This document shows, in pieces, positions 1 to 64,000 of a stretch of 64,000 nucleotides of DNA (positions are counted from its first letter, which is position 1; each line of letters opens with the position of its first letter). The notes under the pieces were generated by a model. That model was not told the origin of the DNA. It worked only from the letters and a program-made list of their open reading frames with translations, and did not search any database. The translations under genes were made by a program, and so were the position numbers. This DNA is from Candidatus Kaiserbacteria bacterium (GTDB lineage: Bacteria; Patescibacteriota; Minisyncoccia; Phycocordibacterales; Phycocordibacteraceae). The DNA is taken from contig CAWEXP010000010.1 of assembly GCA_963813065.1 (NCBI GenBank), forward strand, positions 96,250-160,249. The letters are read 5' to 3'.

Positions 1-1
1 C

Positions 2-838
2 TTCTGGCGCATAGTTTTTCCTCTCAGGGTTATTTTTGAATGTCACGGGCTACACTGTCCCGCATCCGATCCTTATGTATGTCGGAATGCGGACGCACTC
101 ATATTCGTCTCGGACAAGACAATGAATATCGCGCAAAAAGAATTTGGATCGAAAGTGCCCATGTTCCTGATGCCAGTCGTCGTTGATGTATCCGAGTACG
201 ATTCTTTCCGTCATAAGAAAACTGCCCTGCGGCAGACATTAAGACTTCCGGCAGACAAACTCCTGATTGGCTATGTTGGGCGCTTTACGGCACTTGGCGC
301 GAATAAAGGCATCACGACCAGCCTCAACGCATTCGCGCGCGCGGAGCTCCACGGGTCAGAGTTGTGCCTGATTGGCGGTACTAATGAAGAGATTGCCTCT
401 GCGCGAGCAGAGGCGGAGAGGCTCGGTATCACGGAGCGCGTGCGCTTCATCCCATTTGTCCATGATCGGCAGAAGGTCGTGCAATATCTGTGTGCGATGG
501 ACATTGTTTTCTATCTCCCGCCACCGGAGCATTTTTTCGTCGAGGAGACATCGCCTATGAAGCTTTTCGAATATATGGCCGCCGAGAAGCCAATCATCGT
601 CTCTGACTTCCCGACGATGCGCGCCATTCTCGATGACGACAGCGCGGTATTTGTCGATCCGACCAACATTGGCGCGGTCGCAGACGCATTCCAGCGACTC
701 GCGGGCGATCCCACACTCCGCGACCGATTGGCTACTGAGGCTTTCAAGAAGGTGCGCGGACAGAGTTGGGACGAGCGCGCCAAGGAGATGCTCAATATTG
801 TATCCGAGGCCACAACTAATAGTAGGGAACCCCGATAA
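2..838 (+). CDS. Glycosyltransferase family 1 (GT4-type), C-terminal domain; 5'-partial. The frame is open from the window start and the first in-window Met is at 122.
   Basis: Translation shows GT1 C-domain motifs (ADALIFVS..., EETSPMKLFEYMAAEKPIIVSD). Frame 2 is open from nt 2 with no upstream stop. Confidence 0.7.
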   Translation, partial: FWRIVFPLRVIFECHGLHCPASDPYVCRNADALIFVSDKTMNIAQKEFGSKVPMFLMPVVVDVSEYDSFRHKKTALRQTLRLPADKLLIGYVGRFTALGANKGITTSLNAFARAELHGSELCLIGGTNEEIASARAEAERLGITERVRFIPFVHDRQKVVQYLCAMDIVFYLPPPEHFFVEETSPMKLFEYMAAEKPIIVSDFPTMRAILDDDSAVFVDPTNIGAVADAFQRLAGDPTLRDRLATEAFKKVRGQSWDERAKEMLNIVSEATTNSREPR

Positions 839-958
839 TTTCTTTTATCAATTGTGCGGATAACGCATATTGCTCAGGATAGAGTCAAGCGCCACGGAAA
901 GTGATATCATAGCGCACATGTTCAGAGAATATTTGCGCAGTATATGTAATGAGCATGC

Positions 959-1582
959 ATGACACTTTTTTATAAAATATCTGGAATAATCGGGAGGATC
1001 CCCGCCCAGCTGTATAAAAGCAAAATACGCCAAGCATACGGCATTGATTTGACAAAAGTTCACATTACGGGCAGACCTTGGATACGACAGGCGGAAGGAT
1101 CGCGAATTGCCATTGGTGATTCGACCCATTTGGTATCAAAGTTCGAATATAACGTGGCAGGTATAAATCATCCGTGCATCGTGGCTACCACGAGGAAGAA
1201 CGCCACGATACGAATTGGTTCCGATGGAGGATTTTCAGGAGTGACGATTGTGGCGGCCAAAGCCATTTTGATTGGTGATCGTGTTAGTTGCGGCGTAAAC
1301 GTGTGTATCTACGACAATGATTTTCATCCGCTCAACGCTCATTTACGAACGGTAAACAACGAATCAGAAATTGCCGCTCTGCCAGTAACGATTGGAAACG
1401 ATATATGGATTGGTGCCAATTCACTTATCCTAAAAGGCGTTATCATTGGTGACCGCTCAATTGTTGGGGCAGGCTCTGTTGTGACTACGGATATTCCAGC
1501 CGACTCCATTTACGCCGGGAATCCAGCCCGGTTCATAAAAAGGATAGAAGAACATTCACTGGCGGCGCACTTGGGTCAATGA
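959..1582 (+). CDS. Left-handed beta-helix (hexapeptide-repeat) acetyltransferase, WbbJ/WcaF-like
   Basis: Repeated [LIV]-G-x-x-x-x-I hexapeptides (IGDRVSCGVNVCIYD, IGNDIWIGANSLILKGVIIGDRSIVGAGSVV) and a C-terminal AGNPARFI. Confidence 0.65.
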   Translation: MTLFYKISGIIGRIPAQLYKSKIRQAYGIDLTKVHITGRPWIRQAEGSRIAIGDSTHLVSKFEYNVAGINHPCIVATTRKNATIRIGSDGGFSGVTIVAAKAILIGDRVSCGVNVCIYDNDFHPLNAHLRTVNNESEIAALPVTIGNDIWIGANSLILKGVIIGDRSIVGAGSVVTTDIPADSIYAGNPARFIKRIEEHSLAAHLGQ

Positions 1583-1599
1583 TGATATAGTACCAACCA

Positions 1600-2349
1600 A
1601 TGAATGTCGCTAAATTGATTGAAAAGATTAAATGCAAGATAGTTTTTTTCCTTCGATGGTCACGACGGGCGGCGAAGAATGCAGTGCTTCGAGCTCTGTT
1701 GGCGCTGGGAGTCCTACCAGAGAGATACCGCTACTCCCTCAAAGAGGACTACGTCTCTCGTAATGTGAATCTGGCGTGGTGGGAGAAACATATTAGCTAT
1801 ACCGTCCTAAAGCAGTACGCGCCCCAGTTGCGGGGAGTCGTTGCGGATTTTGGGTGTAATCACGGGACCGGCACCATTCTCGCGGCACGGAATCAAAATG
1901 TCGAAACCATCATCGGTTTCGATCTAAACGCCAAGGCGATACGGACGGCAGAGAAGCTTCTAAGAGACTGCGGAGAACCGGAGGAGGTGAAGCGTAAAGT
2001 CCATTTCGTCAAAAGTATGTTGGACCATATCGAGGTTCCAGACGATTACTTTGATGGCGCCATTATGTTCCATGTGTTAGAGCACATCTATCCAGCAAAT
2101 CGTCCTGCTGTGTTCAAGGAGCTGCAGCGCGTGCTCAAGCCCGGCGCTTTTTTCCTTATCGTTCTGCCGTACGAGCATGCCTATGACGATGGGATCCAGC
2201 ACGTCGCATTCTTCAATGTCGAAACTCTCACCGATCTGCTCCAGCAGTCAGGATTCGAGGTGGTCGAATGCTACCGAGATACCCGGGGCGACGCGTATCG
2301 ACCTGAAGGCCACGATTGTCTTAACGCCGTGTGCCGGAACAAAAGGTAA
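1600..2349 (+). CDS. Class I SAM-dependent methyltransferase
   Basis: Motif I VADFGCNHGTG, post-I acidic residue, FDGAIMFHVLEHI and LKPGAFFLIV, typical of the Methyltransf_11/25 fold. Confidence 0.65.
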   Translation: MNVAKLIEKIKCKIVFFLRWSRRAAKNAVLRALLALGVLPERYRYSLKEDYVSRNVNLAWWEKHISYTVLKQYAPQLRGVVADFGCNHGTGTILAARNQNVETIIGFDLNAKAIRTAEKLLRDCGEPEEVKRKVHFVKSMLDHIEVPDDYFDGAIMFHVLEHIYPANRPAVFKELQRVLKPGAFFLIVLPYEHAYDDGIQHVAFFNVETLTDLLQQSGFEVVECYRDTRGDAYRPEGHDCLNAVCRNKR

Positions 2350-3142
2350 TAATTCGATACAATATTTGTTTGAGCGCGGCGTGTAATCGTGGGAAATAGG
2401 CGCGCGAATATGAGAACGGGAAGTGGGCAGTTAGGCGCCAGATATCTTTCGGATTAATCGGTGATAAACCATAGTTCTTCTGGACCGTGCGCCATTCGGC
2501 GACAAACTTTTCGCGCGCGGTGCTCGTTTTCGATTCGCCCCAGATGCGGAAGGTCGCGAGCGGGGAGGGGATGCGCAGGGCGTGCGCTTGGCGGAGGATG
2601 CGCACCCAGAGCTCGTAGTCCATGACGTAATGGAGATGCTCATCGAGCGGGCCGACCTGGGCGATGATGCGCTTGGTAAAAAAAGTGGCCGGCTGGTAGA
2701 GCCGATGCCCGCGCACAGTAACATTTTCGAGCGTCGGTTCCTCGGGGATGCGCAGGTCGGTGGTGTGCGTCGATTCATTTTCGAAATAGCACTGCCCGCA
2801 GAAGAGATCAATTGCAGGGTGCTCGTGGTGCGCGCGGGCAACGGTGGCGAATGCGCCCGGCGCGTAATAATCGTCAGAATTAATCCATGCGAAGATATCG
2901 CCGGTCGCGCGGGCGAACCCCTCGTTGATCGCCTGCGACTGGCCCTTGCCGCTTTGCTTCCACCAGCGGAGTCGTCCCTGATTCTGATATTCATCTAATA
3001 TCGCAACGGTCTCGTCGGTTGAGCCGCCATCGACCACGAAGTACTCCACCTTGAAATCGCCCTGCTGGGCGAGCACGCTCTCGATGGTCTGCCGGATATA
3101 TCGGCCTTGATTGAGCGAGGGGGTGACGATGCTGAACTTCAT
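2321..3142 (-). CDS. Glycosyltransferase family 2. The likely true start is Met 41 of the listed ORF (MKFSIVTPSLNQG...).
   Basis: GT2 signature MKFSIVTPSLNQGRYIRQTIESVLAQ..., DGGSTDET, and a DxD-like SDDYY. Convergent overlap with the methyltransferase 3' end. Confidence 0.75.
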   Translation of the reverse strand: MKFSIVTPSLNQGRYIRQTIESVLAQQGDFKVEYFVVDGGSTDETVAILDEYQNQGRLRWWKQSGKGQSQAINEGFARATGDIFAWINSDDYYAPGAFATVARAHHEHPAIDLFCGQCYFENESTHTTDLRIPEEPTLENVTVRGHRLYQPATFFTKRIIAQVGPLDEHLHYVMDYELWVRILRQAHALRIPSPLATFRIWGESKTSTAREKFVAEWRTVQKNYGLSPINPKDIWRLTAHFPFSYSRAYFPRLHAALKQILYRIITFCSGTRR

Positions 3143-3945
3143 ACGCGGTTTTGTTGATATTTCCAGAGCGAGCGATAACATTCGAACGTATACCAGCCGT
3201 AGAGCAGACTCATTTCCAATCCGAGGGATCCGTCGACGTAACCCTTTTTTGTGACGAAACATTCCCAGAAGGCCGCGAGTGGGCGGTAGAGGAAACTCTT
3301 CCAGCTCGCGCGCTCGCTACGCTCATATCGTTTTGGTCCCTCCAGCGCGGCATACCGCCGATGCTTCGGCACAAAATCTTTCACACCTGAAAGCCACAAA
3401 TGTTCGACATAGTTCTTGTCCTTTCGGTGAGTCGTCTCGATTTTGTAAGGGGCCTGTATGTCATAGCCACCATGTACCACCGGCCGTCGGATCGCACGGT
3501 CACGATGCATGAGGAGCGGCCGCGCTCGACTACCCCAGACCGTGCCGCGCAGGGCGCGGCCGCCGACGTGGAAGAGGCATGGCACACTGATAAGCGCGAC
3601 ATCGTCGCGCATCCGCGCTACCAAGTCAGGAATGAGTTCGGGCATGACGCGCTCGTCGGGGTCAAGAAAGAGGATCCATTTCTGTGATGCATGGTCGACG
3701 CCGAACTGCGCCACCATTTCTCCAATCTCGACTGGCGCATGCGATAGGACGATCGCGCCATGCGCACGGGCAATAGCGACCGAATTATCCGAGGATTCGA
3801 GATCGATATAGATTTTCTCTTTGCAAAAGTCCAGAGAATCGAGACAGTTGGGGAGCAAATGTCCTTCGTTGCGTCCAACAACGACCGCAGAGATAGGCAG
3901 GATCAATGGCGTCTCTTTTTCCTTCATGGGGACATAGTATCGCAT
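3139..3945 (-). CDS. Glycosyltransferase family 2-like
   Basis: N-terminal PISAVVVGRNEG..LLPNCLDSL and DLESSDNS resemble the GT2 nucleotide-binding region. 4-bp overlap with the downstream GT2 start. Confidence 0.55.
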   Translation of the reverse strand: MRYYVPMKEKETPLILPISAVVVGRNEGHLLPNCLDSLDFCKEKIYIDLESSDNSVAIARAHGAIVLSHAPVEIGEMVAQFGVDHASQKWILFLDPDERVMPELIPDLVARMRDDVALISVPCLFHVGGRALRGTVWGSRARPLLMHRDRAIRRPVVHGGYDIQAPYKIETTHRKDKNYVEHLWLSGVKDFVPKHRRYAALEGPKRYERSERASWKSFLYRPLAAFWECFVTKKGYVDGSLGLEMSLLYGWYTFECYRSLWKYQQNRV

Positions 3946-3961
3946 TTACGGAAAGCGAAAG

Positions 3962-5233
3962 TTACGTTTGCGCTCTTTCGCGTGCGGTAAGCATTTCCCA
4001 CTGGATAATGCCGATGGTCGTCGAGATAGTGAGCTGGAGATAGAGACTCATCACGACGCCCGCAAGGCCGTAGAGCGGTATCAGGATAACGAGCGAGGCG
4101 ACTAGGGAGAGTGGCGGAATGGTACCCCAATAGATCCAGGACTTCGGCATGAGGTGAACCTTGGACTGCATCGCGGCGCCGAGGAAGTTGCCAGGGAGGA
4201 TGAATGCGAGGGTGAACGCATAGAACTGCGTGACCGTGATAGCGGCGTGATACTTGGGGAAGACGAAGGTGAAGACGTAAGGCGCGAGGAGCGCATACGC
4301 GGTCGCTGTGACGAGCCCGATGACGAAAAGAAGGAAGAGTCGCCCGTATATTTGAGTATTGATTTCGAATATGGTCCGGTGCGAGAGCTTGGGGACGGCG
4401 ATAGGCACGATATTTTTTGCCCACGCGCGGATCTGGTCGAGTGGGCCGGTCGCGAGATTGTAGACCGCGACGGGTATGGGCCCGAGGAAGTGGAAGATGA
4501 ACAGGTCGTCAACATATTTAATGATGGTATTCAAAAGGCCCGCGAAGGTGAGGTGGCGGCCATAAGAGATGATGCGTGGATCGTGAGTCGTATTGGGCGA
4601 ATAGCGACGGAGCGTCACGCGATGCGCGACGTAGCGTGCCAAGGTCCACGAGCCGAAATAGGCGAGGAGCAGGACATAGAGATTGTGGGTGAGCACCACG
4701 GCCGCGGCCACGACCACGGTGCTGAAGAGTTGTCCAACGACGAAATAGACTGTGGACGCGCGAAAATCTTTCTTGCCCTGGAGGAAGGTCTGGAAAAGTG
4801 AGAACGGATCCATGATGGGCACGAAAAGTGCCGCGAGGACGAGCGCCCACGCGAGTACGCTGTTCCCTTGGAGGAAGTAATAACCTGCCACGAGGAGGCC
4901 GCCACCGAGACCCAGAAGTCCCCAGCGCATCTTCTCCCGCAGAGCGATAAGGAACGAGCCTTCGCTACCGCGCGCTACGCCGGGCCCGAGGGTGGTGTTG
5001 ATGCCCGAGAGTGTTGTCAAGGTCAGGATGCTAATGACGGCGAGGACGTAATCGTACGTGCCATACACCGCGGGCGAGAGGAAGTTCGCGAAGAGGATAA
5101 CGAGGAGGAGGGAGGAGGCGCTGGCGGCGAACTGTCCCGCGGTGACCCAGAAGCCGCTGGTCGTTAAATAGACCATATCGGTCTTGGTATAGCGCTCCGT
5201 CGAGCGCAGGAAGGAGATAAGCCGTTCTTTCAT
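3962..5233 (-). CDS. Polysaccharide biosynthesis/export membrane protein (Wzx-like flippase, MOP superfamily)
   Basis: About 12 predicted TM helices; N-terminal MKERLISFLRSTERYTKTDMVYLTTSGFWVTAGQFAASASSLLLVILFANFL resembles the start of O-unit flippases. Confidence 0.55.
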   Translation of the reverse strand: MKERLISFLRSTERYTKTDMVYLTTSGFWVTAGQFAASASSLLLVILFANFLSPAVYGTYDYVLAVISILTLTTLSGINTTLGPGVARGSEGSFLIALREKMRWGLLGLGGGLLVAGYYFLQGNSVLAWALVLAALFVPIMDPFSLFQTFLQGKKDFRASTVYFVVGQLFSTVVVAAAVVLTHNLYVLLLAYFGSWTLARYVAHRVTLRRYSPNTTHDPRIISYGRHLTFAGLLNTIIKYVDDLFIFHFLGPIPVAVYNLATGPLDQIRAWAKNIVPIAVPKLSHRTIFEINTQIYGRLFLLFVIGLVTATAYALLAPYVFTFVFPKYHAAITVTQFYAFTLAFILPGNFLGAAMQSKVHLMPKSWIYWGTIPPLSLVASLVILIPLYGLAGVVMSLYLQLTISTTIGIIQWEMLTARERAQT

Positions 5234-5282
5234 TGCGGTTGCCCTACTATACTAGCCTATAACCGCCCAGCCAACGTGCACG

Positions 5283-6377
5283 TTACCTCAGCCTATGGAG
5301 GAAGGCGTAGAGCCCGTCGTGCCCGCCAATGTGGACGAAGAGGGCGCTCGCGAGAAACGGAAGCACGAAGAGTGCAACCCAGAGCCATGTGCGCCAGCGG
5401 TGTGCGTGCGCGAGGAGCCACTCAGCGCCGATGAGCGCGAGCGGCACGATAATAAAAAACTGACTGTAGAGAATACGGTCGGTGAAGAAGGGCCACTCGA
5501 TGACCGGCAGTGCAGAAATCGCGAGTGCGACGAACAGGAGCCAGCGTTCGCGCGCGATTTCAGCACGATATCGCAAGAGAACCCAACAACCGACAAGCAC
5601 CGGAATCCACAAGATGTTAAAGGTGGCGAATTCCGCGCCGAGGAAGAACTTCAGTGTATGCACGTTCTGGTAGAGATGCTGGTTGAGTGCAAACCAGCCG
5701 AGAAAAGTGGGTAGGCCGGAGAAGTGGATGGCGATGAAGAGGATGGATTCGGCAATGAGGAAAGGAATCGAGATGAAAAGAATTCTTCGCGCCGTCTTCA
5801 CGAATCCCCATTCCGGGTAGTGCAAGAGCAGATACACACCACCGAAAAGGAGCCCGACAACGCCGGTCTCTTTGCTCGCCGCGCCAAGAAATCCGATGAG
5901 CGAAGCGAGGAGCAAGAGACGATTATTCTCGGTGCGCACGGCGACGAGCACTGCGAGCATGGTCGCGGTCGCGAAGAACCATCCGGAGGCATCGGTGCCG
6001 TAGGCGAAAGCCATCCCGAGTACCGGATATCCGACGGTAATCCAGAAGCTCCCGAGGAAGGTCATGCGCTCGTCGAATCCAATCTCGCGGAGGAAGAAAT
6101 AACTCGTGAAAGAAAGTCCAATGAGGAAAAGCCCATTGAGGAAGAGGAGGACGCTCTCGGGCGAGAGGAAGGAGAGCGCGAGCCCCACGACGGCGTACAG
6201 CGGTTTGAAGGCGCGCAGAGCCGCCCACTGGTCGGGTGAGGAGAGCGAGAGGTGCCGCAGAGCAGTGATTTGATCTATGTACGAAGCGGCATCGATTCTG
6301 GCAATGCTGAATACAAAAACGGTGAGTAGAATCACTGCACCATCGAGGGCAATCAGCCAGAGCAAGGGGCGACGCAT
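5283..6377 (-). CDS. Polytopic membrane protein, possibly a GT-C-fold glycosyltransferase or polymerase. The listed ORF (to 6686) is probably over-extended and the true start is likely ATG at 6377 (MRRPLLWLIAL...).
   Basis: Hydrophobic throughout from MRRPLLW onward. The upstream 104 codons are hydrophilic and overlap the promoter region of the divergent gene at 6417. Confidence 0.35.
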   Translation of the reverse strand: MRRPLLWLIALDGAVILLTVFVFSIARIDAASYIDQITALRHLSLSSPDQWAALRAFKPLYAVVGLALSFLSPESVLLFLNGLFLIGLSFTSYFFLREIGFDERMTFLGSFWITVGYPVLGMAFAYGTDASGWFFATATMLAVLVAVRTENNRLLLLASLIGFLGAASKETGVVGLLFGGVYLLLHYPEWGFVKTARRILFISIPFLIAESILFIAIHFSGLPTFLGWFALNQHLYQNVHTLKFFLGAEFATFNILWIPVLVGCWVLLRYRAEIARERWLLFVALAISALPVIEWPFFTDRILYSQFFIIVPLALIGAEWLLAHAHRWRTWLWVALFVLPFLASALFVHIGGHDGLYAFLHRLR

Positions 6378-6416
6378 GGATTTCAGTCTACTATAAAAAG
6401 ACGGTATACTCGCGGC

Positions 6417-8108
6417 ATGAGTCGGAGTCTTCTCATACAGATTGGCTTCCTCGCTTTTTTCATTTTCCTTGCCATCGGCATTCTTTCGCCGAACCCTTTT
6501 GGTAATAATCCCGACATCATCCAGGACGAAAGTTATTTCCTCACCAGCTCGCTCTCGGCTATCGAGAAGGGAACACTCCCTGGGTTCGAGTTCTCGCACT
6601 CGGGAAGTTATTACGGCGGCCCGCAAATCTATCTGGATACCGTGGTGCTGGTTCCGGTGGTGGCCGTCATCTTCATCGCCGAACACGGTTCACGCGTCGC
6701 GACGGAGGTCTGGGTCGCTCTGCACACGGGCGACCTCCTCTCTCTCTTGCGACTCGTGAATGGCATCCTGGGGCTCGGCGCACTCGCGTGGTGCGTGTGG
6801 TTCTTCCGTAAGAAATCAATTCCGCGGCCACTTGCTCTCTCGCTCGCGCTCTTCCTCTTTTTGCTCTTGAGCACGGTGTTCTGCATCGAGTTCCTGCACA
6901 CGGCGAAGGTCTGGACGATCTATATACTCACTGTCGCGGTGATGGGCGCGTTCTTCCTCGCGCAAGAATACTATCTGCGTCACTATACGAGTGCGTTTGT
7001 GGAGAAGGGAACGTACGTCGCGCTCCTCGTCTGGAGCGGCGTGCTCGTGTTCTTGCAGAATTATTTCGGCGTTTTTTCTATCTTCCTTCTTGCGCTCTAC
7101 GCTCTGCTTCTTGAGCACATTAGGTTCAGCGATATCCTCCAGTATCTGAAGAAATATTGGTATCTCGTCGCTCTCGCGGTGCTCGCCCAACTCTCATTCT
7201 TCTATCGCGCGGCATTCGTCAACGGCATCGCCTCGTTCTACGACCTCTCGGCGAAGACCGGTACTAATCATATTGATTGGATTGGCCGACTCTACGACCC
7301 TCTCGTGTATGCAGTGACGGGTCAACCGTTGGTCGTGCTCTATCTCGTTCTCGTCGCGACCATCGCTTTCCTCTTTTTCTACCAGAAAAACTTCTTCGTT
7401 GATTGGCATCGGCGAATGCTGGTTGGTATCGCCCTGCTGAATCCGCTCGCGGTCTATCTATTCTTCCATGTGCTGATTGGATTCAGTGGCGCGCCACGGT
7501 ACGGCATCCTGCTGACGATGGCGTGCTCGTTCTCGATTGTGCTCCTGCTCGCCGAATTCGATATATTTTTTACCAAGCTTGCACTCGGCGTGAGCATCAT
7601 CTTGTTCTGCATCATCAATATCCATGCCATCGCGCTCTACTGGCGCCCCTCCTCCGAGACCATTTTGCTCGGCATACTTTCCACGCAGTACAACACTTCG
7701 AATACGGTCTTCATCCAGGATTCATCGGCAGTGCGGCTGGCCCTGCCCACCAACGCCGACTCACTCCCGCTTCTCGGTGATCGTTCTGACTTCACTCGTT
7801 TTCAATTCTTGCTCCAGCACCTAGATGCCGTGCGCGCACAGGTCGCCTTCCGCCCTCTGACCATCGTTACGACCAGTTCGGCAGACGAGGCGGCGGCCAT
7901 CGCGCGTTTCAGCACCACCACCGACGCGGTGTGGCTCATCACGACTGACTGTACAAATCTCTGCAGCGCGGCCGAGACCGGTGCCGGAACGTGCTTCTCG
8001 GTCCATCTCGACGCGTGCGGCGTTTCGCCACAGGAGGTGAATGACCTCCCTGTATTCCTCTCTTCTCGCCAACTCGGCGACGCGTATATCGTGCGGAGAG
8101 TGCACTAG
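6417..8108 (+). CDS. Polytopic membrane protein (GT-C-like/DUF2079-like), likely involved in envelope glycan assembly
   Basis: 563 aa with more than 12 TM segments. Sits between the flippase/GT genes and the O-antigen-ligase-like gene. Confidence 0.35.
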   Translation: MSRSLLIQIGFLAFFIFLAIGILSPNPFGNNPDIIQDESYFLTSSLSAIEKGTLPGFEFSHSGSYYGGPQIYLDTVVLVPVVAVIFIAEHGSRVATEVWVALHTGDLLSLLRLVNGILGLGALAWCVWFFRKKSIPRPLALSLALFLFLLLSTVFCIEFLHTAKVWTIYILTVAVMGAFFLAQEYYLRHYTSAFVEKGTYVALLVWSGVLVFLQNYFGVFSIFLLALYALLLEHIRFSDILQYLKKYWYLVALAVLAQLSFFYRAAFVNGIASFYDLSAKTGTNHIDWIGRLYDPLVYAVTGQPLVVLYLVLVATIAFLFFYQKNFFVDWHRRMLVGIALLNPLAVYLFFHVLIGFSGAPRYGILLTMACSFSIVLLLAEFDIFFTKLALGVSIILFCIINIHAIALYWRPSSETILLGILSTQYNTSNTVFIQDSSAVRLALPTNADSLPLLGDRSDFTRFQFLLQHLDAVRAQVAFRPLTIVTTSSADEAAAIARFSTTTDAVWLITTDCTNLCSAAETGAGTCFSVHLDACGVSPQEVNDLPVFLSSRQLGDAYIVRRVH

Positions 8109-8117
8109 GCACATGGT

Positions 8118-10322
8118 ATGATGGCGCCCATGTCACCCGCTACAAACACTGCCAAAACGATTGCGCGCTGGGTCGCCCTAGGCGCACTCTTCCTTATCCC
8201 GCTCGCGCCCCTCATTGTCGCCAATCAATTCTTCTTCCCCTTCATCACCGGGAAGGCATTCTTCTTCCGCATACTGGTCGAAGTCGCGGTATGCGCCTGG
8301 GCGGTGCTTGCACTCCTCGATAGGGAATATCGTCCGCGCTTCTCCTGGGTCGGTGCGGTCGTACTGGCCTTCATTGCGTGGATGTTCGTCGCAGATTTTT
8401 TTGCGATTAATGTGGCAAAAGCGTTCTTCAGCAACTTCGAACGCATGGAGGGTTGGATTCTGTTCATCCATCTCTTCGGCTTCTTCCTCGCGGCGGGTGC
8501 GGTACTGCGGGTAGAGAAACAATGGCGGAATTGGTTCTTCGTCTCGCTCGGCGTCTCGGTGATTATGGTGCTTTACTCGTTCTTCCAGCTCGGGGGCGTG
8601 TTCGCCATCCATCAAGGCTCGAATCGCATTGACGCAACGATGGGCAACTCCGCCTATCTGGCAATCTATTTCCTCTTCAATACCTTCATCGCGCTCTGGC
8701 TCGCGTTTACCCCGCCATCGGCGGGACAGGCCGAGAAACGCGCATGGCTCAAGTGGGGGCTGATTGCACTCGCGGTGCTTGAAGGAGTGCTGATTTTCAT
8801 GACCGAGACGCGCGGCACCATCATTGGGCTGACGGGCGGGCTCCTGCTCGCGGCGCTCCTTGCCGCACTGACCGGGAGCAAGCGCACGCGTAACCTCGCC
8901 TTGGGAGCGTGCGTACTCTTCTTGATTGTGGCGGGCGGATTCTACGCAGTCCGGAATAGTCCCGTCGTCCAGAATAATGATGTACTGAATCGCATCACCT
9001 CCATCAACGTGGCAGATGGCCAGACGCGCTTCACGCTCTGGCACATGGCATGGGAGGGTGTGCTCGCGCGCCCGGTCACTGGCTATGGCCAAGAAGGATT
9101 TAATTATGTGTTTAACAAATACTACGACCCATCGCTCTACGCGCAGGAATCGTGGTTCGATCGCGCACACAACGCCTTCATCGATTGGCTCGTGGCGGGT
9201 GGATTCCCGGCGTTCCTGCTCTACGTCTCACTCTTCGCCATCGCAATCCTCACGCTCTGGAAGAATTCAGAACTCTCGCGCGCGGAACGTATCTTGCTCA
9301 CGGCCGCATTTGTTGGCTACGCCTGCCACAATCTCTTCGTCTTCGACAACCTCTATTCGTATGTGTACTTCTTCGCACTGCTCGCGCTGATTGATTCACA
9401 AGTCGCGCGTCCCTTCGATGTTCTAGAAAAGTATCCCGAGATCGAGCCCTCAAGCGGCCTCACCTACGCGCTCCCCATCGCGGCGGCTGTTGCAGTCGGA
9501 CTCATCTGGTCGGTGAATATTCCGGGCATGGCGGTCGCGAGCGAACTCATCTCGGCGATATCTCCTGCGCAAAACGGTCCGGCAGGGAACCTCGCAATCT
9601 TCCAGGATGTGCTTCAACATCCGGCTTTCGCCGAACAGGAAATCCGCGAACAACTCGTCTCCTTTGCGGGTGGGGTTTCCCAGAGTCAGTCCGTGAGCGA
9701 CCAGGTTAAGCAGTCGTTCACTTCTTTTGCGGTTTCAGAAATGAGTAAGCAGGTCGCCTGGCATCCGCTCGATACACGCGAACATCTCGAGCTTGCCTTC
9801 GCGTATCGCGCGGCCGGTGACGAGCAAAGTGCCTTGCGCGAGGTCCAAGCGGCCGAAGCACTTTCACCTCAAAAAGAGGACTTGATCCTGCAGGCGGCCG
9901 GCATCGAATTGGATCTCGGCGAGGCCAAGGCGGCTCAGGCGGACTTCAATCGTGCGTACGAGCTCGGCCCGCAGTTTACTGATCTGGCCACTGATGCCGC
10001 CGCCGGCGACTACGCGGCGGGCGATACCGCCGCTGGTGATGCGTTACTGCTAAAAACATTCGCCACGACGACTCTCGACAACCAGATGCTCGCACTTGCG
10101 TACTACCAGACCAAAGATTGGTCGCGCCTCATCCGACTCTGGCAGTTGCGCGCGAGCGCACCCGACGCGAGCGAGCAGACGCTCTTCGGCCTCGCGGCGG
10201 CATACTACGTTGCGGGCGACAAAGCAGATGCCATTACTGCCGTGCAAAATGTGGTGAAAAAATATCCAGACGCCGCGCAGGATGCCGCCGCCGCACTCGC
10301 GCAGATTAGGGCAGGGAAGTAG
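8118..10322 (+). CDS. O-antigen ligase (Wzy_C/WaaL)-family membrane protein with C-terminal TPR repeats
   Basis: N-terminal half has the Wzy_C topology and an RFTLWHMAWEG...GYGQEGF motif. C-terminal 250 aa are Ala/Leu-rich TPR-like repeats (AFAYRAAGDEQSALREVQAAEAL...). Confidence 0.6.
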   Translation: MMAPMSPATNTAKTIARWVALGALFLIPLAPLIVANQFFFPFITGKAFFFRILVEVAVCAWAVLALLDREYRPRFSWVGAVVLAFIAWMFVADFFAINVAKAFFSNFERMEGWILFIHLFGFFLAAGAVLRVEKQWRNWFFVSLGVSVIMVLYSFFQLGGVFAIHQGSNRIDATMGNSAYLAIYFLFNTFIALWLAFTPPSAGQAEKRAWLKWGLIALAVLEGVLIFMTETRGTIIGLTGGLLLAALLAALTGSKRTRNLALGACVLFLIVAGGFYAVRNSPVVQNNDVLNRITSINVADGQTRFTLWHMAWEGVLARPVTGYGQEGFNYVFNKYYDPSLYAQESWFDRAHNAFIDWLVAGGFPAFLLYVSLFAIAILTLWKNSELSRAERILLTAAFVGYACHNLFVFDNLYSYVYFFALLALIDSQVARPFDVLEKYPEIEPSSGLTYALPIAAAVAVGLIWSVNIPGMAVASELISAISPAQNGPAGNLAIFQDVLQHPAFAEQEIREQLVSFAGGVSQSQSVSDQVKQSFTSFAVSEMSKQVAWHPLDTREHLELAFAYRAAGDEQSALREVQAAEALSPQKEDLILQAAGIELDLGEAKAAQADFNRAYELGPQFTDLATDAAAGDYAAGDTAAGDALLLKTFATTTLDNQMLALAYYQTKDWSRLIRLWQLRASAPDASEQTLFGLAAAYYVAGDKADAITAVQNVVKKYPDAAQDAAAALAQIRAGK

Positions 10323-10361
10323 CCATGATCGTCCGCGAGCACATCACGCTCGCTCCACCGT

Positions 10362-10622
10362 ATGTTCTATCTATACGTACTCAAGAGCGATAAAGATCAA
10401 GAATTGTATATAGGTTCGACCAACAATCTCCGTCGCAGGATTAGCGAACATCAACAAGGTAAATCTTTTTCAACTTCCTTTCGAAGGCCTTTTGCTTTGG
10501 TGTATTACGAGGCGTATAGGAACGAGACAGACGCTCGTACGCGTGAGCACAGGTTGAAATTACGAGGACAAGCCCGACGCCAGCTATTGGCGCGCATTGA
10601 ATTGAGCATAGGAACTGAATAA
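10362..10622 (+). CDS. GIY-YIG nuclease family protein (small, 86 aa)
   Basis: YLYVLKSDKDQELYIGSTNNLRRRISEHQQG is a textbook GIY-YIG motif. Confidence 0.7.
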   Translation: MFYLYVLKSDKDQELYIGSTNNLRRRISEHQQGKSFSTSFRRPFALVYYEAYRNETDARTREHRLKLRGQARRQLLARIELSIGTE

Positions 10623-10629
10623 AGTTATC

Positions 10630-10763
10630 TCGCACACCCAACTGCGCATCGTGTCTTTTGCTTCCACGGAAGCGATGGAGAAATATTATTGTTATCGAAT
10701 TTATTGATTGTGGTAAAAATTTAGCGAAGACACACTAGAAGCAATGCGCAATTGGGTGTGCGA
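10630..10763. mobile_element. MITE-like element of about 134 bp with 20-bp terminal inverted repeats and a 6-bp GTTATC target-site duplication
   Basis: Left TIR TCGCACACCCAACTGCGCAT (10630-10649) versus reverse complement of the right TIR ATGCGCAATTGGGTGTGCGA (10744-10763) gives 19/20 matches. GTTATC lies directly outside both ends (10624-10629 and 10764-10769). Confidence 0.5.
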
Positions 10764-10894
10764 GTTATCCACACATCGAGAAATAATTCGCGCATATTTT
10801 TTTCGCGCGAGTGATAATACAGAGCAGAAACGTTTGCGTGATATTTTTTCTCGCAAACGGGTCGACTATACCAGCCATCATTCATACACAACAC

Positions 10895-10963
10895 CATGGC
10901 AAAGAAGGCAAAGAAGACGAAGAAAGTCGCAAAGAAGGTTGCAAAGAAGAAGTCTCGCCGCTA
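10895..10963 (+). CDS. Tiny lysine-rich ORF (MAKKAKKTKKVAKKVAKKKSRR, 22 aa); speculative
   Basis: ATG-initiated, very basic, and followed immediately by a strong hairpin terminator. No recognisable RBS. Confidence 0.2.
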
Positions 10964-10976
10964 GTTCGGCAAAGAC

Positions 10977-11006
10977 GCAAAACGCTCCCCTCCGGGAGCG
11001 TTTTGC
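10977..11006 (+). terminator. Rho-independent-type hairpin (13-bp perfect stem GCAAAACGCTCCC / GGGAGCGTTTTGC, 4-nt loop)
   Basis: Perfect inverted repeat read directly from the sequence, located just before the secA start. Confidence 0.45.
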
Positions 11007-11021
11007 GTTATAGTGCACACC

Positions 11022-13604
11022 ATGTTCAACCCGCTGTCCCGCTTCTTCTCTAAGAACCAATCCGCGGCCTTTCTGAAGGCTGCGGCCTCGGTCGTTTCTG
11101 CCGCAGGAGCACTCGAAGCCGAGCTGGAGAAGCTCTCGCAGGAAGACCTGCGGGCGAAGGTTGCCGAGCTGAAGGCGCGCGCAGGAAACGGCGTTCCCGA
11201 AGCCGATATTCCGCTTGTGTTTGCGCTCGTGCGTGAGGCGGCGCGCCGCACCCTCGCCCAGCGCCCTTTCGATGTTCAGCTCATCGGCGGTCTCGCGCTC
11301 GCGCGGGGCAAGATTGCCGAGATGCGTACGGGCGAGGGCAAAACCTTGGTTGCAACTCTGCCTGTCACCCTCGCTGCGCTTGCGGGGAAGGGGGTGCACA
11401 TCGTGACGGTGAATGATTATCTTGCGCGTCGTGACTCCGCATGGATGGGGCAGATCTATGACTATCTCGGGCTCTCGGTCGGCGTGATTACCTCGAGTGG
11501 TGCATATCGCTACGATGCCTCGCATGTCGAGAAGAAAGAAGATGCCGAGCGCGACGCCGCCGGGTCGTTCAAAGTTTTTTATGATTTTTTGCGTCCTTGC
11601 ACCAAGCGCGAAGCGTATGCGGCAGACCTCACCTACGCGACCAACAACGAGCTCGGGTTCGATTATCTGCGCGACAACACTGCCTACACCGCCGAACAGA
11701 TTTCTCAGCGTGGCCACGCCTATGCCATCGTCGACGAGATTGACTCAATCTTGATTGACGAAGCGCGCACCCCGCTCATCATCAGCGGACCGGCCGGCGA
11801 CTGGGGAATCTCTATCAGCAATTTGCGCAGATCGTACATGGTTTTAGTAAGGATGAGGATTATACGGTCGACGAGAAGCAAAAAGCCATCCAGATAACCG
11901 AAGCGGGGATGAAGAAAGCCGAACAGGCCCTCGGGATGGAAAATCTCTACACCGAAGGCGGTATCAAATATGCGCATCACCTCGAGACCGCGGTGCGCGC
12001 CGCGGCACTCTTCCACAAGGATAAAGAGTACGTCGTGAAGGATGGTGAGATTATGATTGTTGACGAATTCACGGGCCGTATGCAGCCCGGTCGCCGTTGG
12101 AGCGAAGGTTTGCACCAGGCGATTGAAGCAAAAGAAGGCGTATTGGTAAAAGAAGAGACACGCACCTATGCCTCGGTCACGTTCCAAAATTATTTCCGCA
12201 TGTACGAGAAGGTCGCGGGCATGACCGGTACCGCGCTCTCGAGCGAGGAAGAATTTTTCACCGTCTATGGGCTCGATGTGGTCGTCGTCCCGACGCACCG
12301 GCCCTCGGCGAGAAAAGACTTTGATGATCTCATCTTCCAGACTGCGGCCGGGAAGTATCGCGCAGTGGCCAAGCGGGTCAAACAATTCCACGAGAAGGGC
12401 CAGCCAGTGCTCATCGGCACGGTCTCGATCGAGGACAACGAGCTCGTGAGCCACTATCTCGATTCTGCGGGCGTCCCGCACGAGGTGTTGAACGCCAAGA
12501 ATCATGAACGCGAAGGCGAAATCATCGCCGAGGCAGGTGCGCCCGGGCCGCGTGACGGTCGCGACCAACCTCGCGGGCCGCGGTGTGGACATCAAGCTTG
12601 GTGGCGCTCTGGCAACTGTAGAGTCTCGCGCGCTCGTGGTGGAGAAAGGCGGCTTGGCGGTCATCGGCACCGAGCGGCACGACGCGCGCCGCATCGACAA
12701 CCAGCTCCGCGGACGTTCCGGCCGCCAGGGCGACCCGGGCGAGACGCGGTTCTTCGTCTCGCTCGAGGACAAACTCATGCGCGTCTTCGCGAGCGAGACG
12801 CTGAAGCGCGTGATGGGCGGCTTCGGCCTCCCCGAGGACGAGCCGATTGAGAGTGGGATGATTACTAAGTCGCTTGAGAGCGCGCAGGAGCGTATCGAGG
12901 GATTCAACTTCGATTCGCGCAAGCAGGTGCTCGCCTACGACGACGTGATGAACACCCAGCGTCTCTCCATCTACGCGCGCCGTCGCCGCGCCCTGCTCGG
13001 CACAAACGAGGAGGTTGTCGAGGAGGCGCGCACACTGCTTCGTGGCGAAAATACGGAAGTCAGACTTCCGTACCAGGTAGGGAAGTCTGACTTCCGTACT
13101 ATACTGGAGGCCAAGCAGGCAGAACTCGGCGAGCAGTTCATACCGTTGCTGCGCCGCCTCATCTTGCAGGTCATAGACACCTTCTGGCTTGAGCATCTCG
13201 ACACGATGGAGTACTTGCGCCGCTCCGTGTCGCTGCGCGCCTACGGCCAGCGCGATCCGCTTATCGAGTATCGCCGCGAGGGCTTGCAGCGCTTCCGCGC
13301 GATGGAGGAGGGCATCGCGCGCATGTTTGGCGAGACACTCCCCAATCTCACCCTCGCGCAGGACGCGGCCATCAAGCAGGAGGAGGCGCGGCTACGCGCG
13401 CAGCTCGAGAAGGCGGGCAGCGCATCGTTGTCCCCGGCGGGGGGCAAGGAGAGTGCCGTTGGCGCTGCGCATGCGCCCATCGTCAACGCGACCGGCCACG
13501 GCAGGAACGATGTGGTCACGGTCAAGAAGGGCACCGAGACGCAAACTATTAAATATAAAAAGGCCGAGGCCCTCCTCGCCGAGGGCTGGGAATTGATGCC
13601 ATAA
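11022..13604 (+). CDS. secA: Preprotein translocase ATPase SecA, interrupted by two single-base frame shifts (near 11797 and near 12545). The middle 0.75 kb is in another frame and the two shifts compensate.
   Basis: The three listed ORFs (11013-11897, 11909-12850, 12504-13604) together carry contiguous SecA motifs: [39 protein letters not shown] | LGNLYQQ...[44 protein letters not shown] | [45 protein letters not shown]. Both junctions sit in G/C homopolymer-like runs. Confidence 0.85.
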
Positions 13605-13640
13605 GCACGAAATTCGAAGCTCGAAATACGAAACAAATAA
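13604..13640. repeat. Left arm of the inverted repeat flanking the four-helix-bundle gene (AAGCACGAAATTCGAAGCTCGAAATACGAAACAAAT)
   Basis: Its reverse complement recurs downstream at 14013-14072 (AAGCACGAAATCCGAAAATCGAAACAAAT...). Confidence 0.45.
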
Positions 13641-13643
13641 AAA

Positions 13644-14012
13644 ATGACAGAAACGAAAAAAGCAGCCCGATACGACTTAGAAGAGCGTACATTTACATTC
13701 GCGAAAGACGTACGGTTGTTCGTGCGTACGATACCTCGTTCTGTAGCAAATCAGGAAGATACCAGTCAACTCGTTCGCTCTTCTGGCTCGGTCGGTGCAA
13801 ACTACATAGAGGCGAACGAGGCTCTGAGCAAGAAGGACTTTCTCATGCGGATAAAAATTGCACGGAAGGAGGCCAAGGAGTCTGCATTTTGGCTCAAATT
13901 GATTGACGCGGGCAGTGTTCCTGCAGTGGAGGAGAGACGGAAGTTGCTCCAACGTGAGGCAGATGAGCTTATGTTTATTTTGAGTGCCATTATGCGTAAG
14001 AGCATGGGTTAG
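13644..14012 (+). CDS. Four-helix-bundle protein (TIGR02436; 23S rRNA intervening-sequence protein family)
   Basis: YDLEERTFTFAKDVRLFVRTIP...QLVRSSGSVGANYIEANEALSKKDFLMRIKIARKEAKESAFWLKL is the family signature. Confidence 0.75.
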   Translation: MTETKKAARYDLEERTFTFAKDVRLFVRTIPRSVANQEDTSQLVRSSGSVGANYIEANEALSKKDFLMRIKIARKEAKESAFWLKLIDAGSVPAVEERRKLLQREADELMFILSAIMRKSMG

Positions 14013-14072
14013 TTTCTGTTTTTCGTGCTTCGGATTTGTTTCGATTTTCGGATTTCGTGCTTCGGATTTTTT
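14013..14072. repeat. Right arm of the inverted repeat flanking the four-helix-bundle gene; contains a tandem TTCGTGCTTCGGATTT x2
   Basis: See the left arm at 13604-13640. Confidence 0.45.
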
Positions 14073-14151
14073 AATGCTAGGCCATGTAATTGTCCCCTCC
14101 CTTGTTTCTGGCGGGCCTTGTGCTCCGTTTGGATGCGGTATCATATGCTCC

Positions 14152-14826
14152 ATGAAGAAAATATTCTGGATATCAGGCTTGCTCGCGGCTGCGTCGCTTA
14201 TCGTTGTCATTTCTCCATTCTCGATGAGCGCGCCGGAGACGCGAGCGGCGACCGTTATCTCGACCGGTGGCCTCAAGAGCGCCGTCGTGAGCCTCGCGAG
14301 CTTCTTCAAGAACCAGAAGTACGAGTACGTGGACGATGCGACCACTACCACCGCCCGCTACAATGGTGCGAATAGTACCTGGATTACCGCCTCCGGCTCT
14401 CCCTTCTCCACTACGGGGACGATACTCGTGAGCGGCGCGGTCAAGGTGGACCTCGCGACGGGCTTGTGGTGGAGTGACAGGACCTCCTCCACTACGGATA
14501 ATCAATTCACCGAGGTATTCACGGGCGGCAAAGCCACCGGCATAACGGGCGGCAACTCCCTCGCGGTCTGCGCTGCCTTGAACGCTGCAAATGGCGGTGC
14601 TGGATTCGCCGGCCACAACGACTGGTACCTGCCATCGCAGAAGCAGCTCATGCAGGCATATATAGACGGATCAAATAACAACCTGCCTAATCCCGGCAAC
14701 AACTTCTGGTCGTCTACGGAGTACTACGGTACTCCGGCTAGCGCCTGGGGCGTGTACTTGAACAGCGGCTACACGGGCAGCAACGCTAAGGTGACGCTCG
14801 GCTATGTTCGTTGCGTTCGTCCCTGA
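14152..14826 (+). CDS. Secreted DUF1566 (Lcl C-terminal domain) protein. The true start is probably Met 57 of the listed ORF (MKKIFWISGLLAAAS...).
   Basis: Signal peptide; motifs GLWWSD, NDWYLPSQKQLMQAY, FWSSTEY, AWGVYLNSGY, VRCVR are characteristic of DUF1566. Confidence 0.5.
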   Translation: MKKIFWISGLLAAASLIVVISPFSMSAPETRAATVISTGGLKSAVVSLASFFKNQKYEYVDDATTTTARYNGANSTWITASGSPFSTTGTILVSGAVKVDLATGLWWSDRTSSTTDNQFTEVFTGGKATGITGGNSLAVCAALNAANGGAGFAGHNDWYLPSQKQLMQAYIDGSNNNLPNPGNNFWSSTEYYGTPASAWGVYLNSGYTGSNAKVTLGYVRCVRP

Positions 14827-14930
14827 GGCAAGGTTATTTGAATTATTTGCATTTTTGGATGATTTAATCCGTAAAAAGGCAGAATTACTTCTTGCAGAGG
14901 GTTGGGAGCTTATCTAAGCAAAAACCATAT

Positions 14931-15599
14931 ATGAAAAATGTCGTCATCACCGGAGTGGGGCGGGGGATTGGCAAAGCGTTGGCAGAGAAATTTTTGGCTG
15001 AAGGATTCCACGTGTTTGGGACGAGCATGACCGGCACCGCCGACTACACGCACCCCGAGCTCACGCTCTTCAAGCTCGACCTGCGCTCGTCTGCGAGTAT
15101 TGCCGAGGCGGCGATGGCTATTATCGCTGTGGCTCAGCCCGTCGACATCTTGATCAATAACGCTGGCGTCCTGCTCGATGAAGCGGAGACGAGTCTCAAG
15201 CCCGAGCTCCTGCGCGACACGCTTGCGGTCAATCTTATTGGTACCGCGAATTTCACCGAGCTCTTGAAGGGAGCGGTGGCGGCGGGCGGACATATCATCA
15301 ATATCTCTTCGAGCGCCGGTTCGCTCGAGTTGGTAGGGATGGAGAGTCACGAGCCCGGCCACTATCCTGCGTACAAAATCTCGAAGGCTGCGCTCAATAT
15401 GTATACGCGCACCCTCGCCGCAGAGCTTGTTGGGAAGGCGATTGTCTCGTCGGTGCACCCGGGTTGGGTGCAGACCTCGATGGGCGGGGCAGAGGCCGAG
15501 AGCACCCCAGCCGAAGCCGCCGAAGGCATTTTCAATTTTTCAATTTCCAATCCGGCAACGGGGCGGTTCTGGTTCCGTAGCGAAGAAATCCCATGGTAA
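14931..15599 (+). CDS. Short-chain dehydrogenase/reductase (SDR). The true start is likely MKNVVITGVGRGIGK at 14931.
   Basis: TGxxxGIG Rossmann motif, NNAG motif, and YxxxK catalytic pair (YPAYKISKAAL). Confidence 0.7.
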   Translation: MKNVVITGVGRGIGKALAEKFLAEGFHVFGTSMTGTADYTHPELTLFKLDLRSSASIAEAAMAIIAVAQPVDILINNAGVLLDEAETSLKPELLRDTLAVNLIGTANFTELLKGAVAAGGHIINISSSAGSLELVGMESHEPGHYPAYKISKAALNMYTRTLAAELVGKAIVSSVHPGWVQTSMGGAEAESTPAEAAEGIFNFSISNPATGRFWFRSEEIPW

Positions 15600-15600
15600 A

Positions 15601-16326
15601 AAACTAGGACACGGCGTGTCCTAAATTTAGAGTTCGATGCTTTTGCTCTCGCTGGCGATAATTGGATCCGAAATAATGGAGCGTATTTCTTTCTGTTGTT
15701 CTTGGGTCGTGCCAAGAACTGGGCGTAATTCACTCATCTGCAAAATGGAGGGAAAATTCTTAGACTCATTGTAGTCGAGATAACTACTCCAGCGATAGGC
15801 ATGCAATTCGTCGAGTGCATCTTTTGCATGGCGAACACCTCCCTGTCGCCATTCAGGATGGCTCAAATCAAGGGGATTAAGATGAATATAGTAAGGAACA
15901 TACATAAAATGTGCATCACGAGTGACGAGAACCTTTCTGAAAGTTCCTTGCCAGAGAACGCCAGAGCGTTGATATTTTTCATTTACATATTTCGCGTAGC
16001 CCATATTCAGTTTCCGCATGAATAAAGAGAGCGAGCCTTCTTTTGTGGGGGAGACGAGCAAGTGGTAGTGGTTTGGCATGAGTGCGTACGCATGAATGTG
16101 CACAAGGAGATCCCGTTTATGCGGTGCCTCACGTGCTTTCAGTATATAGTTTGGCGCCGAGCAAGTATCATTGAATATGTACATATCATGGATAAAACGA
16201 AGATAGTCTCCGTCTTCCATAAAGACTTTTCGTTTATCGACACCCCGATTTACCAAGTGATAAAACTCCATCGAATGTCATATTAGCAAGCCGTTTCAAA
16301 CTAGGACACGGCGTGTCCTAAATAAG
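15601..16326 (-). mobile_element. REPtron 1: RayT/IS200-type Y1 transposase gene flanked by identical about 27-bp direct copies of palindrome REP1 (TAGGACACGGCGTGTCCTA)
   Basis: REP1 lies at 15605-15623 (immediately 3' of the stop) and at 16302-16320 (5' of the start). The extended identical flanks are AAACTAGGACACGGCGTGTCCTAAAT. Confidence 0.65.
15627..16271 (-). CDS. REP-associated tyrosine transposase (RayT/IS200-like, Y1 HUH) copy 1
   Basis: HUH motif NHYHLLV, and Y-motif HAYRWSSY. N-terminus MEFYHLVNRGVDKR is typical of Y1_Tnp. Confidence 0.75.
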   Translation of the reverse strand: MEFYHLVNRGVDKRKVFMEDGDYLRFIHDMYIFNDTCSAPNYILKAREAPHKRDLLVHIHAYALMPNHYHLLVSPTKEGSLSLFMRKLNMGYAKYVNEKYQRSGVLWQGTFRKVLVTRDAHFMYVPYYIHLNPLDLSHPEWRQGGVRHAKDALDELHAYRWSSYLDYNESKNFPSILQMSELRPVLGTTQEQQKEIRSIISDPIIASESKSIEL

Positions 16327-16389
16327 AGTGGATAAGTTGAGTCATAAATTTCTGACACGAAATCTGAAAATGTGCTAGGGTGAGGTTCT

Positions 16390-17370
16390 ATGGCATTTGT
16401 TGATGAGGTACGGATACACGCAAGCGCCGGCAAGGGCGGCGACGGCGTCATTCGCTGGTTGCGCAATAAAGAGACCGCACGCGGCGGGCCCAGCGGTGGC
16501 GACGGCGGCAGAGGCGGCGATGTGATCGCGATCGGTGTTCGCGATCTCGCAGTACTTTCGAATTACCGGTACGAAAAAGAGTTTCGCGCCGAGAATGGTG
16601 AAGATGGCGCCGGACAATTGAAGCACGGCAAGAATGGCTCCTCGGTTATTTTGAAAGTTCCGGTTGGTACCGTTGCCAGAATTATTGAGACGGGAGCAAC
16701 GTACGAGATAACCAACGAAGGTGAGGAGGTCGTCATCTTCAAGGGCGGCTCGGGAGGGAAGGGGAATGCCCGATTCAAGGGTGCGACGAATCAGAACCCG
16801 TTCCAGCAAACGATGGGCAAGCCAGCCCAGGGTGGGGATATCGATCTGACGCTCAAGATCATCGCGGACGCCGGTCTCGTCGGCCTGCCCAACGCGGGCA
16901 AGTCCTCCCTCCTCAACGCGCTAACCCGTGCCAAGAGCAAGGTCGGTGCCTACGCCTTCACCACCCTCGAGCCGAACCTCGGCGACTTCTTCGGGTTCAT
17001 TCTTGCGGACATTCCGGGCCTCATCGAGGGTGCCTCGTCCGGCCGAGGGCTCGGCACAAAATTTCTTAAGCACGTAGAAAGAACAGGAATCCTCTTACAT
17101 CTCGTCTCGGCTACCCAAGATGACCCTGTCGCGGCGTATAGGGAGGTGGAGAAAGAGCTCTCGGCCTTCGGTCATGGCCTGGAGGCGAAGAGGGAAGTTA
17201 TTATCCTCTCAAAAACTGACCTCATTAGTCCTGCCGAGCGAGAAACCAAGCTCGAACTGCTGGCCCGCGAGACCGGTCGGGAGGTGGTGGGCGTCTCAAC
17301 CCTGGACCCCGACTCCCTTAAGGATTTTTCGGACTATCTCGCCAAGCTCTTCCGTACCAAACCCGCTTAG
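16390..17370 (+). CDS. obg: GTPase Obg/CgtA
   Basis: Obg-fold glycine-rich N-terminus (GGDGGRGGDV), then G1 GLPNAGKSSLLNA, DIPGLIEGA, and the C-terminal domain. Confidence 0.9.
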   Translation: MAFVDEVRIHASAGKGGDGVIRWLRNKETARGGPSGGDGGRGGDVIAIGVRDLAVLSNYRYEKEFRAENGEDGAGQLKHGKNGSSVILKVPVGTVARIIETGATYEITNEGEEVVIFKGGSGGKGNARFKGATNQNPFQQTMGKPAQGGDIDLTLKIIADAGLVGLPNAGKSSLLNALTRAKSKVGAYAFTTLEPNLGDFFGFILADIPGLIEGASSGRGLGTKFLKHVERTGILLHLVSATQDDPVAAYREVEKELSAFGHGLEAKREVIILSKTDLISPAERETKLELLARETGREVVGVSTLDPDSLKDFSDYLAKLFRTKPA

Positions 17371-17385
17371 TGCTAGGATGGCCGC

Positions 17386-18801
17386 ATGGAGTTCCGCCCA
17401 ACTATCGGCCTCGAGATTCACGCCGAATTAGCCACCGCAACCAAGATGTTTTGTTCGTGCGAGAACAATCCGGACGAGGCTCGTCCGAATGTGAACGTGT
17501 GCCCGATCTGCCTCGCGCATCCCGGCACTTTGCCCGTTATCAATCGCGAGGCCGTGCGCCAGGTGCTCCGCGTCGGCACCGCGCTCGGCTCGCGGCTCGC
17601 GGACTATAGCGAGTTCGACCGCAAGAGTTATTTCTATCCGGACATCCCGAAGGGGTATCAGATTAGTCAGTACGAACACCCACTCGTTGCAGGTGGCTTG
17701 CTCGCCGGCGTCGCGATAACGCGCGTGCATCTCGAAGAAGATACTGCACGCTCAACGCACGCAAAAAATAAATCACTCATCGATTTCAATCGTGCAGGCG
17801 TGCCGCTCATGGAGCTCGTCACCGAGCCAGTCATCCACGATGCCGAGACGGCGGGGAAGTTCGCGCGCGAACTCCAGTTACTTCTGCGTACCCTCGGCGC
17901 TTCCGAGGCGAATCTCGAGAAGGGAGAGATGCGTATCGAAGCGAATGTCTCCATCTCTGCGGAAGAAGGGAAGTTCGGTACCAAGACCGAGGTGAAGAAT
18001 CTTAACTCGTTCCGTTCAGTCGAGCGCGCCATCGCGCACGAGATCGAGCGACAGACCAAAGCACTGCTCGCCGGAGAGAAACTTATTCAAGAAACACGCG
18101 GCTGGGACGAGTCTAAGCAGACGACCTTCCATCAACGCTTTAAGGAGGGGAGCGCAGACTACCGCTATTTCCCGGAGCCCGATCTCCCCTCGCTTCGCCT
18201 CTCTGAGGTGCCAGAATTTTCGACAGAGGTTCTGCGCGCAACACTTCCAGAATTGCCTTGGATTCGCCGCGCACGCTACGAAGCACTCGGCGTCAAGAAA
18301 GAATATGTCGACGTCCTGGTCAGCGATGATTTTTTACAAGCGCTCTTCGAAGGTGTGGTGAAGCGAAGTGAAGAATCTGATTCGAAGATTATTGCGCTCG
18401 CGGTAAATTACCTCATGTCAGACGTGGTCAGTTTGATGCCGGGCTCTGCACGCGAGGCGAGCGAAGATTTTATTGATGCGTTTTTCACGTTGATGCGCAT
18501 GGTGGAGAAGGGCACCGTCTCTTCACGCGGTGCCAAGGATATACTCGGTGAGCTGTATCGGAATGGCGGTGAGCCCACTACAATCGCAGAGGAACTCGGG
18601 CTTGTGCAGGTGCACGATGAGGGGGCACTCAAGATAGCGGTGGCAGACGTCATTGCGGCCAATTCCGGGCCAGTTGCGGACTATCGAGCAGGGAAGGAGG
18701 CGGCGCTTCAGTTCCTTGTTGGGGCCGCCATGAAGAAGACAAAAGGCGCTGGTAACCCAGGCAAGTTACGGGAGATCTTCGTCGCCGAGCTGAATAACTA
18801 G
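17386..18801 (+). CDS. gatB: Asp-tRNA(Asn)/Glu-tRNA(Gln) amidotransferase subunit B
   Basis: PTIGLEIHAELATATKMFCSCEN...CPICLAHPGTLPV, then the GatB/YqeY C-terminal region. Confidence 0.9.
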   Translation: MEFRPTIGLEIHAELATATKMFCSCENNPDEARPNVNVCPICLAHPGTLPVINREAVRQVLRVGTALGSRLADYSEFDRKSYFYPDIPKGYQISQYEHPLVAGGLLAGVAITRVHLEEDTARSTHAKNKSLIDFNRAGVPLMELVTEPVIHDAETAGKFARELQLLLRTLGASEANLEKGEMRIEANVSISAEEGKFGTKTEVKNLNSFRSVERAIAHEIERQTKALLAGEKLIQETRGWDESKQTTFHQRFKEGSADYRYFPEPDLPSLRLSEVPEFSTEVLRATLPELPWIRRARYEALGVKKEYVDVLVSDDFLQALFEGVVKRSEESDSKIIALAVNYLMSDVVSLMPGSAREASEDFIDAFFTLMRMVEKGTVSSRGAKDILGELYRNGGEPTTIAEELGLVQVHDEGALKIAVADVIAANSGPVADYRAGKEAALQFLVGAAMKKTKGAGNPGKLREIFVAELNN

Positions 18802-18861
18802 ATTTTTGGGCTATACACAGTACCTCTCGCATCCGAGCCGAGAAAGCCTTATACTGAAAGC

Positions 18862-19602
18862 ATGAATGAGATAACTATTGAGGACAAGAAATATGTCTCG
18901 TCCAAAAAAGCCGCAGAGATGACGGGCTATGCAAAGGATTACGTCGGCCAGCTCTGTCGCGAAGGGCGTGTTCCGGCTCGCCTTATCGGTCGGAACTGGT
19001 ACGTACTTGAGTCCGCGATAGAGGATCATCGCTTCGGACCCGAAGAAAAGGCTTCAAAAACCAAGGAATCAAAGGTTGAGACAGCTGGCGCTACTACTGA
19101 TACCTGGCCGATCTCGCATTACGAGTCTGCAGAATTGGCTCACATCCCAAGCATTAACCGCCTCGCTATGCCGTCTCAAAAAAAAGAAAGCGTATACGAG
19201 CAACCAAAGCCCGTAGAAGAGATGGGAAGTGTCTGGAAGGAGTGGTTCGTGCAGGCATCGGGAGCCTCAGAAGCCGCACAAGAGCAAATAGAGGTCGTAG
19301 AGAGCGAGCCGGAACAACCAGAAGTAGTCACAGAAGAGGAGATAGAGAGCGAAAGCGTCGAGGTCAATGTTCCCCTACGCACTGTCCAGCACGCCCCTGC
19401 GGCTCCCAGTGAGGAGATAGAGGATGAAGAAGAGGAAGTAGTGGCTCCGCCGAGATCTATGTTCATACCGAAGCTTGTTGCAACCGCACTCGCCATCATT
19501 TTTTTGGTTCTGTTCGCCGCAAACAGTGGCTATCTAGATACTTTCATAGGCTCGAGTCAACAAGCTTCCATATTCACTGGCATCTCTACCTATAGTAAAT
19601 AG
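18862..19602 (+). CDS. Membrane-anchored protein with an N-terminal excisionase/MerR-like HTH (HTH_17), acidic linker and C-terminal TM helix. Paralogous to the N-terminus of the giant protein at 20213.
   Basis: KKYVSSKKAAEMTGYAKDYVGQLCREGRVPARLIGRNWYVLESAIEDH parallels ITTKEAHDISGYSPDYLGRLARSKKVVAKRIGRAWLIERSSLEHF of the next gene. Glu-rich linker, then TM IPKLVATALAIIFLVLFAA. Confidence 0.5.
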   Translation: MNEITIEDKKYVSSKKAAEMTGYAKDYVGQLCREGRVPARLIGRNWYVLESAIEDHRFGPEEKASKTKESKVETAGATTDTWPISHYESAELAHIPSINRLAMPSQKKESVYEQPKPVEEMGSVWKEWFVQASGASEAAQEQIEVVESEPEQPEVVTEEEIESESVEVNVPLRTVQHAPAAPSEEIEDEEEEVVAPPRSMFIPKLVATALAIIFLVLFAANSGYLDTFIGSSQQASIFTGISTYSK

Positions 19603-20212
19603 CGTATTTTATAATTTTCTCGTCTCGGATAGCAGAGATATAAAAATAGAACAGAAAGAAGTGAATTGAGTCTAAAATGCTCAAACCAATTGATGCTGAA
19701 GCATACTAAGTAGTTTGCTGATCAATTTTTGAATGATGGCCCTGATGTGAGAATTTGGAGTAATTATCTATTTCTTTTACTCACCTGTGAATATTGTATA
19801 TAAAGAATGCCTCTCCCCGTGTGTAAGAACCAACGTGTAGTATTTTTATACTTCTACAAGCACATCGATACATACAATACATACGTTATAGCTAGGCTTT
19901 ATAAGCCAATGTCGGAGAGCCGTCCTGCTGATCTAAATATATAGTCTCTATTTCAAATTTTTGCGCAAATATATCTCAGATCGTCATCGCCGAGGTCATT
20001 TTAACTCATCTGAATTGTTCCGAGGCTTATGCTTGTGCTGTCAGCGTGACTTCGTCGATTTTGGAGGTGCTGATCTATACAGAAAACATCCTTACTCGCC
20101 CATTTATTTTCCGTACAAAAAATTCTCGAAAAAACTGCTTTGACTATCCACAAGCAAACACTAACGGATACCGGATAAACCAGATAAACTATAGTTAATT
20201 CGGTTATCCGAC
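19603..20212 (+). promoter_or_regulatory. 610-bp AT-rich, non-coding leader upstream of the giant surface-protein gene (candidate promoter/regulatory region)
   Basis: Sharp local drop in GC, no ORF longer than 60 codons, and several short inverted repeats (for example CGGATAAACC...GGTTATCCG just before the ATG). Confidence 0.3.
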
Positions 20213-23200
20213 ATGAACCCTCTACTTGAAAATAATTTCATCACGACAAAAGAGGCTCATGATATTTCTGGGTACTCTCCGGACTATCTCGGACGACTCG
20301 CTCGATCAAAAAAAGTAGTTGCAAAAAGGATTGGCCGCGCGTGGCTTATCGAGCGGAGCTCTCTTGAGCATTTCATACAGAAACAAAACACGCGCAAGGT
20401 CGAATTCTCTAGGGAACTCTCGCGGACTCGCGAGAACGAGTATCATGCGGAGCAATCACTGATTGTCAAAACGGCGCGCGCACTCACGACGCCACTCTTG
20501 ACGCCATCGGTTCCGGTTGCCGCAAGCTCGTTCTCCCTCCGTAGGGAAGTCTTCGCTGTAGTAGCCGCATTTCTTGTGGTGGGAAGTGGCGCATTTATTG
20601 CACACGCAGGAAGCATCAGTGAACTCGGCGCATTCGGTAGCACGCTCGCACTCAAGTCTGCAGAAGGATTCCAAGCAGTAAGCAGTGCGCTCTCCGCGAC
20701 GATTCGTGAGCGAGTCGCGTTGGTGAACCGCACCGAGAGCGATGCGCATCTCGCCGCCGCGACGCGGATCAATCGCGCATCGGCGTCGGTCGCACCGATT
20801 GCATTCACCGTGCCGAGCAATACTGCGCTCGCTCTGCGTACGGGCGCGAGCCAGATTGCGATCAACACCGTGCGGGTCGCCGAACTGGTCCACGTATCCG
20901 CACCCGCACGCGTTGCGGTCTCGGTCCCAACCGTGCAAGAAATACTTTCTGCCATTGAACACGCGCCACTCGATGCAACACTTGCGCTTGGTAACACCAT
21001 CATCGCAGTGACGCACGCGAGCATTGGTGGCGAGGTATCGCTCGCGTATGGATTCGCCAATGGCGCGCCGATAGTCGCACAAGGGAGCGTCGCGCTCATC
21101 GAAGAGTCTGGTGCAGAACTCGCACTCGCGACCGCGCACCTCCCGAGCATCGCGACGGCTCTGTATCTCGGTAGCGCTGGAGCAATCGCGAACGCGGCAC
21201 CCACAGTTGCGAACGCGGCGTGGAGTCAGGAATACGCACTCGCACAGAACTTCGTTGCGGGGACGAACACGATCCTCGCACTCGACTGGGGCGCGCTCGC
21301 GGGCACGAGCGATATTGCCGGCACGATTGCAGTCACCACGACGCAGATAGGCGCAAAAATTGCAGCAGTTGCGCCGCAATTCTCGGCTATTGCTGAAGAT
21401 CGCGTGCTCGGCGCACTGGGCAAAACAGCACTCGCGCTCGACCAGCTCACACCCACCATCATCCGGACACCGCTCAATCGCCTCGCCGTTGCCGCGGTCG
21501 CCGCCGCACTGCCGCCGCTCTCGGCAGGCGAGCAGGCGGCGCTCTCGACCTACATGACCATCAACAGCCTCTTCAAGAGCGCCTCGGATGAACTCGCCCT
21601 CATTCTCTCACCCGAACCAAATATTATTTTGCCGAGCCCGGTCGCGATTACGCACCCCGCACCAATCACCGCGACCAGTTCGGCGGTGCGTACCATCGCG
21701 ACACGCGCGACCTACAACACCATCGTGCAGGGTGTCTCGCAGAATTATGTTGACCAGTCAATCGCGGATGCAAAAAATAATTTGATCGCGCAGATGAACG
21801 CGCTCGTCGCACCGCTCTCGCGGCAGGTCGTGACCAACGAGACCACCATCCAGCAGGTGAACATGATCCAGTCGCTCACGGACCTTATCCTCCACACGCC
21901 GGTAATCGATGGTGCACAGATTTCTAATTCTAACTTCGGCGGTCACACGGTCTCGGCGGACCTGGGCACCTTCGGCTCGCTCATTGCGATTGCGGCGAAT
22001 CTCGGCAGTACGACGGTGAACACACTCAATGTGATGGGCGACACCACGCTCGCGGGCAATCTCACCATCGGTGGCAACACCACACTCGGCTCTACCACCA
22101 TCGCCAGCAGTTCTATCGCCTCGCTTACGGCAACGAACGCGACAATCACGAATGCAACCACTACCAATCTCATCGCGCAGAATTTTTCGATCACCGGCAC
22201 GGGCGCAAACATTTTGCTCTCGACTGATTCACTCGGTCACGTCACGGGCACGACGACGCCCTCGGTCGCCGCACTCTTCGCGACCTCGACCACGGCCACC
22301 TCGACCTTCGCGGGCGGCCTCGCCGTTGGAAATAATTTCTTAAACATTCTCCAGAACGGTCGCATCGGCATCGGCACTTCGACGCCCGCGGTCGCCTTCG
22401 ACATCTACGCCACGGACGCCATGCGACTCCCCGTCGGCACGTCGCTAGATTGTCCGGCCGTGGGCGACGTCGGGTACGTTCGCTACAACACCACCACGCA
22501 CCAGTTCGAAGGCTTCGGCGATAACCAAGTCTGGCAAGGGCTCGGCGGCGTCATCAACGCGGCGCAGACCACCTACATCACCGCAGACGATGCGAATATT
22601 CTCCACTTCGTCACCAACTCTACCGAGCGCATGAGCATCCTTGCCAACGGCAACGTCGGCATCGGCTCGACAACGCCATTTTCTCGCCTCTCGCTCGCGG
22701 GCCTCGCGGGCGACAGTACGAATCTTTTCACTATTTCTACTTCCACATCGAATTCAACCACCACTGCACTGACTGTCGACAACAACGGCAATCTCTCATT
22801 GCTGAACGGCACCACGCTCACGGCACCGACCATCAATGCGGGCACGGCTCTGCAATTGAATGGCACCAACATCAATACCGCCGGCACGCTCTCGAATGTT
22901 GCATACCTCAATCAGGCGCAGACCTTCTCACAGCTCCAGCAGTTCGCGGGCGGTGCCTCCTCCACCGCGCTCGCGCTCAATTACACCTTCGGCGGTACGG
23001 CGCCGCTCACCATCATGCAGAATGGTATCTCGACGCCGGTCTTCACTATTGACCACTCGGGCCTCCTCACTGCTTCGCCCTCGACTGCCACCTCGGGCGG
23101 GGCGCTCTTCAACTTCGGCAACGGCTCCGGGCAAGTCTTCTCGGGTGGCACCGCGTTCCTGCTCAATCCTGCGACCGTCGATGGAACCAGCTATCTCCTT

Positions 23201-26200
23201 GCCGCACAGATTGGCGGAAACACCAAGTTCGTCATCGACCACAGCGGTAGCGTGGGCATTGGCAACAACAATCCGGGCAAGACGCTCGATGTCACAGGCA
23301 CCACGCGCATCTCGGGCGTGCTCACGCTCTCTGGGCTCGGCTCGCCCTGCGTCGGCGCGCAAGCTCTGCAGGCTGACTCCTTGGGCAATATTTCCTGCGG
23401 TTCTATTTCAACCACGGGCATCTCGAGTGCCGGTGGCTGGACCACCAACAATGTCGGTCTCGTGACGCTCTCGACTAGCACCGACGCCGTTGCGCTTGGC
23501 GCGACCTCCACTCCGTATGCCAAGTTCGTCGTCATCGGCAGTAAGACCGCGAGCACCACACTCGCCATCATTCCTTTCGCCGGACAGACCGCGAACATTC
23601 TCGATCTCTACAACAACAGCGGCAACCTTTTCTCGGTCATCACCGGCAATGGCAATATCGGCATCGGCACCTCTACTCCGGCCTCGAGCGTAGATATTTA
23701 TGCCACCGACGCGCTCCACTTGCCGGTGGGCACGAGCGCACAGCGCCCCGCGATGGCGCTCGCCGGTCAGGTCCGCTACAACACCACGACGCACCAGTTC
23801 GAGGGCTTCGGCGATAACTCGGTCTGGCAAGGGCTCGGTGGCGTCATCAACGCCGCGCAGACCAGCTACATCACGGCTGACGCCTCCGACTTCCTCCACT
23901 TCGTCACCGCTTCCATCGAGCGCATGACCATCGCGAGCAATGGGAATGTGGGAATTGGAAGCACCTCGCCCTACGCCGCGCTCTCTGTCTCCACTTCGAC
24001 TTCGTATTACGCCGGCCAAACCCTCTTCGCCATTGCGAACTCCGCGAGCTCGACGCTCCTCTCGGTACTCGGCAATGGCAACGTCGGCATCGGCACCACG
24101 ACTCCCGGTACGCTGCTCGGCGTCCAAGGGACTGGCGTATTTGCAGGCAATCTCTATGCGACCAATATCGTCGCGACTTCGTCAATCACTGCACCGAGCC
24201 TCACGCTCGCCTCCGCTCTCACCGTCCCCAACGGCGGCACGGGCCAGGTTTCGTTCCCCTCCGGCAACCTTATATATGGAGCGGGCACGGGCGCTCTGCA
24301 ATCGGCCGCCACCACCACCCTCACTACCGGCGGCGCGCTCTCGTTCTCGGCAAATCCTGTCATCATTGGTGCCTCTTCACCATCCCTCTCGCTTTCTAAT
24401 AACTCCACTCTCACCACCTCGGGCAACACCCTCGGCATCAACCTCGCGAATCCGAACATTTACACCGCGCTCCAGACCTTCGCCAATGCCTCCTCGACCC
24501 TCTTCTCCTCCACCTACGCCTCCTCGACTAACGCCTTCTTCGGCACTTTGAGCGTCGGCGGCTCTGCGACGATTAGCTCTCTCTCGGTGGGGAATCTGAA
24601 CGGACTCCTTTCCGGCACGAACGGGGCAGTCTCTGCTACGGCCAACGGCACCAACGGCCAAGTGCTCGCTATGAGCGGCGGCATACCGACCTGGGTCGCC
24701 TCGACCACACTCGCCAACATCAGCGGCACGCTCGGTGTCGCGAGCGGCGGCACAGGAAGCGCAGTCACCTTCACCCAGGGCTCCGCGATATTTGCGGGAG
24801 CGGGCGGTATCTATTCGCAAGACAACGCCAACTACTTCTATGACGCGATTAATCATCGCCTCGGTCTCGGGACAACATCACCCTACGCCCAGCTCTCCGT
24901 CTTCGCGGGTGGCGACTATCTCTCGCACGCGTTCTCGACACTCTTCGCCATCGGCTCTTCCACGGCAGGCACAGCGACCACCACGCTATTCTCCGTCGAT
25001 AGCGCGGGCAATGTGAACGAGGGTACCGCGGCCGCGACCACGACTATCGCAGGTGGCCTCTTCGTCACTGGCACGGCGGACGTGGAGAACTCCATACTCG
25101 GCAGCCTCACCTTCGCGAACGACGCGGGCGCTGGTTTGAGCTGGATGAATCTCCCCCTCCTCTCCGCAGCCGCCGCCACGCCCGAGAGCTACTCCGCGAG
25201 CATCGCCGGCACGCCCATCCTCACTGTCTACGGCACCTCAAACGGCTCTGGGGGCGTCGCCTCCTACGGTGTCGGCATCGGGACGACGGTACCCCTGTCA
25301 AAGCTTGATGTAAATGGCGGTGTGGCAATCGGTGCGTATGCCGGCGCTAACGCCGCGCCGTCGAACGGGATGATAATAAGCGGCAACGTCGGCATCGGCA
25401 CTACCTCGCCCTACGCAAATCTCTCGGTGATGGCGGGCGGCGACTACGCAAATCACGCACCCTCGACGGTATTTGCGATTGGTTCTTCGACCGCAGGCAC
25501 GGCGACGACGACGCTGTTTAGCGTGAACTCGAACGGGAATGTGAATGCGCTCGGCTATTTGCGGGTGGGATCGACTGCAACACCTGCGAACACGACCGCA
25601 GGCGACCTTACCGCCACGCGACTTTCTATTGGCAACAGTTCGCTGAGCAATGCCGCGACTGACTTTGGTCTTGTGACAGGGACGATGAGCGCAACCTCGG
25701 GCGGCGATATTGGCTTCTATATCAATCCAACTATCGCACCCGTCTCTGACTCAAGCGCCGAGTTCCGCGCCTTCAACATGAACGCGACGATAAATGCCGC
25801 AGGCATCAACTTCACCGGCTCTAACCTCACCTCTCCAGAAGCGCTCCGTAACGAGGTTCGTGTCACTAACTCCGGCAATATAACCGAGGTGCATGGCGCG
25901 ACGATGTACGGTCTCGTCCTCGGGAGTGCTGCTGCAACCATGGGCACGGTGACGGCGGTGACCGGGATATATGTGCGCGCGGTAGACTCCTTCAGCAACG
26001 CTCTCACATCAACAATCTCTAATGCTTATGGCATCCGCATATCCAACAATTCCAACTCGGGGACCGGGCCGCTCACGTACACTAACCAGGCAGGACTCAC
26101 GGTAGAGGCGCAGACCACCGCGACCAACAACACCGGCATTCTGCTCGGTACCGCCACCATCCCCACCGGCAACTTCGGCATCTATAACTCCTCGACCAAT

Positions 26201-29200
26201 AACAACTACTTCGCGGGCAACCTTGGTGTCGGCGTCACTTCGCCCAGCTACAAGCTCGACGTCGCGGGATTCATCAACACCGACCAGTACAGCGGCTACA
26301 AGCAGGCGGGAAATACGGTCTTGTATGCGAGCACGACGAACGCGAGTCTTGCGGTGGGTGCATCGAGCGCAGCTGCATGGATGGCGGCGAGCTCCACACT
26401 TCTTTACAATATCGCTATCGGCAGTGGCGCACTCAACACAGCTCCCACTTCTGCCGGTACGGCACAGTTCAACACTGCCATTGGTGCCAACTCGCTGTTG
26501 AGGCAACACCACGGGAAATAGAAACTTCGGGTTGGGGTTCAGTGCGCTCAACCTCAACACGAGTGGTTCCTACGACACAGGGATTGGTTACCTCGCCCTT
26601 AGCACCAACATTGCTGGTTCGAACAGCATCGGTATCGGCGGCAATGCTCTTCGTTTCAACACTGCCACAAATAATATTGTTGCTATAGGTCATGATGCGG
26701 CGTGGGGCAACACTGTCAGTTACTCAAACCAAGGCGGTACCTATATTGGTTATCAGTCTGGAGCTAATGCTTCTACCAACTCCGACTACAACACATTCTT
26801 GGGCTACCAGTCCGGTTTTGGAGTGACAACAGGTAATGACAATATTATCCTCGGCGTGAACCCTAATACGGGAGGTGGCAATAATCTCACCACTGGCGCC
26901 AATAACATCTTGATTGGCTACAACGCCATTGCGCCCTCGGGAGCCGCCGCCAACAACCAGCTCAACATCGGCAACTTCCTCTTCGGCACGGGGCTCACGG
27001 CAACTTCGTCTTCGACTTCGCTGCCCACGGCGCTCACCGGCAACTTGGGCCTCGGCACCTCCACTCCCTCTTCGACTCTCTTCGTGCAGAACAATTACGG
27101 TGCCGGCCCCGCCTTCACCATCGCCTCCTCCACCAACTCCTCGGGCACCACTGCCAACACCCTCCTTACTGTCTTGAATAATGGCAACGTCGGCATCGGG
27201 ACGACCTCGCCGCTCACCTCGCTCGATGTCGGCGGCCAGGTCACCTACGTCGGCCCATTCTCCGCCTCCAACATCCCGGTCGCTTCGTTCTCTGCGAACT
27301 CCAATGCGGTATCAGGGGTCCAGTTTACCAACGTCAACACCGGCACTGTTGCAGACTTCCGCTTCGCGATTGCCGACCAGACCGGCAACTACACTGCGCT
27401 CACGATGCCTTCCACCGGCAACGCCGCTGCTACCGTCTTTGGCCTCGCGCGAAGCACGGCGACGTTCCTCTTCAATAACGGCGGCACTACGCGCGCCTTC
27501 GGCATCGGGACGCTCGGTGCAAACGATCTCGTGCTCGGCACCAACGGCACTGATCGCCTCCACATCACCTCCGCCGGCAACGTCGGCATCGGCACCACCT
27601 CACCCTACGCCAATCTATCGGTGATGGCAGGGGGGAATTATGCGAGCCTCGCGCCAAGCACGGTCTTCGCGATTGGTTCGAGCACGGCGGGCACAGCGAC
27701 GTCGACACTATTCAGTATCAATAGCTCTGGTCTAGTGACAAATAATGGGAGCGAGACTATCGCGGGTAAACTTGGGATAAACAACACCAACCCGCAATAC
27801 ACTCTCGACGTCGCGGGCTTCATCAACACCGACCAGTACAGCGGCTACAAGCAGGCGGGGAACACCATTCTCTATGCGAGCACGACCAACAGCACGCTCG
27901 CCGTTGGTGCCTCAAGTGCGGCGGTATGGATGGCAGCCTCCTCGACGCAGTGGTATGACACAGCGGTCGGGTATGGCGCACTTGCTACGACACCCACCAC
28001 GGGCACAGCACAATATAACTTCGCGATCGGTTACCAAACCCTCAATTCCAACACTGCTGGACTCGGCAATACGGCGATTGGAATGCAATCCTTGCTAAAC
28101 AACAGCACTGGTTCCAATAATATTGCCATGGGTGGTGCTACTCTTGGTCAGAATACTACTGGCAGCAACAATACAGCTGTCGGTGTGAGTGTACTTCGTT
28201 ACAACACGCTCGCAGCAAACTCGACTGGTTTCGGTGCATACGCCGGATACGGTAACGCGCTCTCATACTCAAACACCGGCGGCACCTACATCGGCTTTAG
28301 AACAGGGTATTTTGCCTCCACCAACTCCGACTACAACACCTTCCTCGGATACCAGGCGGGGTATGACGTTACGACTGGCAATGACAACATAATCATAGGT
28401 GCGAACCCGAACACGAGTGGCTCCCACCTCACCACGGGGATGAACAACATCCTCATCGGGTACAACGCCATCGCGCCCGAGGGAGCGGCCGCGAATAACG
28501 ACCTCAACATCGGCAACATCATCTTCGGCACCGGGCTCACCGCGACGAGCTCGGCGACCACGGTGCCGACCGCGCTCTCGGGGCTCATCGGTATCGGGCA
28601 CGAGCACGCCGTGGGCGAATCTCTCAGTACAGAGCAATTACGGTAGCAGTGGGGTCGGCGCGACGACGACTCTCTTCGCCATCTCCTCATCCACCAATGC
28701 GAGCGGGAGCACGAGCAACGGCCTCTTCATCGTGCAAAACACACCCTATACCAATTCCAACGTGCGTGTGCTTGTCAACGAGAACCAACTACTAAACGTC
28801 AATGACACGATGGAGGTTAACGGCACGCTGAACGTCAATGCGCTCACTATCAACCAGGCGAGTCTCATCGGCAACACCAATGGCTACAGCTGGGTACGCG
28901 GCGCGGCCGCGCAGGGGATTGCTTTCCTCGTGAACGGCACGACTGGTGCCACAGCACCTACTGGCGCCGCAGCAGTCATCACTTCGGGAGGGAACGTCGG
29001 CATCGGGACGACGACTCCCGCATATCCTCTGGATGTAGTGGGAAGCGGCGAGCAGTTCGAGAACACATACCTTTCGTTGAATCCGTATGCGAGCACCAAC
29101 GCACAGATCTCAGTGAGCGGCGGCAGGGCTTACTTCGGCTATGACAGTTCGAACGGGAATGCGGTCGTACAGGGAGCTGGCGGCAAGGGAATCGAGTTTA

Positions 29201-32200
29201 ACGTCAGTAACTCCACTTTCGCCTCCGGCACTGCGGCAGTCCTCAGCTCAGCCGGTAACCTCGGCATCGGGACGACATCGCCTTACGCCAATCTCGCCAT
29301 ACAGAATAATTACGGCTCCAACAACACGACGCTCTTCTCGATTGGCTCCTCGACCGCGAGGAACGGGAGCACGGCGAGTACGCTACTCAAGGTGAGCAAC
29401 ACCGGCGCACTCACCCTCGCCAACTTGGCAGGGAATGCGAACGGGGTGGTCTATCCAGACGCCAACGGCACCCTCAACGTCACCGCCGCAGGCGGTGCAG
29501 GCACGCTCTGCCTCATCGCGACCAACGGCGGCGTGCCCACCTGGGGCTCCTGCGCAGGCTCGGCCTCCACGGTCTGGAGCCAGCTCTCCAACCCCACCGG
29601 CAATCTCGCGCTCTCGATGGGCGCCAACACTACCACCTTCACGGCCCAGAACACGGGCAGCAATAACCCCTTCACCTTCGCCGACAACACCAGCAACGCT
29701 GGCACGGGCATCCTAGTCAATATCGCGAGTGCGGCCTCCTCGGCCATCACGCCCTTCCAGGTCTCGGCGGTAGGGAATCCGGCGTTGACGGTCGCCGCCT
29801 CCGGCAACGTGGGCATCGGGACCACCTCTCCCTATGCCAATCTCTCGGTGATGGCGGGCGGTAATTATGCGAGCCAGGCGGCGAGTACGGTGTTTGCGAT
29901 TGGTTCCTCCACCGCGGGCACGGCGACGAGTACGTTGTTTAGTGTTAACAGCGCGGGGAATACGAACATTGCAGGGTCGCTGACAGTCGCGGGCAATCTT
30001 GTCTCGGTGCTCAATCAGACTGGCACTGGTAATGTGGTGTACTCGGCAAGCCCGAGCCTTACAGGAGGTCTATTCATTACGCCCGGTCCCCTTACGATGG
30101 GCACTTCAGGTCAACGAGGTGTTATTTCAGTACCACTTGCTAACCAAATACAGATAGGTCCGGCCGATGTTGATACGACTGCCGCTATGGGCGCCCAAAT
30201 CCTTCGTTCCCAAGGCGCGCTCGCAGGCGGCACGGCAGATCAGGCGGGCGTGAACTGGACATTCATCGCTTCGCCCGGCAAAGGTCTAGGTGCGGGCGGT
30301 TCCTTCGTCTTCCAGACGGTGCCCGCTGGTTTGGTGAGTAATACAGTCGTCAACGCGCCGGTTACAGCATTGGTTATTAATTCAGCGGGCCTCGTCGGCA
30401 TCGGGACTACATCCCCTTATGCGAAGCTCTCGGTGATGGTGGGAGGGAACTATGCGAGCCAGGCGGCGAGTACGGTGTTTGCGATTGGTTCCAGCACGGC
30501 GGGCACAGCGACGTCGACACTATTCAGTATCAATAGCTCTGGTCTAGTGACAAATAATGGGAGCGAGACTATCGCGGGTAAACTTGGGATAAACAACACC
30601 AACCCGCAATACACTCTCGACGTCGCGGGATTCATCAACACCGACCAGTACAGCGGCTACAAGCAGGCGGGGAATACGGTCTTGTATGCGAGTACGACGA
30701 ACGCGAGTCTTGCGGTGGGTGCATCGAGCGCAGCTGCATGGATGGCGGCGAGCCCGACCCTTTTACAGAATGTTGCCATTGGAGTCGGAGCTCTTGCGGC
30801 AACTCCGGCTGTGGGCTCACCTGGCGACCAGTACAACACGGCAATTGGCTATAACGCGCTCAATGCAAATACCACCGGCTCGTACAACTTCGCTCTCGGG
30901 TCTTGGGCGCTCCTCAACAATACAAGCGGTGTACGCAATACCGCTCTCGGTACGAGTGCTCTCTACACAAACAACGGTTCATACAATTCCGCATTTGGCA
31001 TGAATGCTCTTTATTCCAATACCACTGGCTCCAACAACACAGTTTTCGGTTATTCGGCAATTCGTTATGCATCCGCGGTAAACAACGTTACTGCAATCGG
31101 TTATCAAGCTGTAAGTGGGGGTACCACCTTCTCCAATCAAGGCGGCACCTACGTCGGTTATGGTTCAGGCTATTCGGCGGGCACCAACTCCGACTACAAC
31201 ACCTTCCTCGGGTACCAGGCGGGGTACCCCAACACCACAGGATTCGACAACATCCTGATAGGGGCGCAGAAGAACACCATCGGGGCAGGGTACCTCTCCA
31301 CCGGCGGGGACAACATCGGCATCGGTTTTAACACTCTCTTCCCGAGCGCGACCGCCAACAACCAGCTCAACATCGGCAACTTCCTCTATGGCACGCTCCC
31401 TGCCACTACCACCGCCTCCACCTTCGGCCTGCCGACCACCGGCAACTTCGGTATTGCCACCACCACCTCCGCACTCTTCGGCATCCACGCCAACAACGGC
31501 GCGAGCTACTCCTCGCTCTTCATGATTGGTTCTTCTACCGCGAGTGCGACTACCACGCTCTTCACGGTCTTGAACACGGGCAGCGTCGGCATCGGCACCA
31601 CCAGCCCGCAGTGGCTGCTCTCGCTCTCCGGCGGTGGGCAGAGGATTAAGGAGACGAGCGACATCCTGAACGCGTTCTCGATAGAGAACTCGGTCGGCTC
31701 TACGACCGTCGCCGCCGATACGATCGACACGAGCGGCAACATCTTCTCGGTCGCGACCAGCTCCGGCACCGATTACTTCGACGTCGCGGCGAACGGTAAC
31801 ATCGCGCTCTCGACGAGCGTGTACTCGACCTGTAGCAGTCTCTCCACCAGCGGTGGCGTCATCCAGTGCTCGGTCTCTGATCAGCGATTGAAGCAGAACA
31901 TCACCACGCTCGCGCCAGCGACTGGCCTCGCCGCCATCGACGCATTGAATCCGGTTTCCTACACCTTCATCGACCCGACGCGTCCGCAGGGCACGCAGTA
32001 CGGATTGATTGCGCAACAGGTACAACAAGTGCTCCCGGCGCTCGTCGCCACTTCCTCGCCGACGGCGCTCACGCCCGACGGTACGCTGACCGTGAACTAT
32101 GACGGCCTCATCGCGCCGCTTATCGAGGCAGTCCAACAGCTCGACGCGCGGACGAAGGGGATTTCGAATTCGGCTTCAAGCACCGTGATGACCTTCGACA

Positions 32201-33600
32201 TCTCGGGCAACGTCGGGCTCGGCGTCGCACCGAGTGCCGCAGATAAATTGACCGTCGGCGGCAACATTTTCGCGCAGGCATACGAGGTGCCAGCCGGCAC
32301 GGTGACGGCGTATACGTTTGGCGCGGCAAGTGGAAGTCAGACTTCCAGTTCCGACGGAGGAAGTCAGACTTCCTTTGCCGCGCCGATACCGAGTGTGGTG
32401 CTTACGGCAGGTGGACGGGTCGACCTCTACAAGCTCGCAACCTACAATCTCTCGGGTATCTCCGCGCTTGCGGTGCGCCTCCAGACCGACGAGATGCGCC
32501 TGACCTCGCTCGAGGCACGCGTCGCAGAGCTCGAGAATGGTTCCATCGCCGTCTCGACCTCGACGCCGTTCTCCACCTCGACCCTCGCCTCCGCCTTCTC
32601 CGGCCTCGGCGCATACATCCAGCAGGGCATCGCGCAATTTGGCATCCTCGTCGCCGACCAGTTCGTCGCCGCGACCAACTCGGCGGGTACGAGCTCCGCG
32701 GGCACCGTGACGATTCCGGCCGGCAACACGGTCGCGGTGGTGACGAACGCGTACGTCAATCCGGCGTCCAAGATTTTCGTCACCTTCACTGCCTCGACCA
32801 CCGCCTCTTGGTACATCAGCGACAAGCAGAACGGCTCCTTCAAACTCATCCTCTCTGCGGCGCCGACGAGCGATATCTCCTTCGACTACTTCATCGTCCA
32901 GACGCAGGGCCAGATCGCGACCAGCACGCCCGTTTCTGAAGGAGGTCAGACCTTCACAAATCCTCAAGGTCTGACCTCCCAGCCCGTGATTACTCTGCTC
33001 GGCGACAATCCGCTCCATCTCTCGGTCGGTGGTACCTTCGTCGAGCCGGGCGTGAGCGTGCATGACTCTGATGGCACCAATGCGTACGTCACCTTCGTCA
33101 ATGGTGTGCAAGAAACCATTTCCTCGACGACGCTCGACACGTCGAGCCCGACCACTTATATCATCACGTACAGCGCGACCGACAGCTCGGGCAACACTGC
33201 GACCGCGCGCCGCTCGGTGATCATCGGCAATCCAGACGGAACCGTTTCTTCCGGCGCCGGTGGAGGTCAGACCTTAAATCCGAATCCTCAAGGTCTGACC
33301 TCCTCGGCACCGGCTGATACCACGCCACCCGTTGTCACTCTCAATGGTTCGGCGGCACTCACCACCTCGCAAGGCACGACCTTCACTGATCCAGGCGCAA
33401 CGGCAACCGATGATACCGATGGTGACCTGACCAGCAAGATTAAAGAAACGGGTACCGTCGACACGACAACCCTCGGCCTCTACACGCTGACCTACTCGGC
33501 CACCGACTCAGCAGGGAACACCGGTACCGCCTCGCGCGTGGTCTCGGTTGTCGCGGCTCCGAGTGCGCCAAGCGACGCTTCCACAACGCCCGCGGGTTAA
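20213..33600 (+). CDS. Giant (about 4,460 aa) HTH-TM-anchored, Gly/Thr/Ser/Ala/Asn-rich repetitive surface protein. It has tail-fibre-like repeats, an S74-type intramolecular-chaperone motif and two DUF5011 Ig-like domains. One gene, split by two frameshifts near 26500 and near 28600.
   Basis: ORFs 20213-26521, 26532-28646 and 28732-33600 carry the same repeat unit (GNVGIGTTSPYANLSVMAGGNYA...AGFINTDQYSGYKQAGNT(V/I)LYASTTN...) straight across both junctions; the reading frame just slips at GC runs. Other domains: HTH_17-like N-terminus plus TM (VFAVVAAFLVVGSGAFIAHAG); SDQRLKQNITTLAPATGLAAIDALNPVSYTFIDP...YGLIAQQVQQVLPALV near 31870; C-terminal DUF5011-like segments (PVITLLGDNPLHLSVGGTF...; PPVVTLNGSAALTTSQGTTF...TYSATDSAGNTGTASRVV). 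Confidence 0.7.
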
Positions 33601-33602
33601 AC

Positions 33603-34046
33603 ATGGAAAAAGATTTTGACGGCTGGAATGTGCTCAAAAAGTCGATACATGTGGAGCGGGGCGCCTTAAACGCGAATCAACGCGAACTCTGGTGGATATC
33701 ATTCGGCATGAATGTCGGTGTTGAGATTGATGGCAAAGATGAGAGCTATGAGCGACCCGGCATAGTGTTGAGGAGGTTCAACCGTGAAATGGCGTGGGTA
33801 ATCCCGACAACCTCACGAGAGAAGAATTTACCCTTTTACTCCCGTTTCTCGTACGAAGGGAAGGATTATTGGGCAGTACTTACTCAAGTACGAGTCGTTA
33901 GTACCAAGCGTTTCTTACGGAAGGTTGGGATGATATCTCAAGAACGTTTTTCTGAAATGCAGAAGAAGCTTGCGGAATTCGTTTTCTTTGATGAAAACGA
34001 ACGGAACCCCGCACGGGGCGGGGTTCCTCGGAGGCCGAAGCCGTAA
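33603..34046 (+). CDS. PemK/MazF-family endoribonuclease toxin-like protein (orphan; no adjacent antitoxin ORF)
   Basis: WWISFGMNVGVEIDGKDESYERPGIVLRRFNREMAWVIPTTSREK... follows the PemK/MazF SH3-like barrel pattern (GD-I-W-V-DF...RP-LVLS...V-P-TS). Its start sits 2 nt after the giant gene's stop. Confidence 0.5.
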   Translation: MEKDFDGWNVLKKSIHVERGALNANQRELWWISFGMNVGVEIDGKDESYERPGIVLRRFNREMAWVIPTTSREKNLPFYSRFSYEGKDYWAVLTQVRVVSTKRFLRKVGMISQERFSEMQKKLAEFVFFDENERNPARGGVPRRPKP

Positions 34047-34054
34047 TCAAGACT

Positions 34055-36139
34055 ATGATACTCCCCGCAACTAAAAAGTCAATGAAGGTGTGGATAGCAC
34101 TCGCGCTCCTCCTCTGCGGCGCGGCTTTCGCCGCGCCACACTCCGCTCTCGCCACCGAAGTGACGAAACAAGGTCCGACTACTAATGGTTTGGTTGGGTA
34201 TTGGAAGTTTGATGACGCGAGCGGTACCGTGGCCGCCGACAGCTCGGGCAACAGCAAGAAACTTACCTGCACTAGTACCGGATGGTCCAGAGGGAAGCTG
34301 GGGTCAGCAAGTGTTTTTGCTGGAAATAGCGCAAGTGTATGTGTGAGAAGTTCTGCGAGTGACTTTCAAGTACCAGGTGACGTCACCGTTTCGGCATGGA
34401 TATTTGCGACATCGACTGGTAGTGGACAGGAGATCGTCAGGAAGGGACAGCTGACCGATGAGCAGTATGGGTTACTCTACAATGGTTCGATAAAAAGTAT
34501 CGGTTTCCAACAATACAACGGTACAGCTTTCGAAGGTCCGGGTTCATTGGCGGGATCGGTGCCCCTCAACACGTGGGTTCAAGTTACCGCAGTTCGCAGT
34601 GGCACCACAGTGACTATGTATGTGAACGGTACGTCTAACGCTTCCGGAACAGTAGGGACTCCCGCGACTCCAACCAGCGGTCTTTCAATCGGATCAAACT
34701 CGGTTACAGGTGGACAGAACTTTGCCGGCTCCCTCGACGACGTCCGCATTTACAACCGCGCACTCTCCGCCGCCGAGGTGCAGGCGCTCTACAAGGCAGG
34801 CGAGGTAGACCTCAAACAGGGCCCGACTAACGGCGGCCTCGTTGGGTACTGGAAATTTGACGAGGGTGTGGGCACTAAGGCTACAGACTCCTCCGGTATT
34901 ATTGGCGATACACTCGGGTGTACCAGTTTCATCTGGACACCCGGCAAGCTTGGCGGAGCCATCCAGCTTAACGGCAACACGACGAGTTGGTGCCAACCGG
35001 CTTCAAATAATCGTCCCTCGCTTTCCCTAACGGGCAATATGACTACGAGCGTATGGATGTATTCAACTTCCACCTCTGCTATCCAGGGGGTCATTCGCAA
35101 TGGACAAGGAACGGATGAACAATATTCTATCTATTATGATGGCGGGAATCAGAGGATTGGATTTGGGTGGTATGACGGTAGTGCGTTCCAGGGCCTTGCC
35201 TCTACAGTGGGCAGTGTCCCTCGTAATCAATGGATACTAGTTACCGTAACGCGGACCGGCAGTGCGCTCGCTTTCTATGCGAATGGGGTGCCTGTCGGGA
35301 CAGCCACTTTCACCAGTGCACCAAATACGCCGAGTATTTTCACCATCGGCGGGACAAACAGTGGTAGCCAAGCCTTCGTCGGCAAGCTTGACGACGTCCG
35401 CCTCTACAACCGCGCGCTCTCCGCCGCCGAGGTGCAGGCGCTCTACAAGGCGGGCGAGACGAAAGCTCAGACCAGCTCCGCGCCCCTCACCAACGGCTCC
35501 ACTCTACAAAGCGGCCTCACTGGCCTCTGGACCTTCGACGGCAACGACTTCTCGATCCCGCAGGGTATTCTTGATAAATCCGGTAATGGCAACAGTGGTT
35601 ATTTCATTGGCGGCGCGACCTCCAGCGCCATAACGATAGGGAAGATGGGCCAGGCGTTGAAGTTTAATTCAGCGAGCAGTCAGAAAGTCTCGCTCTCAAA
35701 TCTACCAACGTCGGGTACGTCAAACTTCTCTATATTCGCGTGGGTCAACTCATCTACAGTTGGCACGAGAAAAGGAATCGTCGCATACGGGAGCAACACG
35801 ACAGATACTGGCGTCAATCTGTTTATAAACCCATCTAATCAAGTTGAATCGGATTTATCGGCCGATCCCGGTCCCAGCTCAACGGCAACTGTCACTGATG
35901 GTAAGTGGCATTTGGTCGGAGTGACAAATGCCGGCGGCACAATGCAAGTCTACGTTGATGGAGTGGCGAGTGGTTCAAGTCGAGCGAAGACTCCAAACAT
36001 AGTGTCAAGACCAAATTTCAATCTTATTGGTGAGGATTTCTTTCCCGCTTATTTCAACGGCTCCATCGACGACGTCCGCGTCTACTCTCGCGCTCTCTCC
36101 GCGTCCGAAATCAAGCAGCTCTACAACCTCGGCAAATAG
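34055..36139 (+). CDS. Secreted protein with three tandem LamG (concanavalin-A-like lectin, Laminin_G_3) domains
   Basis: Signal peptide; three repeats of LVGYWKFDE..G....DSSGN...(G)SLDDVR(I/L)YNRALSAAEVQALYKAGE. Confidence 0.6.
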   Translation: MILPATKKSMKVWIALALLLCGAAFAAPHSALATEVTKQGPTTNGLVGYWKFDDASGTVAADSSGNSKKLTCTSTGWSRGKLGSASVFAGNSASVCVRSSASDFQVPGDVTVSAWIFATSTGSGQEIVRKGQLTDEQYGLLYNGSIKSIGFQQYNGTAFEGPGSLAGSVPLNTWVQVTAVRSGTTVTMYVNGTSNASGTVGTPATPTSGLSIGSNSVTGGQNFAGSLDDVRIYNRALSAAEVQALYKAGEVDLKQGPTNGGLVGYWKFDEGVGTKATDSSGIIGDTLGCTSFIWTPGKLGGAIQLNGNTTSWCQPASNNRPSLSLTGNMTTSVWMYSTSTSAIQGVIRNGQGTDEQYSIYYDGGNQRIGFGWYDGSAFQGLASTVGSVPRNQWILVTVTRTGSALAFYANGVPVGTATFTSAPNTPSIFTIGGTNSGSQAFVGKLDDVRLYNRALSAAEVQALYKAGETKAQTSSAPLTNGSTLQSGLTGLWTFDGNDFSIPQGILDKSGNGNSGYFIGGATSSAITIGKMGQALKFNSASSQKVSLSNLPTSGTSNFSIFAWVNSSTVGTRKGIVAYGSNTTDTGVNLFINPSNQVESDLSADPGPSSTATVTDGKWHLVGVTNAGGTMQVYVDGVASGSSRAKTPNIVSRPNFNLIGEDFFPAYFNGSIDDVRVYSRALSASEIKQLYNLGK

Positions 36140-36161
36140 GTAAGACCCAATGTTCAATTTA

Positions 36162-36900
36162 CTCCCATGTAGGGTTTCGTAAATCCTACATTCCGTCATT
36201 CAAGCCTGAATCCAGGTTCTAGGTCGCCCTGAGCATCCTTCAGATACTCGGCAAGCGCGCGAGGGTAATTCCCGAGCGCGTTCTTAAAAAGGGAAGTGGT
36301 AAGGACGGAAGGAAAATTTTTCTTGCCGGTGTAATCGAGATAACTGCTCCAGCGATAGGTGTCGAGATATTCCAAAGCTTTCTTTGCACTCTTGATGCCG
36401 TTCTTACTGCGCACGCGCCACTCCTCGGCGCCTTCGAGGTAGTCGAGCGGGTTAAGGTGGATATAGTGCAGGATGTAGTTGAACTGCGCGTCGCGCTCAA
36501 TCAATATTTTCTTCGTCCGCCCTTGGAAAAGAGTGCCCTTGCGCTCGTACCGTTCATTAAAGTAATTCGCATACCCGACATTGAGCTTGCGCAAGAATAA
36601 ACTCACTCCGCCTTCGATTTTTTCTGACAACAGCAGGTGATAGTGGTTCTTCATCAGGCACCACCCATGTATCTCCACAATCCGCTCTCGCTCAATGTAG
36701 GGTTTCGTAAATCCTACATCTGGCGCACAGCGACGCTCAGAGGCCGCAGCAGGTGAGCGGTCGTTGAATTGGTATAAGTTATGGATAAAACGAACGTAGT
36801 CGGAAGAATCAGAAAATAAGTGTCGCCCGTCAACTCCCCGATTGAGTGCATGATATAGCTCGGCCATATAGATGTAGGGTTTCGTAAATCCTACATTCAA
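36162..36900 (-). mobile_element. REPtron 2: RayT-type transposase with palindrome REP2 (TGTAGGGTTTCGTAAATCCTACA) at its 3' flank, 5' flank and inserted in-frame inside the gene
   Basis: REP2 copies at 36168-36190, 36696-36718 (internal; encodes APDVGFTKPYI, absent from copy 1) and 36873-36895. Confidence 0.65.
36196..36867 (-). CDS. REP-associated tyrosine transposase (RayT/IS200-like) copy 2. The likely start is MAELYHALNRGVDGR at 36867; the listed ORF starts at a TTG inside the upstream REP.
   Basis: HUH motif NHYHLLL and Y-motif DTYRWSSY; 55-60 percent identical to copy 1 outside the REP insertion. Confidence 0.75.
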   Translation of the reverse strand: MAELYHALNRGVDGRHLFSDSSDYVRFIHNLYQFNDRSPAAASERRCAPDVGFTKPYIERERIVEIHGWCLMKNHYHLLLSEKIEGGVSLFLRKLNVGYANYFNERYERKGTLFQGRTKKILIERDAQFNYILHYIHLNPLDYLEGAEEWRVRSKNGIKSAKKALEYLDTYRWSSYLDYTGKKNFPSVLTTSLFKNALGNYPRALAEYLKDAQGDLEPGFRLE

Positions 36901-37001
36901 TTATACCCAATGCATAAGGACATTATTGCCCGTGGGTGGAGAACTTCTTATTTTTGTGTAAAATAATTCGGTTCGCTCGCTTTCTTATTCATAAGCTCGC
37001 T

Positions 37002-38153
37002 ATGATGAGGAAATTACTCTGGGCTCTTTCGCTATTTGTATTTCTCACGCCGATGGGTGCTCATGCGCTCACCATCTCTCCCAGCTCCGGCACGGATGGG
37101 ATTATTCATTGGAGTAGCCCAACGATGCCTGCGGCTATGGATGGCAGTCGGCAAATATTATTTTTTAATTCCGAGGGTTACTTTACCGATTATCTGTATC
37201 AGACCAATGACCCCGGAAGCGTTCCTGATTGTTATGCGGGGACAGGGATTTGGAATATTAACGGCGTCAATTGTTATCCATGGCGTGGATACAGTGCCCC
37301 CAACGATTATCCCGAAAATGGTCGCTCCGGATTTGCTCCCAAATACGGAACCTATAGGATGCTCGAGATTAGTTCATGGCCCGCAGACAGTGGGAACAAT
37401 TGTTGGACAGCGCCCGATAATCCTAGCGGAATGAGCCCAGACTATCGTGGCGGCGATTTGTCTTTTGATTGCTGGAAGTCCATGATAATTGCAAACGGCT
37501 TGTACGTTGGAGACGCTACATATACCTACAATCCGCCTGACATAACAGCTCCAGTTATTGCCCAATCATTTGATATCGCTACTCAAGCTACCTCAAGCGA
37601 TGGCATATCGGTTGACTACTTGGTTCCAACTGCAACTGACGACGTCGACGGTACTGACTCAGTCTTATGCACGCCGCCGTCCGGAAGTTTCTTTGCAATC
37701 GGCACGTCAACCATTTCCTGTACAGCAACTGATGCGGCGGGGAATACCGCGACCTCAACTTTTGAAGTCATAGTCCAAGATGCGACTGCATCGATGCCAA
37801 CAAATTCTTCTCCATCACCGCAAACTTCCGTCAGCAACGGTAGCATCGGCATTTTTCCCGTGCTCGCGAGCGGGAGTGGAGCGGGTGCACTATCGCCCGT
37901 GATAGTGGCAACCAGCACTGCGACTTCTTCGACGCTTGTCGCACAGGCATCGAGCACCTCGTTCGCGGTGATTGCCAGCACAACGCATCGGATAAGCCTC
38001 GCTCTGCATCATCAAAAAACCGATATTCCTAGCCATATTTCTGCGCCTGCCATCCCCAATTTCAGCCAAGCGGCGGCGGTTGTGGCGGCTCCTAGTACGG
38101 GGATCGGCGCCTGGCTCTGGGCCGTTATCCACAAGCTTTTCGGTATGCGATAA
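37002..38153 (+). CDS. Secreted HYR (hyalin-repeat, Ig-like) domain protein with a Ser/Thr-rich stalk and C-terminal TM anchor
   Basis: Signal peptide MMRKLLWALSLFVFLTPMGAHA. HYR-like PDITAPVIAQSFDI...VDYLVPTATDDVDGTDSVLCTPPSGSFFAIGTSTISCTATDAAGNTATSTFEVIVQD. C-terminal hydrophobic IGAWLWAVI. Confidence 0.55.
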   Translation: MMRKLLWALSLFVFLTPMGAHALTISPSSGTDGIIHWSSPTMPAAMDGSRQILFFNSEGYFTDYLYQTNDPGSVPDCYAGTGIWNINGVNCYPWRGYSAPNDYPENGRSGFAPKYGTYRMLEISSWPADSGNNCWTAPDNPSGMSPDYRGGDLSFDCWKSMIIANGLYVGDATYTYNPPDITAPVIAQSFDIATQATSSDGISVDYLVPTATDDVDGTDSVLCTPPSGSFFAIGTSTISCTATDAAGNTATSTFEVIVQDATASMPTNSSPSPQTSVSNGSIGIFPVLASGSGAGALSPVIVATSTATSSTLVAQASSTSFAVIASTTHRISLALHHQKTDIPSHISAPAIPNFSQAAAVVAAPSTGIGAWLWAVIHKLFGMR

Positions 38154-38160
38154 TAGGTGG

Positions 38161-39255
38161 ATGCAGAAAGCGTTTGCCGGTATCGTTGTCGTCGCCGTTT
38201 TCGCCCTTTTCTCCTTCGGCCTCGTTGCGCCGAGCGCGAACGCTGGTAGTACCGTTATATATCTAACTAATACCGCCGCGACGACTTGGACTGTTCCTCC
38301 AGATTGGAATCCGAATAACAACAAGATTGAGTGTATTGGCGCGGGCGGGAGTGGAGGTGGGAGTACTCATACGGTCGACAAGCCGGGTGGTGGCGGTGGT
38401 GGTGGCTCGTACGCATCCACCACAAACCAAGCACTAACTGGTCCAACCGTTACGATTCAAATTGAAGCGGGTGGTGTCGGGGCCGCTCCCATCAATGATA
38501 CCTACATTGAGAATGCTGTTGGTGGCACGACTATCCTCGATTGCGGCGGAGGTGCAAACGGTGGTCCCGCGAGCGGAGGTGCAGGCGGAGCGGCTTCGGT
38601 TGGCTCAGGGTACGTGGGCGGGCACGGAGGCAACGCAACCAACGCTCCTCGTGATGGAGCTGGAGGAGGGGCAGGAGCCGCGGGTCCTATGGGTGCTGGT
38701 TGGAACGGTGGAGCAGGATATGCAGGAGCATCGGGCGATGGCGGCGGCGGCGGCGGGTCAAATGGGGGAAGTGGTTCTGTGGGAACTTCTGGTTCTGGTA
38801 ATACAGGTGGCACTGGCACTGGCGGTAACGGTGGAGGGGGGTCGGGTGGTGGTGCTGCGGGCACCGCGAGCGCTGTTGCGGTAAATGGAACTGCAAATTC
38901 AGGCGGTGGTGGCGGTGGTGGCGCAGGCGGCAACGGAAATCAGGCATTTTCAGGTGGCGCCAATGGCGCAGGCGATAATTCCTTCGGCTCTGGCTATGGA
39001 GCAGGTGGTGGCGGTGGTGGAGCGGGCGGCAATAATACTTCGAGCGGCTCCATCGGAGGATCCTGTCTCACCAGTGCCGGTTGCTACGGCGGTGGCGGTG
39101 GCGGGAGTAATGATGATGGTGGTTCAACAGTCTCCGGCGGCACCGGCGGCCAGGGCATTATCGTGATCACGTACGTACCAATTCCACCACACGCGATGGT
39201 GAAGATTAATGCAGGACGGCTTCGCATCAGCGGCGGTCGTGTGCGTATTAAGTAA
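38161..39255 (+). CDS. Secreted glycine-rich (GGxGG-repeat) protein
   Basis: Signal peptide MQKAFAGIVVVAVFALFSFGLVAPSANA, then about 300 aa of G-rich repeats ending GGQGIIVITYVPIPP. ATG overlaps the stop of the HYR gene. Confidence 0.5.
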   Translation: MQKAFAGIVVVAVFALFSFGLVAPSANAGSTVIYLTNTAATTWTVPPDWNPNNNKIECIGAGGSGGGSTHTVDKPGGGGGGGSYASTTNQALTGPTVTIQIEAGGVGAAPINDTYIENAVGGTTILDCGGGANGGPASGGAGGAASVGSGYVGGHGGNATNAPRDGAGGGAGAAGPMGAGWNGGAGYAGASGDGGGGGGSNGGSGSVGTSGSGNTGGTGTGGNGGGGSGGGAAGTASAVAVNGTANSGGGGGGGAGGNGNQAFSGGANGAGDNSFGSGYGAGGGGGGAGGNNTSSGSIGGSCLTSAGCYGGGGGGSNDDGGSTVSGGTGGQGIIVITYVPIPPHAMVKINAGRLRISGGRVRIK

Positions 39256-39270
39256 GGTAAGATAGACGAT

Positions 39271-40278
39271 ATGAAACCAATTCGAGTTGCGATAAATGGA
39301 TTTGGGCGGATCGGGCGAGCCTTCGTGCGGAGGAGCCAGGGGAGGAATATTGAGATTGTTGCGGTCAACGATCTCGGCTCGCTCGAGAATCTCGCGTATC
39401 TTTTGAAATACGACACGGTCTACAAACGCGCGGCATTTCCCGTTGAAGCAAAAGACGGTGCTTTGTGGATTGATGGGAAGGCCGTGAAGTTTTTGCAAGA
39501 AAAAGATCCCGCGCACTTGCCGTGGAAGGATCTCGACGTTGATGTCATCGTCGAGTCGACCGGATTTTTTACTGACTATGAGAAGGCGAAGGCGCACCTC
39601 GATGCGGGTGCGAAACATGTGGTGATTACCGCACCAGTGAAGGGAGAGTCGGAACTCGGCGCGACGGTGTTGATGGGGCTGAACGAAGAAAAAATAAAAT
39701 CCTGCCCGATCACGAGCAACGCCTCTTGCACCACCAACTCCGCGAGTCCGCTCATCGCGATTCTCGACGAGGCGATTGGTATCGAGAAGGCAATTCTCTC
39801 CACCACGCATGCCTACACTGCGTCGCAGGCGATTGTCGACGGTCCGAGCAAGAAGGACATGAAGGAAGGCAGAGCCGCGGCGCAAAATATCGTCCCGACC
39901 TCGACCGGTGCGGCCGTCGCGGTGACGCAGGCGTACCCCGCGCTCGTGGGGAAGTTTGACGGCATCTCGCTCCGCGTGCCGGTGCCTGCGGGCTCGATTG
40001 CGGACATCACTTTCATTGCGAAGCGGTCAACGAGCAAAGAAGAAGTAAATGAGATATTGCGCGCCGCCGCAACGGCGGCGCGCTGGGCTGGCATTTTCTC
40101 GGTTACCGAGGATGAGCTGGTTAGCAGTGACATCATCGGCGAGCCCTACGCCTCGATTGCCGACCTCGGGATGACGCGCGTGGTCGATGGCAATCTAGTG
40201 AAGGTGCTCGCCTGGTACGACAACGAAATGGGGTACACCGAAAGCCTCGTCCGGCACGTGCTCGCCACGGCGCAATGA
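39271..40278 (+). CDS. gap: Glyceraldehyde-3-phosphate dehydrogenase, type I
   Basis: INGFGRIGR NAD-binding motif, the catalytic Cys motif SNASCTTN, and WYDNEMGY. Confidence 0.9.
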   Translation: MKPIRVAINGFGRIGRAFVRRSQGRNIEIVAVNDLGSLENLAYLLKYDTVYKRAAFPVEAKDGALWIDGKAVKFLQEKDPAHLPWKDLDVDVIVESTGFFTDYEKAKAHLDAGAKHVVITAPVKGESELGATVLMGLNEEKIKSCPITSNASCTTNSASPLIAILDEAIGIEKAILSTTHAYTASQAIVDGPSKKDMKEGRAAAQNIVPTSTGAAVAVTQAYPALVGKFDGISLRVPVPAGSIADITFIAKRSTSKEEVNEILRAAATAARWAGIFSVTEDELVSSDIIGEPYASIADLGMTRVVDGNLVKVLAWYDNEMGYTESLVRHVLATAQ

Positions 40279-40727
40279 ACAAAATCTATTTTGCGAGTGA
40301 TCACGCCGGTTTCAAGTTGAAAGCAGTGTTGGTCCCGTATACGCAGAGCCTCGGCTATGAGGTCGAGGATGTCGGGCCATATGAAATTGTCGCCACCGAC
40401 GATTATCCGGAATATATTACGCCACTCGCGCGCGCGGTGGCAGGAGACGCCACCGCGCGCGGCGTCATCATCGGCAAGAGTGGCCAAGGCTGAGGCGATG
40501 TGTGCCAATCGCATCAAAGGTGCTCGTGCTACGGTCTTCTACGGTGGTTCGCTCGAGATCGTCACGCTTGCGCGCGAACACAACGATGCAAATATTCTCG
40601 CTCGGCGCGCGGGTTCGTGAACGACGACGAGGCGAAATCGGCGTCAAACTTCTTCTCGATACGGCCTTCAGTGGCGAAGAGCGACATGTTCGCCGCTCGC
40701 AAAGTTTTAATCATGATGACATCGTAA
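40275..40727 (+). pseudogene. rpiB: Ribose-5-phosphate isomerase B, disrupted by about three frameshifts
   Basis: MNKIYFASDHAGFKLK... (frame 0), then ...AEAMCANRIKGARATVFYGGSLEIVTLAREHNDANILA (frame 1), then GFVNDDEAKSA (frame 0), then KLLLDTAFSGEERHVRR (frame 2): RpiB motifs in order but in three frames. Confidence 0.6.
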
Positions 40728-41424
40728 CGCCAGCGATACTCGCGACTTCTGCCGAAGAGTTCGAGGCGAAGCTCGCGCGCTTCACGTTGATTCCCGCCGT
40801 TCGACGTATCCAGATTGATGTCGTTGACGGTCGCTCGCGAAGCCCGCGTGCTGGCCCTTTCACAGAAAGGGCAGTTCGAGAATTGCTCGCGCGGCAGTCG
40901 CTCCGCACATCGGACGATTCGAATTCGAGATCGATCTTATGGCGCTCGAGCCAGAGACCATTGCGCTCGCGTTTCTTGAGCTGGGCGCCTCACGCTTCGT
41001 CTTCCATGCCGAGAGCGCGACCTCGCTCGGCCGCCTGCTCGCACTCTTCCGTCGCCTTGCGGGGCACGAAAAAGGATTCACCAATCTTATTTCTATCGGC
41101 CTCTCACTCGGGAACGCGAGCGACCTCTCGCTGATCGAGCCGTATCTCGACCAGGTCGATTTCGTACAATTCATGGGCATCGCGAAGATCGGTTCTCAGG
41201 GCCAACCCTTCGATCGCCGCGTCGTCGAGCGAATACGTGCGTTCCGTCTCCGCCATCCAGAAATTCCCATCCAAGTGGACGGTGGTGTCACGCTCGAGAC
41301 CGGACGCGCACTCCTCATGCAGGGCGTCGAGACATTGGTGGTCGGGCACGACCTGCTCGAAGCGAAAGACATTCGCACCGAGCTCGCGCGATTCGAGGAT
41401 TTGCAGAATCCGTATAGCATCTAG
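40712..41424 (+). pseudogene. rpe: Ribulose-phosphate 3-epimerase-like gene, frameshifted. Its N-terminus is in-frame continuous with the rpiB C-terminus (possible rpiB-rpe fusion).
   Basis: IVTPAILATSAEEF...IQIDVVDG (frame 2) matches the Rpe N-terminus (IAPSILSADF...IHxDVMDG). ...FEFEIDLMALEPE...FVQFMGIAKIGSQGQPFD...IQVDGGVTLETG...LVVGHDLL (frame 1) matches the Rpe C-terminus. Confidence 0.5.
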
Positions 41425-41441
41425 CGTGGTATCGTTCTCCT

Positions 41442-42315
41442 ATGGCACTCCTCGACACTGACATCCAAGCGCTCGAACAGAAGGCGGTCGAGATTCGTAC
41501 GACCGTCATCGAGATGCTCGTGTCTGCAGGGAGCGGACACACCGCAGGGCCACTCGATATGGCGGACATTTTCACTGCCTTTTATTTTCATATTCTCAAG
41601 CATGATCCGAAGAATCCGGCGTGGGAAGAACGTGATCGGCTGATTCTCTCAAATGGCCACATTGTCCCGGTGCGCTACGCGGCGATGGCGCACGCGGGCT
41701 ATTTCCCGGTCGAGGAGTGTTTGACTCTGCGGAAGTTCGGCTCGCGTCTCCAGGGTCACCCCGAGCGATTGCGTTTGCCTGGTCTCGAGACGACCTCGGG
41801 CCCACTCGGCGAGTGGCCTCTCGCAGGCCGCGGGCATCGCGTATGCGCTCCGCATGCAGGACACGGCGTATCAATTCAGAAGTTGGACACGCCGTGTCCA
41901 ACTTGGGAAACCGCGGTGTATTGCCTCACGAGCGACGGCGAGCACGATGCGGGCAACACGTGGGAGGCGGCGCTTTGGGCGGGGAAAAATAAATTATCGA
42001 ATCTCACCGCGCGTGGTCGATCGCAACAATATCCAGATTGACGGTATGACCGAGGACGTCATGCCGCTCGAACCTTTTGCCGATAAATATCGCGCATTCA
42101 ACTGGCACGTCATCGAGGTCGACGGTCACAACATCCGCGCATTCATTGAGGCCGTTGAAGAAGCGAAGGCGATCGAAGAGAAACCGACAATGATTATCGC
42201 GCACACCATCGCGGGCAAAGGCGTGAGAGAGATTGAAGGCGACTATCACTGGCACGGCAAACCGCCCACCGCTGAAGAAGCGAAACGATTCCTCGCTGAA
42301 ATTCACCATGCATAA
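41442..42315 (+). pseudogene. tkt: Transketolase N-terminal subunit (split TK), disrupted by three frameshifts and carrying a 25-bp REP1-like hairpin inside the coding sequence
   Basis: SGHTAGPLDMADIFTAFYF..., GHPE...PGLETTSGPLGE | GLSQAAGIAYALRMQD | AVYCLTSDGEHDAGNTWEAALWAGKNKLSNLTA | VDRNNIQIDGMTEDVM...FNWHVIEVDGHN alternate between two frames. Confidence 0.65.
41880..41904. repeat. REP1-related perfect palindrome AAGTTGGACACG-C-CGTGTCCAACTT inside tkt coding sequence
   Basis: 12-bp arms. Its core GGACACG.CGTGTCC is shared with REP1 of REPtron 1. It lies exactly where the tkt frame switches. Confidence 0.6.
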
Positions 42316-43317
42316 TCCTTCTGCAAAATTAGTCGAGAATCTGTTTGACGCGAAGATTGCGCAGGCGCCGACGCGCGACGGATTCGGCAAGGGGACCATT
42401 GAAGCCGGGAAAAAAGACCAGCGTGTGGTGGTGCTCTGCGCCGATCTCGCGGAGTCGACGCGCGCTGAATGGTTCGAAAAAGAATTTGTCGACCGATTTA
42501 TTGAAGTGGGTGTTGCCGAACAGAATCTGGCGGCGCTCGGGAGCGGTTTCGCGGCCGGCGGGAAAATCCCCTTCATCGCGAGTTATGCCGCGTTTTCGCC
42601 GGGCAGAAATTATGAGCAGATTCGTACCACCATCGCGCTCAATCAGCAGAACGTGAAGATTTGCGGCATGCACGCGGGCGTCTCGGTGGGGCCCGATGGC
42701 GCGACGCACCAGATGCTCGAGGATATCGGGCTCATGCGCATTTTGCCGCATATGATTGTGCTCAACCCGTGCGACGCCGAGGAGGCGCGGAAGTCGGTCA
42801 TCGCGGCGGCCCTGCACGACGGGCCCGTCTACATCCGCTTCGGTCGCGAGGCAGTGCCTGTGTTCACCACGAGTGAGACGCCCTTCGCCATCGGCAAAGC
42901 GCAAATTTATTATGAAAATCCGGATGAAGGTGAGTCGGGTTCCAAAGTTGCGCATACTCGCGACCGGGCCTCTGGTCTACGAGGCGCTCAAGGCCGCGGA
43001 GGCGCTCGCGAAGGAGGGCATCCGCGCAATTGTCGCGAATGTTGCCACCATCAAGCCGCTCGACGAAGACACCATCTCTCGATCGCGCGCGCGACCGGGC
43101 GCATCATCACGGTCGAAGAGCATCAGACCGCGGTGGATTCGGCAGTGCGGTCGCCGAACTGCTTGCAGAAAAATTACCGACCCGCATCGAGCGCATCGGC
43201 GTCCGCGATCAGTTCGGTCAGTCCGGCACACCCACCGAGCTCCTCAAGCACTACGGTCTCGATTCTGCGGCAATCCTAGAACGCGCTCGCGCGGTAGTCC
43301 GCGGGAGCATTTCGTAA
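42308..43317 (+). pseudogene. tkt: Transketolase C-terminal subunit (split TK), disrupted by about three frameshifts
   Basis: MHNPSAKLVE...FIEVGVAEQNLAALGSGFAAGGKIPFIASYAAFSPGR...CGMHAGVSVGPDGATHQ (frame 2), then KLRILATGPLVYEALKAAEALAKEGIRAIVANVATIKPLDEDTI (frame 0), then GRIITVEEHQTAVDSAV (frame 2), then GGFGSAVAELLAE...RIGVRDQFGQSGTPTELLKHYGLD (frame 1). Confidence 0.65.
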
Positions 43318-44259
43318 TTTTTCTTCGAGCACGGCGCGGGTGAGTAAGCCTTCTTGCGCGCCGATTTTTTGTACCACGCCGCCTGCATTGATGGGGCCCC
43401 ACGCGAGCGCCTCAGGAACGGTCTTGCCGAGCACGAGTGCGGCGACCGCTGTCGAAGAGAACGCATCGCCCGCGCCGGTGCGTTCATACGCGTTCTCGCC
43501 ATCCGGGTACAGACCGATTTTCCATGCGCCATCCGCAGAGAGAGCATACGCGCCCACGGGTCCATCGGTGAGAAAACAAACTTTTGGCCCCTTCGCATGC
43601 ATCAGCTCCATCAATTTCTTCTCGTCTTCTTCTTGCGTGTCGAGAATAATTTGATATTCCTCTTTGTTCGCAATAAAAATGTCAGTGCGCGCGTAGGTGC
43701 GCGCGAGTTTCTCACTGCCTTCTGCAATTTGGAACGTGCCGGGCTGGAAGGCGAGCAGGATCGAGGGGCTCTGTTCCAGCCAATCCGCGAGCGGCTCGTG
43801 GAGGAACATGCCAGCTTCACCGATCGAAGAGAGATACACCGCTTTCGGCGTGGGCATGGGGCTTGGCAAGTGGTACTCAAAAGCCGTGTGTTTGATAAGA
43901 ATGGTGCGCTCGGGACCATACCAGAGGACGTAATGTTCGTTGGTATCTTTGCCGTCTTCGACCGCGACGAAATTTTCGGCCACGCCTTCCTTCGTGAGTG
44001 TTGCGAGGCAATCCTCGCCGCCACGATCTCGACCCACCGCCGCGAAGAGCGCCGAGGAGAGCCCGAGACGCGCGGCCGCGACGGCCGCATTCGGCGCGTT
44101 GCCGACGGCCGTGACGCGCTTGGCGAATTCGTAGGGAATTTTGTCGCCGAAGCGCATTGTGAGCGTGCAGTGTTCGTTGTGCTCGTCACATTTGACCTCA
44201 GCCTCCTTAAGCCGGATGAAGGTGTCGTTGACCAAGTCTCCAATCGCGAAAAAATCCAT
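43276..44259 (-). CDS. PfkB-family carbohydrate/ribokinase-like kinase
   Basis: N-terminal GDLVND substrate-lid, and C-terminal TGAGDAFSSTAVAAL (the PfkB signature GAGD anion hole). Intact 327 aa. Confidence 0.75.
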   Translation of the reverse strand: MDFFAIGDLVNDTFIRLKEAEVKCDEHNEHCTLTMRFGDKIPYEFAKRVTAVGNAPNAAVAAARLGLSSALFAAVGRDRGGEDCLATLTKEGVAENFVAVEDGKDTNEHYVLWYGPERTILIKHTAFEYHLPSPMPTPKAVYLSSIGEAGMFLHEPLADWLEQSPSILLAFQPGTFQIAEGSEKLARTYARTDIFIANKEEYQIILDTQEEDEKKLMELMHAKGPKVCFLTDGPVGAYALSADGAWKIGLYPDGENAYERTGAGDAFSSTAVAALVLGKTVPEALAWGPINAGGVVQKIGAQEGLLTRAVLEEKLRNAPADYRASAF

Positions 44260-44273
44260 GCTACGATTCTACC

Positions 44274-45293
44274 ATGACTGATCTTGTCGCTACCGCGCGC
44301 TCGCTTTTCGTGAAAGGGAAAGGGCTTCTTGCGGCCGATGAGAGTGTGCACACGGCCGACGCGCGACTCGAATCATTTGGTATCACCCCTCGACCTGGCT
44401 CGGGGCAAGCAGGTCGCGAAGAAATGCGCCGCCAGGATCGCGCACTTTTCCTCGAAGCTCCCGGTATCGAGCAGTACCTCTCGGGCGTCATTCTCTTCGC
44501 GGAGACCTTCGACGAGAAGGGCAGTACGAAAAAATTATTTCCTAAGCAACTCATCGCGCGCGGTATTGCGGTAGGGATTAAAGTCGACGAAGGTACCGAG
44601 CCTCTTGCCGCGAGCCCGAAGGAGACCATCACGAAAGGCCTTTTCGGTCTCCCCGAGCGATTCAAGGAGTTTCGTGACAAGGGTGCGACCTTCGCCAAGT
44701 GGCGCGCGGTCATCCACATTGATGGCGACCAGTTGCCCACGGCACACGCAATTCATGAAAATATGAAGCGTCTCGCCAACTATGCGCGCGAGGCGCAGGA
44801 GTTCGGCCTCGTGCCGATCATCGAGCCGGAAGTTTTGCACAGCGGCAAGCATTCGCGCCGTCGCGCCGAGCAGGTCCTCGAAGACACGCTCGGCACACTC
44901 TTCTCGGTGCTCGAGGAACATGCCGTCGATCGCGCGAGCGTCATCCTCAAAACGTCGATGGCACTCTCGGGGAGTGAATCGAAGAAAAAAGATACGCCAG
45001 AAGAAGTCGCCGAGAGCACGCTCGACGTCCTGCTCAAGACTGTACCGAAACAGATTGCGGGTATCGTTTTCCTCTCGGGCGGACAGACACCGGATCAGGC
45101 AACTGACAACCTCGCGGCCATTGCGCGCGCCGCCGCGGCGCGCGCGACTCCTTGGCCACTCACTTTTTCGTACGCCCGCGCACTCCAAGAGGAGGCACTC
45201 GCTATTTGGAAGGGCGACCCCAAGAATGTTCCCGCCGCTCGTGCGGCCTATCTCGCCCGGCTCGAGAAGGTTGCAGGCGCGCTCAATATATAG
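44274..45293 (+). CDS. fba: Fructose-bisphosphate aldolase, class I
   Basis: KGLLAADES..., IVPIIEPEVL, and the Schiff-base region LLKTSMAL; collinear with eukaryote-type class I FBA along its length. Confidence 0.85.
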   Translation: MTDLVATARSLFVKGKGLLAADESVHTADARLESFGITPRPGSGQAGREEMRRQDRALFLEAPGIEQYLSGVILFAETFDEKGSTKKLFPKQLIARGIAVGIKVDEGTEPLAASPKETITKGLFGLPERFKEFRDKGATFAKWRAVIHIDGDQLPTAHAIHENMKRLANYAREAQEFGLVPIIEPEVLHSGKHSRRRAEQVLEDTLGTLFSVLEEHAVDRASVILKTSMALSGSESKKKDTPEEVAESTLDVLLKTVPKQIAGIVFLSGGQTPDQATDNLAAIARAAAARATPWPLTFSYARALQEEALAIWKGDPKNVPAARAAYLARLEKVAGALNI

Positions 45294-45308
45294 TATCCTC
45301 CCGGGACA

Positions 45309-45942
45309 ATGTTTACGCTCGAAGTAACCCAGAGAAAGGCGGGTAGCCCAGGCGCGCTCCGGCGCGCCGGGTCGGTCCCTGCGGTCGTCTATGGCGCCCA
45401 CCAGGCGTCAACGCCGATTGCGGTCGATGCCCGCGCATTCGACAAGGCCTTCAAGGTCGCCGGCGAGTCGTCGGTCATTTCGCTCACCGGTCTCGGCGCG
45501 GCTATTCCCGTACTCGTCCAGGAAGTTGATCTCGACCCGCTGACCTACCTCCCGCGCCACATCGATTTCTACGCCATCACCAAGGGCGAGAAGGTCGAGG
45601 TCGCCGTGCCACTTGTCTTCGTCGGCGAGTCGGCGGCGGTCAAGGGCGGCGCCAATCTCATCAAGGTGCTCCGCGAGCTCGAGGTCAAGGCCGACCCGAT
45701 GAATCTCCCCGCCTCCTTCGAGGTTGAATCTCGCGCTCCTCGTCAACATCGACGACCAAATTCACGCCGGCGATCTCAAGCTCCCGGCGGGTGTCGAGCT
45801 CATGGTTGAGCCCGAGGAAGTCGTTGCACTCGCGCAGGAAGTGGTTGAGGAGAAGGAGGAAGTCGCACCGGCTGACCTCTCGGCTATCGAGGTGGAGAAG
45901 AAGGGCAAGGAGGAGGCTACAGAGCCCGAAGCCAAAATTTAG
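45309..45942 (+). CDS. rplY: Ribosomal protein L25/general stress protein Ctc, with one frame shift near 45729
   Basis: N-terminal L25 domain ...RRAGSVPAVVYG. The C-terminal LALLVNIDDQIHAGDLKLPAGVELMVEPEEVVA continues in the +1 frame. Confidence 0.75.
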
Positions 45943-45984
45943 GACATCCGATGTCCTAAATGCATTTGGACATCGGATGTCCTA
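45940..45984. repeat. Pair of REP1-family palindromes in opposite orientation (BIME-like doublet): TAGGACATCCGATGTCCTA and TGGACATCGGATGTCCTA
   Basis: Copies at 45940-45958 and 45967-45984, immediately after the rplY stop. The loops CCG and CGG are inverted relative to each other. Confidence 0.55.
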
Positions 45985-46008
45985 ATTCGCGTGCTAAACT
46001 AGCCGGAC

Positions 46009-47376
46009 ATGCGCCGGTTTTTTGTTTTCCTCACAGGACTCGTCCTCTTCACGGTACCACTCACTGTATCTGCACAAGCTAGCCCGAGCGGCTCGGTCGC
46101 TCTAGGGTCGGTCGCCGATCGCCAGGCCCAGCTCCAGGCCCAGCTCAACTCGCTCGAGAGCCAGATTGCCGACCAACAATCACTCCTGAATCTCGCGCAG
46201 AATCAGCACCAGACGCTCCAGACGCAGATCGACGCCTTGAATGCCCAGATCAAGAAGACCCAGCTCCAGATCCAAGCGATCAACCTGACTATCCAACAGC
46301 TCCAGGGCGGTATCGGCACCGACAATCAGACCCTCGCCTCGCTCTCGTCACAGCTCGCGAGCGAGCAAGAATCGCTCGCACAGATTATGCGTCAGACGCA
46401 GATGCTCGATGACTACTCGGTCGTCGAGGTCGCGCTCTCCTCGCAGGACGTGTCCGGATTCTTCAGCGATCTCGATGCGTTCACTTCTATCAAGAGTTCG
46501 CTCGCCGATTCTTTTAATCAGATCCACCAGACGAGTGCCTCGACTGAGGCTGAGAAAGCACAACTCGAAGCGAAACTCACCGAGGAACAACAGCTCCAAT
46601 CCGAGGCCCAGCTCGCCAAGCAAGAGGTCCAGCAACAAGAAGCGGACAAGGCTCAGCTCCTCGCGACGACGAAAGGCCTCGAGACGAACTATCAGAAATT
46701 AATTACGAATAATCAGAAGACGGCCGCGCAGATTCGTTCTGAACTCTTCGCGCTGGCCGGTGGTGGCGGGCAGATACCGCTCCCGACCGCCATCACGCTC
46801 GCCAAGCAAGCGGGCGCGGCCACGGGTGTGCGCCCCGCGCTCATCCTCGGCATTTTGAAACAGGAAACCGATCTCGGTGCGAACGTGGGACAGTGTCTCC
46901 TCACTAATTCGCCGAACAAGGGCGACGGTAAAGGGAAAAATACGGGCACTTATTTCCGCGGGGTGATGAAGCCCTCGCGCGATGTTGATCCATTTATGGC
47001 GATTACTTCTGCACTCGGTCTCGATCCGTATTCGATGCCGGTCTCATGCCCGCCCTCCTATGGTTACGGCGGCGCGATGGGGCCGGGGCAATTCATCTCC
47101 TCGACGTGGGTGCTCTATCAGAATCGCATTGCAAAATTGGCGGGGCATTACGGTACGCCCGCGAACCCGTGGAATAATCTCGATGCCTTCACCGCCATCG
47201 CGCTCCTGATGGCAGACGACGGCGCCGCGCTCCAGACGCCCTCTGCTGAGCGCACGGCCGCGCTCCAGTATTTCGCCGGCGGCAATTGGCGCAATCCCGC
47301 CTATGCGTTCTACGGCGACGGCGTGATGGAATTCGCCAGCGACTTCCAGCAAGACATTCAGCAACTCGGCGGGTAG
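46009..47376 (+). CDS. Secreted peptidoglycan lytic transglycosylase (SLT_2/MltB-like C-terminal domain) with a long N-terminal coiled coil
   Basis: Signal peptide, then about 230 aa of Q/L-rich heptads. C-terminal ...LGILKQETDLGAN...GAMGPGQFISSTW... matches the lytic transglycosylase catalytic region. Confidence 0.55.
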   Translation: MRRFFVFLTGLVLFTVPLTVSAQASPSGSVALGSVADRQAQLQAQLNSLESQIADQQSLLNLAQNQHQTLQTQIDALNAQIKKTQLQIQAINLTIQQLQGGIGTDNQTLASLSSQLASEQESLAQIMRQTQMLDDYSVVEVALSSQDVSGFFSDLDAFTSIKSSLADSFNQIHQTSASTEAEKAQLEAKLTEEQQLQSEAQLAKQEVQQQEADKAQLLATTKGLETNYQKLITNNQKTAAQIRSELFALAGGGGQIPLPTAITLAKQAGAATGVRPALILGILKQETDLGANVGQCLLTNSPNKGDGKGKNTGTYFRGVMKPSRDVDPFMAITSALGLDPYSMPVSCPPSYGYGGAMGPGQFISSTWVLYQNRIAKLAGHYGTPANPWNNLDAFTAIALLMADDGAALQTPSAERTAALQYFAGGNWRNPAYAFYGDGVMEFASDFQQDIQQLGG

Positions 47377-48060
47377 TTAGTCCCTCCAAGGTTGAACCTC
47401 GGCGAAAGTACGCGCATCACTAATCAACGCGTTAATGTTCGGAATTTGCGAATGCTCGTAATAATTCCGCATATTCACCCGGTTCAGTATCGCCGCTTCT
47501 GGTCGGGTTGAGCCGAGGTAATCAGGAAGACTCGAGTAACGATATTCTGCGAGAAAAACATGCGCATCTTTCTGGTTTCGGATCAGGCCCTCTTTCCACC
47601 TCGGTTCCACTAACTCCGCTGGATTCGCATGAATGTAATTTACGAGCCGTTTAAAATAACGGTCGTCGTCAACGTGTTTTGATTTGAAGCGGCCGCCGAA
47701 GAGGGCGCCAGTTCGTTCCTCTTTCTTATTAAAATACATAGTATAGCCGGTGCCGATTTTTTGCATAAAGAGAGCGACTCCATTATTGGAGGTTTGTTGT
47801 AACAGAATGTGGAAATGGTTAGGCATAAGGCAATATGCGCCGATGGCAACCAGCGGATGTTCTCGTGGCCACTCAACAATCTCCTCCAAGGTTGAACCTC
47901 GGTGGTTATCGCCCAAGTGGACGGGTGATTCGTCATTCGCACTCACGAGCAACATGAGAAAACGTTCATAGTCTCGCTCGAAAAGAAAGACATCGCGCTT
48001 ATCGACTCCGCGATTGTAACAGTGATACCACTCGTCTGTTGCGAATGGTTCTCGATTCAT
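47377..48060 (-). CDS. REP-associated tyrosine transposase (RayT/IS200-like) copy 3. The likely start is MNREPFATDEWYHCYNRGVDKR at 48060; the longer listed ORF reads through the upstream REP.
   Basis: HUH motif NHFHILL, and Y-motif EYRYSSLPDY. Confidence 0.7.
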   Translation of the reverse strand: MNREPFATDEWYHCYNRGVDKRDVFLFERDYERFLMLLVSANDESPVHLGDNHRGSTLEEIVEWPREHPLVAIGAYCLMPNHFHILLQQTSNNGVALFMQKIGTGYTMYFNKKEERTGALFGGRFKSKHVDDDRYFKRLVNYIHANPAELVEPRWKEGLIRNQKDAHVFLAEYRYSSLPDYLGSTRPEAAILNRVNMRNYYEHSQIPNINALISDARTFAEVQPWRD

Positions 48061-48102
48061 CCAACGATTGTAGCAATCCCTCCAAGGTTGAACCTCGGTT
48101 TT
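47377..48102 (-). mobile_element. REPtron 3: RayT-type transposase with imperfect palindrome REP3 (CTCCAAGGTTGAACCTCGG) at its 3' end, inside the gene and 5' of it
   Basis: REP3 at 47384-47402 (encodes the last 7 codons, EVQPWRD), 47884-47902 (internal) and 48080-98. Confidence 0.6.
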
Positions 48103-48328
48103 TTCCAGTAGGCGATAACTTACCTCTGGTCCGAGGCCGATTGCCCAGACACCCTCCGCATGCGCAGCGGACGCCAGTATGCCTACCGCCGAAGCGGCCA
48201 ACAGGAGTGTACGCATGGTAGAACCTCGCTGATGTGAAGATCGTTTTCGGACAAATCGTCCGAGTTGGGCACGAGCCCATCCGGGGGCACCTTAGCACGA
48301 GGGTGATTTATGTCAAAAATAGAAAAAG

Positions 48329-48359
48329 AAACCCCGTTCTCTTGGAGAGAGCGGGGTTT
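48329..48359 (-). terminator. Rho-independent terminator for the OMP gene (stem AAACCCCG/CGGGGTTT, followed on the minus strand by a T-run)
   Basis: Hairpin plus CTTTTTCTATTTTT on the minus strand, directly 3' of the gene ending at 48388. Confidence 0.5.
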
Positions 48360-48387
48360 AAGTGTTGGCAGCGATGCCAAAGAGCTG

Positions 48388-49077
48388 TTACCAGCGGAAG
48401 CTGACGCCGAAACGGAGAACGTCCGCAGTAACGTAGAAGTTGTCGATGTTGCTACCACTGGGGAAGATGTCGCGATCATGCGACGAGCTCAAGTCGGTGT
48501 GTATGAGATGCAAACCGACGGTCCAATGCTCGGTGAATGCGGCGTTCAATCCGGTCTCGCAAGAAGTTCCCATCAGGGCATTGCTCGATGTGGACTTGCC
48601 GTTGACACCATAATCGTACTTGTACCCGTACATGCCGTATGCGCCGCCGCACGACACGGTCCATTGGACAGGCTCGCCGAGGACGTAAAACCCATCCCAG
48701 ACGCCGAGGCGGATGCTGCCGAGGCCAGAGAGGCCTTGGTAGTCATTCTCGCCCCATGCGGGGAACTGCTGTTCCTTCTGGAAGAAGTTTTGCTGATAGT
48801 CGGCGCTGATGGACCAGCCAATCGTCGTATCGCCGATAGGGAAGAGTTCCCGGTCGTACTCGACGCCAACGCCGGCACCAAGACCGCTTGAGGCAGTGGA
48901 GGCCTTATAGAGCGATGGTGCTCCGCCAGACGTTGACCACTCCTTTGAGTTGTTCTTCACGGACGTCTCGCCCATAAAGGCGGTGGTGCGGAGGCCGTTC
49001 CAGTAGTTATCAGCCTTTGCAGCTGGAGCTGCGAATGCCGACACGACCGCCAAAGCGGCAAGCATGGATGTGCGCAT
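48388..49077 (-). CDS. Outer-membrane beta-barrel (OmpA/OmpW/porin-family-like) protein. The likely start is MRTSMLAALAVVSAFAAPAAKA at 49077.
   Basis: Signal peptide with AKA|D cleavage site, alternating amphipathic beta-strands, and a C-terminal ...FGVSFRW aromatic terminus typical of OMP barrels. Confidence 0.55.
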   Translation of the reverse strand: MRTSMLAALAVVSAFAAPAAKADNYWNGLRTTAFMGETSVKNNSKEWSTSGGAPSLYKASTASSGLGAGVGVEYDRELFPIGDTTIGWSISADYQQNFFQKEQQFPAWGENDYQGLSGLGSIRLGVWDGFYVLGEPVQWTVSCGGAYGMYGYKYDYGVNGKSTSSNALMGTSCETGLNAAFTEHWTVGLHLIHTDLSSSHDRDIFPSGSNIDNFYVTADVLRFGVSFRW

Positions 49078-49259
49078 GTTTTTACCCTCGTTGAATAGAT
49101 CTGTGCCGGACAGTGCCGGGTCGTGGGACACCCCACTCCGGGGAAGAGGATAGCATAGTCTAAATTTTTTGTCAAGCTCACTATCCCCATGCTCGCGCCC
49201 ACTGCGGGCGCGGGTGCCCCCTGCGTGCTACGATAAAGCTATACAAGCTACCCAATACC

Positions 49260-51914
49260 ATGATTACTAACCGCCTCGCGCTCTCGGGCATCGTTACCGC
49301 AGTGCTCCTCTTCGCGCCGCTCGTCGCCAATGCGCAGGCCGCTGTATCCTACTCAGCTAATTCCAACACTGGCTTCACCGTCTATAACGGAACGTGCAAT
49401 AGCGGCAGCGGAGGTTGTACCGATTACAATTCAAGCTGGGGCGCGAATCTTAAGTCTGACGCGCTCGCAAATGGTGGCCAATCCAACAACGGCTCGGCGA
49501 GTGGTATGTATCTTGAGCCCGGCTCTCACAGCTACAACAGTAGCTACTTCACTAATGGCTACCCAGATAATGCATGGTACGCAACGTCAGGCGGCGGGAG
49601 CCAATATTCGCAGTCCACGCTCAATCGTCTTTGCTACGATATTGACCCGAGCTACCCAGACCCGACTGCGACCGGCAGCGGCACCCATTATGATTACTCC
49701 AGCGGCAGCTCGAAAGATAACACCCTCCTATTCAGCGGCACACGTTGGTATCTGCTCGAGAACGACAGCACGTACAACACGCTCCTCTCGGGCAACAATG
49801 CGCTCCATGTCGTAAAGAGCCTCACCTGTAAGTCCTACCAATTACCACAGAACACACTGTCGGCAAGCGCCTACACTTCTTCGGTTCCCGGTACTGGCAT
49901 TACGCTCTCCTGGAGAGACACGTCCTATCACGATTCCCTCAAGCTGGGGCCGCTCGGAATCGGAACCGTCGGTATTGGAGCGAGTCATTGCTCCTTCAGC
50001 TGGTCAGATGCAACGACACAGAGTAACTATTACAGCCAGAGTTATGGACAATACACGGGTAGCGACACCGTCTATCCCGGTGCCGGTACCACCGTCTACC
50101 ACTACACCTGCACCAATGTGAATGGCACGACGGATGCCACTGCGACCATTACAGTCACTGCCGCCTGCGTCAGCAACCAGGGTCAGGCATGCAACATAAA
50201 CTCCTGCGGGGTGCAGGGCGGAACGTTCAATTGCGACGGCTCGTGCTCGGGAGCGACGCCTCCGACGAATAACAACCAGGCCTGCTCTGCGTCGAGTGCG
50301 TGTGGTACCAATAACGGTACCTACAATTGCAGCAATGTCTGCAGCGTTAGTGCGCCTCCGGTGCCAGGCAATCTCAATCAGGCCTGCCCATCTGCTCCTA
50401 ATGCTTGCGGACAGACGCAGTCGAACGGCACTTGGCAATGCAACGGCAGCTGTACTTCAACACCTCCCTCCAACGCCTCGTGCAACCAGCCACCCGCTAC
50501 ACCCACGCTGCAGGGGCTCTATAGCGCCGACGGCGGCACCTACTACGGCGCCTCTGCTCCGGCCAATAATCCAAGCGGCTATCGCATGTATGCCGCTGCA
50601 ACTGACCCAAACGGTGACAATACTGCGCTCTACTTCACCTGGTCGGGCATAAGCGCCGAGTGGGGTACACCCGTCTGGGTTGGCTCTGGCTCGTGGAGCT
50701 ACGACACCAAGCTCGCGAACGCTGGCCCTGGTACCTACTACGTGAACGCCGCTGCCTACGATAATCAAGCATGGGGGCCAACCTCCGGCTGGTATACGAT
50801 TACTCTCACGGCGCCTGCGCTCCCCGACCTCATCTCCGGCAATGTAACTCCGACGACCGCCGCTGCCACGGTTCCTCAAACGTATACAGCAACCATCTCG
50901 AATAACGGCACGGCGGCCGGTGCTTCAACAGCGCGCCTGCGCCGCGCGACCGACTCCTCAGGCACCGGTTCCACCGACATCGCTACAGCATCGGTAGCGG
51001 CGATTGGAGCGAATGGTAGCGCGCCGGCCTCCTTTACCGGCGTCGCGCTTCCATCCGGTACCTGGTACTTGAGCGCTTGCGCCGACAGCACCAATGTTGT
51101 CACTGAATCAGTCGAGACCAATAACTGTAGCCCACTGTGGACTGCAGTTGTGTCGAGCTACCCCTCCATCCCCTCGGGCGGGAACAGTATCTCCTGCTCA
51201 GTCTCGCCGACTACGGGTAACACGAGCACCACCTACACCTGGACGGCCTCGGGTGCCTCGGGCGGCAATGGCGGCCCCTATACCTACCACTGGGGAGGCA
51301 CCGCTCTTGCCGGGATGACCGGTAACCCAGTGACGGTCAACAACTATAGTGCCGGTGGTCCCTATGGCGGTACGGTGTACGTGACCGACTCTGCGGGGGA
51401 TACATCGAGTACGGTTACCTGCGGCAATTCAGTGACCGTGAGCGCGGCGCCTGCCTGCTCGACGCTCACCGCGAGCCCCTCCACTATTGTTGCAGGCGGG
51501 CAAGTCACGCTCACCTGGTCGTGTCAGAATGCCGCCTCTTGCACCGCGCTCCCTAACTCCGACGGATTCTCCACCGGTGCGACCAATCCTGCCTCGGGGT
51601 CGACTCCCGTGACGCCGAACGAGAGCGGCGGCCAGGTGACTTATGGCATGACCTGCGGCGGTGCATCCTTCAACTTCCCGGCGGTTACCATTCTCCAGCC
51701 GCAGGCAACCATCACTGCTAATCCGGTGCGCGTCGCCTCGGGAGCTAATTCCACCATCACCTGGAGTTCTTCGAACGTGAGGAGTTGTACCGAGAGCGGC
51801 CCGGGACTCTCAACGAGTACGCAGTCGGGTAATCAGACGATCAGTAACATTGCGAAGCAGTCGGTCTATACCATCACCTGTCAGACAAATAGCTCAAGCG
51901 CGTCCCGACCGTGA
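49260..51914 (+). CDS. Large secreted Cys/Ser/Thr/Gly/Asn-rich protein with CARDB-like and Cys-knot-like repeats
   Basis: Signal peptide MITNRLALSGIVTAVLLFAPLVANA; multiple C-x-C repeats; a CARDB-like segment PDLISGNVTPTTAAATVPQTYTATISNNGTAAGAS. The last few codons may continue in another frame (...PTVTNSVTVNVNGSINQF*). Confidence 0.5.
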   Translation: MITNRLALSGIVTAVLLFAPLVANAQAAVSYSANSNTGFTVYNGTCNSGSGGCTDYNSSWGANLKSDALANGGQSNNGSASGMYLEPGSHSYNSSYFTNGYPDNAWYATSGGGSQYSQSTLNRLCYDIDPSYPDPTATGSGTHYDYSSGSSKDNTLLFSGTRWYLLENDSTYNTLLSGNNALHVVKSLTCKSYQLPQNTLSASAYTSSVPGTGITLSWRDTSYHDSLKLGPLGIGTVGIGASHCSFSWSDATTQSNYYSQSYGQYTGSDTVYPGAGTTVYHYTCTNVNGTTDATATITVTAACVSNQGQACNINSCGVQGGTFNCDGSCSGATPPTNNNQACSASSACGTNNGTYNCSNVCSVSAPPVPGNLNQACPSAPNACGQTQSNGTWQCNGSCTSTPPSNASCNQPPATPTLQGLYSADGGTYYGASAPANNPSGYRMYAAATDPNGDNTALYFTWSGISAEWGTPVWVGSGSWSYDTKLANAGPGTYYVNAAAYDNQAWGPTSGWYTITLTAPALPDLISGNVTPTTAAATVPQTYTATISNNGTAAGASTARLRRATDSSGTGSTDIATASVAAIGANGSAPASFTGVALPSGTWYLSACADSTNVVTESVETNNCSPLWTAVVSSYPSIPSGGNSISCSVSPTTGNTSTTYTWTASGASGGNGGPYTYHWGGTALAGMTGNPVTVNNYSAGGPYGGTVYVTDSAGDTSSTVTCGNSVTVSAAPACSTLTASPSTIVAGGQVTLTWSCQNAASCTALPNSDGFSTGATNPASGSTPVTPNESGGQVTYGMTCGGASFNFPAVTILQPQATITANPVRVASGANSTITWSSSNVRSCTESGPGLSTSTQSGNQTISNIAKQSVYTITCQTNSSSASRP

Positions 51915-51963
51915 CCAACTCCGTGACCGTCAACGTGAACGGTAGCATTAATCAGTTCTAGTT

Positions 51964-52329
51964 ATGGCACCTACCCGCATGAAAATCTCACCCGCACTCT
52001 TCCTGGCGCTCGTGCTGCTGGCCGCTCCGCTGGCCGCGTTTGCCCAGACGCCACCACCACCGGTCGACCTCTCGCACGTCGCTCCGCCTCCTGAGCCGGC
52101 GCCGACGAAGCCGCTCCCGTCGACTCCGCTCCCCACGGTCAAGCACAATCTCTCAGGTGGGGAAATAGCCCCTGCCGCTACCGTCCCGCCCTCCGCTGCA
52201 ACAAGCACAGCCGCCAAGGCTGCTCCTCATGCTGCCTCGACGCTCTATCTCGTGCTCGGCCTTATCGTCGTCATTGGGCTCGCACTCATCATCTACGCGG
52301 TTGCGCATAGGAGGCAGCGGCTCGTCTAG
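51964..52329 (+). CDS. Small secreted proline-rich protein with a C-terminal TM anchor
   Basis: Signal peptide MKISPALFLALVLLAAPLAAFA, P-rich core, and C-terminal LYLVLGLIVVIGLALIIYAVAHRRQR. Confidence 0.35.
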   Translation: MAPTRMKISPALFLALVLLAAPLAAFAQTPPPPVDLSHVAPPPEPAPTKPLPSTPLPTVKHNLSGGEIAPAATVPPSAATSTAAKAAPHAASTLYLVLGLIVVIGLALIIYAVAHRRQRLV

Positions 52330-52371
52330 GCACTTGGCGGCGCGCGGGCCATCTGCTATAGTCCTGTGGCA

Positions 52372-52620
52372 ATGAAGAAAGACATCCATCCCACCACCTA
52401 TCGCCAGGTCATCTTCGAGGACCTCGCCTCCGGTGCTCAGTTCCTTATCGGCTCTACTGTCCGTACGAGCGAGAAGGGTACCTATCAGGGCAAGGAGTAC
52501 TCTAAGATGGTGGTCGAGATTTCGAGCAAGTCGCACCCGTTCTACACCGGCGAAGATCGCTCGCTCGACACCACAGGCCGTGTCGAACGTTTCAAACAGC
52601 GCGCCTCTAAGAAAAAGTAG
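52372..52620 (+). CDS. rpmE: Ribosomal protein L31 (type B, no Cys)
   Basis: MKKDIHPTTYRQVIFEDLASGAQFLIGSTV...HPFYTG. Confidence 0.85.
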   Translation: MKKDIHPTTYRQVIFEDLASGAQFLIGSTVRTSEKGTYQGKEYSKMVVEISSKSHPFYTGEDRSLDTTGRVERFKQRASKKK

Positions 52621-52647
52621 GAATGTGAGGACTTACGAAGTCCAAAC

Positions 52648-53646
52648 ATGGGCGCGTATTCGTGCTTTACTTTGCCTGTGGACTATTCTCCTGAATTCAA
52701 AATCAATCATCAGACCGCGTACCTCGCGGAGGAATACGAGCGCCTCGCGCGCGAGCTCCTCGGCGTGCATGCGGCCGCCGGCGAGGACCCGGAGCTGATG
52801 CAGATGGCCGACGAAGATGCCGCGCGCATCAGCAATCGACAGAAAGAAATTCTCGTCGACATCGAGCGCATTATGAATAAAGAAAAAGAAGAAGCCGCGA
52901 AGCCGCTCGCGGTCGTGCTCGAACTCCGTGCGGCCGCCGGTGGCGATGAAGCAAGTATTTTTGCACGTGAGCTCAAGGAGATGTACGAGAAATATGCAGC
53001 GACCAAAGGCTGGAAGGTGCGCACCATCGACGACTTAACCCTCGAGATCGCGGGCACCGACGCCTACGACGCGCTCCGCTACGAGACCGGCGTGCATCGC
53101 GTCCAGAGAGTGCCCGCGACCGAGAAGAATGGGCGCATCCACACCAGCACCGCATCGGTTGCGGCGCTCCCTATCCGCACCAAGCCGCTTTTCGAAATAA
53201 ATCCCGCCGACATCGAGATGGAATTCTCGCGCTCGGGTGGGGCAGGGGGCCAGAACGTGAACAAGGTCGAGACCGCGGTGCGCCTCATCCACAAGCCAAC
53301 GGGTGTCGACGTGCGCTCTTCGAGCGAGCGATCGCAAAAGGCAAACCGAGAGAAGGCCCTGCAGATTCTCGCCGCCAAACTCGAGCAAGCATACGAAGAG
53401 GAGGTGGCACAGAAGAACGCCGCCGAACGCAAGGCGCAGATCGGCACCGGCGACCGCTCGGAAAAGATTCGCACCTACAACTTCCTCCAGGATCGTGTCA
53501 CCGACCACCGGCTTAAAGAGTCCTGGCACAACCTACCCGCGATCATGGCGGGCGGCATCGGCGGTATTGTGTCTGCCTTGCAAACTGCGGCGGAGTCGGG
53601 TACAGTAGCCGGAAATGACGGAGATGAGTCAGACCAAGGAGATTGA
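52648..53646 (+). CDS. prfA: Peptide chain release factor 1
   Basis: [16 protein letters not shown]..., the GGQ motif [26 protein letters not shown], and [10 protein letters not shown]. Confidence 0.85.
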
Positions 53647-54313
53647 GCGCCTGTACAACGCAGGCGCGCATTTTGCGCAGGTGCGGAGCCGCCGCCACCC
53701 CTCGATGAAGCCCTTCCTCGTGGGCGCTTCCGGCCGCACCGAGATAATCGACCTCGCCAAGACCGAGAGCCAGATTGAGGCGGCCAAGGCCGTCCTCGCG
53801 GCCATGGCCAAAGAGGGCAAGACCGTCCTCTTCGTCGGTGGTAAGGCCGAAATTGCCGGACTCGTGAAGTCCGCGGCCGTGAAGGCTGGCGCGCCCTATG
53901 TCGCGACGCGTTGGCTCGGCGGTACCATCAGCAATTGGGTCGAGATCAAGAAGCGCATCGACCGCCTCGCTGACCTCGCTGAGCGCCGCGCCGCGGGTAC
54001 CCTCGCCAAGCAACACACCAAGCTCGAAGTCGTGCTCCTCGACCGCGAAGAGAAGCGCCTCGCCGAGCGTCTCGATGGCATCACCGCGCTCGCGAAACGT
54101 CCGGACATGCTCCTCGTCGTCGACCCGAAGCACGAGAAGCATGCAATCAAAGAGGCCAAGGACGCCGGCATTCCGGTGGTCGCGCTGATGAGCTCTGACT
54201 GCAATCTCGCCGACGCGACGTATCCGATTATCGTGAACGACGCCTCGCGCTCCACCATCGAGCTCGTGCTCGGCGAGCTGGTCGAGGCGTTCGAGAAGGG
54301 ACGGGCGGCATAA
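53615..54313 (+). CDS. rpsB: Ribosomal protein S2
   Basis: [72 protein letters not shown]. Confidence 0.9.
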
Positions 54314-54451
54314 CCGCGCCTCGCGGCATCCATAATTTTGGGTACGCGATTTTCTTGCTAGAAAATCGCTCAGTCCTCACGCCGTCGCGTTGCGGAGCCC
54401 CAAAATTACGGACGCCGCCCGGCACTATCACATGATATAATTTTCACACTT

Positions 54452-55033
54452 ATGGAAATCACCACCGACATCATTAAACAGCTCCGCGACAAGACCGGCC
54501 TCTCGGTCATGCAGTGCAAGAAGGCAATCGAGGAGGCGAAAGGCGATCTCGCCCAGGCCGAAGTCATTTTGAAAAAGCGTTCGGCAGAGGCCGCAGAGAA
54601 GAAGGCGGAGCGCACGCTCGGCGCAGGCGTGATTGGTGTGTATGTCCACGAAGGCGCCATTGGTGCGATGGCGCACCTCTCCTCGGAGAGCGATTTCGTT
54701 GCGAAAAATCCTGAATTTGTCGCCCTCGCGCGCGAGATTGCGATGCAGGTTGCGGCCACCGACCCGAAGTATGTTTCCGTTGCCGCGATTCCCGCAGAGG
54801 TGAAGAACGCGGCGACCGCCGTCTTCGAGAAAGAGATCGCAGGTAAGCCCGCCGAGATGCAGGCCAAGATTCTCGACGGCAAACTCGCATCCTATTTCCG
54901 CGAGCAAGTCCTGCTTGAACAGCCATACATCAAGGATGAGAGCAAGACCGTTCATGATCTCTTGAACGAAGCCACACAGAAATTCGGCGAGCGCGTTGAG
55001 GTGACGCAATTCGCGCGCCTCTCGGTGCGCTAG
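54452..55033 (+). CDS. tsf: Elongation factor Ts (short form)
   Basis: N-terminal UBA-like IKQLRDKTGLSVMQCKKAIEEAKGDLAQAEVILKK, then the dimerisation core. Confidence 0.85.
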   Translation: MEITTDIIKQLRDKTGLSVMQCKKAIEEAKGDLAQAEVILKKRSAEAAEKKAERTLGAGVIGVYVHEGAIGAMAHLSSESDFVAKNPEFVALAREIAMQVAATDPKYVSVAAIPAEVKNAATAVFEKEIAGKPAEMQAKILDGKLASYFREQVLLEQPYIKDESKTVHDLLNEATQKFGERVEVTQFARLSVR

Positions 55034-55037
55034 TGCA

Positions 55038-55457
55038 ATGGCGTATCTTATTTTTCTTCTTTTCACCATCGCGCTCCTCGGCGGTTTCCTTGCAGTGACC
55101 GCCCTCGAGACGCGACGCGGGGTGCGTGTCTTTCCCCAGCAACGCGCACGTCTCGATCGTGAGGCAGAGCGTGCCGCGTTCATCATTGCGCATGTCGATT
55201 TCGCGAGTTACCTGCGTGAAGAATCGCGTCGCCTCATCGAGCGCATGAGCCACGACCTCGTGCACCTCTCGCTCCAGACCGTGCGCGCGGCTGAGCGTAT
55301 CTTGACACGTCTCGTGCGTCGCCTCCGGACACGCGAGGGGAGCACGCTCGACGCGCCGCGCGAGAGTGCACGCGAGTTCGTGAAGACCTTGGCCGACTTC
55401 AAGGGTCATCTCGAGGCGACACGTCCCGAGATCCCTGATATCAACGAGGTACAATAA
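55038..55457 (+). CDS. Hypothetical protein with an N-terminal TM helix
   Basis: MAYLIFLLFTIALLGGFLAVTAL then an Arg-rich helical region; no recognisable family. Confidence 0.35.
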   Translation: MAYLIFLLFTIALLGGFLAVTALETRRGVRVFPQQRARLDREAERAAFIIAHVDFASYLREESRRLIERMSHDLVHLSLQTVRAAERILTRLVRRLRTREGSTLDAPRESAREFVKTLADFKGHLEATRPEIPDINEVQ

Positions 55458-55462
55458 AAACA

Positions 55463-55537
55463 CGCCGCCCTAGCTCAGTTGGTAGAGCGCCACTTTTGTA
55501 AAGTGGATGTCCCAGTTCGAATCTGGGGGGCGGCTCC
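55463..55537 (+). tRNA. tRNA-Thr (anticodon TGT)
   Basis: 75 nt with a cloverleaf that folds: acceptor GCCGCCC/GGGCGGC, D-arm GCTC...GAGC, anticodon stem CCACT/AGTGG with loop TTTGTAA, T-arm CCCAG-TTCGAAT-CTGGG, and an encoded CCA. Confidence 0.8.
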
Positions 55538-55544
55538 AAAATCC

Positions 55545-56292
55545 ACTCGTGGCGGTGAAACCGCCACACCGTCAGAAAGCTCAGTGCTAAACTATTTTCG
55601 ATATGAGTACGAGGAAGACCCCATTTGCAATTGGTGAGTTCTATCACATCTTCAATCGGGGAGTCGACAAGCGAATAATTTTTACCGATACACACGACAC
55701 AGACAGATTCTTCAAAAGTTTGGTCGAATTCAACGCCACCGATCCGATAGGAAGTCTTTATGAAAACTCTCGTTACCAACGTGGCGGTGAAACCGCCACA
55801 CCGTCAGAGAAACTAGTTAACATAATTGCCTACTGTCTCAATCCGAATCACTATCATCTTATTTTGGAACAGTTAGTTGATGGCGGTATTAGTGAATTTC
55901 TGAAAAGGATTGGCGGATACACTTGGTATTTCAATAACAAATATAAAAGAAACGGCTCCCTGTTTCAGGGCGTATTTAAATCAGTCCACATAGACTCAAA
56001 TGAGTATCTGCTTCACGTCAGCGCGTACGTAAACCTGAATGGTCATGTACACAAACTTGATAGCACGAATACCCAGCTAGTTTCGAGCAGATCAAGCTGG
56101 GGAGAATATACCGAAAAAGGAGCGAGAGGAATTTGTGAAAAAGAGATTGTTCTTGGGCAATTTGGAAATAACGATGAGTACAAAGAGTTCGCGCTCTCGT
56201 CCTTGGAAGCAATCATCCAAAGAAAAGAGGAACTGAAGGATTTCGATACTTTCTTGCTCGAAGAGCCCGAATGGCGGTGAAACCGCCACGAT
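55545..56292 (+). mobile_element. REPtron 4: RayT-type transposase immediately downstream of tRNA-Thr, with perfect palindrome REP4 (GTGGCGGTGAAACCGCCAC) upstream, internal and overlapping the stop
   Basis: REP4 at 55548-55566, 55781-55799 (internal; encodes RGGETATP) and 56273-56290 (contains the TGA stop). Confidence 0.65.
55603..56280 (+). CDS. REP-associated tyrosine transposase (RayT/IS200-like) copy 4
   Basis: EFYHIFNRGVDKR, HUH motif NHYHLIL, and a Y-motif region. Confidence 0.75.
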   Translation: MSTRKTPFAIGEFYHIFNRGVDKRIIFTDTHDTDRFFKSLVEFNATDPIGSLYENSRYQRGGETATPSEKLVNIIAYCLNPNHYHLILEQLVDGGISEFLKRIGGYTWYFNNKYKRNGSLFQGVFKSVHIDSNEYLLHVSAYVNLNGHVHKLDSTNTQLVSSRSSWGEYTEKGARGICEKEIVLGQFGNNDEYKEFALSSLEAIIQRKEELKDFDTFLLEEPEWR

Positions 56293-56328
56293 TAATAAAA
56301 AAGCGGCGGGAAGATTCCCGCCGCCTGA

Positions 56329-56514
56329 TCATTGTTTCGATTTTTTGATGGCTTCGACGATGCTATCCGTCGCAGCCGCAACAGCAAGCACGATGCATAT
56401 CATACCCACTAAAATCAGGACGCCTAGAGAGCCGATGGTCGATATGTTTGGGCCAACGACGACTCCTACCACTACCAGCGGGAGCAGGCTAAACAAAACG
56501 CGCAAATACGTCAT
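56329..56514 (-). CDS. Small hydrophobic (two-TM) peptide; speculative
   Basis: 61-aa ORF made almost entirely of two TM helices; no other support. Confidence 0.2.
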   Translation of the reverse strand: MTYLRVLFSLLPLVVVGVVVGPNISTIGSLGVLILVGMICIVLAVAAATDSIVEAIKKSKQ

Positions 56515-56598
56515 GAGGGAACCTCTTCATTCAACTTACGACACCGCGTGTATCGCAAGGCCTTCTATAGTATATACAAACCTACAGAACTGTCAAGT

Positions 56599-57267
56599 TT
56601 ATTTCGTCGGCGTGCTCGTGGAGAGTGCGCCTTTCGGGAATTCTTTTTCGAGATCGGCGAGAGTAGTGAAGCCGCTATAGGATTTCCCGTTGATGATGAA
56701 CGAGGGAAGCCCGGAACCATTCACCTTCGAGATAGTGAGCAGTGTTTTCAATGCGCTCAGGTCGAGATGGTAGTCAAACGAGTAGACGCGCAGGTTGGGA
56801 TACGTCGTGCGCAAATAAGAAAGCGCGTAGCCGGCCTTATTGCAATCACTGCAGTCGCCCGCGTTACTGTAGAAATAGAGCACGGTCACCGGGTGCGTAC
56901 CGCAGGCGGCGGCGAGCTGTTTCGTCACGAGATAGTCGCGAATCTCGAGGAGTGAATACTGTTGCTTCAGTCGCACCACTTGCTGATTCGTCGCGCCGAG
57001 CTGACTCTCAGCATAGGAGAGGCGGTCACCGAGATCCGTGAGCTCGCCGGTCAGGTCGGTCGACGAGGCGGTGCTGTCGCAAGGCGCCGCCTCGAGGAGC
57101 GAGAACTGAGTGTCGAGCGAGAGGGTATCGATCGAGAGTTGGTCCTCGATGGCGCTCAGGTCGGCGACGCGCTGACTGTTGAGATAATCGATGGCGTACG
57201 CAATCGTGCCCACGAGGACAAGAGTGATACCAAGTGCGATGAGCGCATTGCGCAGGACGAGAGACAT
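56599..57267 (-). CDS. Membrane-anchored thioredoxin-fold (DsbA/TlpA-like) protein with a CxxC motif
   Basis: N-terminal TM helix, VTVLYFYSNAGDCSDCNKAGYAL, and a C-terminal FIINGKSYSG typical of a thioredoxin fold. Confidence 0.4.
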   Translation of the reverse strand: MSLVLRNALIALGITLVLVGTIAYAIDYLNSQRVADLSAIEDQLSIDTLSLDTQFSLLEAAPCDSTASSTDLTGELTDLGDRLSYAESQLGATNQQVVRLKQQYSLLEIRDYLVTKQLAAACGTHPVTVLYFYSNAGDCSDCNKAGYALSYLRTTYPNLRVYSFDYHLDLSALKTLLTISKVNGSGLPSFIINGKSYSGFTTLADLEKEFPKGALSTSTPTK

Positions 57268-57276
57268 GGCTCCAAC

Positions 57277-58545
57277 TTAACGCCAAAGGCGCCGCTTGCC
57301 AAGGGCGACATCAACCGAGGCGCGAACGAGCCACAGAGGCGCGATAAGCCCATAGAGCAGGACATACGAAAATATCCCGAGACCTAAGGAACCGGGCGTA
57401 TTCGAAATTTTCTTGCCGATGGCAATCATGGTGATTGCGCCGATGACGGTAATGGCCGCGAGCAGGGTATAGAGGCTGGCGGGGAAGTAGAACCAATCGA
57501 TTCCTCTGTGCGGGAGGAGCGAGTATGAAAGGGGGACGCCCACGCGGATTTCGATGGCGGTGATGAGATGACGAGCGAATTCGAAGAGGGCGAGACCGAA
57601 GAGGAGAATACTGCTCCCGATGGTCAGGATGCCGACGGGGAGCGTGATGAGGCCGAGCGCGCCATACTGGGAACTGCCAATCATATCGCGATATTCGTTA
57701 AACACGTTGCGCATGAAGCCGCTGGTCCAGCGCGTGCGTTGCTTCACGAGCGCGAGGACGTTGGTCGGCGCTTTGGTGTAGACGCGGGCGCGTTGTGCGT
57801 TCGCGATCTGGTAGCCGCCCTTCTGGAGGCGGAGCGCCATCTCGAGATCCTCGGTCTGGTGGCCATGCTTAAAGCCGCCGAGCGCGACCACCGCTGAGCG
57901 TCGATAGATGGAGAATGGTCCCGGTGTCACGTGAATGCCGCCCACCACGGAGAGCGCGTTCTGACGGATGATGCCGAAAATGTATTCGGCGTTCTGCATA
58001 TGCTGGAGTAAGTTTTGCGGGCGATAGACCGACATCGCCGCAGTTGTCGCGCCGATGTGTGGATCCGCGAAGTGCGGCGTCATCTCGCGCAAGCTCCCAG
58101 GCTCGACGAATGAGTCCGCGTCGAGGCAACCGATGAGTTCTGCGTTGGTGAGTGCGATGCCCGCATTGACCGCGTAATGCTTGCCGCGCTTTTCTTCGCG
58201 CAAGATGCGTATCTGCGGATTCCCGCGATAGCGCTCCATCACCTGCGGCGTATCGTCGGTCGAAGAATTGTCGACCAAAATAATTTCGAGACGGTCCTTG
58301 GGATAATCGAGCGCGAGGAGTGAGTCGGCCGTCGCCGCGACGGTCTCGCCCTCGTTCCAGCAGGGGACGATAATCGCGACGGTGGGGAGCAGGTCAGAAT
58401 TGCCCGTGGCTGGTGCCATCTTGCGCGACGTGCGTGCGGGCTTGGAGAGGAAGGTTACGAGGATAAACGACTCTATGAAGAGCGCGAGAATGAGGAAGGG
58501 GTAGGCGATCAGCTCTGGGCCCATGGTGGCGCTACTATACCACAA
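57277..58545 (-). CDS. Membrane glycosyltransferase family 2 (PgaC/cellulose-synthase-like processive GT)
   Basis: VAIIVPCWNE, LVDNSSTDDT, CLDADSF, QTEDLE, and QRTRW (the QxxRW motif), followed by C-terminal TM helices. Confidence 0.7.
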   Translation of the reverse strand: MWYSSATMGPELIAYPFLILALFIESFILVTFLSKPARTSRKMAPATGNSDLLPTVAIIVPCWNEGETVAATADSLLALDYPKDRLEIILVDNSSTDDTPQVMERYRGNPQIRILREEKRGKHYAVNAGIALTNAELIGCLDADSFVEPGSLREMTPHFADPHIGATTAAMSVYRPQNLLQHMQNAEYIFGIIRQNALSVVGGIHVTPGPFSIYRRSAVVALGGFKHGHQTEDLEMALRLQKGGYQIANAQRARVYTKAPTNVLALVKQRTRWTSGFMRNVFNEYRDMIGSSQYGALGLITLPVGILTIGSSILLFGLALFEFARHLITAIEIRVGVPLSYSLLPHRGIDWFYFPASLYTLLAAITVIGAITMIAIGKKISNTPGSLGLGIFSYVLLYGLIAPLWLVRASVDVALGKRRLWR

Positions 58546-58562
58546 TCTGGTATATTTGCTGG

Positions 58563-59342
58563 ATGAATCCCGGCCGCCTCCACCCGATCACGATTGCTAT
58601 TCGTGATATCGCGGATATCTTCGGCCGGATGGGATTCGACATTGGGTACGGGCCGGAGCTCGAAGACGAGTTCCATAACTTCGACGGACTCCGCATGTTT
58701 CCTGATCACCCTGCGCGCGACATGCAGGACACCTTCTGGCTAAAACCCGCCCTGGGCGGGTTCGCCCGACCCGACTCGTCTGACGAGTCGGGTTTAGGGG
58801 CAAGGATACCGAGAGTGCTGCGCACGCACACGACCTCGGTCACCATTCGCGAGCTCGAGCAGATGGCGAAAGAGGGCACGATCTCAGCACGAATGATTAA
58901 TCCGGGGAAAGTGTTCCGTAACGAAGCTACGGACCAATTCCACGAAGCGCAGTTCTATCAGCTCGACGGTTTTGCGGTTGGGCCAATCGGTTCGGTTACG
59001 CTCGCTGATTTGAAGGGCACCTTCGACCGTTTCTATCGCGAATATCTCGGCCCCGAGGCGAAGGTGCGTTTCCGCCCCAGCTATTTCCCCTTCGTGGAGC
59101 CGGGCGTCGAGATCGATGTGTGGTTTGCGCCCGCGCAGAAGTGGCTCGAGATGGCGGGTGCGGGCATGCTTCATCCCGACGTGCTCCGTAACGCCGGACT
59201 CGATCCGCAAAAGGTCGCGGGCTTCGCCTTCGGCGGCGGACTTGAACGTTTGCTGATGGTGAAGTACGGCATCCCTGATGTGCGACTCTTCCACTCGGGC
59301 GACATTCGTTTCGTTTACGGTTTCCCCGAAAAGAAAATATGA
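58563..59342 (+). CDS. pheS: Phenylalanine--tRNA ligase alpha subunit (short form lacking the N-terminal about 85 aa), with a roughly 20-aa in-frame insertion encoded by nested palindromes
   Basis: HPITIAIRDIADIF..., class II motifs FRPSYFPFVEPGVEIDV and GFAFGGGLERLLM. The insertion KPALGGFARPDSSDESGLGARIP falls between DTFWL and RVLRTHTTS. Confidence 0.85.
   Translation: MNPGRLHPITIAIRDIADIFGRMGFDIGYGPELEDEFHNFDGLRMFPDHPARDMQDTFWLKPALGGFARPDSSDESGLGARIPRVLRTHTTSVTIRELEQMAKEGTISARMINPGKVFRNEATDQFHEAQFYQLDGFAVGPIGSVTLADLKGTFDRFYREYLGPEAKVRFRPSYFPFVEPGVEIDVWFAPAQKWLEMAGAGMLHPDVLRNAGLDPQKVAGFAFGGGLERLLMVKYGIPDVRLFHSGDIRFVYGFPEKKI
58743..58795. repeat. Nested palindromes inside pheS coding sequence: AACCCGCCC-t-GGGCGGGTT and CCCGACTCGTC-t-GACGAGTCGGG, enclosed by AAACCCG...CGGGTTT
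   Basis: Perfect 9-bp and 11-bp inverted repeats read directly from the sequence. Confidence 0.6.
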
Positions 59343-61591
59343 AAGTCTCCCGCGCGTGGTTGCAGAACTATTTTGATACGCCGCTTCCGAGCGTGGCGGA
59401 GATTGCCGATGCCTACACTTTTCACGCATTTGAAATAGAAGAAACCGATGGCGACGTGCTCGATGTAAAAGTGCTCCCGAATCGCGCGGCGGATTGCCTC
59501 TCAGTGCGCGGCTTGGCGAAAGAGCTCTCGGCCATTCTCAATATTCCGCTCAGGCACGATCCGCTCCGCGACCCTCTCTCCGCATTTCCGAAAACCAAAG
59601 AACTCACCGTCGCAATAGATGACCCGAAGAAATGCCTGCGCTACATGGGCGCGCTGGTGAAGGGCGTGCAGGTTGGCTCCTCGCCCGCGTGGCTTAAAGA
59701 AGCGCTTGAATCAGTCGGCCAGCGTTCAATCAACAACGTCGTCGACGCGACAAACTATGTGATGCTCAATCTCGGCCAGCCTCTGCACGCGTTCGATGCA
59801 GGGAAACTAGACGATTGTGTGCATGAAGGAAAGTACGGCATCGGCGTGCAGATGGGGTGGAACGATAGAGACTTCACGACGCTCTCGGGAGACACGGTGC
59901 CACTTTCTGACAACACACTCATTATTGTGGATGACAATTGTGGGACGCCGCTTGCCATTGCGGGCATCAAGGGCGGCAAAGCCGCTGAAGTCTCTGCGGA
60001 AACAAAAAACATCATCGTTGAGTCCGCGAATTTCGACGGCACTTTGGTGCGTCGCACCGCCCAAGCTTTGAAACTGTTTACCGATGCATCGCTCCGCTTC
60101 CAGAATCGCCCGTCGCCCGAGCTGGTGGCGTACGGCATGCGCGATGTACTTGCGCTTATCAAAGATATTGCGGGTGGGGAGGTGGTGGGCGTTGTTGACG
60201 AATACCCCAAGCCGGTTAAGCCCTACAAGACCGGCGTCTCGGCGAGCGAGATACACTCGCTTCTCGGTAGAGCATTTTCAGAAAAAGAAATCTCAGATGT
60301 TTTTGAACGATTGAACCTGCCTTTTGAACTCGTCGACCCGCTCCAGCGTATTCTCGACGTCGCGCAGACGCAGGTGGGCAAGCCCTATAAACACGGAGCA
60401 TCAGTGCTTCGCGATTCTCCTGACGCGTTCGACTGCTCCTCTCTCATTGCGTGGTGTTTCGCGCAGGCGGGCATCGGCGGCGTTCCGCGTATCTCGATTG
60501 ATCAATATGTCTGGAGCGATCCGATCGAAGAAAAAGATCTTGCGGCAGGTGACTTGATATTTTTCAGCACACCGACCAGCTATGTGTGGCACGAGTCGCA
60601 GGAATATCTGCCGGGGACAAAGGTGCCAGGCGGAATCAGCCACGTTGCGCTCGCGCTCGGTGACGGGAAGATGATTCATGCGCACGGCAAGGACGAACAT
60701 GCGGTTGTCATCCACGTCATCGCGGATTCACCGCGTCGAGGTGAGATTATCGGGTATCGTCGCCCCCGCGGACTCGGCGAAAAACGATTTGCAGTCACAG
60801 TCCCTTTCGAGCGCGTCGATCTGCGTATCAAAGAGGATTTGATAGAAGAAGTTGGTCGCATCCGCGGCTACGACACAATCCCCGCATCTGATGTAGGACT
60901 TACGAAACCCTACACGCCAGATCAAGCCAGATATAGAGGTATTGAGCGGATGAAGGACGAGCTCGTTGCGCAAGGATTTACGGAAGTTTCTACACAATCG
61001 TTTGCAAAAAAAGGCGACATCGCGCTTGCGAACCCACTCGACAAAGCGAAGCCGTTTCTCCGCACAACGCTGGAAGAAAACTTGAAAGAGGCCCTCGCCA
61101 AGGCCAAGCTATACGCGCCTCTCGTGCTCACGCCGGGCGAGAAGCCGAAACTTTTTGAAGTGGGGACGGTTTTCCCTAAGACAGGAGAATATATGGAATT
61201 GCGAACTACTGATGGTTCAGTCACGAATCTCTCAACACAAGAGATTGACGCTCCAGACTATGTGCCGGTGCGCTACGAGCTTGGGGCGTACAAGTCGTTT
61301 TCTGTCTACCCGTTCATCACCCGCGATATCGCATTTTGGGTTCCCGAGGGAACAACTGCCGATGTTGCAGGGGCCGCTCTCGACGATGTATTACGTACAA
61401 GCTCCTCCTTCAACCTCGCGATAAAAACGCAGATATGGCCACTCGACAAATACGAGAAGGATGGACGTACGTCTTTCGCGTTTCGAATCATTTTTCAACC
61501 AGTCGAAAAAACCCTTACTGATGAGGAGGTAAATACGGTGATGGATAAGATTTACGCGGTACTCAAGAACGAGGGTTTCGAGGTTCGCTAA
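59339..61591 (+). CDS. pheT: Phenylalanine--tRNA ligase beta subunit, carrying an in-frame NlpC/P60 (C40 papain-like peptidase) domain within its B5 domain and an in-frame REP2 copy
   Basis: B3/4 region (LHAFDAGKL...IAGIKGG); B5 halves FERLNLPFELVD and RFAVTVPFERVDLRIKEDLIEEVGRIRGYDTIP; C-terminal FDX-ACB. 4-nt overlap with the pheS stop. Confidence 0.85.
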   Translation: MKVSRAWLQNYFDTPLPSVAEIADAYTFHAFEIEETDGDVLDVKVLPNRAADCLSVRGLAKELSAILNIPLRHDPLRDPLSAFPKTKELTVAIDDPKKCLRYMGALVKGVQVGSSPAWLKEALESVGQRSINNVVDATNYVMLNLGQPLHAFDAGKLDDCVHEGKYGIGVQMGWNDRDFTTLSGDTVPLSDNTLIIVDDNCGTPLAIAGIKGGKAAEVSAETKNIIVESANFDGTLVRRTAQALKLFTDASLRFQNRPSPELVAYGMRDVLALIKDIAGGEVVGVVDEYPKPVKPYKTGVSASEIHSLLGRAFSEKEISDVFERLNLPFELVDPLQRILDVAQTQVGKPYKHGASVLRDSPDAFDCSSLIAWCFAQAGIGGVPRISIDQYVWSDPIEEKDLAAGDLIFFSTPTSYVWHESQEYLPGTKVPGGISHVALALGDGKMIHAHGKDEHAVVIHVIADSPRRGEIIGYRRPRGLGEKRFAVTVPFERVDLRIKEDLIEEVGRIRGYDTIPASDVGLTKPYTPDQARYRGIERMKDELVAQGFTEVSTQSFAKKGDIALANPLDKAKPFLRTTLEENLKEALAKAKLYAPLVLTPGEKPKLFEVGTVFPKTGEYMELRTTDGSVTNLSTQEIDAPDYVPVRYELGAYKSFSVYPFITRDIAFWVPEGTTADVAGAALDDVLRTSSSFNLAIKTQIWPLDKYEKDGRTSFAFRIIFQPVEKTLTDEEVNTVMDKIYAVLKNEGFEVR
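60335..60790 (+). other. NlpC/P60 peptidase domain (about 150 aa) embedded in pheT between the two halves of the B5 domain
   Basis: VGKPYKHGAS...PDAFDCSSLIAWCFAQAGIGGVPRISIDQY...LAAGDLIFF...GGISHVALALGDGKMIHAHG matches the NlpC/P60 pattern (G-PY-GG...FDCSGL...GI-LPR-S--Q...GDL-FF...HVGIY-G-G--IHA), with a candidate Cys-His-His triad. Confidence 0.6.
60892..60914. repeat. REP2 copy (TGTAGGACTTACGAAACCCTACA) inserted in-frame inside pheT, encoding DVGLTKPYT
   Basis: 22 of 23 identical to the reverse complement of REP2 flanking REPtron 2. Confidence 0.6.
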
Positions 61592-61592
61592 C

Positions 61593-62075
61593 ATGCCGGT
61601 GCCGTTTTATTCCCAGCATGCCGAGGACGTCCCCCTAGAGTGGCGCCACCGCGCGTGCGGTATCATTGCGCTTCGCATGGCGCTCGCACACTTTGGTAAA
61701 GAGGTGTCGCCCACGGAACTTATCGAGACCGGTGTCGCGACCGGCGCGTACGACCCGAAGTTTGGTTGGCGGCACGATGGTCTCATCGCGCTCGCGCAGA
61801 AGTGGGGCGTGAAGGCTGAGCGGAAAGAATTTAAGAAAAACCTCGAAGAGGGGAGTGTGTATCTTCGCGAGTCGCTCGCGAATGGCCAGGTCCCCATCGT
61901 CTCGCTCCGCGTCGAGGGCATAACTGACACGCACCTCGTCGCGCTCGTCGGCGCCGACGCAAACGGCTTCCTCTACAACGACCCCGCGCTCGACGCCACG
62001 ACCGGCTCGCATCTCGCTATCTCCAACGTCGACTTCCTCCGTCGCTGGCGCGCTCTCGCGATTTTCGTGGGATAA
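61593..62075 (+). CDS. Papain-like cysteine peptidase domain protein (Peptidase_C39_2/BtrH-N-like)
   Basis: YSQHAEDVPLEWRHRACGIIALRMALAHFG resembles the C39-like catalytic Cys region (Y-Q...CGP-S-AM-L). Starts 2 nt after the pheT stop. Confidence 0.45.
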   Translation: MPVPFYSQHAEDVPLEWRHRACGIIALRMALAHFGKEVSPTELIETGVATGAYDPKFGWRHDGLIALAQKWGVKAERKEFKKNLEEGSVYLRESLANGQVPIVSLRVEGITDTHLVALVGADANGFLYNDPALDATTGSHLAISNVDFLRRWRALAIFVG

Positions 62076-62130
62076 AAAAAGCGCCTGCGGTGAAGCAGGT
62101 CGACTTCTCCGCAGGCGCTTTTTTTATCCC
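62069..62130. terminator. Bidirectional rho-independent terminator: 22-bp perfect inverted repeat GGGATAAAAAAAGCGCCTGCGG ... CCGCAGGCGCTTTTTTTATCCC
   Basis: GC-rich stem flanked by an A-run and a T-run, between the pheT operon and gyrB. Confidence 0.6.
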
Positions 62131-62171
62131 CAAAAGGGGTCGATTTGTGATACAATAGAGGGATAGTAGAT

Positions 62172-64000
62172 ATGGCGAAAAAGGCTGAAAATACGGAGCA
62201 GAAACGCGGCGCCAAGGGCGCCGCGGGGCATGCGTATGACGCTTCCTCGATTACCGTCCTCGAGGGCCTCGAGCCGGTGCGTAAGCGCCCCGGGATGTAC
62301 ATCGGCACGACCGGCCCCGATGGTCTCCATCACCTGATCTGGGAAATTTTCGACAACTCGCGCGACGAGGCGATGGGCGGCTTTGCGAATGATATTGAGG
62401 TTGCGCTCCTGCCCGGCGGCTACGTGCGCGTGGTCGACAATGGCCGCGGCATCCCGACCGGCATCCACCCGAAGACAAAAGTCTCCGCGCTCGAAACAAT
62501 CATGACGACGCTCCATGCCGGCGGTAAGTTCGGTGGCGCTGACTCGGGCTACAAGGTCTCGGGCGGCCTCCACGGCGTCGGCGCTTCGGTGGTGAACGCG
62601 CTCTCGACGCACACCAAGGTCACGGTCCATCACGATGGCGAAGCGTTCACACAGGAGTACAAAATCGGCAAGCCGGTCGCGAAGGTCAAGAAGATTGGTT
62701 CGAGCAAGCACCACGGCACCATCGTGCTCTTCAAGCCCGACGAAACCATCTTCACCGATGGCATCAATTGGGATTGGAACAAAATTGTTGCGCATCTGCG
62801 CCAGCAGGCCTACCTAGTGAAGGATCTCCGCGTCTCGATTCTCGATGCACGTGAGGATATCGGCGCGACCGACGAAGAGTGTTTCTATCTGCGCGAATTG
62901 CAACTCGATGTTCCTTCGATGACGTTCTACTTCGAAGGTGGGTTGAAGTCGCTGGTCGCGTTCTATAATCGCCACCAGACCGTCGTCCACAAAAATATTT
63001 TCTATGTTGATCACGAAGCCGAGGGCGTTGCGGTCGAGGTCGCGCTCCAATACATCGACGACATAACTCCAAGGATTCTCGCCTTCGCCAACAATACCTA
63101 CAACGCCGAGGGCGGCACGCACACCACCGGATTCAAGACGGCGCTCACGCGCTCGCTCAACACCTACGGCCGCTCGGCAAATATCTTGAAGGAGAAGGAT
63201 GAGAACTTCACTGGTGATGACGTGCTCGAGGGATTAACCGCGGTCATTTCGGTCAAGTTGCCCGAGATTCAATTCGAAGGACAGACTAAAGCGAAACTCG
63301 GCTCGGTCGAAGCGCAGTCTGCAGTCGCCACCGTGTTCGGCTCCGCCTTCGGCACCTTCCTCGAAGAGAATCCCGACGACGCCCGCGCCATCGTCAACAA
63401 AGTCTTACTCGCGCTGAAGGCACGCAAGGCCGCGAAGGCCGCGAAAGATTCAGTGCTTCGCAAGGGCGCACTCGAGGGCATGACGCTCCCGGGCAAGCTC
63501 GCTGACTGCCAGACCAAGAGCGCCGAGGAGTCCGAACTTTTCATCGTCGAGGGCGATTCGGCCGGTGGCACTGCCAAGACCGGTCGCGATCGACGCACGC
63601 AAGCGATTCTCCCCTTGCGCGGAAAGATTTTGAATATTGAACGCGCGCGCATCGACCGTATGATTGCCTCCGAGCAAATCAAGAATCTCGTCGTCGCGCT
63701 CGGCACCGCCATCGGCGACGTCTTCGACCTCTCGAAGCTTCGCTACCACAAGGTGATTATTGCTACCGACGCCGACGTCGACGGTGCGCACATCCGCACC
63801 CTGCTCTTGACCCTGCTCTATCGTCACTTCCGCCCCGTGATTGATGGCGGCTTTGTCTACATTGCCCAACCACCGCTCTACAAGATTACGAAAGGGAAGG
63901 CGACTGCCTACGCGTATTCTGATCCAGAAAAAGATGCCGCGCTGAAAGAGTTCGGCGTTGCGCCGACTGAGGTCGCGATTGTGGGCGAAGGCGACGAGGA
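62172..64000 (+). CDS. gyrB: DNA gyrase subunit B (3'-partial; runs off the window end)
   Basis: GHKL ATPase motifs (LHHLIWEIFDNSRDEAMGG, DNGRGIP, GLHGVGASVVNALS) and the TOPRIM motif (EGDSAGG, ATDADVDGAHIRTLLLT). Confidence 0.9.
   Translation, partial: MAKKAENTEQKRGAKGAAGHAYDASSITVLEGLEPVRKRPGMYIGTTGPDGLHHLIWEIFDNSRDEAMGGFANDIEVALLPGGYVRVVDNGRGIPTGIHPKTKVSALETIMTTLHAGGKFGGADSGYKVSGGLHGVGASVVNALSTHTKVTVHHDGEAFTQEYKIGKPVAKVKKIGSSKHHGTIVLFKPDETIFTDGINWDWNKIVAHLRQQAYLVKDLRVSILDAREDIGATDEECFYLRELQLDVPSMTFYFEGGLKSLVAFYNRHQTVVHKNIFYVDHEAEGVAVEVALQYIDDITPRILAFANNTYNAEGGTHTTGFKTALTRSLNTYGRSANILKEKDENFTGDDVLEGLTAVISVKLPEIQFEGQTKAKLGSVEAQSAVATVFGSAFGTFLEENPDDARAIVNKVLLALKARKAAKAAKDSVLRKGALEGMTLPGKLADCQTKSAEESELFIVEGDSAGGTAKTGRDRRTQAILPLRGKILNIERARIDRMIASEQIKNLVVALGTAIGDVFDLSKLRYHKVIIATDADVDGAHIRTLLLTLLYRHFRPVIDGGFVYIAQPPLYKITKGKATAYAYSDPEKDAALKEFGVAPTEVAIVGEGDE

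Follow-up and report, generated by a model that had tools for sequence, protein, structure and literature searches.

A hairpin-forming repeat inserted beside a minimal GIY-YIG nuclease gene in Patescibacteria: a possible two-part selfish module

The murB-secA locus of a 64,000-nucleotide stretch of Candidatus Kaiserbacteria DNA, which we analyzed as a whole and refer to as the window, carries a 134-bp non-coding insert directly downstream of a small GIY-YIG nuclease gene. We give a roughly even chance to the interpretation that gene and insert are the two parts of a selfish module, which would combine a minimal nuclease of the SLX1/UPF0213 type with a hairpin-forming cis repeat that would insert with a 5-6-bp duplication of its target. 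This interpretation draws on the insertion itself, its duplicated target, the empty sites of relatives, the co-occurrence of gene and repeat in three genomic contexts, the conserved termini and covarying arms of the repeat, and the replacement of the repeat independently of its surroundings. The putative module occurs in Patescibacteria and is apparently undescribed: the literature searched, which leaves out many subscription journals, contained no mention of a bacterial GIY-YIG gene coupled to an inverted repeat. As literature coverage is incomplete, "undescribed" is meant provisionally.

The insert is bounded by a left arm, TCGCACACCCAACTGCGCAT, and a right arm, ATGCGCAATTGGGTGTGCGA, whose coordinates are given in Table 1 together with those of the neighboring features. 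Re-reading of the sequence bears out the 20-bp terminal inverted repeats described in an earlier note on this DNA: the arms are complementary at 19 of 20 positions, and the sole mismatch is C.A on the plus strand, which corresponds to G.T on the minus strand. The hexamer GTTATC directly abuts both arms, as had likewise been described, and the empty sites found in relatives show it to be a true target duplication. An alternative reading of the boundaries would give a 7-bp duplication (AGTTATC) with 19-bp arms. Only spurious ORFs cross the insert. GTTATC occurs 13 times on the plus strand of the 64 kb, and 3 of these 13 copies fall inside the 146 bp made up of the insert and its direct repeats. 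The arm 20-mer, allowing up to three mismatches, is present in the window at these two sites only (0 expected from 100 shuffles), and no longer inverted repeat spanning up to 400 bp exists anywhere in the window. Compared with shuffled sequences, the single-strand fold is markedly stable as RNA of either strand (z=-5.7 and -8.2) and as DNA (z=-5.9).

Table 1. Features of the window around the insert, listed by position.
Feature	Position	Strand	Remarks
murB remnant, first 12 codons MIVREHITLAPP	10325..10360	+	
Stand-alone GIY-YIG nuclease gene	10362..10622	+	86 aa, UPF0213/SLX1-like; Pfam PF01541, E=1.5e-16
Left direct repeat GTTATC	10624..10629		target duplication
Left arm	10630..10649		terminus TCGCACAC conserved; inner 10-12 nt lineage-specific
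Insert interior	10650..10743		94 nt, AT-rich, without conserved ORF
Competing pair in interior	10651-10657 / 10727-10733		GTGTCTT / AAGACAC
Inner helix in interior	about 10659-10664 / 10738-10743		paired segments
Third GTTATC	10691-10696		inside insert loop
Right arm	10744..10763		terminal letters GTGTGCGA
Right direct repeat GTTATC and rest of native motif GTTATCCACAC	10764..10774	+	GTTATC at 10764-10769
Native leader/promoter region of tiny ORF	10775..10895	+	outside insert
Tiny Lys/Ala-rich ORF MAKKAKKTKKVAKKVAKKKSRR	10896..10964	+	native context
Terminator-like hairpin	10978-11005		3' of tiny ORF
secA	11013-13604		start 11013; native context

Three further inverted repeats of the window share no sequence kinship with the insert. 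One lies between two ORFs at 54318-54423 (25-nt arms, 56-nt spacer), another is a 21-nt near-perfect palindrome pair at 45939-45985, and the third is a terminator-like hairpin with 27-nt arms at 62069-62130.

Relatives provide the native state of the locus. Their gene order runs from a wzy-like gene over murB, the GIY-YIG gene where there is one, and a tiny Lys-rich ORF to secA, which is followed by obg. The upstream protein in the window (734 aa, Wzy_C/TPR) assigns the DNA to Patescibacteria (Paceibacteria/Kaiserbacteria-like) and is only approximately 66% identical to its nearest counterparts in other genomes. The GIY-YIG gene occupies the position of murB in the window, where murB is cut to about 12 codons of its N-terminus (the corresponding residues in relatives are MNIREHTRLAPFTTF and MIVRSGIPLAPHTTF); a tblastn search with MurB gave no match to the remaining gene anywhere in the 64-kb window. 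Four relatives that lack the GIY-YIG gene (L005, L008/9, L010 and L011) have one uninterrupted AAAGTTATCCACAC in the murB-secA spacer, located 100-135 nt upstream of the tiny ORF and followed by the conserved leader. The window has the arrangement AAAGTTATC, 134 bp, GTTATCCACAC. The empty site for which the earlier note had suggested to look is thus present at the homologous spot, and because these four insert-free relatives carry a single uninterrupted copy, GTTATC can be identified as the duplicated target. The native conserved motif GTTATCCACAC begins with the right GTTATC, and it also adjoins the right side of the repeat in L012, L016 and L017. The duplication therefore keeps the motif intact, and the module in the window leaves both GTTATCCACAC and the promoter of the tiny ORF-secA operon unharmed.

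The TAA stop codon of the GIY-YIG ORF lies 7 nt 5' of the left arm. Its product has the catalytic domain of the GIY-YIG class with the conserved Tyr, Arg and Glu, and the residues Y5, Y16, G18, R26, H30 and E62 are invariant across 33 homologues. A profile search of the PDB retrieved the UPF0213 proteins 1zg2 and 1ywl as top matches, then SLX1, with I-TevI behind them; the AlphaFold model (pLDDT 93.6) is nearest to 1zg2 and to Slx1 nuclease domains. According to this single-domain model, which spans all 86 aa, the protein is a bare catalytic domain devoid of a separate DNA-binding domain. Searches of NCBIfam and PADLOC assigned the protein to no specific family or defense system. SLX1 belongs to the structure-specific nucleases and cleaves branched as well as stem-loop DNA at junctions, and kinship with it makes a hairpin substrate plausible for the GIY-YIG protein. 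By analogy, the nuclease might act on the adjacent repeat, which would link the two as enzyme and substrate. Gene and repeat also differ from their surroundings in composition. The ORF has a GC content of 0.44 vs 0.566 for the rest of the window, and the stretch 10325-10960 as a whole has approximately 0.42-0.46 within a region of 0.55-0.68. ORF and repeat are 10-13 points lower in GC than their surroundings in all six lineages.

Homologues of the GIY-YIG protein number roughly 200 or more and reach 85% identity, and DNA was taken for five of them, comprising 15 contigs from independent samples. Each of these contigs, whose GIY-YIG genes are 67-85% identical, possesses a homologous inverted repeat (five further lineages, three contexts), and where relatives are without the gene at the murB-secA locus, the repeat is absent too. 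The first context is the locus of the window itself (L012-15, L016 and L017-23), where ORF stop, GTTATC, a repeat of about 133 nt and GTTATCCACAC follow each other. In L024 (protein 73% identical) the repeat comes after the ORF, between a 79-aa ORF and a convergent rpsG. It is flanked there by GTTTAC and GTCTAC (5/6), the right flank takes in the rpsG stop codon, and the empty site before insertion would have been GTCTACCACGC after rpsG. In L025/26 (protein 67% identical), arms that match at 21 of 21 positions bracket the ORF and form a unit of about 304 bp between murD and murI. Its flanks, TATGA and CATGA, supply the stop codon of murD and the start codon of murI, which is the outcome expected from duplicating an ATGA stop/start overlap, with GGGGTATGATCGG as the presumed empty site. 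The ORF is thus found outside the repeat and its duplicated target in five of six lineages and is bracketed by the arms in one (L025). A third arm or a GTTATC 5' of the ORF, either of which would bound the whole unit, was represented by weak candidates only, such as AAGTTCACC in L017. Since the four murB-secA loci are orthologous, their GTTATC repeats count as one event and not as four; judged by their flanks, the candidate independent duplications are those of L024 (5/6) and L025 (4/5).

A separate observation concerns a spacer in L025 that precedes the GIY-YIG unit by 1.35 kb. Positions 1490-1625 (328-463 in L026) read CCGCGCACACGG...CGCGTGTGCGGG with inner TATCGCGG/CCGCGATA, and may represent a solo repeat in degenerate form; this stretch gave no match to the covariance model.

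The earlier note had interpreted the insert as a MITE-like, non-autonomous cut-and-paste element that inserted just after the GIY-YIG gene. An insertion bounded by terminal inverted repeats and accompanied by a target duplication is what the data support, but adjacency of a generic MITE to the gene by chance is contradicted by a repeat that accompanies every homologue examined, in three unrelated contexts. With moderate confidence, we consider the supposed independent MITE to be better read as a cis partner of the nuclease gene. The insert is smaller than about 500 bp, non-coding, bounded by terminal inverted repeats and flanked by a target duplication that was checked against the empty site, all of which is typical of MITEs; the multiple dispersed copies that are equally typical were not found, as the 64-kb window holds a single one. 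Neither pattern searches nor a covariance model detected a further copy in the window, and the model, built from five homologous elements, found no extra copy in the window and 13 related loci taken together (156 kb total). The search for other copies of the arms that the earlier note had proposed was extended to public collections, where exact 20-mer scans gave 2 matches in GTDB representative genomes, 2 in JGI metagenomes and 0 in IMG/VR. All of these were single arms within unrelated coding DNA, at chance level. The relaxed pattern CGCACACYNA-N85-115-TNRGTGTGCG matched ten times in IMG/VR, in no case with complementary inner arms or a GIY-YIG gene, and GIY-YIG relatives from IMG/VR do not exceed 48% identity and lack a repeat of this kind. 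Among plasmids and phages, tblastn returned no match to the GIY-YIG protein.

One alternative is an ordinary non-autonomous MITE of a DDE insertion-sequence family, situated by chance beside an unrelated GIY-YIG gene. Such an element would fit the terminal inverted repeats, the 6-bp duplication, the small size and the lack of an ORF, and bacterial MITEs such as Correia/NEMIS of Neisseria, RUP and Nezha resemble the insert further in their length of 100-150 bp, their folding into a long hairpin and their intergenic insertion near promoters. We nevertheless consider this explanation very improbable. The same gene family is adjacent in six lineages and three unrelated contexts, the window and the exact-arm scans of three public collections revealed neither other copies nor a parent element with these arms, and the arms are complementary across diverged orthologous copies, which would not be maintained in a dead MITE. 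MITEs are characterized by many copies and share their ends with an insertion sequence that encodes a DDE-type transposase, whereas the insert is present once per locus, always beside or around the GIY-YIG gene, and compensatory changes have preserved the pairing of its arms. In L025 there is a version with these termini that includes a gene; this sole gene encodes the GIY-YIG nuclease, which is not a known transposase.

While the termini YCGCACAC...GTGTGCGR are conserved in all lineages, the inner arms are specific to each of them (CTGCGCAT, CTCGGCAT, CATAGTAT, TTTTGTCAT and CTTCGCACC) and complementary inside each element, with arms of the homologues matching at 19-21 of 20-21 positions. The 20-bp stem is 98% paired in the five-sequence alignment, and both-sided changes affect 9 of its 20 pairs, a value reached by none of 500 shuffles. 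As a control, sliding the partner by 1-3 columns lowers pairing to 26-47%. RNAalifold also predicts an inner 8-bp helix. Identity of the interior among lineages is only 41-55%, with the exception of L012 vs L017. On the evidence of these alignments, the stem is under constraint, and the inner arms covary to stay complementary.

Such strong covariation could also be displayed by a structured RNA belonging to the nuclease gene cassette, in the form of a hairpin in the 3' UTR or, in L025, of a clamp that joins the 5' and 3' sides of the ORF. The RNA would control how stable the mRNA of a potentially toxic nuclease is, or how well it is translated, for instance by serving as a substrate of RNase III, and the repeat would move only as part of the gene. 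The stem does lie within the likely transcript, either right after the stop codon or round the ORF (L025), and the RNA folds far better than shuffles. We still regard a structured RNA as rather unlikely, because it leaves the duplicated target, the empty sites, the conserved termini and the exchange of the repeat alone in L012 unexplained. Rfam contained nothing meaningful for the insert at gathering or permissive thresholds, and the miRNA-precursor models that did match, which are generic long hairpins, remained sub-threshold (24-29 bits vs thresholds of 85-140). The arm mismatches are C.A in the window (G.U on the minus strand only), U.G on the plus strand in L017 and C.U in L012. Given this lack of strand preference, RNA from one particular strand is not favored.

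Movement of the repeat can be traced by comparing lineages at the murB-secA locus, where the distribution of the gene is patchy. By the N-terminal part of SecA, the gene-carrying L016 and L017 are closest to the gene-less L010 (84% identity), and SecA of the window is 73-77% identical to those of L010, L016 and L017; the GIY-YIG protein of the window is 79-85% identical to those of L012, L016 and L017. The repeats of L012 and L017 are 91% identical, compared with 75% for the ORF, 78% for the leader and 71% for the end of murB, so that identity in L012 changes from 91% inside the direct repeats to 75-78% outside. This alignment documents that the repeat alone was exchanged between lineages in L012, independently of its flanks. 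L012 additionally contains, between two further copies of GTTATC, a 37-nt remnant of another repeat type, the left arm of which is identical to that of L016. Swap and remnant together indicate that the repeat was replaced, or inserted again at a regenerated target, independently of the flanks.

A repeat that is exchangeable without the ORF would also be in line with a different division of roles: the repeat would exist in its own right as a hairpin or MITE-like element, and the GIY-YIG gene would exploit it as a parasite of the homing type. Cleavage by the nuclease would then fall at or near the repeat, and the gene would be copied beside the repeat, as in most lineages, or into its loop, as in L025; the position of the ORF outside the repeat in five lineages and inside in one agrees with this. 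Homing endonuclease genes of the free-standing GIY-YIG type are well established as a class, and those of the I-TevI and Seg kind have the catalytic domain, the presence or absence at a single locus, the low GC content and the patchy distribution in common with the gene described here. We judge a homing parasite quite improbable all the same. No solo repeat was seen, either in the gene-less relatives at the locus or with the covariance model, and the 86-aa protein consists of the catalytic domain only, without a DNA-binding domain of the I-TevI kind. Homing enzymes typically have a long DNA-binding domain and are associated with neither inverted repeats nor target duplications, and the protein lies nearer to UPF0213 and SLX1 than it does to I-TevI.

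The position of the repeat between two transcription units could further suggest a host element, which would separate the upstream operon from the tiny ORF-secA promoter as a terminator or insulator, or else be an integron-like attC site of a gene cassette. An ORF followed by an imperfect palindrome does resemble a cassette, and the tandem of L012 a cassette-like array separated by the same 6-mer. A host element of either type seems barely credible to us, as relatives do without the repeat. A terminator is contradicted by GTTATCCACAC following the stem in place of a T-run, and the terminator scan made no call. An attC site would be expected to show RYYYAAC paired with GTTRRRY, whereas the ends are YCGCACAC/GTGTGCGR with direct copies of GTTATC, and GTTATC misfits GTTRRRY.

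For the proposed module of nuclease and cis repeat, we suggest the following sequence of steps. Where the DNA is single-stranded, as in replication or following uptake, the two arms would form a hairpin; with a loop of 94-260 nt, extrusion of a cruciform from duplex DNA is unlikely. The SLX1/UPF0213-like nuclease could then recognize the conserved basal duplex of the stem and cut at the junction. Integration would take place at GTYWWC-like sites after cleavage staggered by 5-6 nt, and filling in of the staggered ends would give rise to the target duplication. The joining steps would have to be contributed by host repair or recombination, and we know of no strand-transfer activity in an 86-aa nuclease. 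The module might exist in two forms, one with arms that bracket the ORF (L025) and a split one with the ORF beside the repeat (window).

Several known systems share parts of this organization. REP/REPIN-RAYT systems combine a hairpin-forming palindromic repeat with a single small nuclease-type gene, which can be flanked by inverted repeats (as in L025) or accompanied by a doublet hairpin (as in the window), and their structure is conserved more than their sequence. RAYT is a Y1 HUH transposase, however, and REPINs reach tens to hundreds of copies and have no target duplication; the gene studied here is a GIY-YIG gene, and its palindromic unit is single-copy in the window. Elements of the IS200/IS605 type are similarly small, have ends that form hairpins in single-stranded DNA and insert site-specifically by a short target, but rely on an HUH/Y1 transposase, and their ends are not mutual inverted repeats and generate no target duplication. 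Proteins of the SLX1/UPF0213 group (YhbQ-like, COG2827) are the best matches in sequence and fold, and the type of substrate that SLX1 cuts is what the repeat would offer. SLX1 works with SLX4 in eukaryotic repair. To our knowledge, UPF0213 proteins have no assigned function, and the literature searched yielded no association of UPF0213 with a cis repeat.

A bolder and tentative reading, which we consider possible but doubtful, is that of a new class of minimal prokaryotic mobile element, which would encode a single protein, an SLX1/UPF0213-like GIY-YIG nuclease of 86-88 aa with the element's own hairpin-forming repeat as its target. The unit of about 304 bp in L025 would then represent the autonomous form, and the ORF with the adjacent 134-bp repeat in the window the split form. 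We know of no insertion sequence as small as about 304 bp. If the nuclease does mobilize the repeat, a bare GIY-YIG domain would serve in place of a DDE, HUH or recombinase enzyme, and part of the large UPF0213/COG2827 family would receive a first function. This would also provide a testable function for the widespread stand-alone GIY-YIG proteins of the UPF0213/YhbQ type, as well as an example of selfish DNA that persists in the tiny, streamlined genomes of Patescibacteria. Read conservatively, the data describe a conserved partnership of gene and hairpin with covariation, empty sites and an observed replacement.

The native side of the insertion site also has features of its own. The motif AAAGTTATCCACAC upstream of the tiny ORF is conserved in nine lineages, and next to it comes a conserved leader that includes GATAAT and a hairpin, AGAAACGTTTGCG..CGCAAACGGGTCGAC; in the window this leader contains GTGATAAT as well as the hairpin, and it can be aligned in nine lineages at 54-84% identity. 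Motif and leader are a candidate regulatory region or RNA leader, for which Rfam returned no match. Within AAAGTTATCCACAC lies TTATCCACA, the E. coli DnaA-box consensus. A replication origin was considered on account of this DnaA-box-like motif and dropped, there being a single box and, at the scale of the window, no convincing skew turn at 10.5 kb. The sole other GTTATCCACA of the window is found at 38124-38160, where GATAAT follows 15 nt downstream and an ORF starts just after; it is possibly the same regulatory motif as the one upstream of the tiny ORF. The position of the tiny ORF just upstream of secA is conserved in all relatives, and its length varies between approximately 16 and 65 aa.

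The genes of the locus vary as well. MurB at the locus (L003, L005, L008, L010, L011, L016 and L017) falls into two types that are about 35% identical, and these types do not track SecA similarity, for which reason the locus looks prone to recombination. Two frameshifts interrupt secA of the window. One, at about 11801-11810, leads from frame 3 into frame 2, and the other, at about 12540-12547, from frame 2 into frame 3; each lies within a G/C-rich run, and homology goes on in the shifted frames. These are either assembly or sequencing errors or the mark of a pseudogene of an essential gene. Further downstream, secA holds an in-frame insertion of 12 aa (13052-13098) that is absent in five relatives. 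It is made up of two tandem 21-nt palindromes, TACGGAAGTCAGACTTCCGTA and TAGGGAAGTCTGACTTCCGTA, has no other copy in the window and is reminiscent of in-frame insertions of palindromic elements. Elsewhere in the window, a 610-bp AT-rich non-coding stretch (19603-20212) precedes an ORF of 2102 aa and contains CTATCCACA (about 20146), GGTTATCC (about 20202) and several short inverted repeats.

Follow-up and report, generated by a model that had tools for sequence, protein, structure and literature searches.

Positions 13602-14072 of the window, i.e. the whole 64,000-nucleotide (64-kb) stretch of DNA analysed here, hold a copy of an IVS-type cassette that is widespread, spreads horizontally and carries a promoterless PF05635 gene. 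The insert, of about 470 nucleotides, follows secA directly and consists of a four-helix-bundle gene between two inverted heptamer arrays; its point of insertion coincides with the secA stop codon, in a secA-obg junction that has no insert in most relatives. An earlier note on this DNA had suggested a mobile IVS-like cassette, and this view is well supported because related cassettes recur across phyla, empty secA-obg sites exist, two copies within a single genome have nothing but the cassette in common, ORF-less derivatives are found and the overall plan is that of the Coxiella IVS. The best explanation of its organisation, to which we attach moderate confidence, is a promoterless operon cassette with an RNA stem that would be subject to RNase III-type processing.

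The component features are listed in Table 1. The heptamer unit of the left arm is GAANNNC in the window copy, and the lag-7 self-identity of this arm is 0.49 as compared to 0.28 within the ORF; as in IVSs, tandem heptamers (five, 13602-13636) precede the ATG, and there is no Shine-Dalgarno sequence. The location between secA and a DUF1566 gene given in the earlier note was borne out, with the secA stop codon on one side and the PF07603 gene on the other. The cassette segment forms a low-GC island (about 45-50%) against values of 0.60-0.70 in the 3' end of secA upstream, 0.57-0.62 downstream of the cassette and a mean of 0.566 for the 64-kb window, which indicates a foreign origin; the GC content of the Lcl_C gene is host-like. 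The search turned up neither a promoter-like site in or beside the cassette nor a terminator-like site on the gene strand from secA to the right arm, and the 64-kb window contains no further cassette copy. An Rfam E-value scan of positions 13450-14250 returned noise only, the arms matching no known RNA family.

Table 1. Features of the cassette and its immediate surroundings (positions in the window)
Feature	Positions	Strand	Basis
secA, 3' part	12501..13604	+	tblastn with SecA of locus L002; ORF list
secA stop codon TAA (first bases of the left arm)	13602-13604	+	
Left arm, five tandem heptamers TAAGCAC GAAATTC GAAGCTC GAAATAC GAAACAA	13602..13636	+	Sequence; inverted repeats I1-I3
A-rich linker ATAAAAA, 7 nt from arm to ATG, without Shine-Dalgarno sequence	13637..13643	+	Sequence
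Four-helix-bundle gene, 122 aa, PF05635/TIGR02436	13644..14012	+	Profile matches; PDB 2RLD
Post-stop spacer, degenerate/duplicated units TTTCTGT TTTTC GTGCTTC GGAT	14013..14035	+	Direct repeat D1; inverted repeat I13
Right arm, inverted array TTGTTTC GATTTTC GGATTTC GTGCTTC GGATTTTTT	14036..14072	+	Sequence; repeats; duplex fold
Lcl_C/DUF1566 gene, downstream, outside the cassette	14152..14826	+	Pfam PF07603, E 2.4e-17

The flanks had been described in the earlier note as inverted repeats of about 35 bp, one being the reverse complement of the other; the repeats are present, but their pairing is imperfect. The three inverted-repeat pairs are 13603-13626/14039-14062 (24 nt, 88% complementary), 13608-13638/14034-14064 (31 nt, 74%) and 13610-13660/14019-14069 (51 nt, 71%). 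The 16-mer TTCGTGCTTCGGATTT occurs exactly at 14022-14037 and again at 14054-14069, with its best reverse match at 13610-13625. Matches number 6 against 0.87 expected, a count never reached by shuffles, and the arms alone (13598-13643 with 14018-14066) are predicted to form an RNA duplex with 37 pairs and an energy of -38.0 kcal/mol, whereas shuffled controls average -18.9 +/- 3.5 kcal/mol and 0 of 1000 are as stable; a chance inverted repeat is ruled out by the match count and by these controls. In the fold of a 496-nucleotide segment (MFE -154 kcal/mol, z -2.8) the ORF lies inside the arm stem, in agreement with the long enclosing stem anticipated in the earlier note, and the complementary termini thus bound the element as they do in IVSs. 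The antisense arm duplex is nearly equal in stability to the sense duplex (-35.2 vs -38.0 kcal/mol). Positions 14009-14019, at the post-stop spacer, also pair with codons 2-5 of the four-helix-bundle gene (13647-13657; inverted repeat I13). Across the family such pairing between the 5' end of the ORF and the spacer is weak (mean z -1.45, with 12 of 38 below -2), and by this family z measure it is not significant for the window copy.

Assignment of the gene to the 23S-IVS family of four-helix-bundle proteins was confirmed by matches above cut-off to both PF05635 23S_rRNA_IVP (E 8e-13, 49 bits, cut-off 33.8) and TIGR02436 'four helix bundle protein' (E 2e-20, 73 bits, cut-off 24). A further match was obtained to PDB 2RLD (E 1.6e-9), a structure with 5 chains. 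Judged by these similarities, the 122-aa protein is a homologue of the S23p/Avd-type pentameric bundles, a nucleic-acid-binding family. This family is large, with 6624 PF05635 clusters at 50% identity and more than 8000 close matches. Among relatives, the four-helix-bundle genes show an identity of 0.76 at codon positions 1+2 and of 0.43 at position 3, a difference that points to purifying selection on the ORF. A defence-system or phage protein was considered and ruled out, as PADLOC and PHROGs gave no match and IMG/VR no relatives of the protein; plasmids and one phage record hold only distant relatives (33-46% identity). PF05635 proteins have no known catalytic activity, and we know of no function for them outside DGRs.

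Similar repeats were found around other four-helix-bundle genes: flank-to-flank duplexes at z <= -2 are present in 61 of 77 homologous loci from at least eight phyla, and the DNA-level inverted-repeat score is >= 30 in 71 of 78 loci. The arm-flanked loci belong to the Patescibacteria, Planctomycetota, Desulfobacterota, Gammaproteobacteria, Bacteroidota and others. For the left arm, the consensus of the family reads AAATYC-GAANNNC-GAAATCC-GAAATTC-GAAACAA, and for the right arm TTGTTTC-GRATTTC-GATATTC/GTGCTTC-GAATTTC-GGATTT. The gap from arm to ATG is exactly 6 nt in 32 of 37 canonical loci (7 nt in the window), and the post-stop spacer measures about 23-36 nt in most relatives. The nucleotide identity of the arms (0.70-0.75) is close to that of codon positions 1+2 (0.76) and far above that of position 3 (0.43), and the primary sequence of the arms is conserved more than pairing alone needs.

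Pairing itself is retained in a particular register, with 79% of in-register arm cells paired as against 24-55% when the partner is slid. Compared with an across-locus shuffle, pairing is only about 4 percentage points higher (79.0% vs 74.8%). In four heptamers, one and the same position shows compensatory G-C/U-A/C-G exchanges, and the covariation score of the arms is 0.193 vs 0.118, with 0 of 500 shuffles scoring as high. Mismatches affect the central heptamer in 26-28 of 36 loci; the 4-nt cores CGAA/TTCG are constant in the arms, whereas pairing is often lacking in the variable triplets and in the central unit. Where the heptamer unit changes type, it does so jointly in every unit of the two arms, and cassettes of the TA type form one protein lineage across Planctomycetota, Bacteroidota and Saccharibacteria. 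More distant PF05635 genes are likewise flanked by inverted heptamer arrays, with unrelated units (CCCCAAT/CGTAAAT, GTCGGAG, CAAAATT, AAGTAAA, GATGAAG and AGCAGTA), and the Coxiella 23S IVS likewise has such arrays with a unit of its own; a Planktothrix homologue is flanked by CCCCAAT units, CCCCAAT being the STRR1 unit. Arrays in other PF05635 subfamilies range from 3 to 10 units and, therefore, the idea that five heptamers match a pentamer stays a speculation.

The cassettes are found predominantly within operons: their neighbours mostly share their strand (upstream gene, 66 of 76 loci; downstream gene, 59 of 74; both, 54 of 72), and in about half of the canonical loci no more than 5 nt separate the upstream stop codon from the arm's outer edge. 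This co-orientation could simply reflect the dependence of a promoterless ORF on read-through transcription. Neighbouring genes represent more than 130 Pfam families, and so many unrelated contexts suggest opportunistic insertion rather than a tailored regulator. Cassettes or miniature versions do occur between subunit genes, including leuC-leuD and those of methylmalonyl-CoA mutase and xanthine-dehydrogenase-type enzymes. In eight Planctomycete loci the cassette is located exactly between leuC and leuD; here, divergence of the four-helix-bundle protein tracks that of LeuC/LeuD, and CG has changed to TA in both arms.

The earlier note had placed the cassette outside any rRNA, and the window indeed holds none, a tRNA being the only hit with Rfam. 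Rfam likewise found no rRNA in 16 related loci, and a scan of 80 loci for conserved 23S motifs gave one weak match (L042, 2 mismatches) that Rfam did not confirm; a hidden rRNA context is ruled out by these searches. The cassette lies between secA and Lcl_C and not, like the IVSs, inside a 23S rRNA gene at helix 25 or 45.

Evidence for movement comes from the comparison of filled and empty sites. In at least 15 Kaiserbacteria-like relatives the obg ATG follows the secA TAA within 6 nt, as in the junction TAA-T-ATG, and the cassette is present at the secA-obg junction only in the window, L002, L094 and L112; a cassette of a different PF05635 subfamily occupies this junction in L106. The closest relative, L082, has no Lcl_C gene after secA. 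Two loci of one MAG (L039 and L049), in different operons, have only about 470 nt in common, at 76% identity. Hairpins with cassette arms and without the ORF exist, about 11 of them apart from any four-helix-bundle ORF, and L094 has kept its arms around an ORF with an internal deletion. No target-site duplication was detected when filled sites (window, L002, L094) were compared with empty ones (L084, L085, L107 and others), and no transposase, recombinase or RT was found tied to the cassette, the sole ORF of which is the four-helix bundle. A Y1_Tnp gene near the cassette has REP-like palindromes of its own, and a link between the two was ruled out since these palindromes are unlike the arms. 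It is possible that a cognate transposase acts in trans from elsewhere in the genome. Copies at unrelated sites, insertion polymorphism, ORF-less derivatives and terminal inverted repeats are all features of MITE-type elements, while a target-site duplication and a cognate transposase, which also characterise such elements, were not found.

In the favoured explanation, the cassette, having neither promoter nor terminator of its own, would be transcribed within the host operon, and its arms would pair in the transcript to give a stem of about 35-40 bp with interruptions. This stem would keep the 470-nt insert folded apart from the host cistrons and would bury the start codon, which has no Shine-Dalgarno sequence and lies 6-7 nt from the helix. 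RNase III would then cut the stem, as judged from the experimental precedent of the rRNA-borne IVSs of Coxiella, Leptospira and Salmonella. Cleavage would excise the cassette RNA from the secA transcript, or at least part upstream from downstream RNA; operons and rRNA could then equally tolerate the insertion, and the four-helix-bundle mRNA would become available for translation. RNase III processing of the secA operon transcript is what we infer from this analogy; an RNase III signature was not found within the 64-kb window. The protein may have a role in arm binding or in the spread or maintenance of the element. The sense-strand arm duplex is the more stable one in 50 of 77 loci (P 0.007), but sense-only wobble positions, at 274 as against 246 antisense-only ones (P 0.24), are not in excess. 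Such strand-symmetric complementarity leaves selection on a sense-strand RNA stem putative and makes a role of the arms at the DNA level possible. The RNase III model gives no explanation for the 7-nt period, and stop codons in three frames were rejected as its reason (19 of 78 upstream arms vs about 17 from shuffles).

It is conceivable, though unlikely in our estimate, that the arms act as DNA, namely as terminal inverted repeats and protein-binding heptamer arrays of a transposon-like element with MITE-like derivatives, in which the mover would be the four-helix-bundle protein itself or a trans-acting enzyme and the RNA stem a by-product. The strand symmetry of the arms fits such a role, as do their conservation at the level of non-synonymous codon positions, the constant CGAA/TTCG cores beside often unpaired triplets and central units, the joint change of unit type in all units of both arms, the ORF-less miniature copies and the several diverged copies per genome. 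However, filled and empty secA-obg sites reveal no target-site duplication, the cassette is accompanied by no transposase, recombinase or RT and by a PF05635 protein without known catalysis, complementarity is kept at the seemingly vertical and immobile leuC-leuD loci, and the spacing from arm to ATG is fixed. Moreover, the rRNA-borne relatives are processed as RNA (PMC4990558). The two explanations are not mutually exclusive and can hold together. Proximity to the upstream stop codon and to the downstream ribosome-binding region, the cassettes and minis between subunit genes of one enzyme, and arms that outlast decay of the ORF (L094, minis) might instead suggest a hairpin domesticated by the host as an intra-operon mRNA stabiliser or translational-coupling device, with the four-helix-bundle gene as incidental cargo; the same roles have been proposed for the cyanobacterial 7-bp-repeat (STRR) hairpins, as in hupS-hupL (PMC2670836). 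This appears improbable, since most relatives do without a cassette at the secA-obg junction, purifying selection shows the ORF not to be mere cargo, the contexts are too many and unrelated and the low GC speaks for a foreign origin.

DGRs are common in CPR bacteria. An Avd-like gene that adjoins a C-type-lectin-like (DUF1566) target gene could be taken for an orphan DGR remnant, PF05635 being homologous to the Avd of DGRs (PMC10053308) and the downstream gene having an Lcl_C/DUF1566 domain. This reading is hardly credible and was ruled out, as there is neither an RT nor a TR/VR pair beside the gene: the window has no template-repeat copy of the Lcl_C gene (best self-match 29 nt) and no RT-like YxDD ORF lies nearby, the closest cassette relatives stand in unrelated operons without an RT, and the secA relatives L002 and L094 have the cassette but no Lcl_C gene.

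A bolder reading, possible but on the whole doubtful, is that PF05635 genes and heptamer arrays together constitute an unrecognised class of autonomous small mobile elements, in which the pentamer would read the arms with one heptamer per subunit, subfamilies and units would co-evolve and the protein would mediate spread or maintenance. The excised stem-loop RNA might serve as the means, much as Avd acts on DGR RNA, and rRNA IVSs (with or without an ORF), STRR hairpins and the excess of inverted heptamers would share an origin. IVSs have been known since 1990 and, to our knowledge, their origin, their mobility and their ORF have never been explained; on the present findings, rRNA would be just one of the places where a general mobile element settles, and the IVS its form there. 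Heptamer-repeat hairpins such as STRR and the inverted heptamer simple-sequence repeats may find their explanation in the cassette as well. The leuC-leuD and secA-obg junctions, together with cultured hosts (Wenzhouxiangella, Nostoc), provide natural experiments on movement and on the role of the protein. For annotation, it should be borne in mind that operons are interrupted by these cassettes, which may introduce sites of RNA processing.

Among the known systems, the Avd of DGRs is, like the cassette protein, a PF05635-like pentameric four-helix bundle; it binds to nucleic acid and, within DGRs, also to an RT. The cassette, in contrast, has no RT, TR or VR and stands alone in operons, and we know of no Avd genes inside heptamer arrays. 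The Correia/nemis elements of Neisseria are MITEs that are transcribed together with genes and form hairpins which RNase III cleaves. They are, like the cassette, small and intergenic with inverted termini and vary in presence between related genomes, and the cassette may be likened to them as a long hairpin transcribed in host mRNAs. Correia elements, however, have plain terminal inverted repeats, a TA duplication and no ORF and are of transposon lineage, while the cassette has heptamer arms, no detected target-site duplication and a non-transposase gene.

The cyanobacterial STRR and further inverted heptamer simple-sequence repeats, among them the Xanthomonas GGGAATC pairs (PMC2670836; PMC4692102), share with the cassette tandem 7-nt units that are often convergent and hairpin-forming, and an intergenic position inside operons, e.g. 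hupS-hupL and pecE-pecF. These repeats are transcribed (PMC2670836; PMC4692102). By the description of STRR as hairpin-capable tandem 7-nt units, intergenic within an operon (PMC2670836), the cassette conforms; it departs from it in unit and host, with GAANNNC in a Patescibacteria-like genome in place of a described cyanobacterial unit. In the STRR and simple-sequence-repeat papers (PMC2670836; PMC4692102) the repeats stand alone, with no PF05635 gene linked, whereas the cassette encloses a conserved ORF, has about 5 units and a fixed spacing to the ATG and extends far beyond cyanobacteria and xanthomonads.

The closest likeness of plan is to the 23S IVSs with an S23p ORF of Leptospira, Coxiella burnetii, Brucella and Xanthomonas (PMC4990558). 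The IVSs reside in rRNA and the cassette between protein-coding operon genes, at a stop codon; the heptamer is GAAATYC in the cassette and GACAGAT in the Coxiella IVS, and the ORF is under purifying selection in the former and decays in the latter. CPR bacteria, too, have PF05635 ORFs in insertions within their 16S and 23S rRNA. In Coxiella, a terminal stem of 28 bp is cut by RNase III in vitro, with the ends mapped by RACE, and 3-4 tandem heptamers precede the S23p ATG, which has a poor Shine-Dalgarno sequence (PMC4990558); RNase III excision, seen for that IVS, is putative for the cassette. Both are elements of about 430-470 nt with a PF05635 ORF of about 120 aa, enclosed by terminal inverted repeats that form a stem of about 28-40 bp, with tandem heptamers right before the ATG and a poor or absent Shine-Dalgarno sequence; the IVSs are transcribed only within the host transcript, as the cassette would be, and ORF-less versions of both occur.

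The window carries a discrete, foreign and promoterless cassette that was inserted within an operon, at the stop codon of one of its genes, and belongs to a large family that has spread between phyla. It consists of a four-helix-bundle (4HB) gene enclosed by a left and a right arm, which are inverted arrays of tandem heptamers (Table). The inverted repeats that an earlier note had described around the ORF are present as three pairs (24, 31 and 51 nt long in the repeat search, with complementarities of 88, 74 and 71%, respectively), and the 16-mer singled out there has two exact copies downstream and one inverted copy upstream (6 matches vs 0.87 expected). The arms alone are predicted to form an RNA duplex of 37 pairs at -38.0 kcal/mol (shuffles -18.9 +/- 3.5, 0/1000 as stable), and the long stem anticipated by the same note was recovered in the full 496-nt fold, where it encloses the 4HB ORF. 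The cassette is a low-GC island (about 45-50%) between the 3' end of secA (0.60-0.70) and the downstream flank (0.57-0.62), the window mean being 0.566. Neither a promoter-like site for the cassette nor a gene-strand terminator-like site 5' of the right arm was found. The 64-kb window contains a single tRNA and no rRNA, which bears out the placement of the cassette outside rRNA; a second copy of the 4HB gene was also absent from the window. The nearest solved relative of the protein is PDB 2RLD, an entry with five chains.

Features of the window in and around the 4HB cassette
Feature	Position	Strand	Remarks
GIY-YIG nuclease gene	region 10362-10767		86 aa; low-GC island upstream of secA
Inverted repeat 3' of GIY-YIG gene	10626-10656 / 10737-10767		31 nt, 84% complementary
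Tiny lysine-rich ORF	in 10897-11008		MAKKAKKTKKVAKKVAKKKSRR
Hairpin just before secA	10975-10989 / 10994-11008		perfect, 15 bp; follows the tiny ORF
secA	11013-13604		split over three reading frames
secA tblastn segments	11034-11852; 11807-12547; 12501-13598		frame 3; frame 2; frame 3
secA stop codon	13602-13604	+	TAA, first bases of the left arm; 4HB gene follows secA directly
Left arm	13602-13636		five tandem heptamers TAAGCAC GAAATTC GAAGCTC GAAATAC GAAACAA
Linker			ATAAAAA, between left arm and ATG of 4HB ORF
4HB ORF	13644-14012	+	122 aa; PF05635 (23S_rRNA_IVP) E 8e-13; TIGR02436 'four helix bundle protein' E 2e-20
4HB ORF stop codon	14010-14012		TAG, then a few degenerate or duplicated heptamer units
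Right arm	14036-14072		inverted array TTGTTTC GATTTTC GGATTTC GTGCTTC GGATTTTTT
Lcl_C (DUF1566) gene	14152-14826	+	PF07603; 3' of cassette
Y1_Tnp (IS200-like) gene	15627-16271	minus	low-GC island, region 15602-16322
Palindromes bracketing Y1_Tnp gene	15605-15623 and 16302-16320		identical, TAGGACACGGCGTGTCCTA

Comparison with an intact relative by tblastn places secA in three frames and hence two frameshifts in an essential gene, so that assembly indels or a pseudogene are indicated. The GIY-YIG gene may be another selfish insert, and the Y1_Tnp gene with its palindromes resembles a REP/RAYT arrangement; similar palindromes follow secA in three relatives (L087, L091, L098). DGR ancestry at the window locus was rejected, there being no RT and no TR/VR pair.

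A search with the window 4HB protein returned at least 8000 matches, the closest among those listed being Kaiserbacteria, Paceibacterota and Moranbacteria by name, and an exhaustive search for the family gave 6624 clusters at 50% identity (E <= 1e-3). A one-genome-per-species scan confirmed at least 571 relatives from the first 600 candidates, and the best 80 of these, 57-73% identical, were taken as the locus set. They represent Patescibacteria, Planctomycetota, Desulfobacterota, Gammaproteobacteria, Bacteroidota, Verrucomicrobiota, Chlorobiota and others. The 90 nt upstream and downstream pair better than shuffles (z <= -2) in 61/77 loci, with z down to -16, and in 71/78 a DNA-level local alignment between the upstream flank and the reverse-complemented downstream flank reaches a score of at least 30. 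An Rfam scan of 16 loci on short contigs or without an obvious same-strand neighbour detected no rRNA, and conserved 23S motifs gave, across all 80 loci, a single weak match (L042, 2 mismatches) unconfirmed by Rfam. The IMG/VR viral contigs yielded no relative. Some family proteins are much longer: P0158 is 425 aa in length, its 4HB domain spanning residues 309-424, and in several others the N-terminus is extended by 30-70 residues. Read-through that fuses the protein to the product of the upstream gene, or a start called inside the left arm, may account for such cases.

The canonical left arm reads AAATYC-GAANNNC-GAAATCC-GAAATTC-GAAACAA and is separated from the ATG by exactly 6 nt in 32/37 canonical loci; it is followed by an ORF of about 366 nt, a spacer of usually 23-36 nt and the right arm TTGTTTC-GRATTTC-GATATTC/GTGCTTC-GAATTTC-GGATTT. 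Upstream and downstream, self-identity at lag 7 reaches 0.49 and 0.47, respectively, vs 0.28 inside the ORF; no other lag exceeds 0.38. In about half of the canonical loci the upstream gene ends at the outer edge of the arm or no more than 5 nt away from it, its stop codon often being the TAA of a TAAATYC unit, and the downstream gene usually begins 3-30 nt beyond the right arm. The nearest long ORF is on the same strand upstream in 66/76 loci, downstream in 59/74 and on both sides in 54/72, and the neighbours fall into more than 130 different Pfam families on the upstream side and 94 on the downstream side. In eight Planctomycete loci (two with CG-type arms, six with TA-type) the cassette lies exactly between leuC and leuD; here 4HB identity (64-87%) tracks that of LeuC/LeuD (69-86%), a sequence pattern that fits long vertical inheritance at a single site.

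Distant 4HB genes on plasmids of cyanobacteria and Chloroflexota occur within CRISPR-cas, DISARM/BREX and restriction-modification operons, which may explain reports of 23S_rRNA_IVP as 'CRISPR-associated'. Those in L162-L170 lie between cas2 and cas1, csx2 and cas1, DrmD and PglX/MmeI, or a helicase gene and an N6-methylase gene, and one adjoins TnsA and XisH/XisI.

The earlier note had suggested a mobile IVS-like cassette, IVS being the intervening sequence of rRNA, and this is supported by recurrence in unrelated operons, empty secA-obg sites, a MAG with two copies and ORF-less hairpin derivatives (minis). A metagenome search with the SecA C-terminus yielded 31 Kaiserbacteria-like loci (54-65% identity). 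In 15 of these the site is empty, obg starting within 6 nt of the secA stop, typically TAA-T-ATGGCATTTGTTGA, and in 4 others 36-55 nt separate the two genes. Only the window, L002, L094 and L112 have the cassette at this junction, where it always begins right at the secA stop codon (TAA|GCACGAAA...), and no target-site duplication is visible at filled vs empty junctions. L094 retains its arms around an ORF cut to 63 aa by an in-frame deletion. In L106 the junction is occupied by a different PF05635 subfamily (30% identity), whose AGCAGTA heptamer arms supply the last secA codons and stop. The secA-obg junction is an insertion hot spot in the Kaiserbacteria-like contigs L082-L113. REP-like palindromes or other hairpins were observed there in L087, L088, L091, L092, L098 and L110, and an SDR gene in L082.

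The two copies of one MAG (L039 and L049) lie in unrelated operons and share only 3960-4425 / 3960-4433, at 76% identity. Another gap between genes of the L039 operon contains a 140-nt mini, in which an ATG remnant and a spacer separate the left arm from the right arm (MFE -49 kcal/mol, z -5.1). About 11 minis in the fetched loci stand away from any 4HB ORF; L110, a secA locus without a 4HB gene, has one of them. Among TA-type cassettes the proteins from Planctomycetota, Bacteroidota and Saccharibacteria are mutual nearest neighbours (9/9), and therefore arms and ORF travel together. In L007 (3756-4570) and L072 (3735-4811) the ORF lies between two ORF-less hairpins, of right-arm type upstream and left-arm type downstream, with no single enclosing stem, a layout that suggests rearrangement between neighbouring elements.

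Both the ORF and the arms are under selection. Across 26 loci with ORFs of identical length, mean pairwise identity is 0.76 at codon positions 1+2 vs 0.43 at position 3, and the 4HB protein is therefore under purifying selection; the left (0.70) and right (0.75) arms show about the same degree of conservation as non-synonymous sites. In an ungapped alignment of 36 arm pairs, 79% of cells are standard pairs in register, a percentage biased by choice of the downstream anchor for complementarity, vs 24-55% with the partner slid 1-3 columns. Covariation scores 0.193 vs 0.118 in shuffles (0/500 as high), pairing is only about 4 points above a between-locus shuffle, and the central heptamer is unpaired in 26-28/36 loci. 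At all four heptamers, the position of the CGAA-core G is a G-C pair in 19-24 loci, a U-A pair in 6 and a C-G pair in 2-5; thus whole lineages have switched CGAAA/TTTCG to CTAAA/TTTAG, ACAAA/TTTGT or CCAAA/TTTGG in both arms.

The cassette would be co-transcribed with secA, its arms would pair within the common transcript, and RNase III would cut the stem as in rRNA IVSs. The cut would remove or isolate the insert, making insertion tolerable in operons and rRNA alike, and would expose the SD-less start codon, otherwise 6-7 nt from the helix. By this analogy, the RNase III processing proposed in the earlier note is plausible. A serious rival, compatible with a role in RNA, is that the arms act at the DNA level, offering binding sites in two inverted arrays: mismatches fall into strand-symmetric classes (274 vs 246, P 0.24), the sense duplex is favoured only modestly in energy (50/77 loci, P 0.007), and both the primary sequence of the arms and their 7-nt period are more conserved than a stem would need. 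A reading confined to RNA is disfavoured by these results. For some copies, a domesticated host function is possible.

Among 11 distant PF05635 members (30-46% identity), 9 have inverted tandem-heptamer arrays of unrelated units: CCCCAAT x4-6 with CGTAAAT x3-4 at two Planktothrix loci (duplex z -11 to -14), GTCGGAG in Nostoc punctiforme (z -10), CAAAATT in Aulosira and Nostoc flagelliforme, AAGTAAA / AAAAGTA at two Nostocales loci, GATGAAG in Chlorohelix and AGCAGTA in L106; in Pseudanabaena and Bernardetia the arrays are weak or different. What is general to PF05635 is the architecture, not the sequence. The 428-nt Coxiella 23S IVS has a 28-bp terminal stem cleaved by RNase III and three or four tandem GACAGAT heptamers 5' of the S23p ATG, with a poor SD (PMC4990558), and insertions in the 16S and 23S rRNA of CPR bacteria can likewise contain PF05635 ORFs (10.1101/2024.02.27.582315). 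STRRs are heptamer hairpins without an ORF in the hupS-hupL gap and other operons of filamentous cyanobacteria, with proposed roles in transcript stability or translational coupling (PMC2670836), and for Xanthomonas inverted pairs of GGGAATC have been described (PMC4692102). The accessible literature yielded no link of heptamer repeats to PF05635 genes and no cassette outside rRNA; in the literature searched, no mention of TIGR02436 was found and PF05635 is named in a single paper.

It is quite possible, though less likely than not, that gene and heptamer arms constitute an unrecognised class of autonomous element unifying IVSs, STRRs and inverted heptamer repeats. The cassette has the build of an S23p-bearing 23S IVS and would work in the same way, but it is an IVS-type element rather than an IVS because it lies outside rRNA, the location that defines an IVS. 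Inverted termini, insertion polymorphism and ORF-less derivatives are shared with MITEs, from which the cassette differs in having neither a target-site duplication nor a transposase. With STRRs it has the heptamer-hairpin form in common, but it encloses a conserved gene and spans many phyla.

Follow-up and report, generated by a model that had tools for sequence, protein, structure and literature searches.

The window, the single 64-kb stretch of DNA analysed here, contains open reading frames at each of the four positions where a preliminary description had placed Y1 transposase genes, and 4/4 of these match Pfam PF01797 (E 1e-8 to 3.5e-5). Each gene is bracketed, as had been proposed, by copies of its own palindrome (REP1 to REP4), with 0.00-0.03 matches per pattern expected by chance in shuffled sequence. 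The genes and palindrome copies of the four units are as follows.

15601..15626: REP1 3' copy, running on from the gene 1 stop codon; core TAGGACACGGCGTGTCCTA at 15605-15623.
15627..16271, minus strand: RayT-like gene 1, 214 aa; Pfam Y1_Tnp E 1.2e-8; HUH motif and Tyr conserved.
16298..16323: REP1 5' copy, ending 26 nt upstream of the gene 1 ATG; core at 16302-16320.
36167..36193: REP2 3' copy, 2 nt beyond the gene 2 stop codon; core at 36168-36190.
36196..36867, minus strand: RayT-like gene 2, 223 aa; Pfam Y1_Tnp.
36695..36721: REP2 internal copy, in-frame, residues 49-57 (D-VGFTKPYI) in the alpha1-beta2 loop; core at 36696-36718.
36872..36898: REP2 5' copy; core at 36873-36895, ending 5 nt before the ATG.
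47377..48060, minus strand: RayT-like gene 3, 227 aa from the ATG at 48060; Pfam Y1_Tnp.
47381..47402: REP3 3' copy, encoding the final residues of gene 3 (EVQPWRD) and its stop; core at 47384-47402.
47881..47902: REP3 internal copy, in-frame, encoding HRGSTLEE in another frame than the flank copies; core at 47884-47902.
48077..48098: REP3 5' copy; core at 48080-48098; a 16-nt spacer holding a TACAAT -10-like box separates the copy from the ATG.
55548..55576: REP4 5' copy, starting 10 nt after tRNA-Thr; core at 55549-55567.
55603..56280, plus strand: RayT-like gene 4, 225 aa; Pfam Y1_Tnp E 3.5e-5; the most divergent of the four.
55780..55808: REP4 internal copy, in-frame, encoding RGGETATPS; core at 55781-55799.
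56270..56290: REP4 3' copy with 1 mismatch, encoding the last codons of gene 4 (EWR) and its TGA stop; core at 56271-56289.

The four units are compact (about 700-745 bp) and the flank copies are direct, that is in the same orientation, in all four. The two REP1 copies form an identical direct repeat, as previously noted, although it measures 26 nt and not 27; a TAATAT -10-like box lies in the spacer between the 5' copy and the ATG, and a T-run directly follows the 3' copy. In unit 2 a TATAAT box is found directly upstream of the 5' copy, and in unit 4 the 5' and internal copies are identical over 29 nt, including a 9-nt non-palindromic 3' tail. The gene 3 reading frame remains open further upstream, to 48216, and the source record appears to annotate RayT-2 as a 152-aa fragment. 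When folded as DNA, REP1, REP2 and REP4 gave good structures (z -4.6 to -8.0; the REP1 3' copy formed a hairpin of -6.4 kcal/mol, z -4.9), whereas REP3, an imperfect palindrome, folded weakly on the sense strand (-4.1 kcal/mol, z -1.4) and not at all on the other. The in-frame internal copies described for units 2-4 are present, but the residues VEWP are not palindrome-encoded, the unit 3 internal copy being HRGSTLEE. Alignment of the four proteins places the palindrome residues of units 3 and 4 at or beside the VGFTKPYI stretch of unit 2, and gene 1 is indeed the sole gene without an internal copy, with an 8-residue gap at this position. A tblastn search detected no further RayT genes or fragments in the window, and the density remarked upon earlier is unusual, if modestly so, with four genes in 64 kb compared with four extra genes in the approximately 535 kb flanking related loci.

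The four window proteins share 34-50% pairwise identity, with H68, H70 and Y128 invariant in their alignment, and NH[FY]H and Y..N are invariant across 81 family members. Sequence searching of the PDB was marginal (4ER8, E=0.05); the match came from a fold search with an AF2 model of RayT-2, which ranked 4ER8, a complex of E. coli TnpA-REP with a REP hairpin, first and the TnpA structures of IS608 and ISDra2 next. These are thus Y1/HUH-fold proteins with intact catalytic residues. Homologs of RayT-2 number 4587 at E<=1e-5, and those with a source name derive from Paceibacterota, Minisyncoccia or Patescibacteria; more than 580 loci of the family were confirmed in a genome scan and more than 580 in a metagenome scan. 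By strict criteria the family falls outside the RAYTs, on account of its signature motifs, its NCBIfam score and the orientation of the flank copies, which in the window are direct and not inverted. The sole NCBIfam match was to the equivalog model NF047646 REP_Tyr_transpos, at 21.6-47.8 bits and so below its cut-off of 80. The RAYT-specific motifs are a conserved N-terminal Thr and NP(L/V)(R/K)xG beside the Tyr (Nunvar 2010, PMC2817692). Across the 81 members the first strand reads YH[IVL][YL]NRG and lacks this Thr, and the Tyr motif reads Y-I-H-L-N-P-[LVI]-[DK], with K in 29/81; NP(L/V)(R/K)xG is absent, Gly falling outside the three commonest residues two positions on.

An alternative is that each unit is an autonomous insertion sequence of IS200/IS605 type, the 5' and 3' palindromes being its left and right subterminal hairpins, the unit of ~720 bp transposing as a whole by way of a single-stranded circle and the internal hairpin being a by-product. 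The N-terminal YH motif is nearer to that of IS200/IS605 TnpA than to that of RAYTs, and the units are compact, with same-orientation end hairpins and a reading frame that runs into the 3' hairpin. However, IS200-type NCBIfam models gave no match at E<0.01, and the family proteins, at 215-230 aa with a conserved C-terminal extension, Y(R/K)(W/Y)SS..DY, exceed the approximately 150 aa of TnpA (Nunvar 2010, PMC2817692).

The behaviour of whole units also differs from that of active insertion sequences. Near-identical gene duplicates were found neither in the window nor in approximately 590 kb of related loci, four co-resident gene pairs in relatives being 35-64% identical, and identical proteins present on 4-20 contigs always share the same neighbours. 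IS200/IS605 elements insert 3' of a specific tetra- or pentanucleotide; inspection of flanks by eye revealed no obvious conserved target motif outside the palindromes. A RayT gene beside GAPDH is kept in both L085 and L169, in line with vertical retention. In favour of the insertion-sequence alternative, close homologs of RayT-2 (75-79% identity, same palindrome family) do occur in three distinct genomic contexts, and the GAPDH slot in L170 holds another subfamily than in L085 and L169. The lack of near-identical copies, the constant neighbours and the dispersal of solo palindromes without a gene (below) nevertheless make this alternative improbable.

The arrangement seen in the window is conserved family-wide and not peculiar to it. 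Among 143 evaluable related loci from other Patescibacteria assemblies, 56 (39%) have 5', internal and 3' copies and 46 (32%) have 5' and 3' copies only, an arrangement also of unit 1 and of whole clades; in the remaining 41 (29%) no palindrome was detected with the detector used here. Each locus has one palindrome of its own, 25-31 nt long, whose locus-specific bases are common to all its copies. The spacer between the 5' copy and the ATG has a median length of 18 nt and contains a -10-like box at 50/85 loci; at most loci only a few nt separate the start of the 3' copy from the stop codon. Flank orientation among relatives is mixed, both direct and inverted, orientation in such near-perfect palindromes being set only by the central 1-3 nt. 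The layout recurs across the family, and palindrome and gene co-vary locus by locus: in 25/81 loci the internal copy agrees with the flank copies beside the same gene, compared with 0.9% of cross-locus pairs. In groups of sister loci (L009, L023, L041; L013, L014; U2, L081, L085) arm bases differ between loci and are fixed within a locus; orthologs 61-80% identical share the palindrome core, and in remoter loci both arms are different. Conversion over short tracts, mediated by RecA, may be what homogenises the copies.

Palindromes of this kind could also be generic elements unrelated to the enzyme, such as RNA hairpins, terminators or operators of another factor, or else coincidences or assembly artefacts. 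In other systems REPs stabilise mRNA or terminate transcription (Di Nocera 2013, PMC3733652), and there is the T-run after the 3' copy of unit 1. Against this, the palindromes are locus-specific and change together with the gene across more than 100 independent assemblies, the window patterns have the negligible chance expectation given above, and internal copies lie within coding sequence, where a terminator would be harmful. A terminator or promoter role was rejected for unit 2, in which a consensus scan detected no terminator and a single promoter-like match, outside the unit and on the opposite strand; a known RNA family was likewise rejected, as Rfam matched tRNA only and none of the palindromes. 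This explanation is strongly disfavoured and very improbable. The case for a promoter-proximal position of the 5' copy rests on the family-wide placing of -10-like boxes and not on the unit 2 scan.

Palindromes were also sought outside the units. The preliminary description regarded the four as private families, and each unit does have its own palindrome, but REP1-like and REP2-like sequences occur in two other genes of the window.

41880..41904: orphan REP1-like palindrome, AAGTTGGACACGCCGTGTCCAACTT, inside a transketolase-N gene, with a compensated arm change relative to REP1.
60892..60914: REP2-like orphan, matching at 22/23 nt and located in-frame within a PheT-like gene, where it is read as VGLTKPY, in the frame used in RayT-2.

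Within the 64-kb window REP3 and REP4 are confined to their own units, so that dispersal of REP1-4 is minimal there and dissemination in this genome barely visible. REPIN-like inverted doublets were observed at 13052 and 45937. Cognate copies are dispersed in relatives, where 23 orphan copies occur in 338 kb; around one locus (L112) there are 13 copies, 10 of which lie between genes, within 20 kb. In-frame palindromes, sometimes as dimers, were found in PheT, PheS, transketolase, HisRS and RsmD genes. At the transketolase site 108/120 homologs have a 4-residue turn and 12/120 have 4-14 extra residues; three of these inserts read as perfect palindromes in the DNA, weak or decayed forms are also present, and a homolog of 90% identity has no insert. 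Among homologs the site is a recurrent insertion hotspot. Simple insertion is unsupported in PheT and PheS: in comparison with the T. thermophilus structures, PheT is no longer at its palindrome and PheS is longer by only about 5 residues.

The internal copy occupies a single site, always 53-86 nt upstream of NHxH in the alpha1-beta2 loop, a region of low confidence in the RayT-2 model (pLDDT <50 at residues 44-55). The distance from the N-terminal motif to HUH has a median of 216 nt with an internal copy and 198 nt without, the loop being about 6-8 residues longer in genes that carry one. For the 88 loci whose flank copies match, the closest sequence in the loop had <=2 mismatches in 47, 3-5 mismatches in 5 (approximately 7 being expected from background) and was at background level in 36. 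The internal copy is thus all-or-none, near-identical to the flanks or absent, with no decaying intermediates among the 88. Copies elsewhere in the gene were seen at only 5/88, and the internal site is enriched approximately 50-fold per nucleotide over the rest of the gene. On the tree the internal copy is gained or lost no fewer than 28 times, indicating that it is dispensable, and its orientation relative to the flanks differs among loci; a single ancestral insertion was rejected as its sole origin on both grounds. With copies present elsewhere, and with internal copies that look like inserts in a variable loop and not like conserved RayT residues, the label REPtron-like used in the preliminary description is supported at every point checked: Y1/HUH enzymes, TnpA-REP as nearest structure, gene-palindrome co-variation and loop inserts.

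Taken together we favour, with a probability of about 0.6, the interpretation that the window holds four diverged paralogous REP/RAYT-like modules of a large undescribed Patescibacteria clade whose enzyme acts on the palindromes, including the intragenic copy. A module would comprise a palindrome abutting the core promoter, the gene and a palindrome at the stop codon, three of the four having in addition an in-frame copy in what is probably the one permissive loop on the protein surface, alpha1-beta2, immediately ahead of the HUH motif. The near-perfect cognate palindrome would be the REP-like hairpin substrate of the enzyme, which would recognise it in single-stranded DNA and cut and rejoin there. 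Such cutting and rejoining could spread copies both between genes and, in-frame, into loops of housekeeping genes, and existing copies may be repeatedly re-copied or replaced, which would leave them identical within a locus, own gene included, and divergent between loci. Binding of the enzyme at promoter-proximal and intragenic copies would exert negative feedback and lower expression. That the adjacent enzyme is the agent and that copies are maintained by re-copying are both inferred, and the role of the internal copy may be autoregulation or that of a homogenised passenger.

A variant that differs from this interpretation only by invoking selection for function, and not passive re-copying, regards the internal copy as a cis-regulatory target of the enzyme itself, kept by selection. 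Dimeric, with two hairpin sites, the enzyme would bind the promoter-proximal and intragenic hairpins as the gene unwinds, and the resulting transcription block or nick in its own gene would provide tight negative autoregulation or a self-limiting switch. Many insertion-sequence transposases autoregulate through such a promoter-abutting arrangement, and here the 5' copy abuts a -10-like box at the 50/85 loci noted above. The undecayed state of internal copies, when transketolase palindromes do show weak or decayed forms, and the enrichment at the internal site are also in keeping with selection. Furthermore, three perfect direct repeats 177-530 nt apart should favour deletions, so that their retention suggests either a benefit or constant regeneration. 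The 32% of the family, unit 1 and whole clades included, that keep flanks without an internal copy, the at least 28 gains or losses and the varying internal orientation all argue against a selected self-target, which we consider possible but doubtful.

The modules share much with the REPtrons, or RAYT-REP(IN) systems, of Proteobacteria. In both a Y1/HUH gene lies between copies of a palindrome of its own (Nunvar 2010, PMC2817692; Bertels & Rainey 2011, PMC3116915), and gene and palindrome co-evolve without near-identical gene duplicates and with housekeeping-like vertical retention (Bertels 2017, PMC5581495). Diverged paralogs with distinct REP classes coexist (six in Stenotrophomonas), cognate palindromes also occur away from the gene, some of them in inverted pairs, and TnpA-REP is the best fold and HMM match (4ER8, Messing 2012, PMC3479197). 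In contrast to REPtrons, the Patescibacteria clade lies below the NCBIfam cut-off, lacks the Thr and NP(L/V)(R/K)xG, and has a YHxxNRG N-terminus and a conserved C-terminal extension. Its palindromes are near-perfect with no general GTAG or CGTC tag, its geometry is fixed and tight, with the promoter abutted, the stop codon overlapped and direct flanks in the window, and approximately 39% of members maintain a palindrome inside their own coding sequence. With IS200/IS605 elements (IS200, IS608, ISDra2) the modules share the fold, the HUH and Tyr chemistry, the first-strand YH motif and same-orientation subterminal hairpins at both unit ends. Unlike those elements they show no multi-copy identical elements, their solo hairpins are dispersed, the protein is approximately 70 aa longer, and the unit hairpins are identical, with a third in the reading frame, whereas left and right ends of IS608 type are only similar. 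Intragenic REPs and Rickettsia palindromic elements (RPEs) likewise occupy loops of housekeeping genes in-frame (tRNA synthetases, central metabolism), sometimes as dimers (Di Nocera 2013, PMC3733652). Compared with intragenic REPs and RPEs the elements described here are only about 24-30 nt (8-10 codons) long, and the host gene on which interest centres encodes the putative transposase of the element itself, with one conserved site and no decay. The word 'transposase' is absent from the text portion of the supplementary tables of that study (PMC3733652). No report of RAYT/REP systems in Patescibacteria, or of a REP within a RAYT gene, was found in full-text searches of the literature.

To our knowledge the role of RAYTs in the cell and the copying of REPs and REPINs are still open after 15 years, and the systems studied are almost all proteobacterial. 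The clade described here is very large: its proteins number in the thousands and its loci, in reference genomes and in metagenomes, in the hundreds. Enzyme-substrate pairing can be read from the gene itself, where the three copies are identical and their positions fixed, and it is repeated with other palindromes in more than 100 independent loci; this amounts to a natural data set on co-variation in protein-hairpin specificity; an approximately 220-aa enzyme with a 25-nt hairpin is also a compact substrate set for biochemistry. Action in cis on its own gene would point to autoregulation or copy replacement, and the repeated in-frame insertion of palindromes in housekeeping proteins of ultra-small genomes bears on annotation and on protein evolution in the phylum. 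We suggest, tentatively and against the odds, that this Y1 family keeps a working hairpin copy in its own coding sequence and promoter, either as an autoregulator acting at the level of single-stranded DNA or as the footprint of a REP-replacement ('overwrite') reaction that also writes the housekeeping slots. If true, overwriting would be the long-sought mechanism that copies and homogenises REP populations, and the same reaction would write palindromes into recurrent housekeeping-gene 'slots' of gene-dense genomes.

All four Y1 transposase genes reported from the sequence alone were confirmed as ORFs in the window, and each matched the Pfam Y1_Tnp model (PF01797). The palindromes REP1 to REP4 were likewise found at every position described, lying 5' (before the ATG), 3' (at the stop codon) and, in units 2 to 4, in-frame within the gene itself.

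The four RayT units of the window, with palindrome copies and -10-like boxes (consensus matches only)
15627-16271, minus strand: RayT-1 of unit 1; 2 exact copies of REP1 (repeat length 26 nt); TAATAT between 5' palindrome and ATG
36196-36867, minus strand: RayT-2 of unit 2; 3 exact copies of REP2 (27 nt); TATAAT just upstream of the 5' palindrome, which ends 5 nt before the ATG
47377-48060, minus strand: RayT-3 of unit 3; 3 exact copies of REP3 (22 nt); TACAAT between 5' palindrome and ATG
55603-56280, plus strand: RayT-4 of unit 4; 2 exact copies of REP4 and 1 with a single mismatch (29 nt); TAAACT between 5' palindrome and ATG

Only 0.00-0.03 chance matches per REP pattern were expected from shuffled sequence. 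Repeat lengths slightly exceed the palindrome cores, and in unit 4 the 29 nt common to the 5' and internal copies include a 9-nt non-palindromic tail. The direct repeat of unit 1 measured 26 nt rather than the 27 bp first given. Folded as DNA, REP1, REP2 and REP4 formed stable hairpins, whereas REP3 is an imperfect palindrome with a weak fold. In unit 3 the reported translation EVQPWR holds for the flank copies, but the internal copy is read in another frame as HRGSTLEE and the reported VEWP is not palindrome-encoded. The reading of the internal copies as insertions was supported by alignment of the four proteins (34-50% identity), in which an 8-residue gap in unit 1 lies exactly opposite VGFTKPYI of unit 2, with the palindrome-encoded residues of units 3 and 4 at or beside the same stretch. 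The HUH (NHxH) histidines and the Tyr are invariant in this alignment; these are Y1/HUH enzymes with intact catalytic residues. The feature originally described is thus real and was correctly interpreted, and no additional RayT genes or fragments were found in the 64-kb window.

Several observations were made on the surroundings of these genes. Upstream of its ATG, RayT-3 has an open frame as far as another ATG at 48216 (window 48061-48216). The 52 residues added begin with a signal-peptide-like stretch, MRTLLLAASAVGILASAAHA, similar to the N-terminus of the adjacent gene 48388-49131 (MRTSMLAALAVVSAFAAPAAKA); that gene may have had a tandem paralog into which unit 3 inserted or most of which it replaced. 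A tRNA-Thr (UGU) gene with a DNA-encoded CCA end (window 55464-55538) ends 10 nt ahead of the 5' palindrome of unit 4. Over its C-terminal 68%, RayT-2 (36196-36867) has 100% identity with a database protein of 152 aa (P0057), whose start the gene caller apparently placed downstream of the internal palindrome; such genes may therefore be systematically mis-annotated.

In NCBIfam the window proteins matched only the model for REP-associated tyrosine transposases, scoring 22-48 bits where the cut-off is 80. RayT-2 as modelled by AlphaFold2 (pLDDT 64, with a good core) has the order beta1, alpha1, long loop, beta2, beta3 (HUH), alpha2, beta4, alpha3, and residues 44-55, which span most of the palindrome-encoded residues 49-57, have pLDDT below 50. 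Its top PDB fold match was 4ER8 (E. coli TnpA-REP with a REP hairpin), followed by IS608, ISDra2 and IS200 TnpA. Homologs numbered 4587 at E<=1e-5, all source-named ones being from Paceibacterota, Minisyncoccia or Patescibacteria, and a scan of reference genomes and one of metagenomes each confirmed more than 580 loci. The family signature, YH[IVL][YL]NRG ... NH[FY]H ... Y-I-H-L-N-P-[LVI]-[DK] ... Y[RK][WY]SS..DY, lacks the RAYT-specific Thr and NP(L/V)(R/K)xG motif defined by Nunvar et al. (PMC2817692). The family is a distinct clade, closer to RAYTs than to IS200.

Layout was compared across 80 loci of GTDB species representatives and 80 metagenome loci using a hairpin-and-repeat detector that had recovered all four window units before use on relatives. 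A loop palindrome matching a flank copy was present in 56/143 evaluable genes (39%) and matching 5' and 3' copies only, as in unit 1, in 46 (32%), while in 41 no palindrome was found at detector thresholds. The layout is family-wide and not confined to the window. Each locus carries a private near-perfect palindrome of 25-31 nt, AT-rich in its outer arms and GC-rich in its inner stem, around a centre of 1-3 nt, and locus-specific bases on both arms are common to all copies of a locus, even among close sister loci (L009, L023 and L041). In 25/81 loci the internal hairpin matched the locus's own flanks, compared with a match in 0.9% of cross-locus pairs. RayT-2 orthologs of 75-79% identity have the same palindrome family, ATGTAGGGTTTCGTAAACCCTACAT, encoding NVGF[RT]KPYI, and the REP1 core is kept in the closest relative of RayT-1. 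The gene and its cognate palindromes, whether at promoter, loop or stop codon, co-vary. Copy orientation, as set by the centre, differs between loci, and inverted doublets are present in some flanks.

A median of 18 nt separates the end of the 5' palindrome from the ATG, and this spacer contained a -10-like hexamer, by consensus match, in 50/85 loci compared with 22/85 for the 45 nt upstream. The palindrome therefore abuts or overlaps a putative core promoter, and from this spacing the gene looks leaderless or short-leader. The 3' palindrome of most loci begins at most a few nt from the stop codon. The window units conform to this geometry.

Two of the four palindromes also occur outside their own units, REP1-like and REP2-like copies being found inside other genes of the window. 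Perfect hairpins numbered 25 in the window against 1-12 in shuffles.

Palindromes of the window outside the RayT units
13052-13100: REPIN-like inverted doublet, intergenic, TACGGAAGTCAGACTTCCGTA with GGAAGTCTGACTTCCGTAC; no RayT beside
32331-32374: direct doublet of GGAAGTCAGACTTCC, copies 27 nt apart, in-frame in a 1622-aa ORF (28732-33600) and translated SGSQTSSSDGGSQTSF; no RayT beside
41880-41904: REP1-like copy in the transketolase-N gene, differing from REP1 by a compensated arm change
45937-45985: REPIN-like inverted doublet, intergenic, ATTTAGGACATCCGATGTCCTAAAT with TTTGGACATCGGATGTCCTAA; no RayT beside
58744-58793: a pair of adjacent perfect palindromes that differ in sequence, AACCCGCCCTGGGCGGGTT and ACCCGACTCGTCTGACGAGTCGGGT, in a PheS-like gene, located between its DTFW and LRTHT motifs; no RayT beside
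60892-60914: REP2 copy (22/23) in-frame in PheT, read VGLTKPY like the RayT-2 insert

The doublets at 13052 and 45937 match none of the four RayT palindromes, so their cognate genes presumably lie elsewhere in the genome. The palindrome segment of the PheS-like protein is only about 5 residues longer than T. thermophilus PheS. Among relatives, 23 orphan cognate copies were found in 338 kb, and in locus L112 a palindrome of about 37 nt has 13 copies in 20 kb, 10 intergenic (including the gene-flanking pair) and 3 intragenic; the family therefore includes textbook REP spreaders. Cognate copies are dispersed in the window's genome too, though only sparsely. In a further relative (L083), the gene for an RsmD-like methyltransferase contains the RayT-2-type palindrome as a 53-nt inverted doublet (5570-5622), and HisRS contains a GGAAGTC-type palindrome, TACCGAAGTCTGACTTCGGTA (8659-8679).

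The transketolase N-terminal subunit gene (window 41442-42315) is broken, its homology to an intact ortholog shifting frame at least twice at about 41800-42015, and one switch coincides with the REP1-like palindrome. This represents either a pseudogene or assembly indel errors; among its neighbours, the long ORFs of 2102, 1622 and 884 aa are intact. In Patescibacteria transketolase-N homologs (P0121-P0240) the RMD-RVYC turn is a fixed 4 residues in 108/120, with unrelated inserts of 4-14 residues in the other 12, making it a recurrent insertion hotspot. Of the inserts examined at the DNA level, three proved to be perfect palindromes (25-29 nt) from different families, and three more look decayed. 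The site is either a target hotspot or a long-lived slot whose palindrome is overwritten.

Transketolase-N hotspot sites
Window: 41880-41904
L085 (related locus): 4371-4395
L170 (related locus): within 6001-6873

The centre of the internal RayT copy always lies 53-86 nt upstream of NHxH, in the alpha1-beta2 loop, and the N-terminal motif and HUH are a median of 216 nt apart in genes with an internal copy and 198 nt in those with flank copies only. Presence of the copy required 28 Fitch changes on the protein tree, fewer than in any of 200 shuffles (at least 37), and so carries phylogenetic signal; even so, the copy has been gained or lost many times, and neither the clade of unit 1 nor one large clade has it. 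Were the insert inherited passively in a weakly constrained loop, intermediate decay should be seen. When the best loop match was scored against the flank copies in 88 loci with matching flanks, 47 had 0-2 mismatches, 5 had 3-5 (about 7 being expected from cross-locus background) and the remaining 36 were at background level. A good copy elsewhere in the gene was found in only 5 loci, though the rest of the gene is several-fold longer than the loop. The internal copy is therefore all-or-none, essentially flank-identical or absent; at the transketolase hotspot, by contrast, weak or decayed forms occur beside perfect ones. Lack of intermediates argues that the intragenic copy is held in step with the flanks, through either selection for recognition or repeated re-copying, and either would imply that the agent recognizing the flank palindromes also acts within the gene.

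Co-resident RayT genes are always diverged paralogs (34-50% identity in the window, 35-64% in four other loci), and proteins found in identical form on 4-20 contigs have unchanged neighbours in every case. In three different genomes a RayT gene lies directly upstream of GAPDH in a pentose-phosphate gene cluster.

RayT genes adjacent to GAPDH
L085, 7089-7775: RayT-2 subfamily
L169, 3000-3671: RayT-2 subfamily
L170, 2870-3538: distant subfamily with a different palindrome

One intergenic slot is therefore held by different RayT lineages. The divergence of co-resident genes, the constant neighbours of identical proteins and the RayT-2-type gene beside GAPDH in both L085 and L169 are RAYT-like and housekeeping-like in the sense of Bertels 2017 (PMC5581495), unlike the behaviour of IS elements. 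On the other side, RayT-2-type genes with the same palindrome family occur in three different contexts and, together with the L170 slot, this makes unit movement or replacement over long time-scales likely. The preliminary description had called the cluster unusually dense, and three extra RayT genes in 64 kb are indeed about 6 times the rate in relatives (4 further genes in about 535 kb around 83 focal genes; Poisson P(>=3) about 0.013). Unusual as it is, such a cluster has precedents, since several RAYTs with distinct REP classes can share a genome, six of them in Stenotrophomonas (PMC2817692).

REPtrons with co-evolving REPs have been documented (PMC2817692, PMC3116915), as have in-frame REPs and Rickettsia RPEs in host genes (Di Nocera 2013, PMC3733652). 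In the literature searched, neither RAYT/REP systems in Patescibacteria nor this protein clade is described, nor is a cognate REP maintained within the RAYT gene itself.

IS608 and TnpA-REP recognize hairpins of single-stranded DNA, and their Tyr mediates cleavage and rejoining. By analogy, the adjacent enzyme would bind its own hairpins when the DNA is single-stranded, cut beside them and rejoin the ends, spreading copies and re-copying or overwriting existing ones, preferentially in cis. Re-copying or overwriting would account for the concerted evolution and variable orientation, for the non-palindromic tail shared by copies of unit 4, and for the absence of decayed internal copies. An enzyme bound to the promoter-proximal and intragenic copies would necessarily disturb expression. 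It is doubtful that negative autoregulation is the function for which the internal copy was selected; as a consequence of such binding, negative autoregulation is likely.

Follow-up and report, generated by a model that had tools for sequence, protein, structure and literature searches.

A probable giant membrane-anchored surface fibre of Paceibacteria, encoded by one chromosomal gene that appears as three reading frames

Three adjacent open reading frames in the 64-kb stretch of DNA analysed here (the window) raise the question of whether they are pieces of a single gene and, if so, what a protein of this size would do for a member of the Paceibacteria ('Parcubacteria', CPR). A first-pass annotation had proposed one gene split by two frameshifts, and the frames that it named are present on the + strand. 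The features that bear on this proposal are as follows.

20213–26521, + strand: first open reading frame, frame 2
26532–28646, + strand: second open reading frame, frame 0
28732–33600, + strand: third open reading frame, frame 1
20213–33600, + strand: single giant gene, 4,461 codons once two inserted bases are removed
26501, + strand: frameshift 1, one surplus base (CTGTTG-A-GGCAAC; equivalently, one G of GG)
28596–28598, + strand: frameshift 2, one surplus G (GGG run in GGTATC-GGG-CACG)

Removal of A 26501 and of one G of GGG 28596–28598 yields a merged frame of 13,386 nt (4,461 codons) with no internal stops. At the first junction, frame 2 ends in ...FNTAIGANSLL and frame 0 picks up with GNTTGNRNFGLGFSALN, while at the second, frame 0 ends in ...LSGLIGIG and frame 1 picks up with TSTPWANLSVQSNYG. 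Direct DNA repeats of 137–300 nt (65–91% identity) link all three frames, and three paralogous modules of about 330 aa (merged-protein residues 2000–2330, 2516–2840 and 3453–3800) show no gap in their alignment at either junction, indicating that exactly one base is surplus at each site. The stop-free merged frame and the gap-free alignment confirm that the three neighbouring frames form one gene, interrupted by two 1-nt insertions.

These breaks are most likely assembly indel errors rather than biology, because secA and the transketolase gene in the same window are split likewise (secA into 11013–11897, 11909–12850 and 12504–13604; transketolase near 42010 and near 42900). Rpe is cut short, probably by a frameshift too, and the frameshifts of the window, those of the giant gene included, sit in short G/C runs. 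Two shifts in the 13.4 kb of the giant gene compare with a background of at least seven in about 18.5 kb of coding sequence examined. Genuine frameshifts, whether of a recent pseudogene, a slippage-switched contingency locus or a gene read through by programmed +1 frameshifting, are improbable. Phase variation is classic for surface adhesin genes, both shifts are +1 and lie within short G runs, and two related loci (L051 and L057) contain early stops; however, equivalent shifts in the essential secA and transketolase genes within the same 64 kb would be intolerable for a living cell, runs of two to three G are much too short for useful slippage rates, the downstream frames are conserved and open for 700–1,600 codons with no secondary stops, and the shift rate of the giant gene is in keeping with the background given above.

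The merged protein comprises, in order, a Xis/MerR winged helix, a transmembrane (TM) helix, an Ala-rich region, repeats resembling those of tail fibres and of the mosaic adhesive trimer (MAT) fibres of Bdellovibrio, an S74 domain, a coiled coil, a beta-sandwich and two Ig-like domains.

20240–20386, + strand: winged-helix domain (HTH_17, Xis/MerR type), cytoplasmic, aa 10–58 (Pfam 29.8 bits)
20543–20611, + strand: single TM helix, predicted signal-anchor, aa 111–133 (REVFAVVAAFLVVGSGAFIAHAG; Kyte-Doolittle)
20612–21892, + strand: conserved Ala-rich juxtamembrane 'stalk', aa 134 to about 560 (Ala 21–27%)
21893–31875, + strand: fibre body, aa about 561–3887 (PHROG, phage and MAT-fibre matches)
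26210–27203, 27759–28734 and 30571–31614, + strand: three beta-roll-like modules of the fibre body
31876–32046, + strand: Peptidase_S74 intramolecular chaperone/autocleavage domain (Pfam 55.5 bits)
32425–32535, + strand: heptad-like helix LYKLATYNLSGISALAVRLQTDEMRLTSLEARVAELE, putative trimeric coiled coil (AF2 helix 282–318, low monomer confidence)
32674–32901, + strand: small conserved beta-sandwich domain (…SWYISDKQNGSFKL…FDYFIVQ; AF2 pLDDT 77–89, many invariant columns)
32974–33231 and 33319–33576, + strand: two Bact_surface_Ig-like (DUF5011) domains (Pfam 119.7 bits over the two stretches)

The N-terminal helix-turn-helix (HTH), previously described as excisionase-like, exceeds the HTH_17 cut-off of 27 bits and is modelled by AF2 with pLDDT 81–88 at residues 10–60, its best fold matches being Pukovnik Xis (4j2n; TM 0.71–0.74, rmsd 1.7 Å), BldC (6amk) and a RacA–DNA complex (5i44). 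Residues T12, A15, G20, Y21, D24, Y25, L26, R28, L29, G41 and W44 are invariant across orthologues, the basic wing motif IGRxW is kept and a conserved basic helix follows up to about residue 80, the cytoplasmic 110 aa being the most conserved section of the protein. The single TM helix that had been proposed corresponds to residues 111–133, the sole 19-residue window among 4,461 aa with a Kyte-Doolittle mean >1.8, and a hydropathy peak lies at residues 106–132 in all long family members. The N-terminal 110 aa contain 18 K/R, and the ectodomain is 2–9% charged. Other surface proteins of the window carry ordinary signal peptides, and the HTH-TM anchor is therefore specific to the giant gene. The Ala-rich stalk, located where it had been placed, terminates in a neck motif (YNTIVQGVSQNYVDQS...IQQVNMIQSLTDL) and its motifs are conserved in 16 orthologues; AF2 renders it as long helices, yet with pLDDT <50.

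The fibre body (about 3,300 aa) is about 50% G/T/S/N, with 21 G[IVL]G[TSN] motifs. Its repeats cross both junctions as first described, but the proposed unit of roughly 120 aa was imprecise, since the repeats consist of a GIGTTSP unit of about 75 aa and a module of about 330 aa made of 15–16-aa NTxxGxxNxAxGxxAL turns. Both motifs originally quoted occur three times each, GNVGIGTTSPYANLSVMAGG with its copies at aa 1724, 2455 and 3197, DVAGFINTDQYSGYKQAGNT with copies at aa 2016, 2532 and 3469. The likeness to phage tail fibres and tail spikes holds, with PHROG matches to tail spike, virion structural and long-tail-fibre proteins and tblastn matches of the 15–16-aa repeat module to annotated phage tail fibre proteins (33–42% identity), although the closest characterised relatives are the cell-encoded MAT fibres of Bdellovibrio, among them Bd2439 (8ol4) and Bd2133 (8ond, E=3.3e-10), with further PDB matches to 8oml, 8ojn and 8on4. 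A profile built from the three beta-roll modules of the window gave no match to solved structures. Judged from homology only, the fibre body may form a trimeric beta-prism. The protein contains seven Cys, including three pairs spaced by 12–16 residues, one of these pairs immediately before the predicted cleavage site, and this pairing would count toward an extracytoplasmic location of the fibre.

The S74 domain scores far above its Pfam cut-off (22 bits), and the SDQRLK motif lies where the first-pass annotation put it. Within this motif, S3888 and K3893 form the predicted Ser-Lys dyad, both residues being invariant among 13 homologues, with a predicted cut between V3887 and S3888. The i,i+5 spacing is the same as in MyRF (S587/K592) and endoNF (S911/K916) (PMC8326128). 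Foldseek matched the S74 model to MyRF's intramolecular chaperone/autocleavage (ICA) domain (7dc3; prob 1.0, TM 0.55–0.59, rmsd 3.4 Å), and the A2 profile matched 8jov (a tail fibre), 6f45, 7dc3 and 3gud in the PDB. The two DUF5011 domains were also recovered, with PDB matches 2kpn, 4mb3 and 5fq7 and AF2 pLDDT of 73–94, while inter-domain geometry in the C-terminal model is at pLDDT <50. S74 is absent in about half of the family, which counts against the explanation favoured below; those members nevertheless retain this C-terminal module, and the heptad-like helix is kept in all members, with or without S74. Cleavage by S74 would detach the sole recognisable adhesin-type (Ig-like) domains, an awkward fit for a tip adhesin.

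Phage tailspikes and fibres with a C-terminal chaperone (endosialidase endoNF, T5 pb1, GA-1/phi29 neck appendage) share with the giant fibre the Pfam S74 domain, the i,i+5 Ser-Lys dyad, a fibre body upstream of the chaperone and the repeat module at the identities given above. Unlike them, the giant fibre is encoded outside a virion cluster, is anchored in the membrane of its producer, is three to four times longer and carries conserved Ig-like domains C-terminal to the cleavage site, where phage proteins have a bare chaperone.

An intact giant gene is the normal state in the family. Complete single-ORF orthologues span 2,175–3,928 aa, further frames are open for at least 3,992–4,124 aa and run off the locus end, and uninterrupted representatives reach 4,883 aa; P0170 (3,655 aa) holds HTH_17, S74 and two Ig-like domains in one ORF, as does P0006. 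The architecture originally called an unusual combination is borne out, but it is peculiar to no one genome, being that of a conserved syntenic gene shared by dozens of ultra-small Paceibacteria. About 58 of 67 related Patescibacteria loci have the order obg, gatB, small HTH/TM gene, giant gene, and neighbouring genes include obg, gatB, gapdh, tkt, aldolase and ribosomal protein genes. The surroundings of the giant gene also include genes for IS200-like transposases and for a MazF-like toxin. These nearby genes, the PHROG and phage tblastn matches and the S74 domain could be taken to mark the tail-fibre gene of an integrated prophage or phage-tail-like particle, which is barely conceivable: among the examined ORFs of the window, none codes for a capsid, portal, terminase, sheath, tube or baseplate protein, about 58 species share the location between gatB and genes of core metabolism, and an N-terminal HTH with a TM anchor is incompatible with virion assembly. 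The giant gene is chromosomal, its neighbours and synteny arguing against a prophage origin.

Three features lie upstream.

18862–19602, + strand: partner gene, 246 aa (N-terminal HTH_17-like winged helix, acidic linker, C-terminal TM helix IPKLVATALAIIFLVLFAANSG)
20144–20152, + strand: DnaA-box-like element CTATCCACA (exact consensus TTATCCACA in most orthologous loci)
20192–20212, + strand: nearly invariant 21-nt element TAGTTAATTCGGTTATCCGAC, abutting the start codon (cross-locus conservation)

The partner gene directly precedes the giant gene in the same roughly 58 of 67 loci. Its HTH scores slightly below the HTH_17 cut-off (26.5 versus 27 bits), shares 35% identity over 49 aa with that of the giant protein (E=1e-11) and is about 90% identical between species. 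Of the 67 loci, 51 have an exact TTATCCACA box on the + strand 59–127 nt upstream of the giant-gene ATG, usually at -69/-68 or -78/-79; in all, 978 kb contain 103 exact boxes, where 7.5 are expected. The 21-nt element, single-copy in the window (0 expected by chance), departs from the consensus at no more than three positions in 51 of 59 loci, and its mean pairwise identity is 0.83, versus 0.52 at -50..-30; its 18-nt core occurs exactly once per locus, invariably at the giant-gene start. The element is non-coding, given an in-frame TAG at -21, and may act as an operator, a leader or part of a promoter.

Such an element could point to a protein whose main role is that of a DNA-binding regulator or sensor tethered to the membrane, a one-component system like ToxR/CadC. 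The fibre would then serve as the sensory ectodomain, while the HTH, perhaps jointly with the small HTH/TM partner, would bind the 21-nt element in the promoter of its own gene. We consider this reading unlikely. It accords with the exceptional conservation of the cytoplasmic 110 aa, the fold matches to the winged helices that Xis, BldC and RacA show in their DNA-bound form, the retained IGRxW wing, the conserved partner HTH and the near-invariance of the 21-nt element between species whose giant proteins share only 30–40% identity; in cells about 0.2–0.3 µm across, moreover, the nucleoid is always close to the membrane. However, phylogeny confounds the apparent co-variation of operator variants with the HTH wing. 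A related motif (TTAATTCG) stands before the ATG of another gene, so that a role in transcription as a promoter, or in translation initiation, is just as plausible for the 21-mer. Moreover, a 4,300-aa ectodomain is extravagant in a sensor, and the HTH of a bitopic protein can bind protein, as in RodZ-MreB. ToxR/CadC-type regulators, RodZ and the RacA-type chromosome anchor share the layout of N-terminal cytoplasmic HTH, one TM helix and extracytoplasmic domain, and the RacA-DNA complex provides one of the best matches to the HTH fold, but the giant-protein HTH has no sequence relationship to the ToxR (OmpR-type) or RodZ (XRE-type) domains, its ectodomain is a fibre of >4,000 aa, and its binding of DNA or a partner is putative.

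The only characterised type joining a DNA-binding domain, a TM helix and an S74 (ICA) autocleavage domain is eukaryotic MyRF/MrfA (PMC8326128, PMC3742440). The ICA fold (7dc3) is common to both, and trimerisation-dependent Ser-Lys cleavage may be a further likeness. In MyRF, the order DBD-ICA-TM means that cleavage releases a DNA-binding trimer on the cytoplasmic side, whereas the order HTH-TM-fibre-S74 of the giant fibre would place S74 outside the cell, unable to release the HTH. The DNA-binding folds are also unrelated (Ndt80-like versus winged helix).

Bdellovibrio bacteriovorus MAT fibres are surface-located, recognise prey and fall into S74 and non-S74 subfamilies (PMC10769870). Like the giant fibre, MAT proteins (Bd2133, Bd2439, Bd3182) are cell-encoded and tail-fibre-like, and Bdellovibrio depends for its life on contact with other bacteria, as the carriers of the giant fibre may; both families include S74 members with an SDxxxK motif and members without S74, and the giant fibre has sequence-level homology to solved MAT beta-helix segments. 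MATs are smaller (about 900–1,150 aa versus 2,175–4,883 aa), begin with a signal peptide and an invariant beta-rich domain of about 130 aa instead of the cytoplasmic winged helix, TM helix and Ala-rich stalk, and end in S74, which in the giant fibre is internal and followed by about 570 aa. A genome has 21 MAT paralogues, whose C-terminal tips are swapped, in contrast to the one conserved locus of the giant fibre, with its constant C-terminus and variable middle.

This difference would also suit a structural envelope component (a glycocalyx-like coat, spacer, or protective or anti-phage decoy layer) that is no host-recognition adhesin, a role that appears unlikely. One conserved copy beside housekeeping genes at a core-genome locus in nearly every related genome, the constant N- and C-terminal modules and the extremely charge-poor, Thr/Ser/Asn/Gly-rich composition, which suits glycosylation, are in its favour, but the homology is to fibres with which phages and predators bind receptors, DUF5011 Ig-like domains typically occur in adhesins and in proteins that bind glycans, and the length of the middle region varies strongly (2,175–4,883 aa), as expected under diversifying pressure.

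We therefore favour, as the probable reading, a bitopic surface fibre of giant size (4,461 aa), encoded by a single gene of the chromosome, and propose the following attachment mechanism. The basic N-terminal 110 aa would remain cytoplasmic, with the TM helix acting as an uncleaved signal-anchor (N-in, C-out) and the remainder exported via Sec. The C-terminal S74 domain and coiled coil would nucleate trimerisation from the far end, as in tailspikes, MyRF and MAT fibres, giving a fibre of roughly 130–230 nm, about one cell diameter, that would cross the wall and bind another cell or surface. S74 would then probably cut between V3887 and S3888, either shedding a 574-aa Ig-tipped trimer or keeping it non-covalently, and the strongly conserved cytoplasmic HTH may give the fibre an intracellular partner, DNA or protein. 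The initial suggestion of a host-attachment organelle is reasonable, but the report of some Parcubacteria as free-living (PMC12625730) counts against it. New here are the cytoplasmic winged helix, the TM anchor, the conserved Ala-rich stalk and the size, together with the constant coiled-coil/beta-sandwich/two-Ig module after S74. Given its conserved chromosomal position and the analogy with MAT fibres, the giant fibre of Paceibacteria is a strong candidate for a structure that would grip other cells and may serve in host attachment.

The three consecutive ORFs that a first-pass annotation had joined into one giant gene were located on the forward strand at the coordinates proposed, in frames 2, 0 and 1, together with the gene of a small partner protein carrying a helix-turn-helix (HTH) and a transmembrane (TM) helix:

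18862-19602, plus strand, small partner, a 246-aa HTH/TM protein directly upstream of the giant gene
20213-26521, plus strand, ORF1 of the giant gene
26532-28646, plus strand, ORF2 of the giant gene
28732-33600, plus strand, ORF3 of the giant gene

At junction 1 (26501), frame 2 finishes with ...FNTAIGANSLL-RQHHGK and a stop, and the same bases in frame 0 encode GNTTGNRNFGLGFSALN; at junction 2 (28596-28598), translation of frame 0 finishes with ...LSGLIGIG-HEHAVGE... and frame 1 encodes TSTPWANLSVQSNYG. Removal of the A at 26501 and of one G of the GGG at 28596-28598 yielded a stop-free frame of 13,386 nt (4,461 codons). All three ORFs are connected by DNA repeats of 137-300 nt (65-91% identity), and three paralogous modules of ~330 aa, of which the first lies across junction 1, the second ends across junction 2 and the third is intact within ORF3, aligned with no gap at either junction. 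Because the merged frame is stop-free, the paralogous modules gap-free and the DNA repeats shared, the ORFs constitute one gene with exactly one surplus base per junction, as had been proposed; the alternative of three independent genes, each ending at its own stop, was rejected on the single open frame and the uninterrupted paralogues. We consider one gene with the architecture described here to be highly probable. The repeats previously described as 120-aa units are real, with a length that was only approximate, the actual units being an element of ~75 aa (GNVGIGTTSP...) and a module of ~330 aa composed of NTxxGxxNxAxGxxAL turns, each 15-16 aa long.

Comparable breaks occur in housekeeping genes of the window. 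The secA gene (11013-13604) is spread over three overlapping ORFs with its Pfam pieces in succession (SecA_DEAD 3-226, then PP_bind/DEAD 236-289/P-loop 1-82, then P-loop 133-205/SecA_SW), and the frame changes within a CCCGGGCCG run at its ...AEAGAPG motif. Both subunits of the split transketolase (41442-43343) are shifted (Transketolase_N 6-177 then 180-269; Transket_pyr then Transketolase_C), and Rpe (40502-41424) is without the first 64 profile positions. These housekeeping-gene frameshifts lie in short G/C runs: secA has two (at ~11900 and ~12545), tkt also two (at ~42010 and ~42900), and rpe probably one. Overall, at least seven shifts were counted in the ~18.5 kb of coding sequence examined, including two in the essential secA, and the assembly must therefore have a high indel error rate. 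As two shifts in a 13.4-kb gene equal this background rate, they are probably not biological, and we regard the breaks in the giant gene as very likely artefacts. Programmed frameshifting, which would make the two shifts a property of the gene, was rejected given that secA and tkt carry shifts of the same kind. Any other split gene of the window should be read with the high indel rate in mind. Exact-protein look-ups with GatB and ORF3 for independent sequence of the same organism returned no contig on record; a metagenome scan gave no match to the sequence at junction 2, whether or not the surplus base was included, and only relatives of ≤37% identity for the N-terminus.

The neighbours of the giant gene are cellular (obg, gatB, the small partner, a MazF-like gene, gapdh, rpe, tkt, aldolase and L25), and the LamG, HYR and Gly-rich secreted proteins encoded nearby carry ordinary signal peptides. 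A scan with an N-terminal alignment, using one genome per species, located 67 loci, all in Patescibacteria MAGs labelled Paceibacterota, Kaiserbacteria, Nomurabacteria or Minisyncoccia, with the order obg-gatB-small HTH gene-giant gene in about 58 of the 67. The giant ORF is uninterrupted where the contig permits, with complete ORFs of 2,175, 2,690, 2,791, 3,655 and 3,928 aa; other orthologues have a frame still open where the locus stops, after at least 3,992 to 4,124 aa, and early stops were seen in only two. Searched exhaustively by HMMER, the N-terminal 620 aa matched 89 representative clusters at E ≤ 1e-30, a number that rose to 365 at E ≤ 1e-10, the longest single-ORF homologue measuring 4,883 aa. 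Word-indexed searches with the same 620 aa or with a four-sequence alignment returned one protein only, and it was HMMER and the genome scan that found the family; the failure of the former was probably due to low-complexity words crowding out true relatives.

Constant across the long members are the HTH, a TM helix at aa 106-132, the stalk, a C-terminal coiled coil, a beta-sandwich and two Ig-like domains, and roughly half of these members have the Peptidase_S74 intramolecular chaperone domain (S74). Thus homologue P0170 (3,655 aa) combines HTH_17, S74 and two Ig-like domains in one ORF, P0133 (4,883 aa) has HTH_17 and two Ig-like domains without S74, and P0006 (1,755 aa) is a compact complete version. 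In MAG annotations the family is systematically broken up, the causes being contig ends, frameshifts and intein-like sequence (the last in at least one orthologue), and as a result it bears only generic names ('tail fiber domain-containing', 'immunoglobulin-like domain-containing', 'helix-turn-helix domain-containing'); NCBIfam gave no family name. In the related locus L005 (~17900-22200), the giant ORF ends in intein-like sequence (...CAGKVVYSRVN...TTGNHPYL...), and some 2.8 kb further downstream, past ...EQVYDIE..., the C-terminal module of the fibre restarts; this arrangement suggests that the gene is interrupted by an intein into which ORFs have been inserted. Hint/intein Pfam domains were also detected in homologue P0101.

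Further features of the window include a secreted or surface cluster with classical signal peptides and three IS200-like Y1_Tnp ORFs:

13644-14012, directly downstream of secA, homologue of a 23S rRNA-intervening-sequence protein (122 aa)
13984-14826, following it, Lcl_C-domain protein (280 aa)
15627-16271, minus strand, Y1_Tnp ORF
33603-34046, MazF/PemK-like toxin gene (147 aa)
34055-36139, secreted cluster, protein with three Laminin_G_3 domains (694 aa)
36196-36900, minus strand, Y1_Tnp ORF
36936-38153, secreted cluster, HYR-domain protein
38080-39255, secreted cluster, Gly-rich protein
46009-47376, secreted cluster, coiled-coil protein
47377-48216, minus strand, Y1_Tnp ORF
49260-51914, secreted cluster, 884-aa protein

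The MazF/PemK-like gene starts 3 nt past the giant-gene stop, as it does in locus L010 (21792-22145), and no obvious antitoxin ORF was found beside it. Two of the three Y1_Tnp ORFs bracket the obg-to-LamG region, and homologues occur upstream in loci L005, L006, L026 and L031. The overlapping HYR and Gly-rich ORFs are possibly another frameshifted gene.

The N-terminal architecture proposed in the first-pass annotation was borne out throughout. HTH_17 (PF12728) matches aa 10-58 at 29.8 bits, above the curated cut-off of 27; the small partner (26.5 bits, just under the cut-off) and orthologues P0133 (23.3) and P0170 (26.2) score near it, which places the family at the edge of the model. AlphaFold2 (AF2) prediction of the N-terminal 620 aa with 16 orthologues gave a winged helix, a long basic helix, the TM helix and then long low-confidence helices, with only the HTH confident (pLDDT 81-88). 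Its fold matches mycobacteriophage Xis (4j2n, TM score 0.71-0.74, rmsd 1.7 Å), BldC (6amk, 0.67), the RacA-DNA complex (5i44, 0.58-0.61) and the RdfS excisionase, with E-values that are weak because the query model comprised 620 residues. The segment at aa 111-133 is the sole strongly hydrophobic one in 4,461 residues. The 110 residues ahead of it contain 18 K/R, and the 4,328 behind it are 2-9% charged and ~50% Gly/Thr/Ser/Asn, with Ala rising to 21-27% between aa 150 and 450, where an Ala-rich stalk had been described. The basic N-terminal domain would accordingly be expected to stay cytoplasmic, with the TM helix as an uncleaved signal-anchor and all else exported. No other part of the protein is as conserved as this cytoplasmic region, with its strongly conserved recognition helix and wing, which argues for a role beyond anchoring. 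DNA binding is one option, to which the recognition helix and wing and a nearly invariant 21-nt element beside the gene point circumstantially, and RodZ-like protein binding is another; in RodZ, an HTH on a membrane protein binds a protein partner. The layout of cytoplasmic HTH, one TM helix and ectodomain is shared with ToxR/CadC, although the HTH here is a winged helix of Xis/MerR type rather than OmpR type.

The likeness of the fibre body to phage tail fibres and tail spikes also held. PHROG matches include a tail spike (phrog_4636), virion structural proteins and a long-tail-fibre distal subunit, and in a tblastn search of phage genomes the 15-16-aa-repeat module matched annotated tail fibres (33-42% identity) from phages of Pelagibacter, Roseobacter and Methylophilales and from cyanophages. 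These matches would suit a prophage tail fibre; however, the gene lies in no virion cluster, and this origin was rejected on the cellular neighbours and the chromosomal synteny conserved in about 58 loci. The second set of relatives is the mosaic adhesive trimer (MAT) fibres of Bdellovibrio, which are cell-encoded, trimeric, surface-exposed and involved in prey recognition, with 13 S74 and 8 non-S74 members (PMC10769870). A C-terminal profile including a GIGT-type segment matched Bd2133 (8ond, E = 3.3e-10) and 8oml, 8ol4, 8ojn and 8on4 ('cell wall surface anchor family', E = 1.6e-4 to 5.5e-4). Single-sequence PDB searches found only the Ig-like domain, besides a weak match of ORF1 alone (aa 766-900) to 8ol4 (E = 0.0065), and in a separate profile search no solved structure matched the three beta-roll modules.

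The fibre body is thus homologous to the beta-helix and beta-prism segments of MATs, and both families have S74 and non-S74 members. In MATs a signal peptide is followed by an invariant ~130-aa beta-rich domain (PMC10769870), whereas the giant protein, compared with that domain by its description only, begins with an HTH, a TM helix and an Ala-rich, predicted helical segment. S74 is extreme C-terminal and the tips are variable in MATs, while in the giant-gene family S74 is internal, the C-terminal ~570 aa are constant and the middle varies. The family is most aptly described as a giant MAT-like fibre with an HTH anchor, conserved across the lineage, and with bona fide S74, HTH_17 and DUF5011 domains the protein would, by its sequence relationships, work like a MAT or tail-fibre adhesin. 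Our literature search found no description of HTH-TM-fibre proteins in CPR bacteria, the nearest statement being that CPR proteins of very large size show a tendency towards surface targeting (PMC13059738).

At the C-terminus, the S74 and two DUF5011 domains noted earlier were both recovered. With 55.5 bits (cut-off 22), Peptidase_S74 (PF13884) matches over profile positions 1-57 of 58, starting at S3888, and the C-terminal profile matches S74-bearing PDB chains of tail fibres (8jov, 6f45, 3gud) and of MyRF (7dc3). The predicted dyad S3888-D-Q-R-L-K3893 (SDxxxK) has Ser and Lys invariant in 13 homologues, and its i,i+5 spacing is that of S587/K592 in MyRF and S911/K916 in endoNF, which are cut just before the Ser in a trimer-dependent manner (PMC8326128). 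AF2 modelling of the last 672 aa gave confident S74 (pLDDT 65-83), a small beta-sandwich and both Ig-like domains (73-94), plus a long helix; Foldseek aligned the S74 model to the MyRF domain 7dc3 with probability 1.0 (TM score 0.55-0.59, rmsd 3.4 Å, 107 columns). Bact_surface_Ig-like (PF16403, formerly DUF5011) covers two C-terminal stretches (119.7 bits), with an Ig-like fold matched by PDB search (2kpn, E = 4.5e-10) and Foldseek (4mb3, 2kpn, 5fq7).

The predicted cut would fall between V3887 and S3888 and, unlike in classical S74 cases, leaves 574 aa including the two Ig-like domains downstream. The cut Ig-tipped fragment may stay associated rather than be discarded, since relatives that lack S74 keep the same module covalently; this is the least certain step of the scheme. 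The protein contains seven Cys, namely a lone C747 and three pairs 12-16 residues apart:

aa 1046/1062, window ~23348-23398, Cys pair
aa 3099/3113, window ~29509-29553, Cys pair
aa 3873/3885, window ~31831-31869, Cys pair just ahead of the predicted S74 cut

Homologues have a similar Cys-x(n)-Cys loop at the last position, which may form a disulfide-stapled tip exposed after cleavage. To our knowledge, a DNA-binding-type domain, a TM helix and S74 in one protein are otherwise known only from eukaryotic MyRF, in which domain order and topology differ.

The 21 nt before the giant-gene ATG (TAGTTAATTCGGTTATCCGAC, 20192-20212) are conserved with ≤3 mismatches to the consensus in 51 of 59 loci, between species whose giant proteins share just 30-40% identity. 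Each locus contains a single copy of the 18-nt core, located in every case at the giant-gene start, and the window likewise has one copy. The DnaA-box consensus TTATCCACA lies about 70-80 nt upstream of the ATG (20144-20152), about 40 nt upstream of a TATTAT-like box, and is exact in 51 of the 67 loci (element and box have their counterparts in loci L001-L060 and L069-L094). The second exact box belongs to another conserved promoter-like region:

10765-10773, exact TTATCCACA box, 42-44 nt upstream of GATAAT in the arrangement TTATCCACA-N42-44-GATAAT...AGAAACGTTTG...GACGGGTCGAC, which most related loci also have, some 7 kb ahead of the giant gene
10896-10964, 22-aa Lys-rich ORF MAKKAKKTKKVAKKVAKKKSRR, followed by secA (11013-13604)

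Co-regulation of the Sec motor and its largest substrate is a possibility raised by this arrangement. The HTH of the small partner is about 90% conserved across species, and together with the 21-nt element and the DnaA box it offers a testable idea, not proof, of autoregulation or membrane tethering by the HTH proteins. Scans for sigma-70 promoters and terminators around the giant gene were at chance level, and Rfam found only a tRNA in the window. A hairpin-like element (TTTT-CTCGTCTCGGATA..CGAGA, 19616-19640) lies just past the stop of the small partner gene, as in most related loci; with its T-run ahead of the stem instead of behind it, the element does not qualify as a canonical terminator. 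GC skew is -0.07 to -0.185 across the giant gene (20000-34000), giving an apparent cumulative-skew maximum at about 20 kb. An oriC at this locus, suggested by the DnaA box, was set aside because the window holds only two exact boxes and the turn is explained by the high C content of the giant-gene coding strand (Thr/Ala/Ser codons), which likewise accounts for it without a replication terminus.

In the proposed scheme, trimerisation would start at the C-terminal end, driven by S74 and the coiled coil as it is in tailspikes, MyRF and MATs, and a fibre of about 130-230 nm would result (scaled from Bd2133, 142 Å for 370 residues, and Bd3182, ~550 Å) that would bind another cell. We favour this attachment function by a modest degree. 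Far more speculative is a trans-envelope contact or force sensor, in which the HTH and the small partner would bind the 21-nt element at the start of the giant gene and couple the state of a ~200-nm fibre, in an ultra-small cell, to transcription or chromosome-membrane tethering. Its states would be a fibre on a host or not, with the S74-cut Ig-tipped fragment attached or pulled off, as in GAIN-domain adhesion receptors. If true, this improbable sensor would be a prokaryotic counterpart, with topology inverted, of the MyRF-like logic of DNA-binding domain, TM helix and S74.

Paceibacteria ('Parcubacteria') rank among the most abundant bacteria and also among the least understood, and for most of them a life attached to other cells is assumed; we know of no attachment structure defined for them. 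The giant gene is a concrete candidate, being present in single copy at an identical core-genome position in dozens of species, occupying roughly 13 kb in what are typically very small genomes, and being akin to the prey-recognition fibres of phages and Bdellovibrio. Its cytoplasmic HTH, partner gene and upstream element open to testing the hypothesis that surface contact may be wired to the chromosome.
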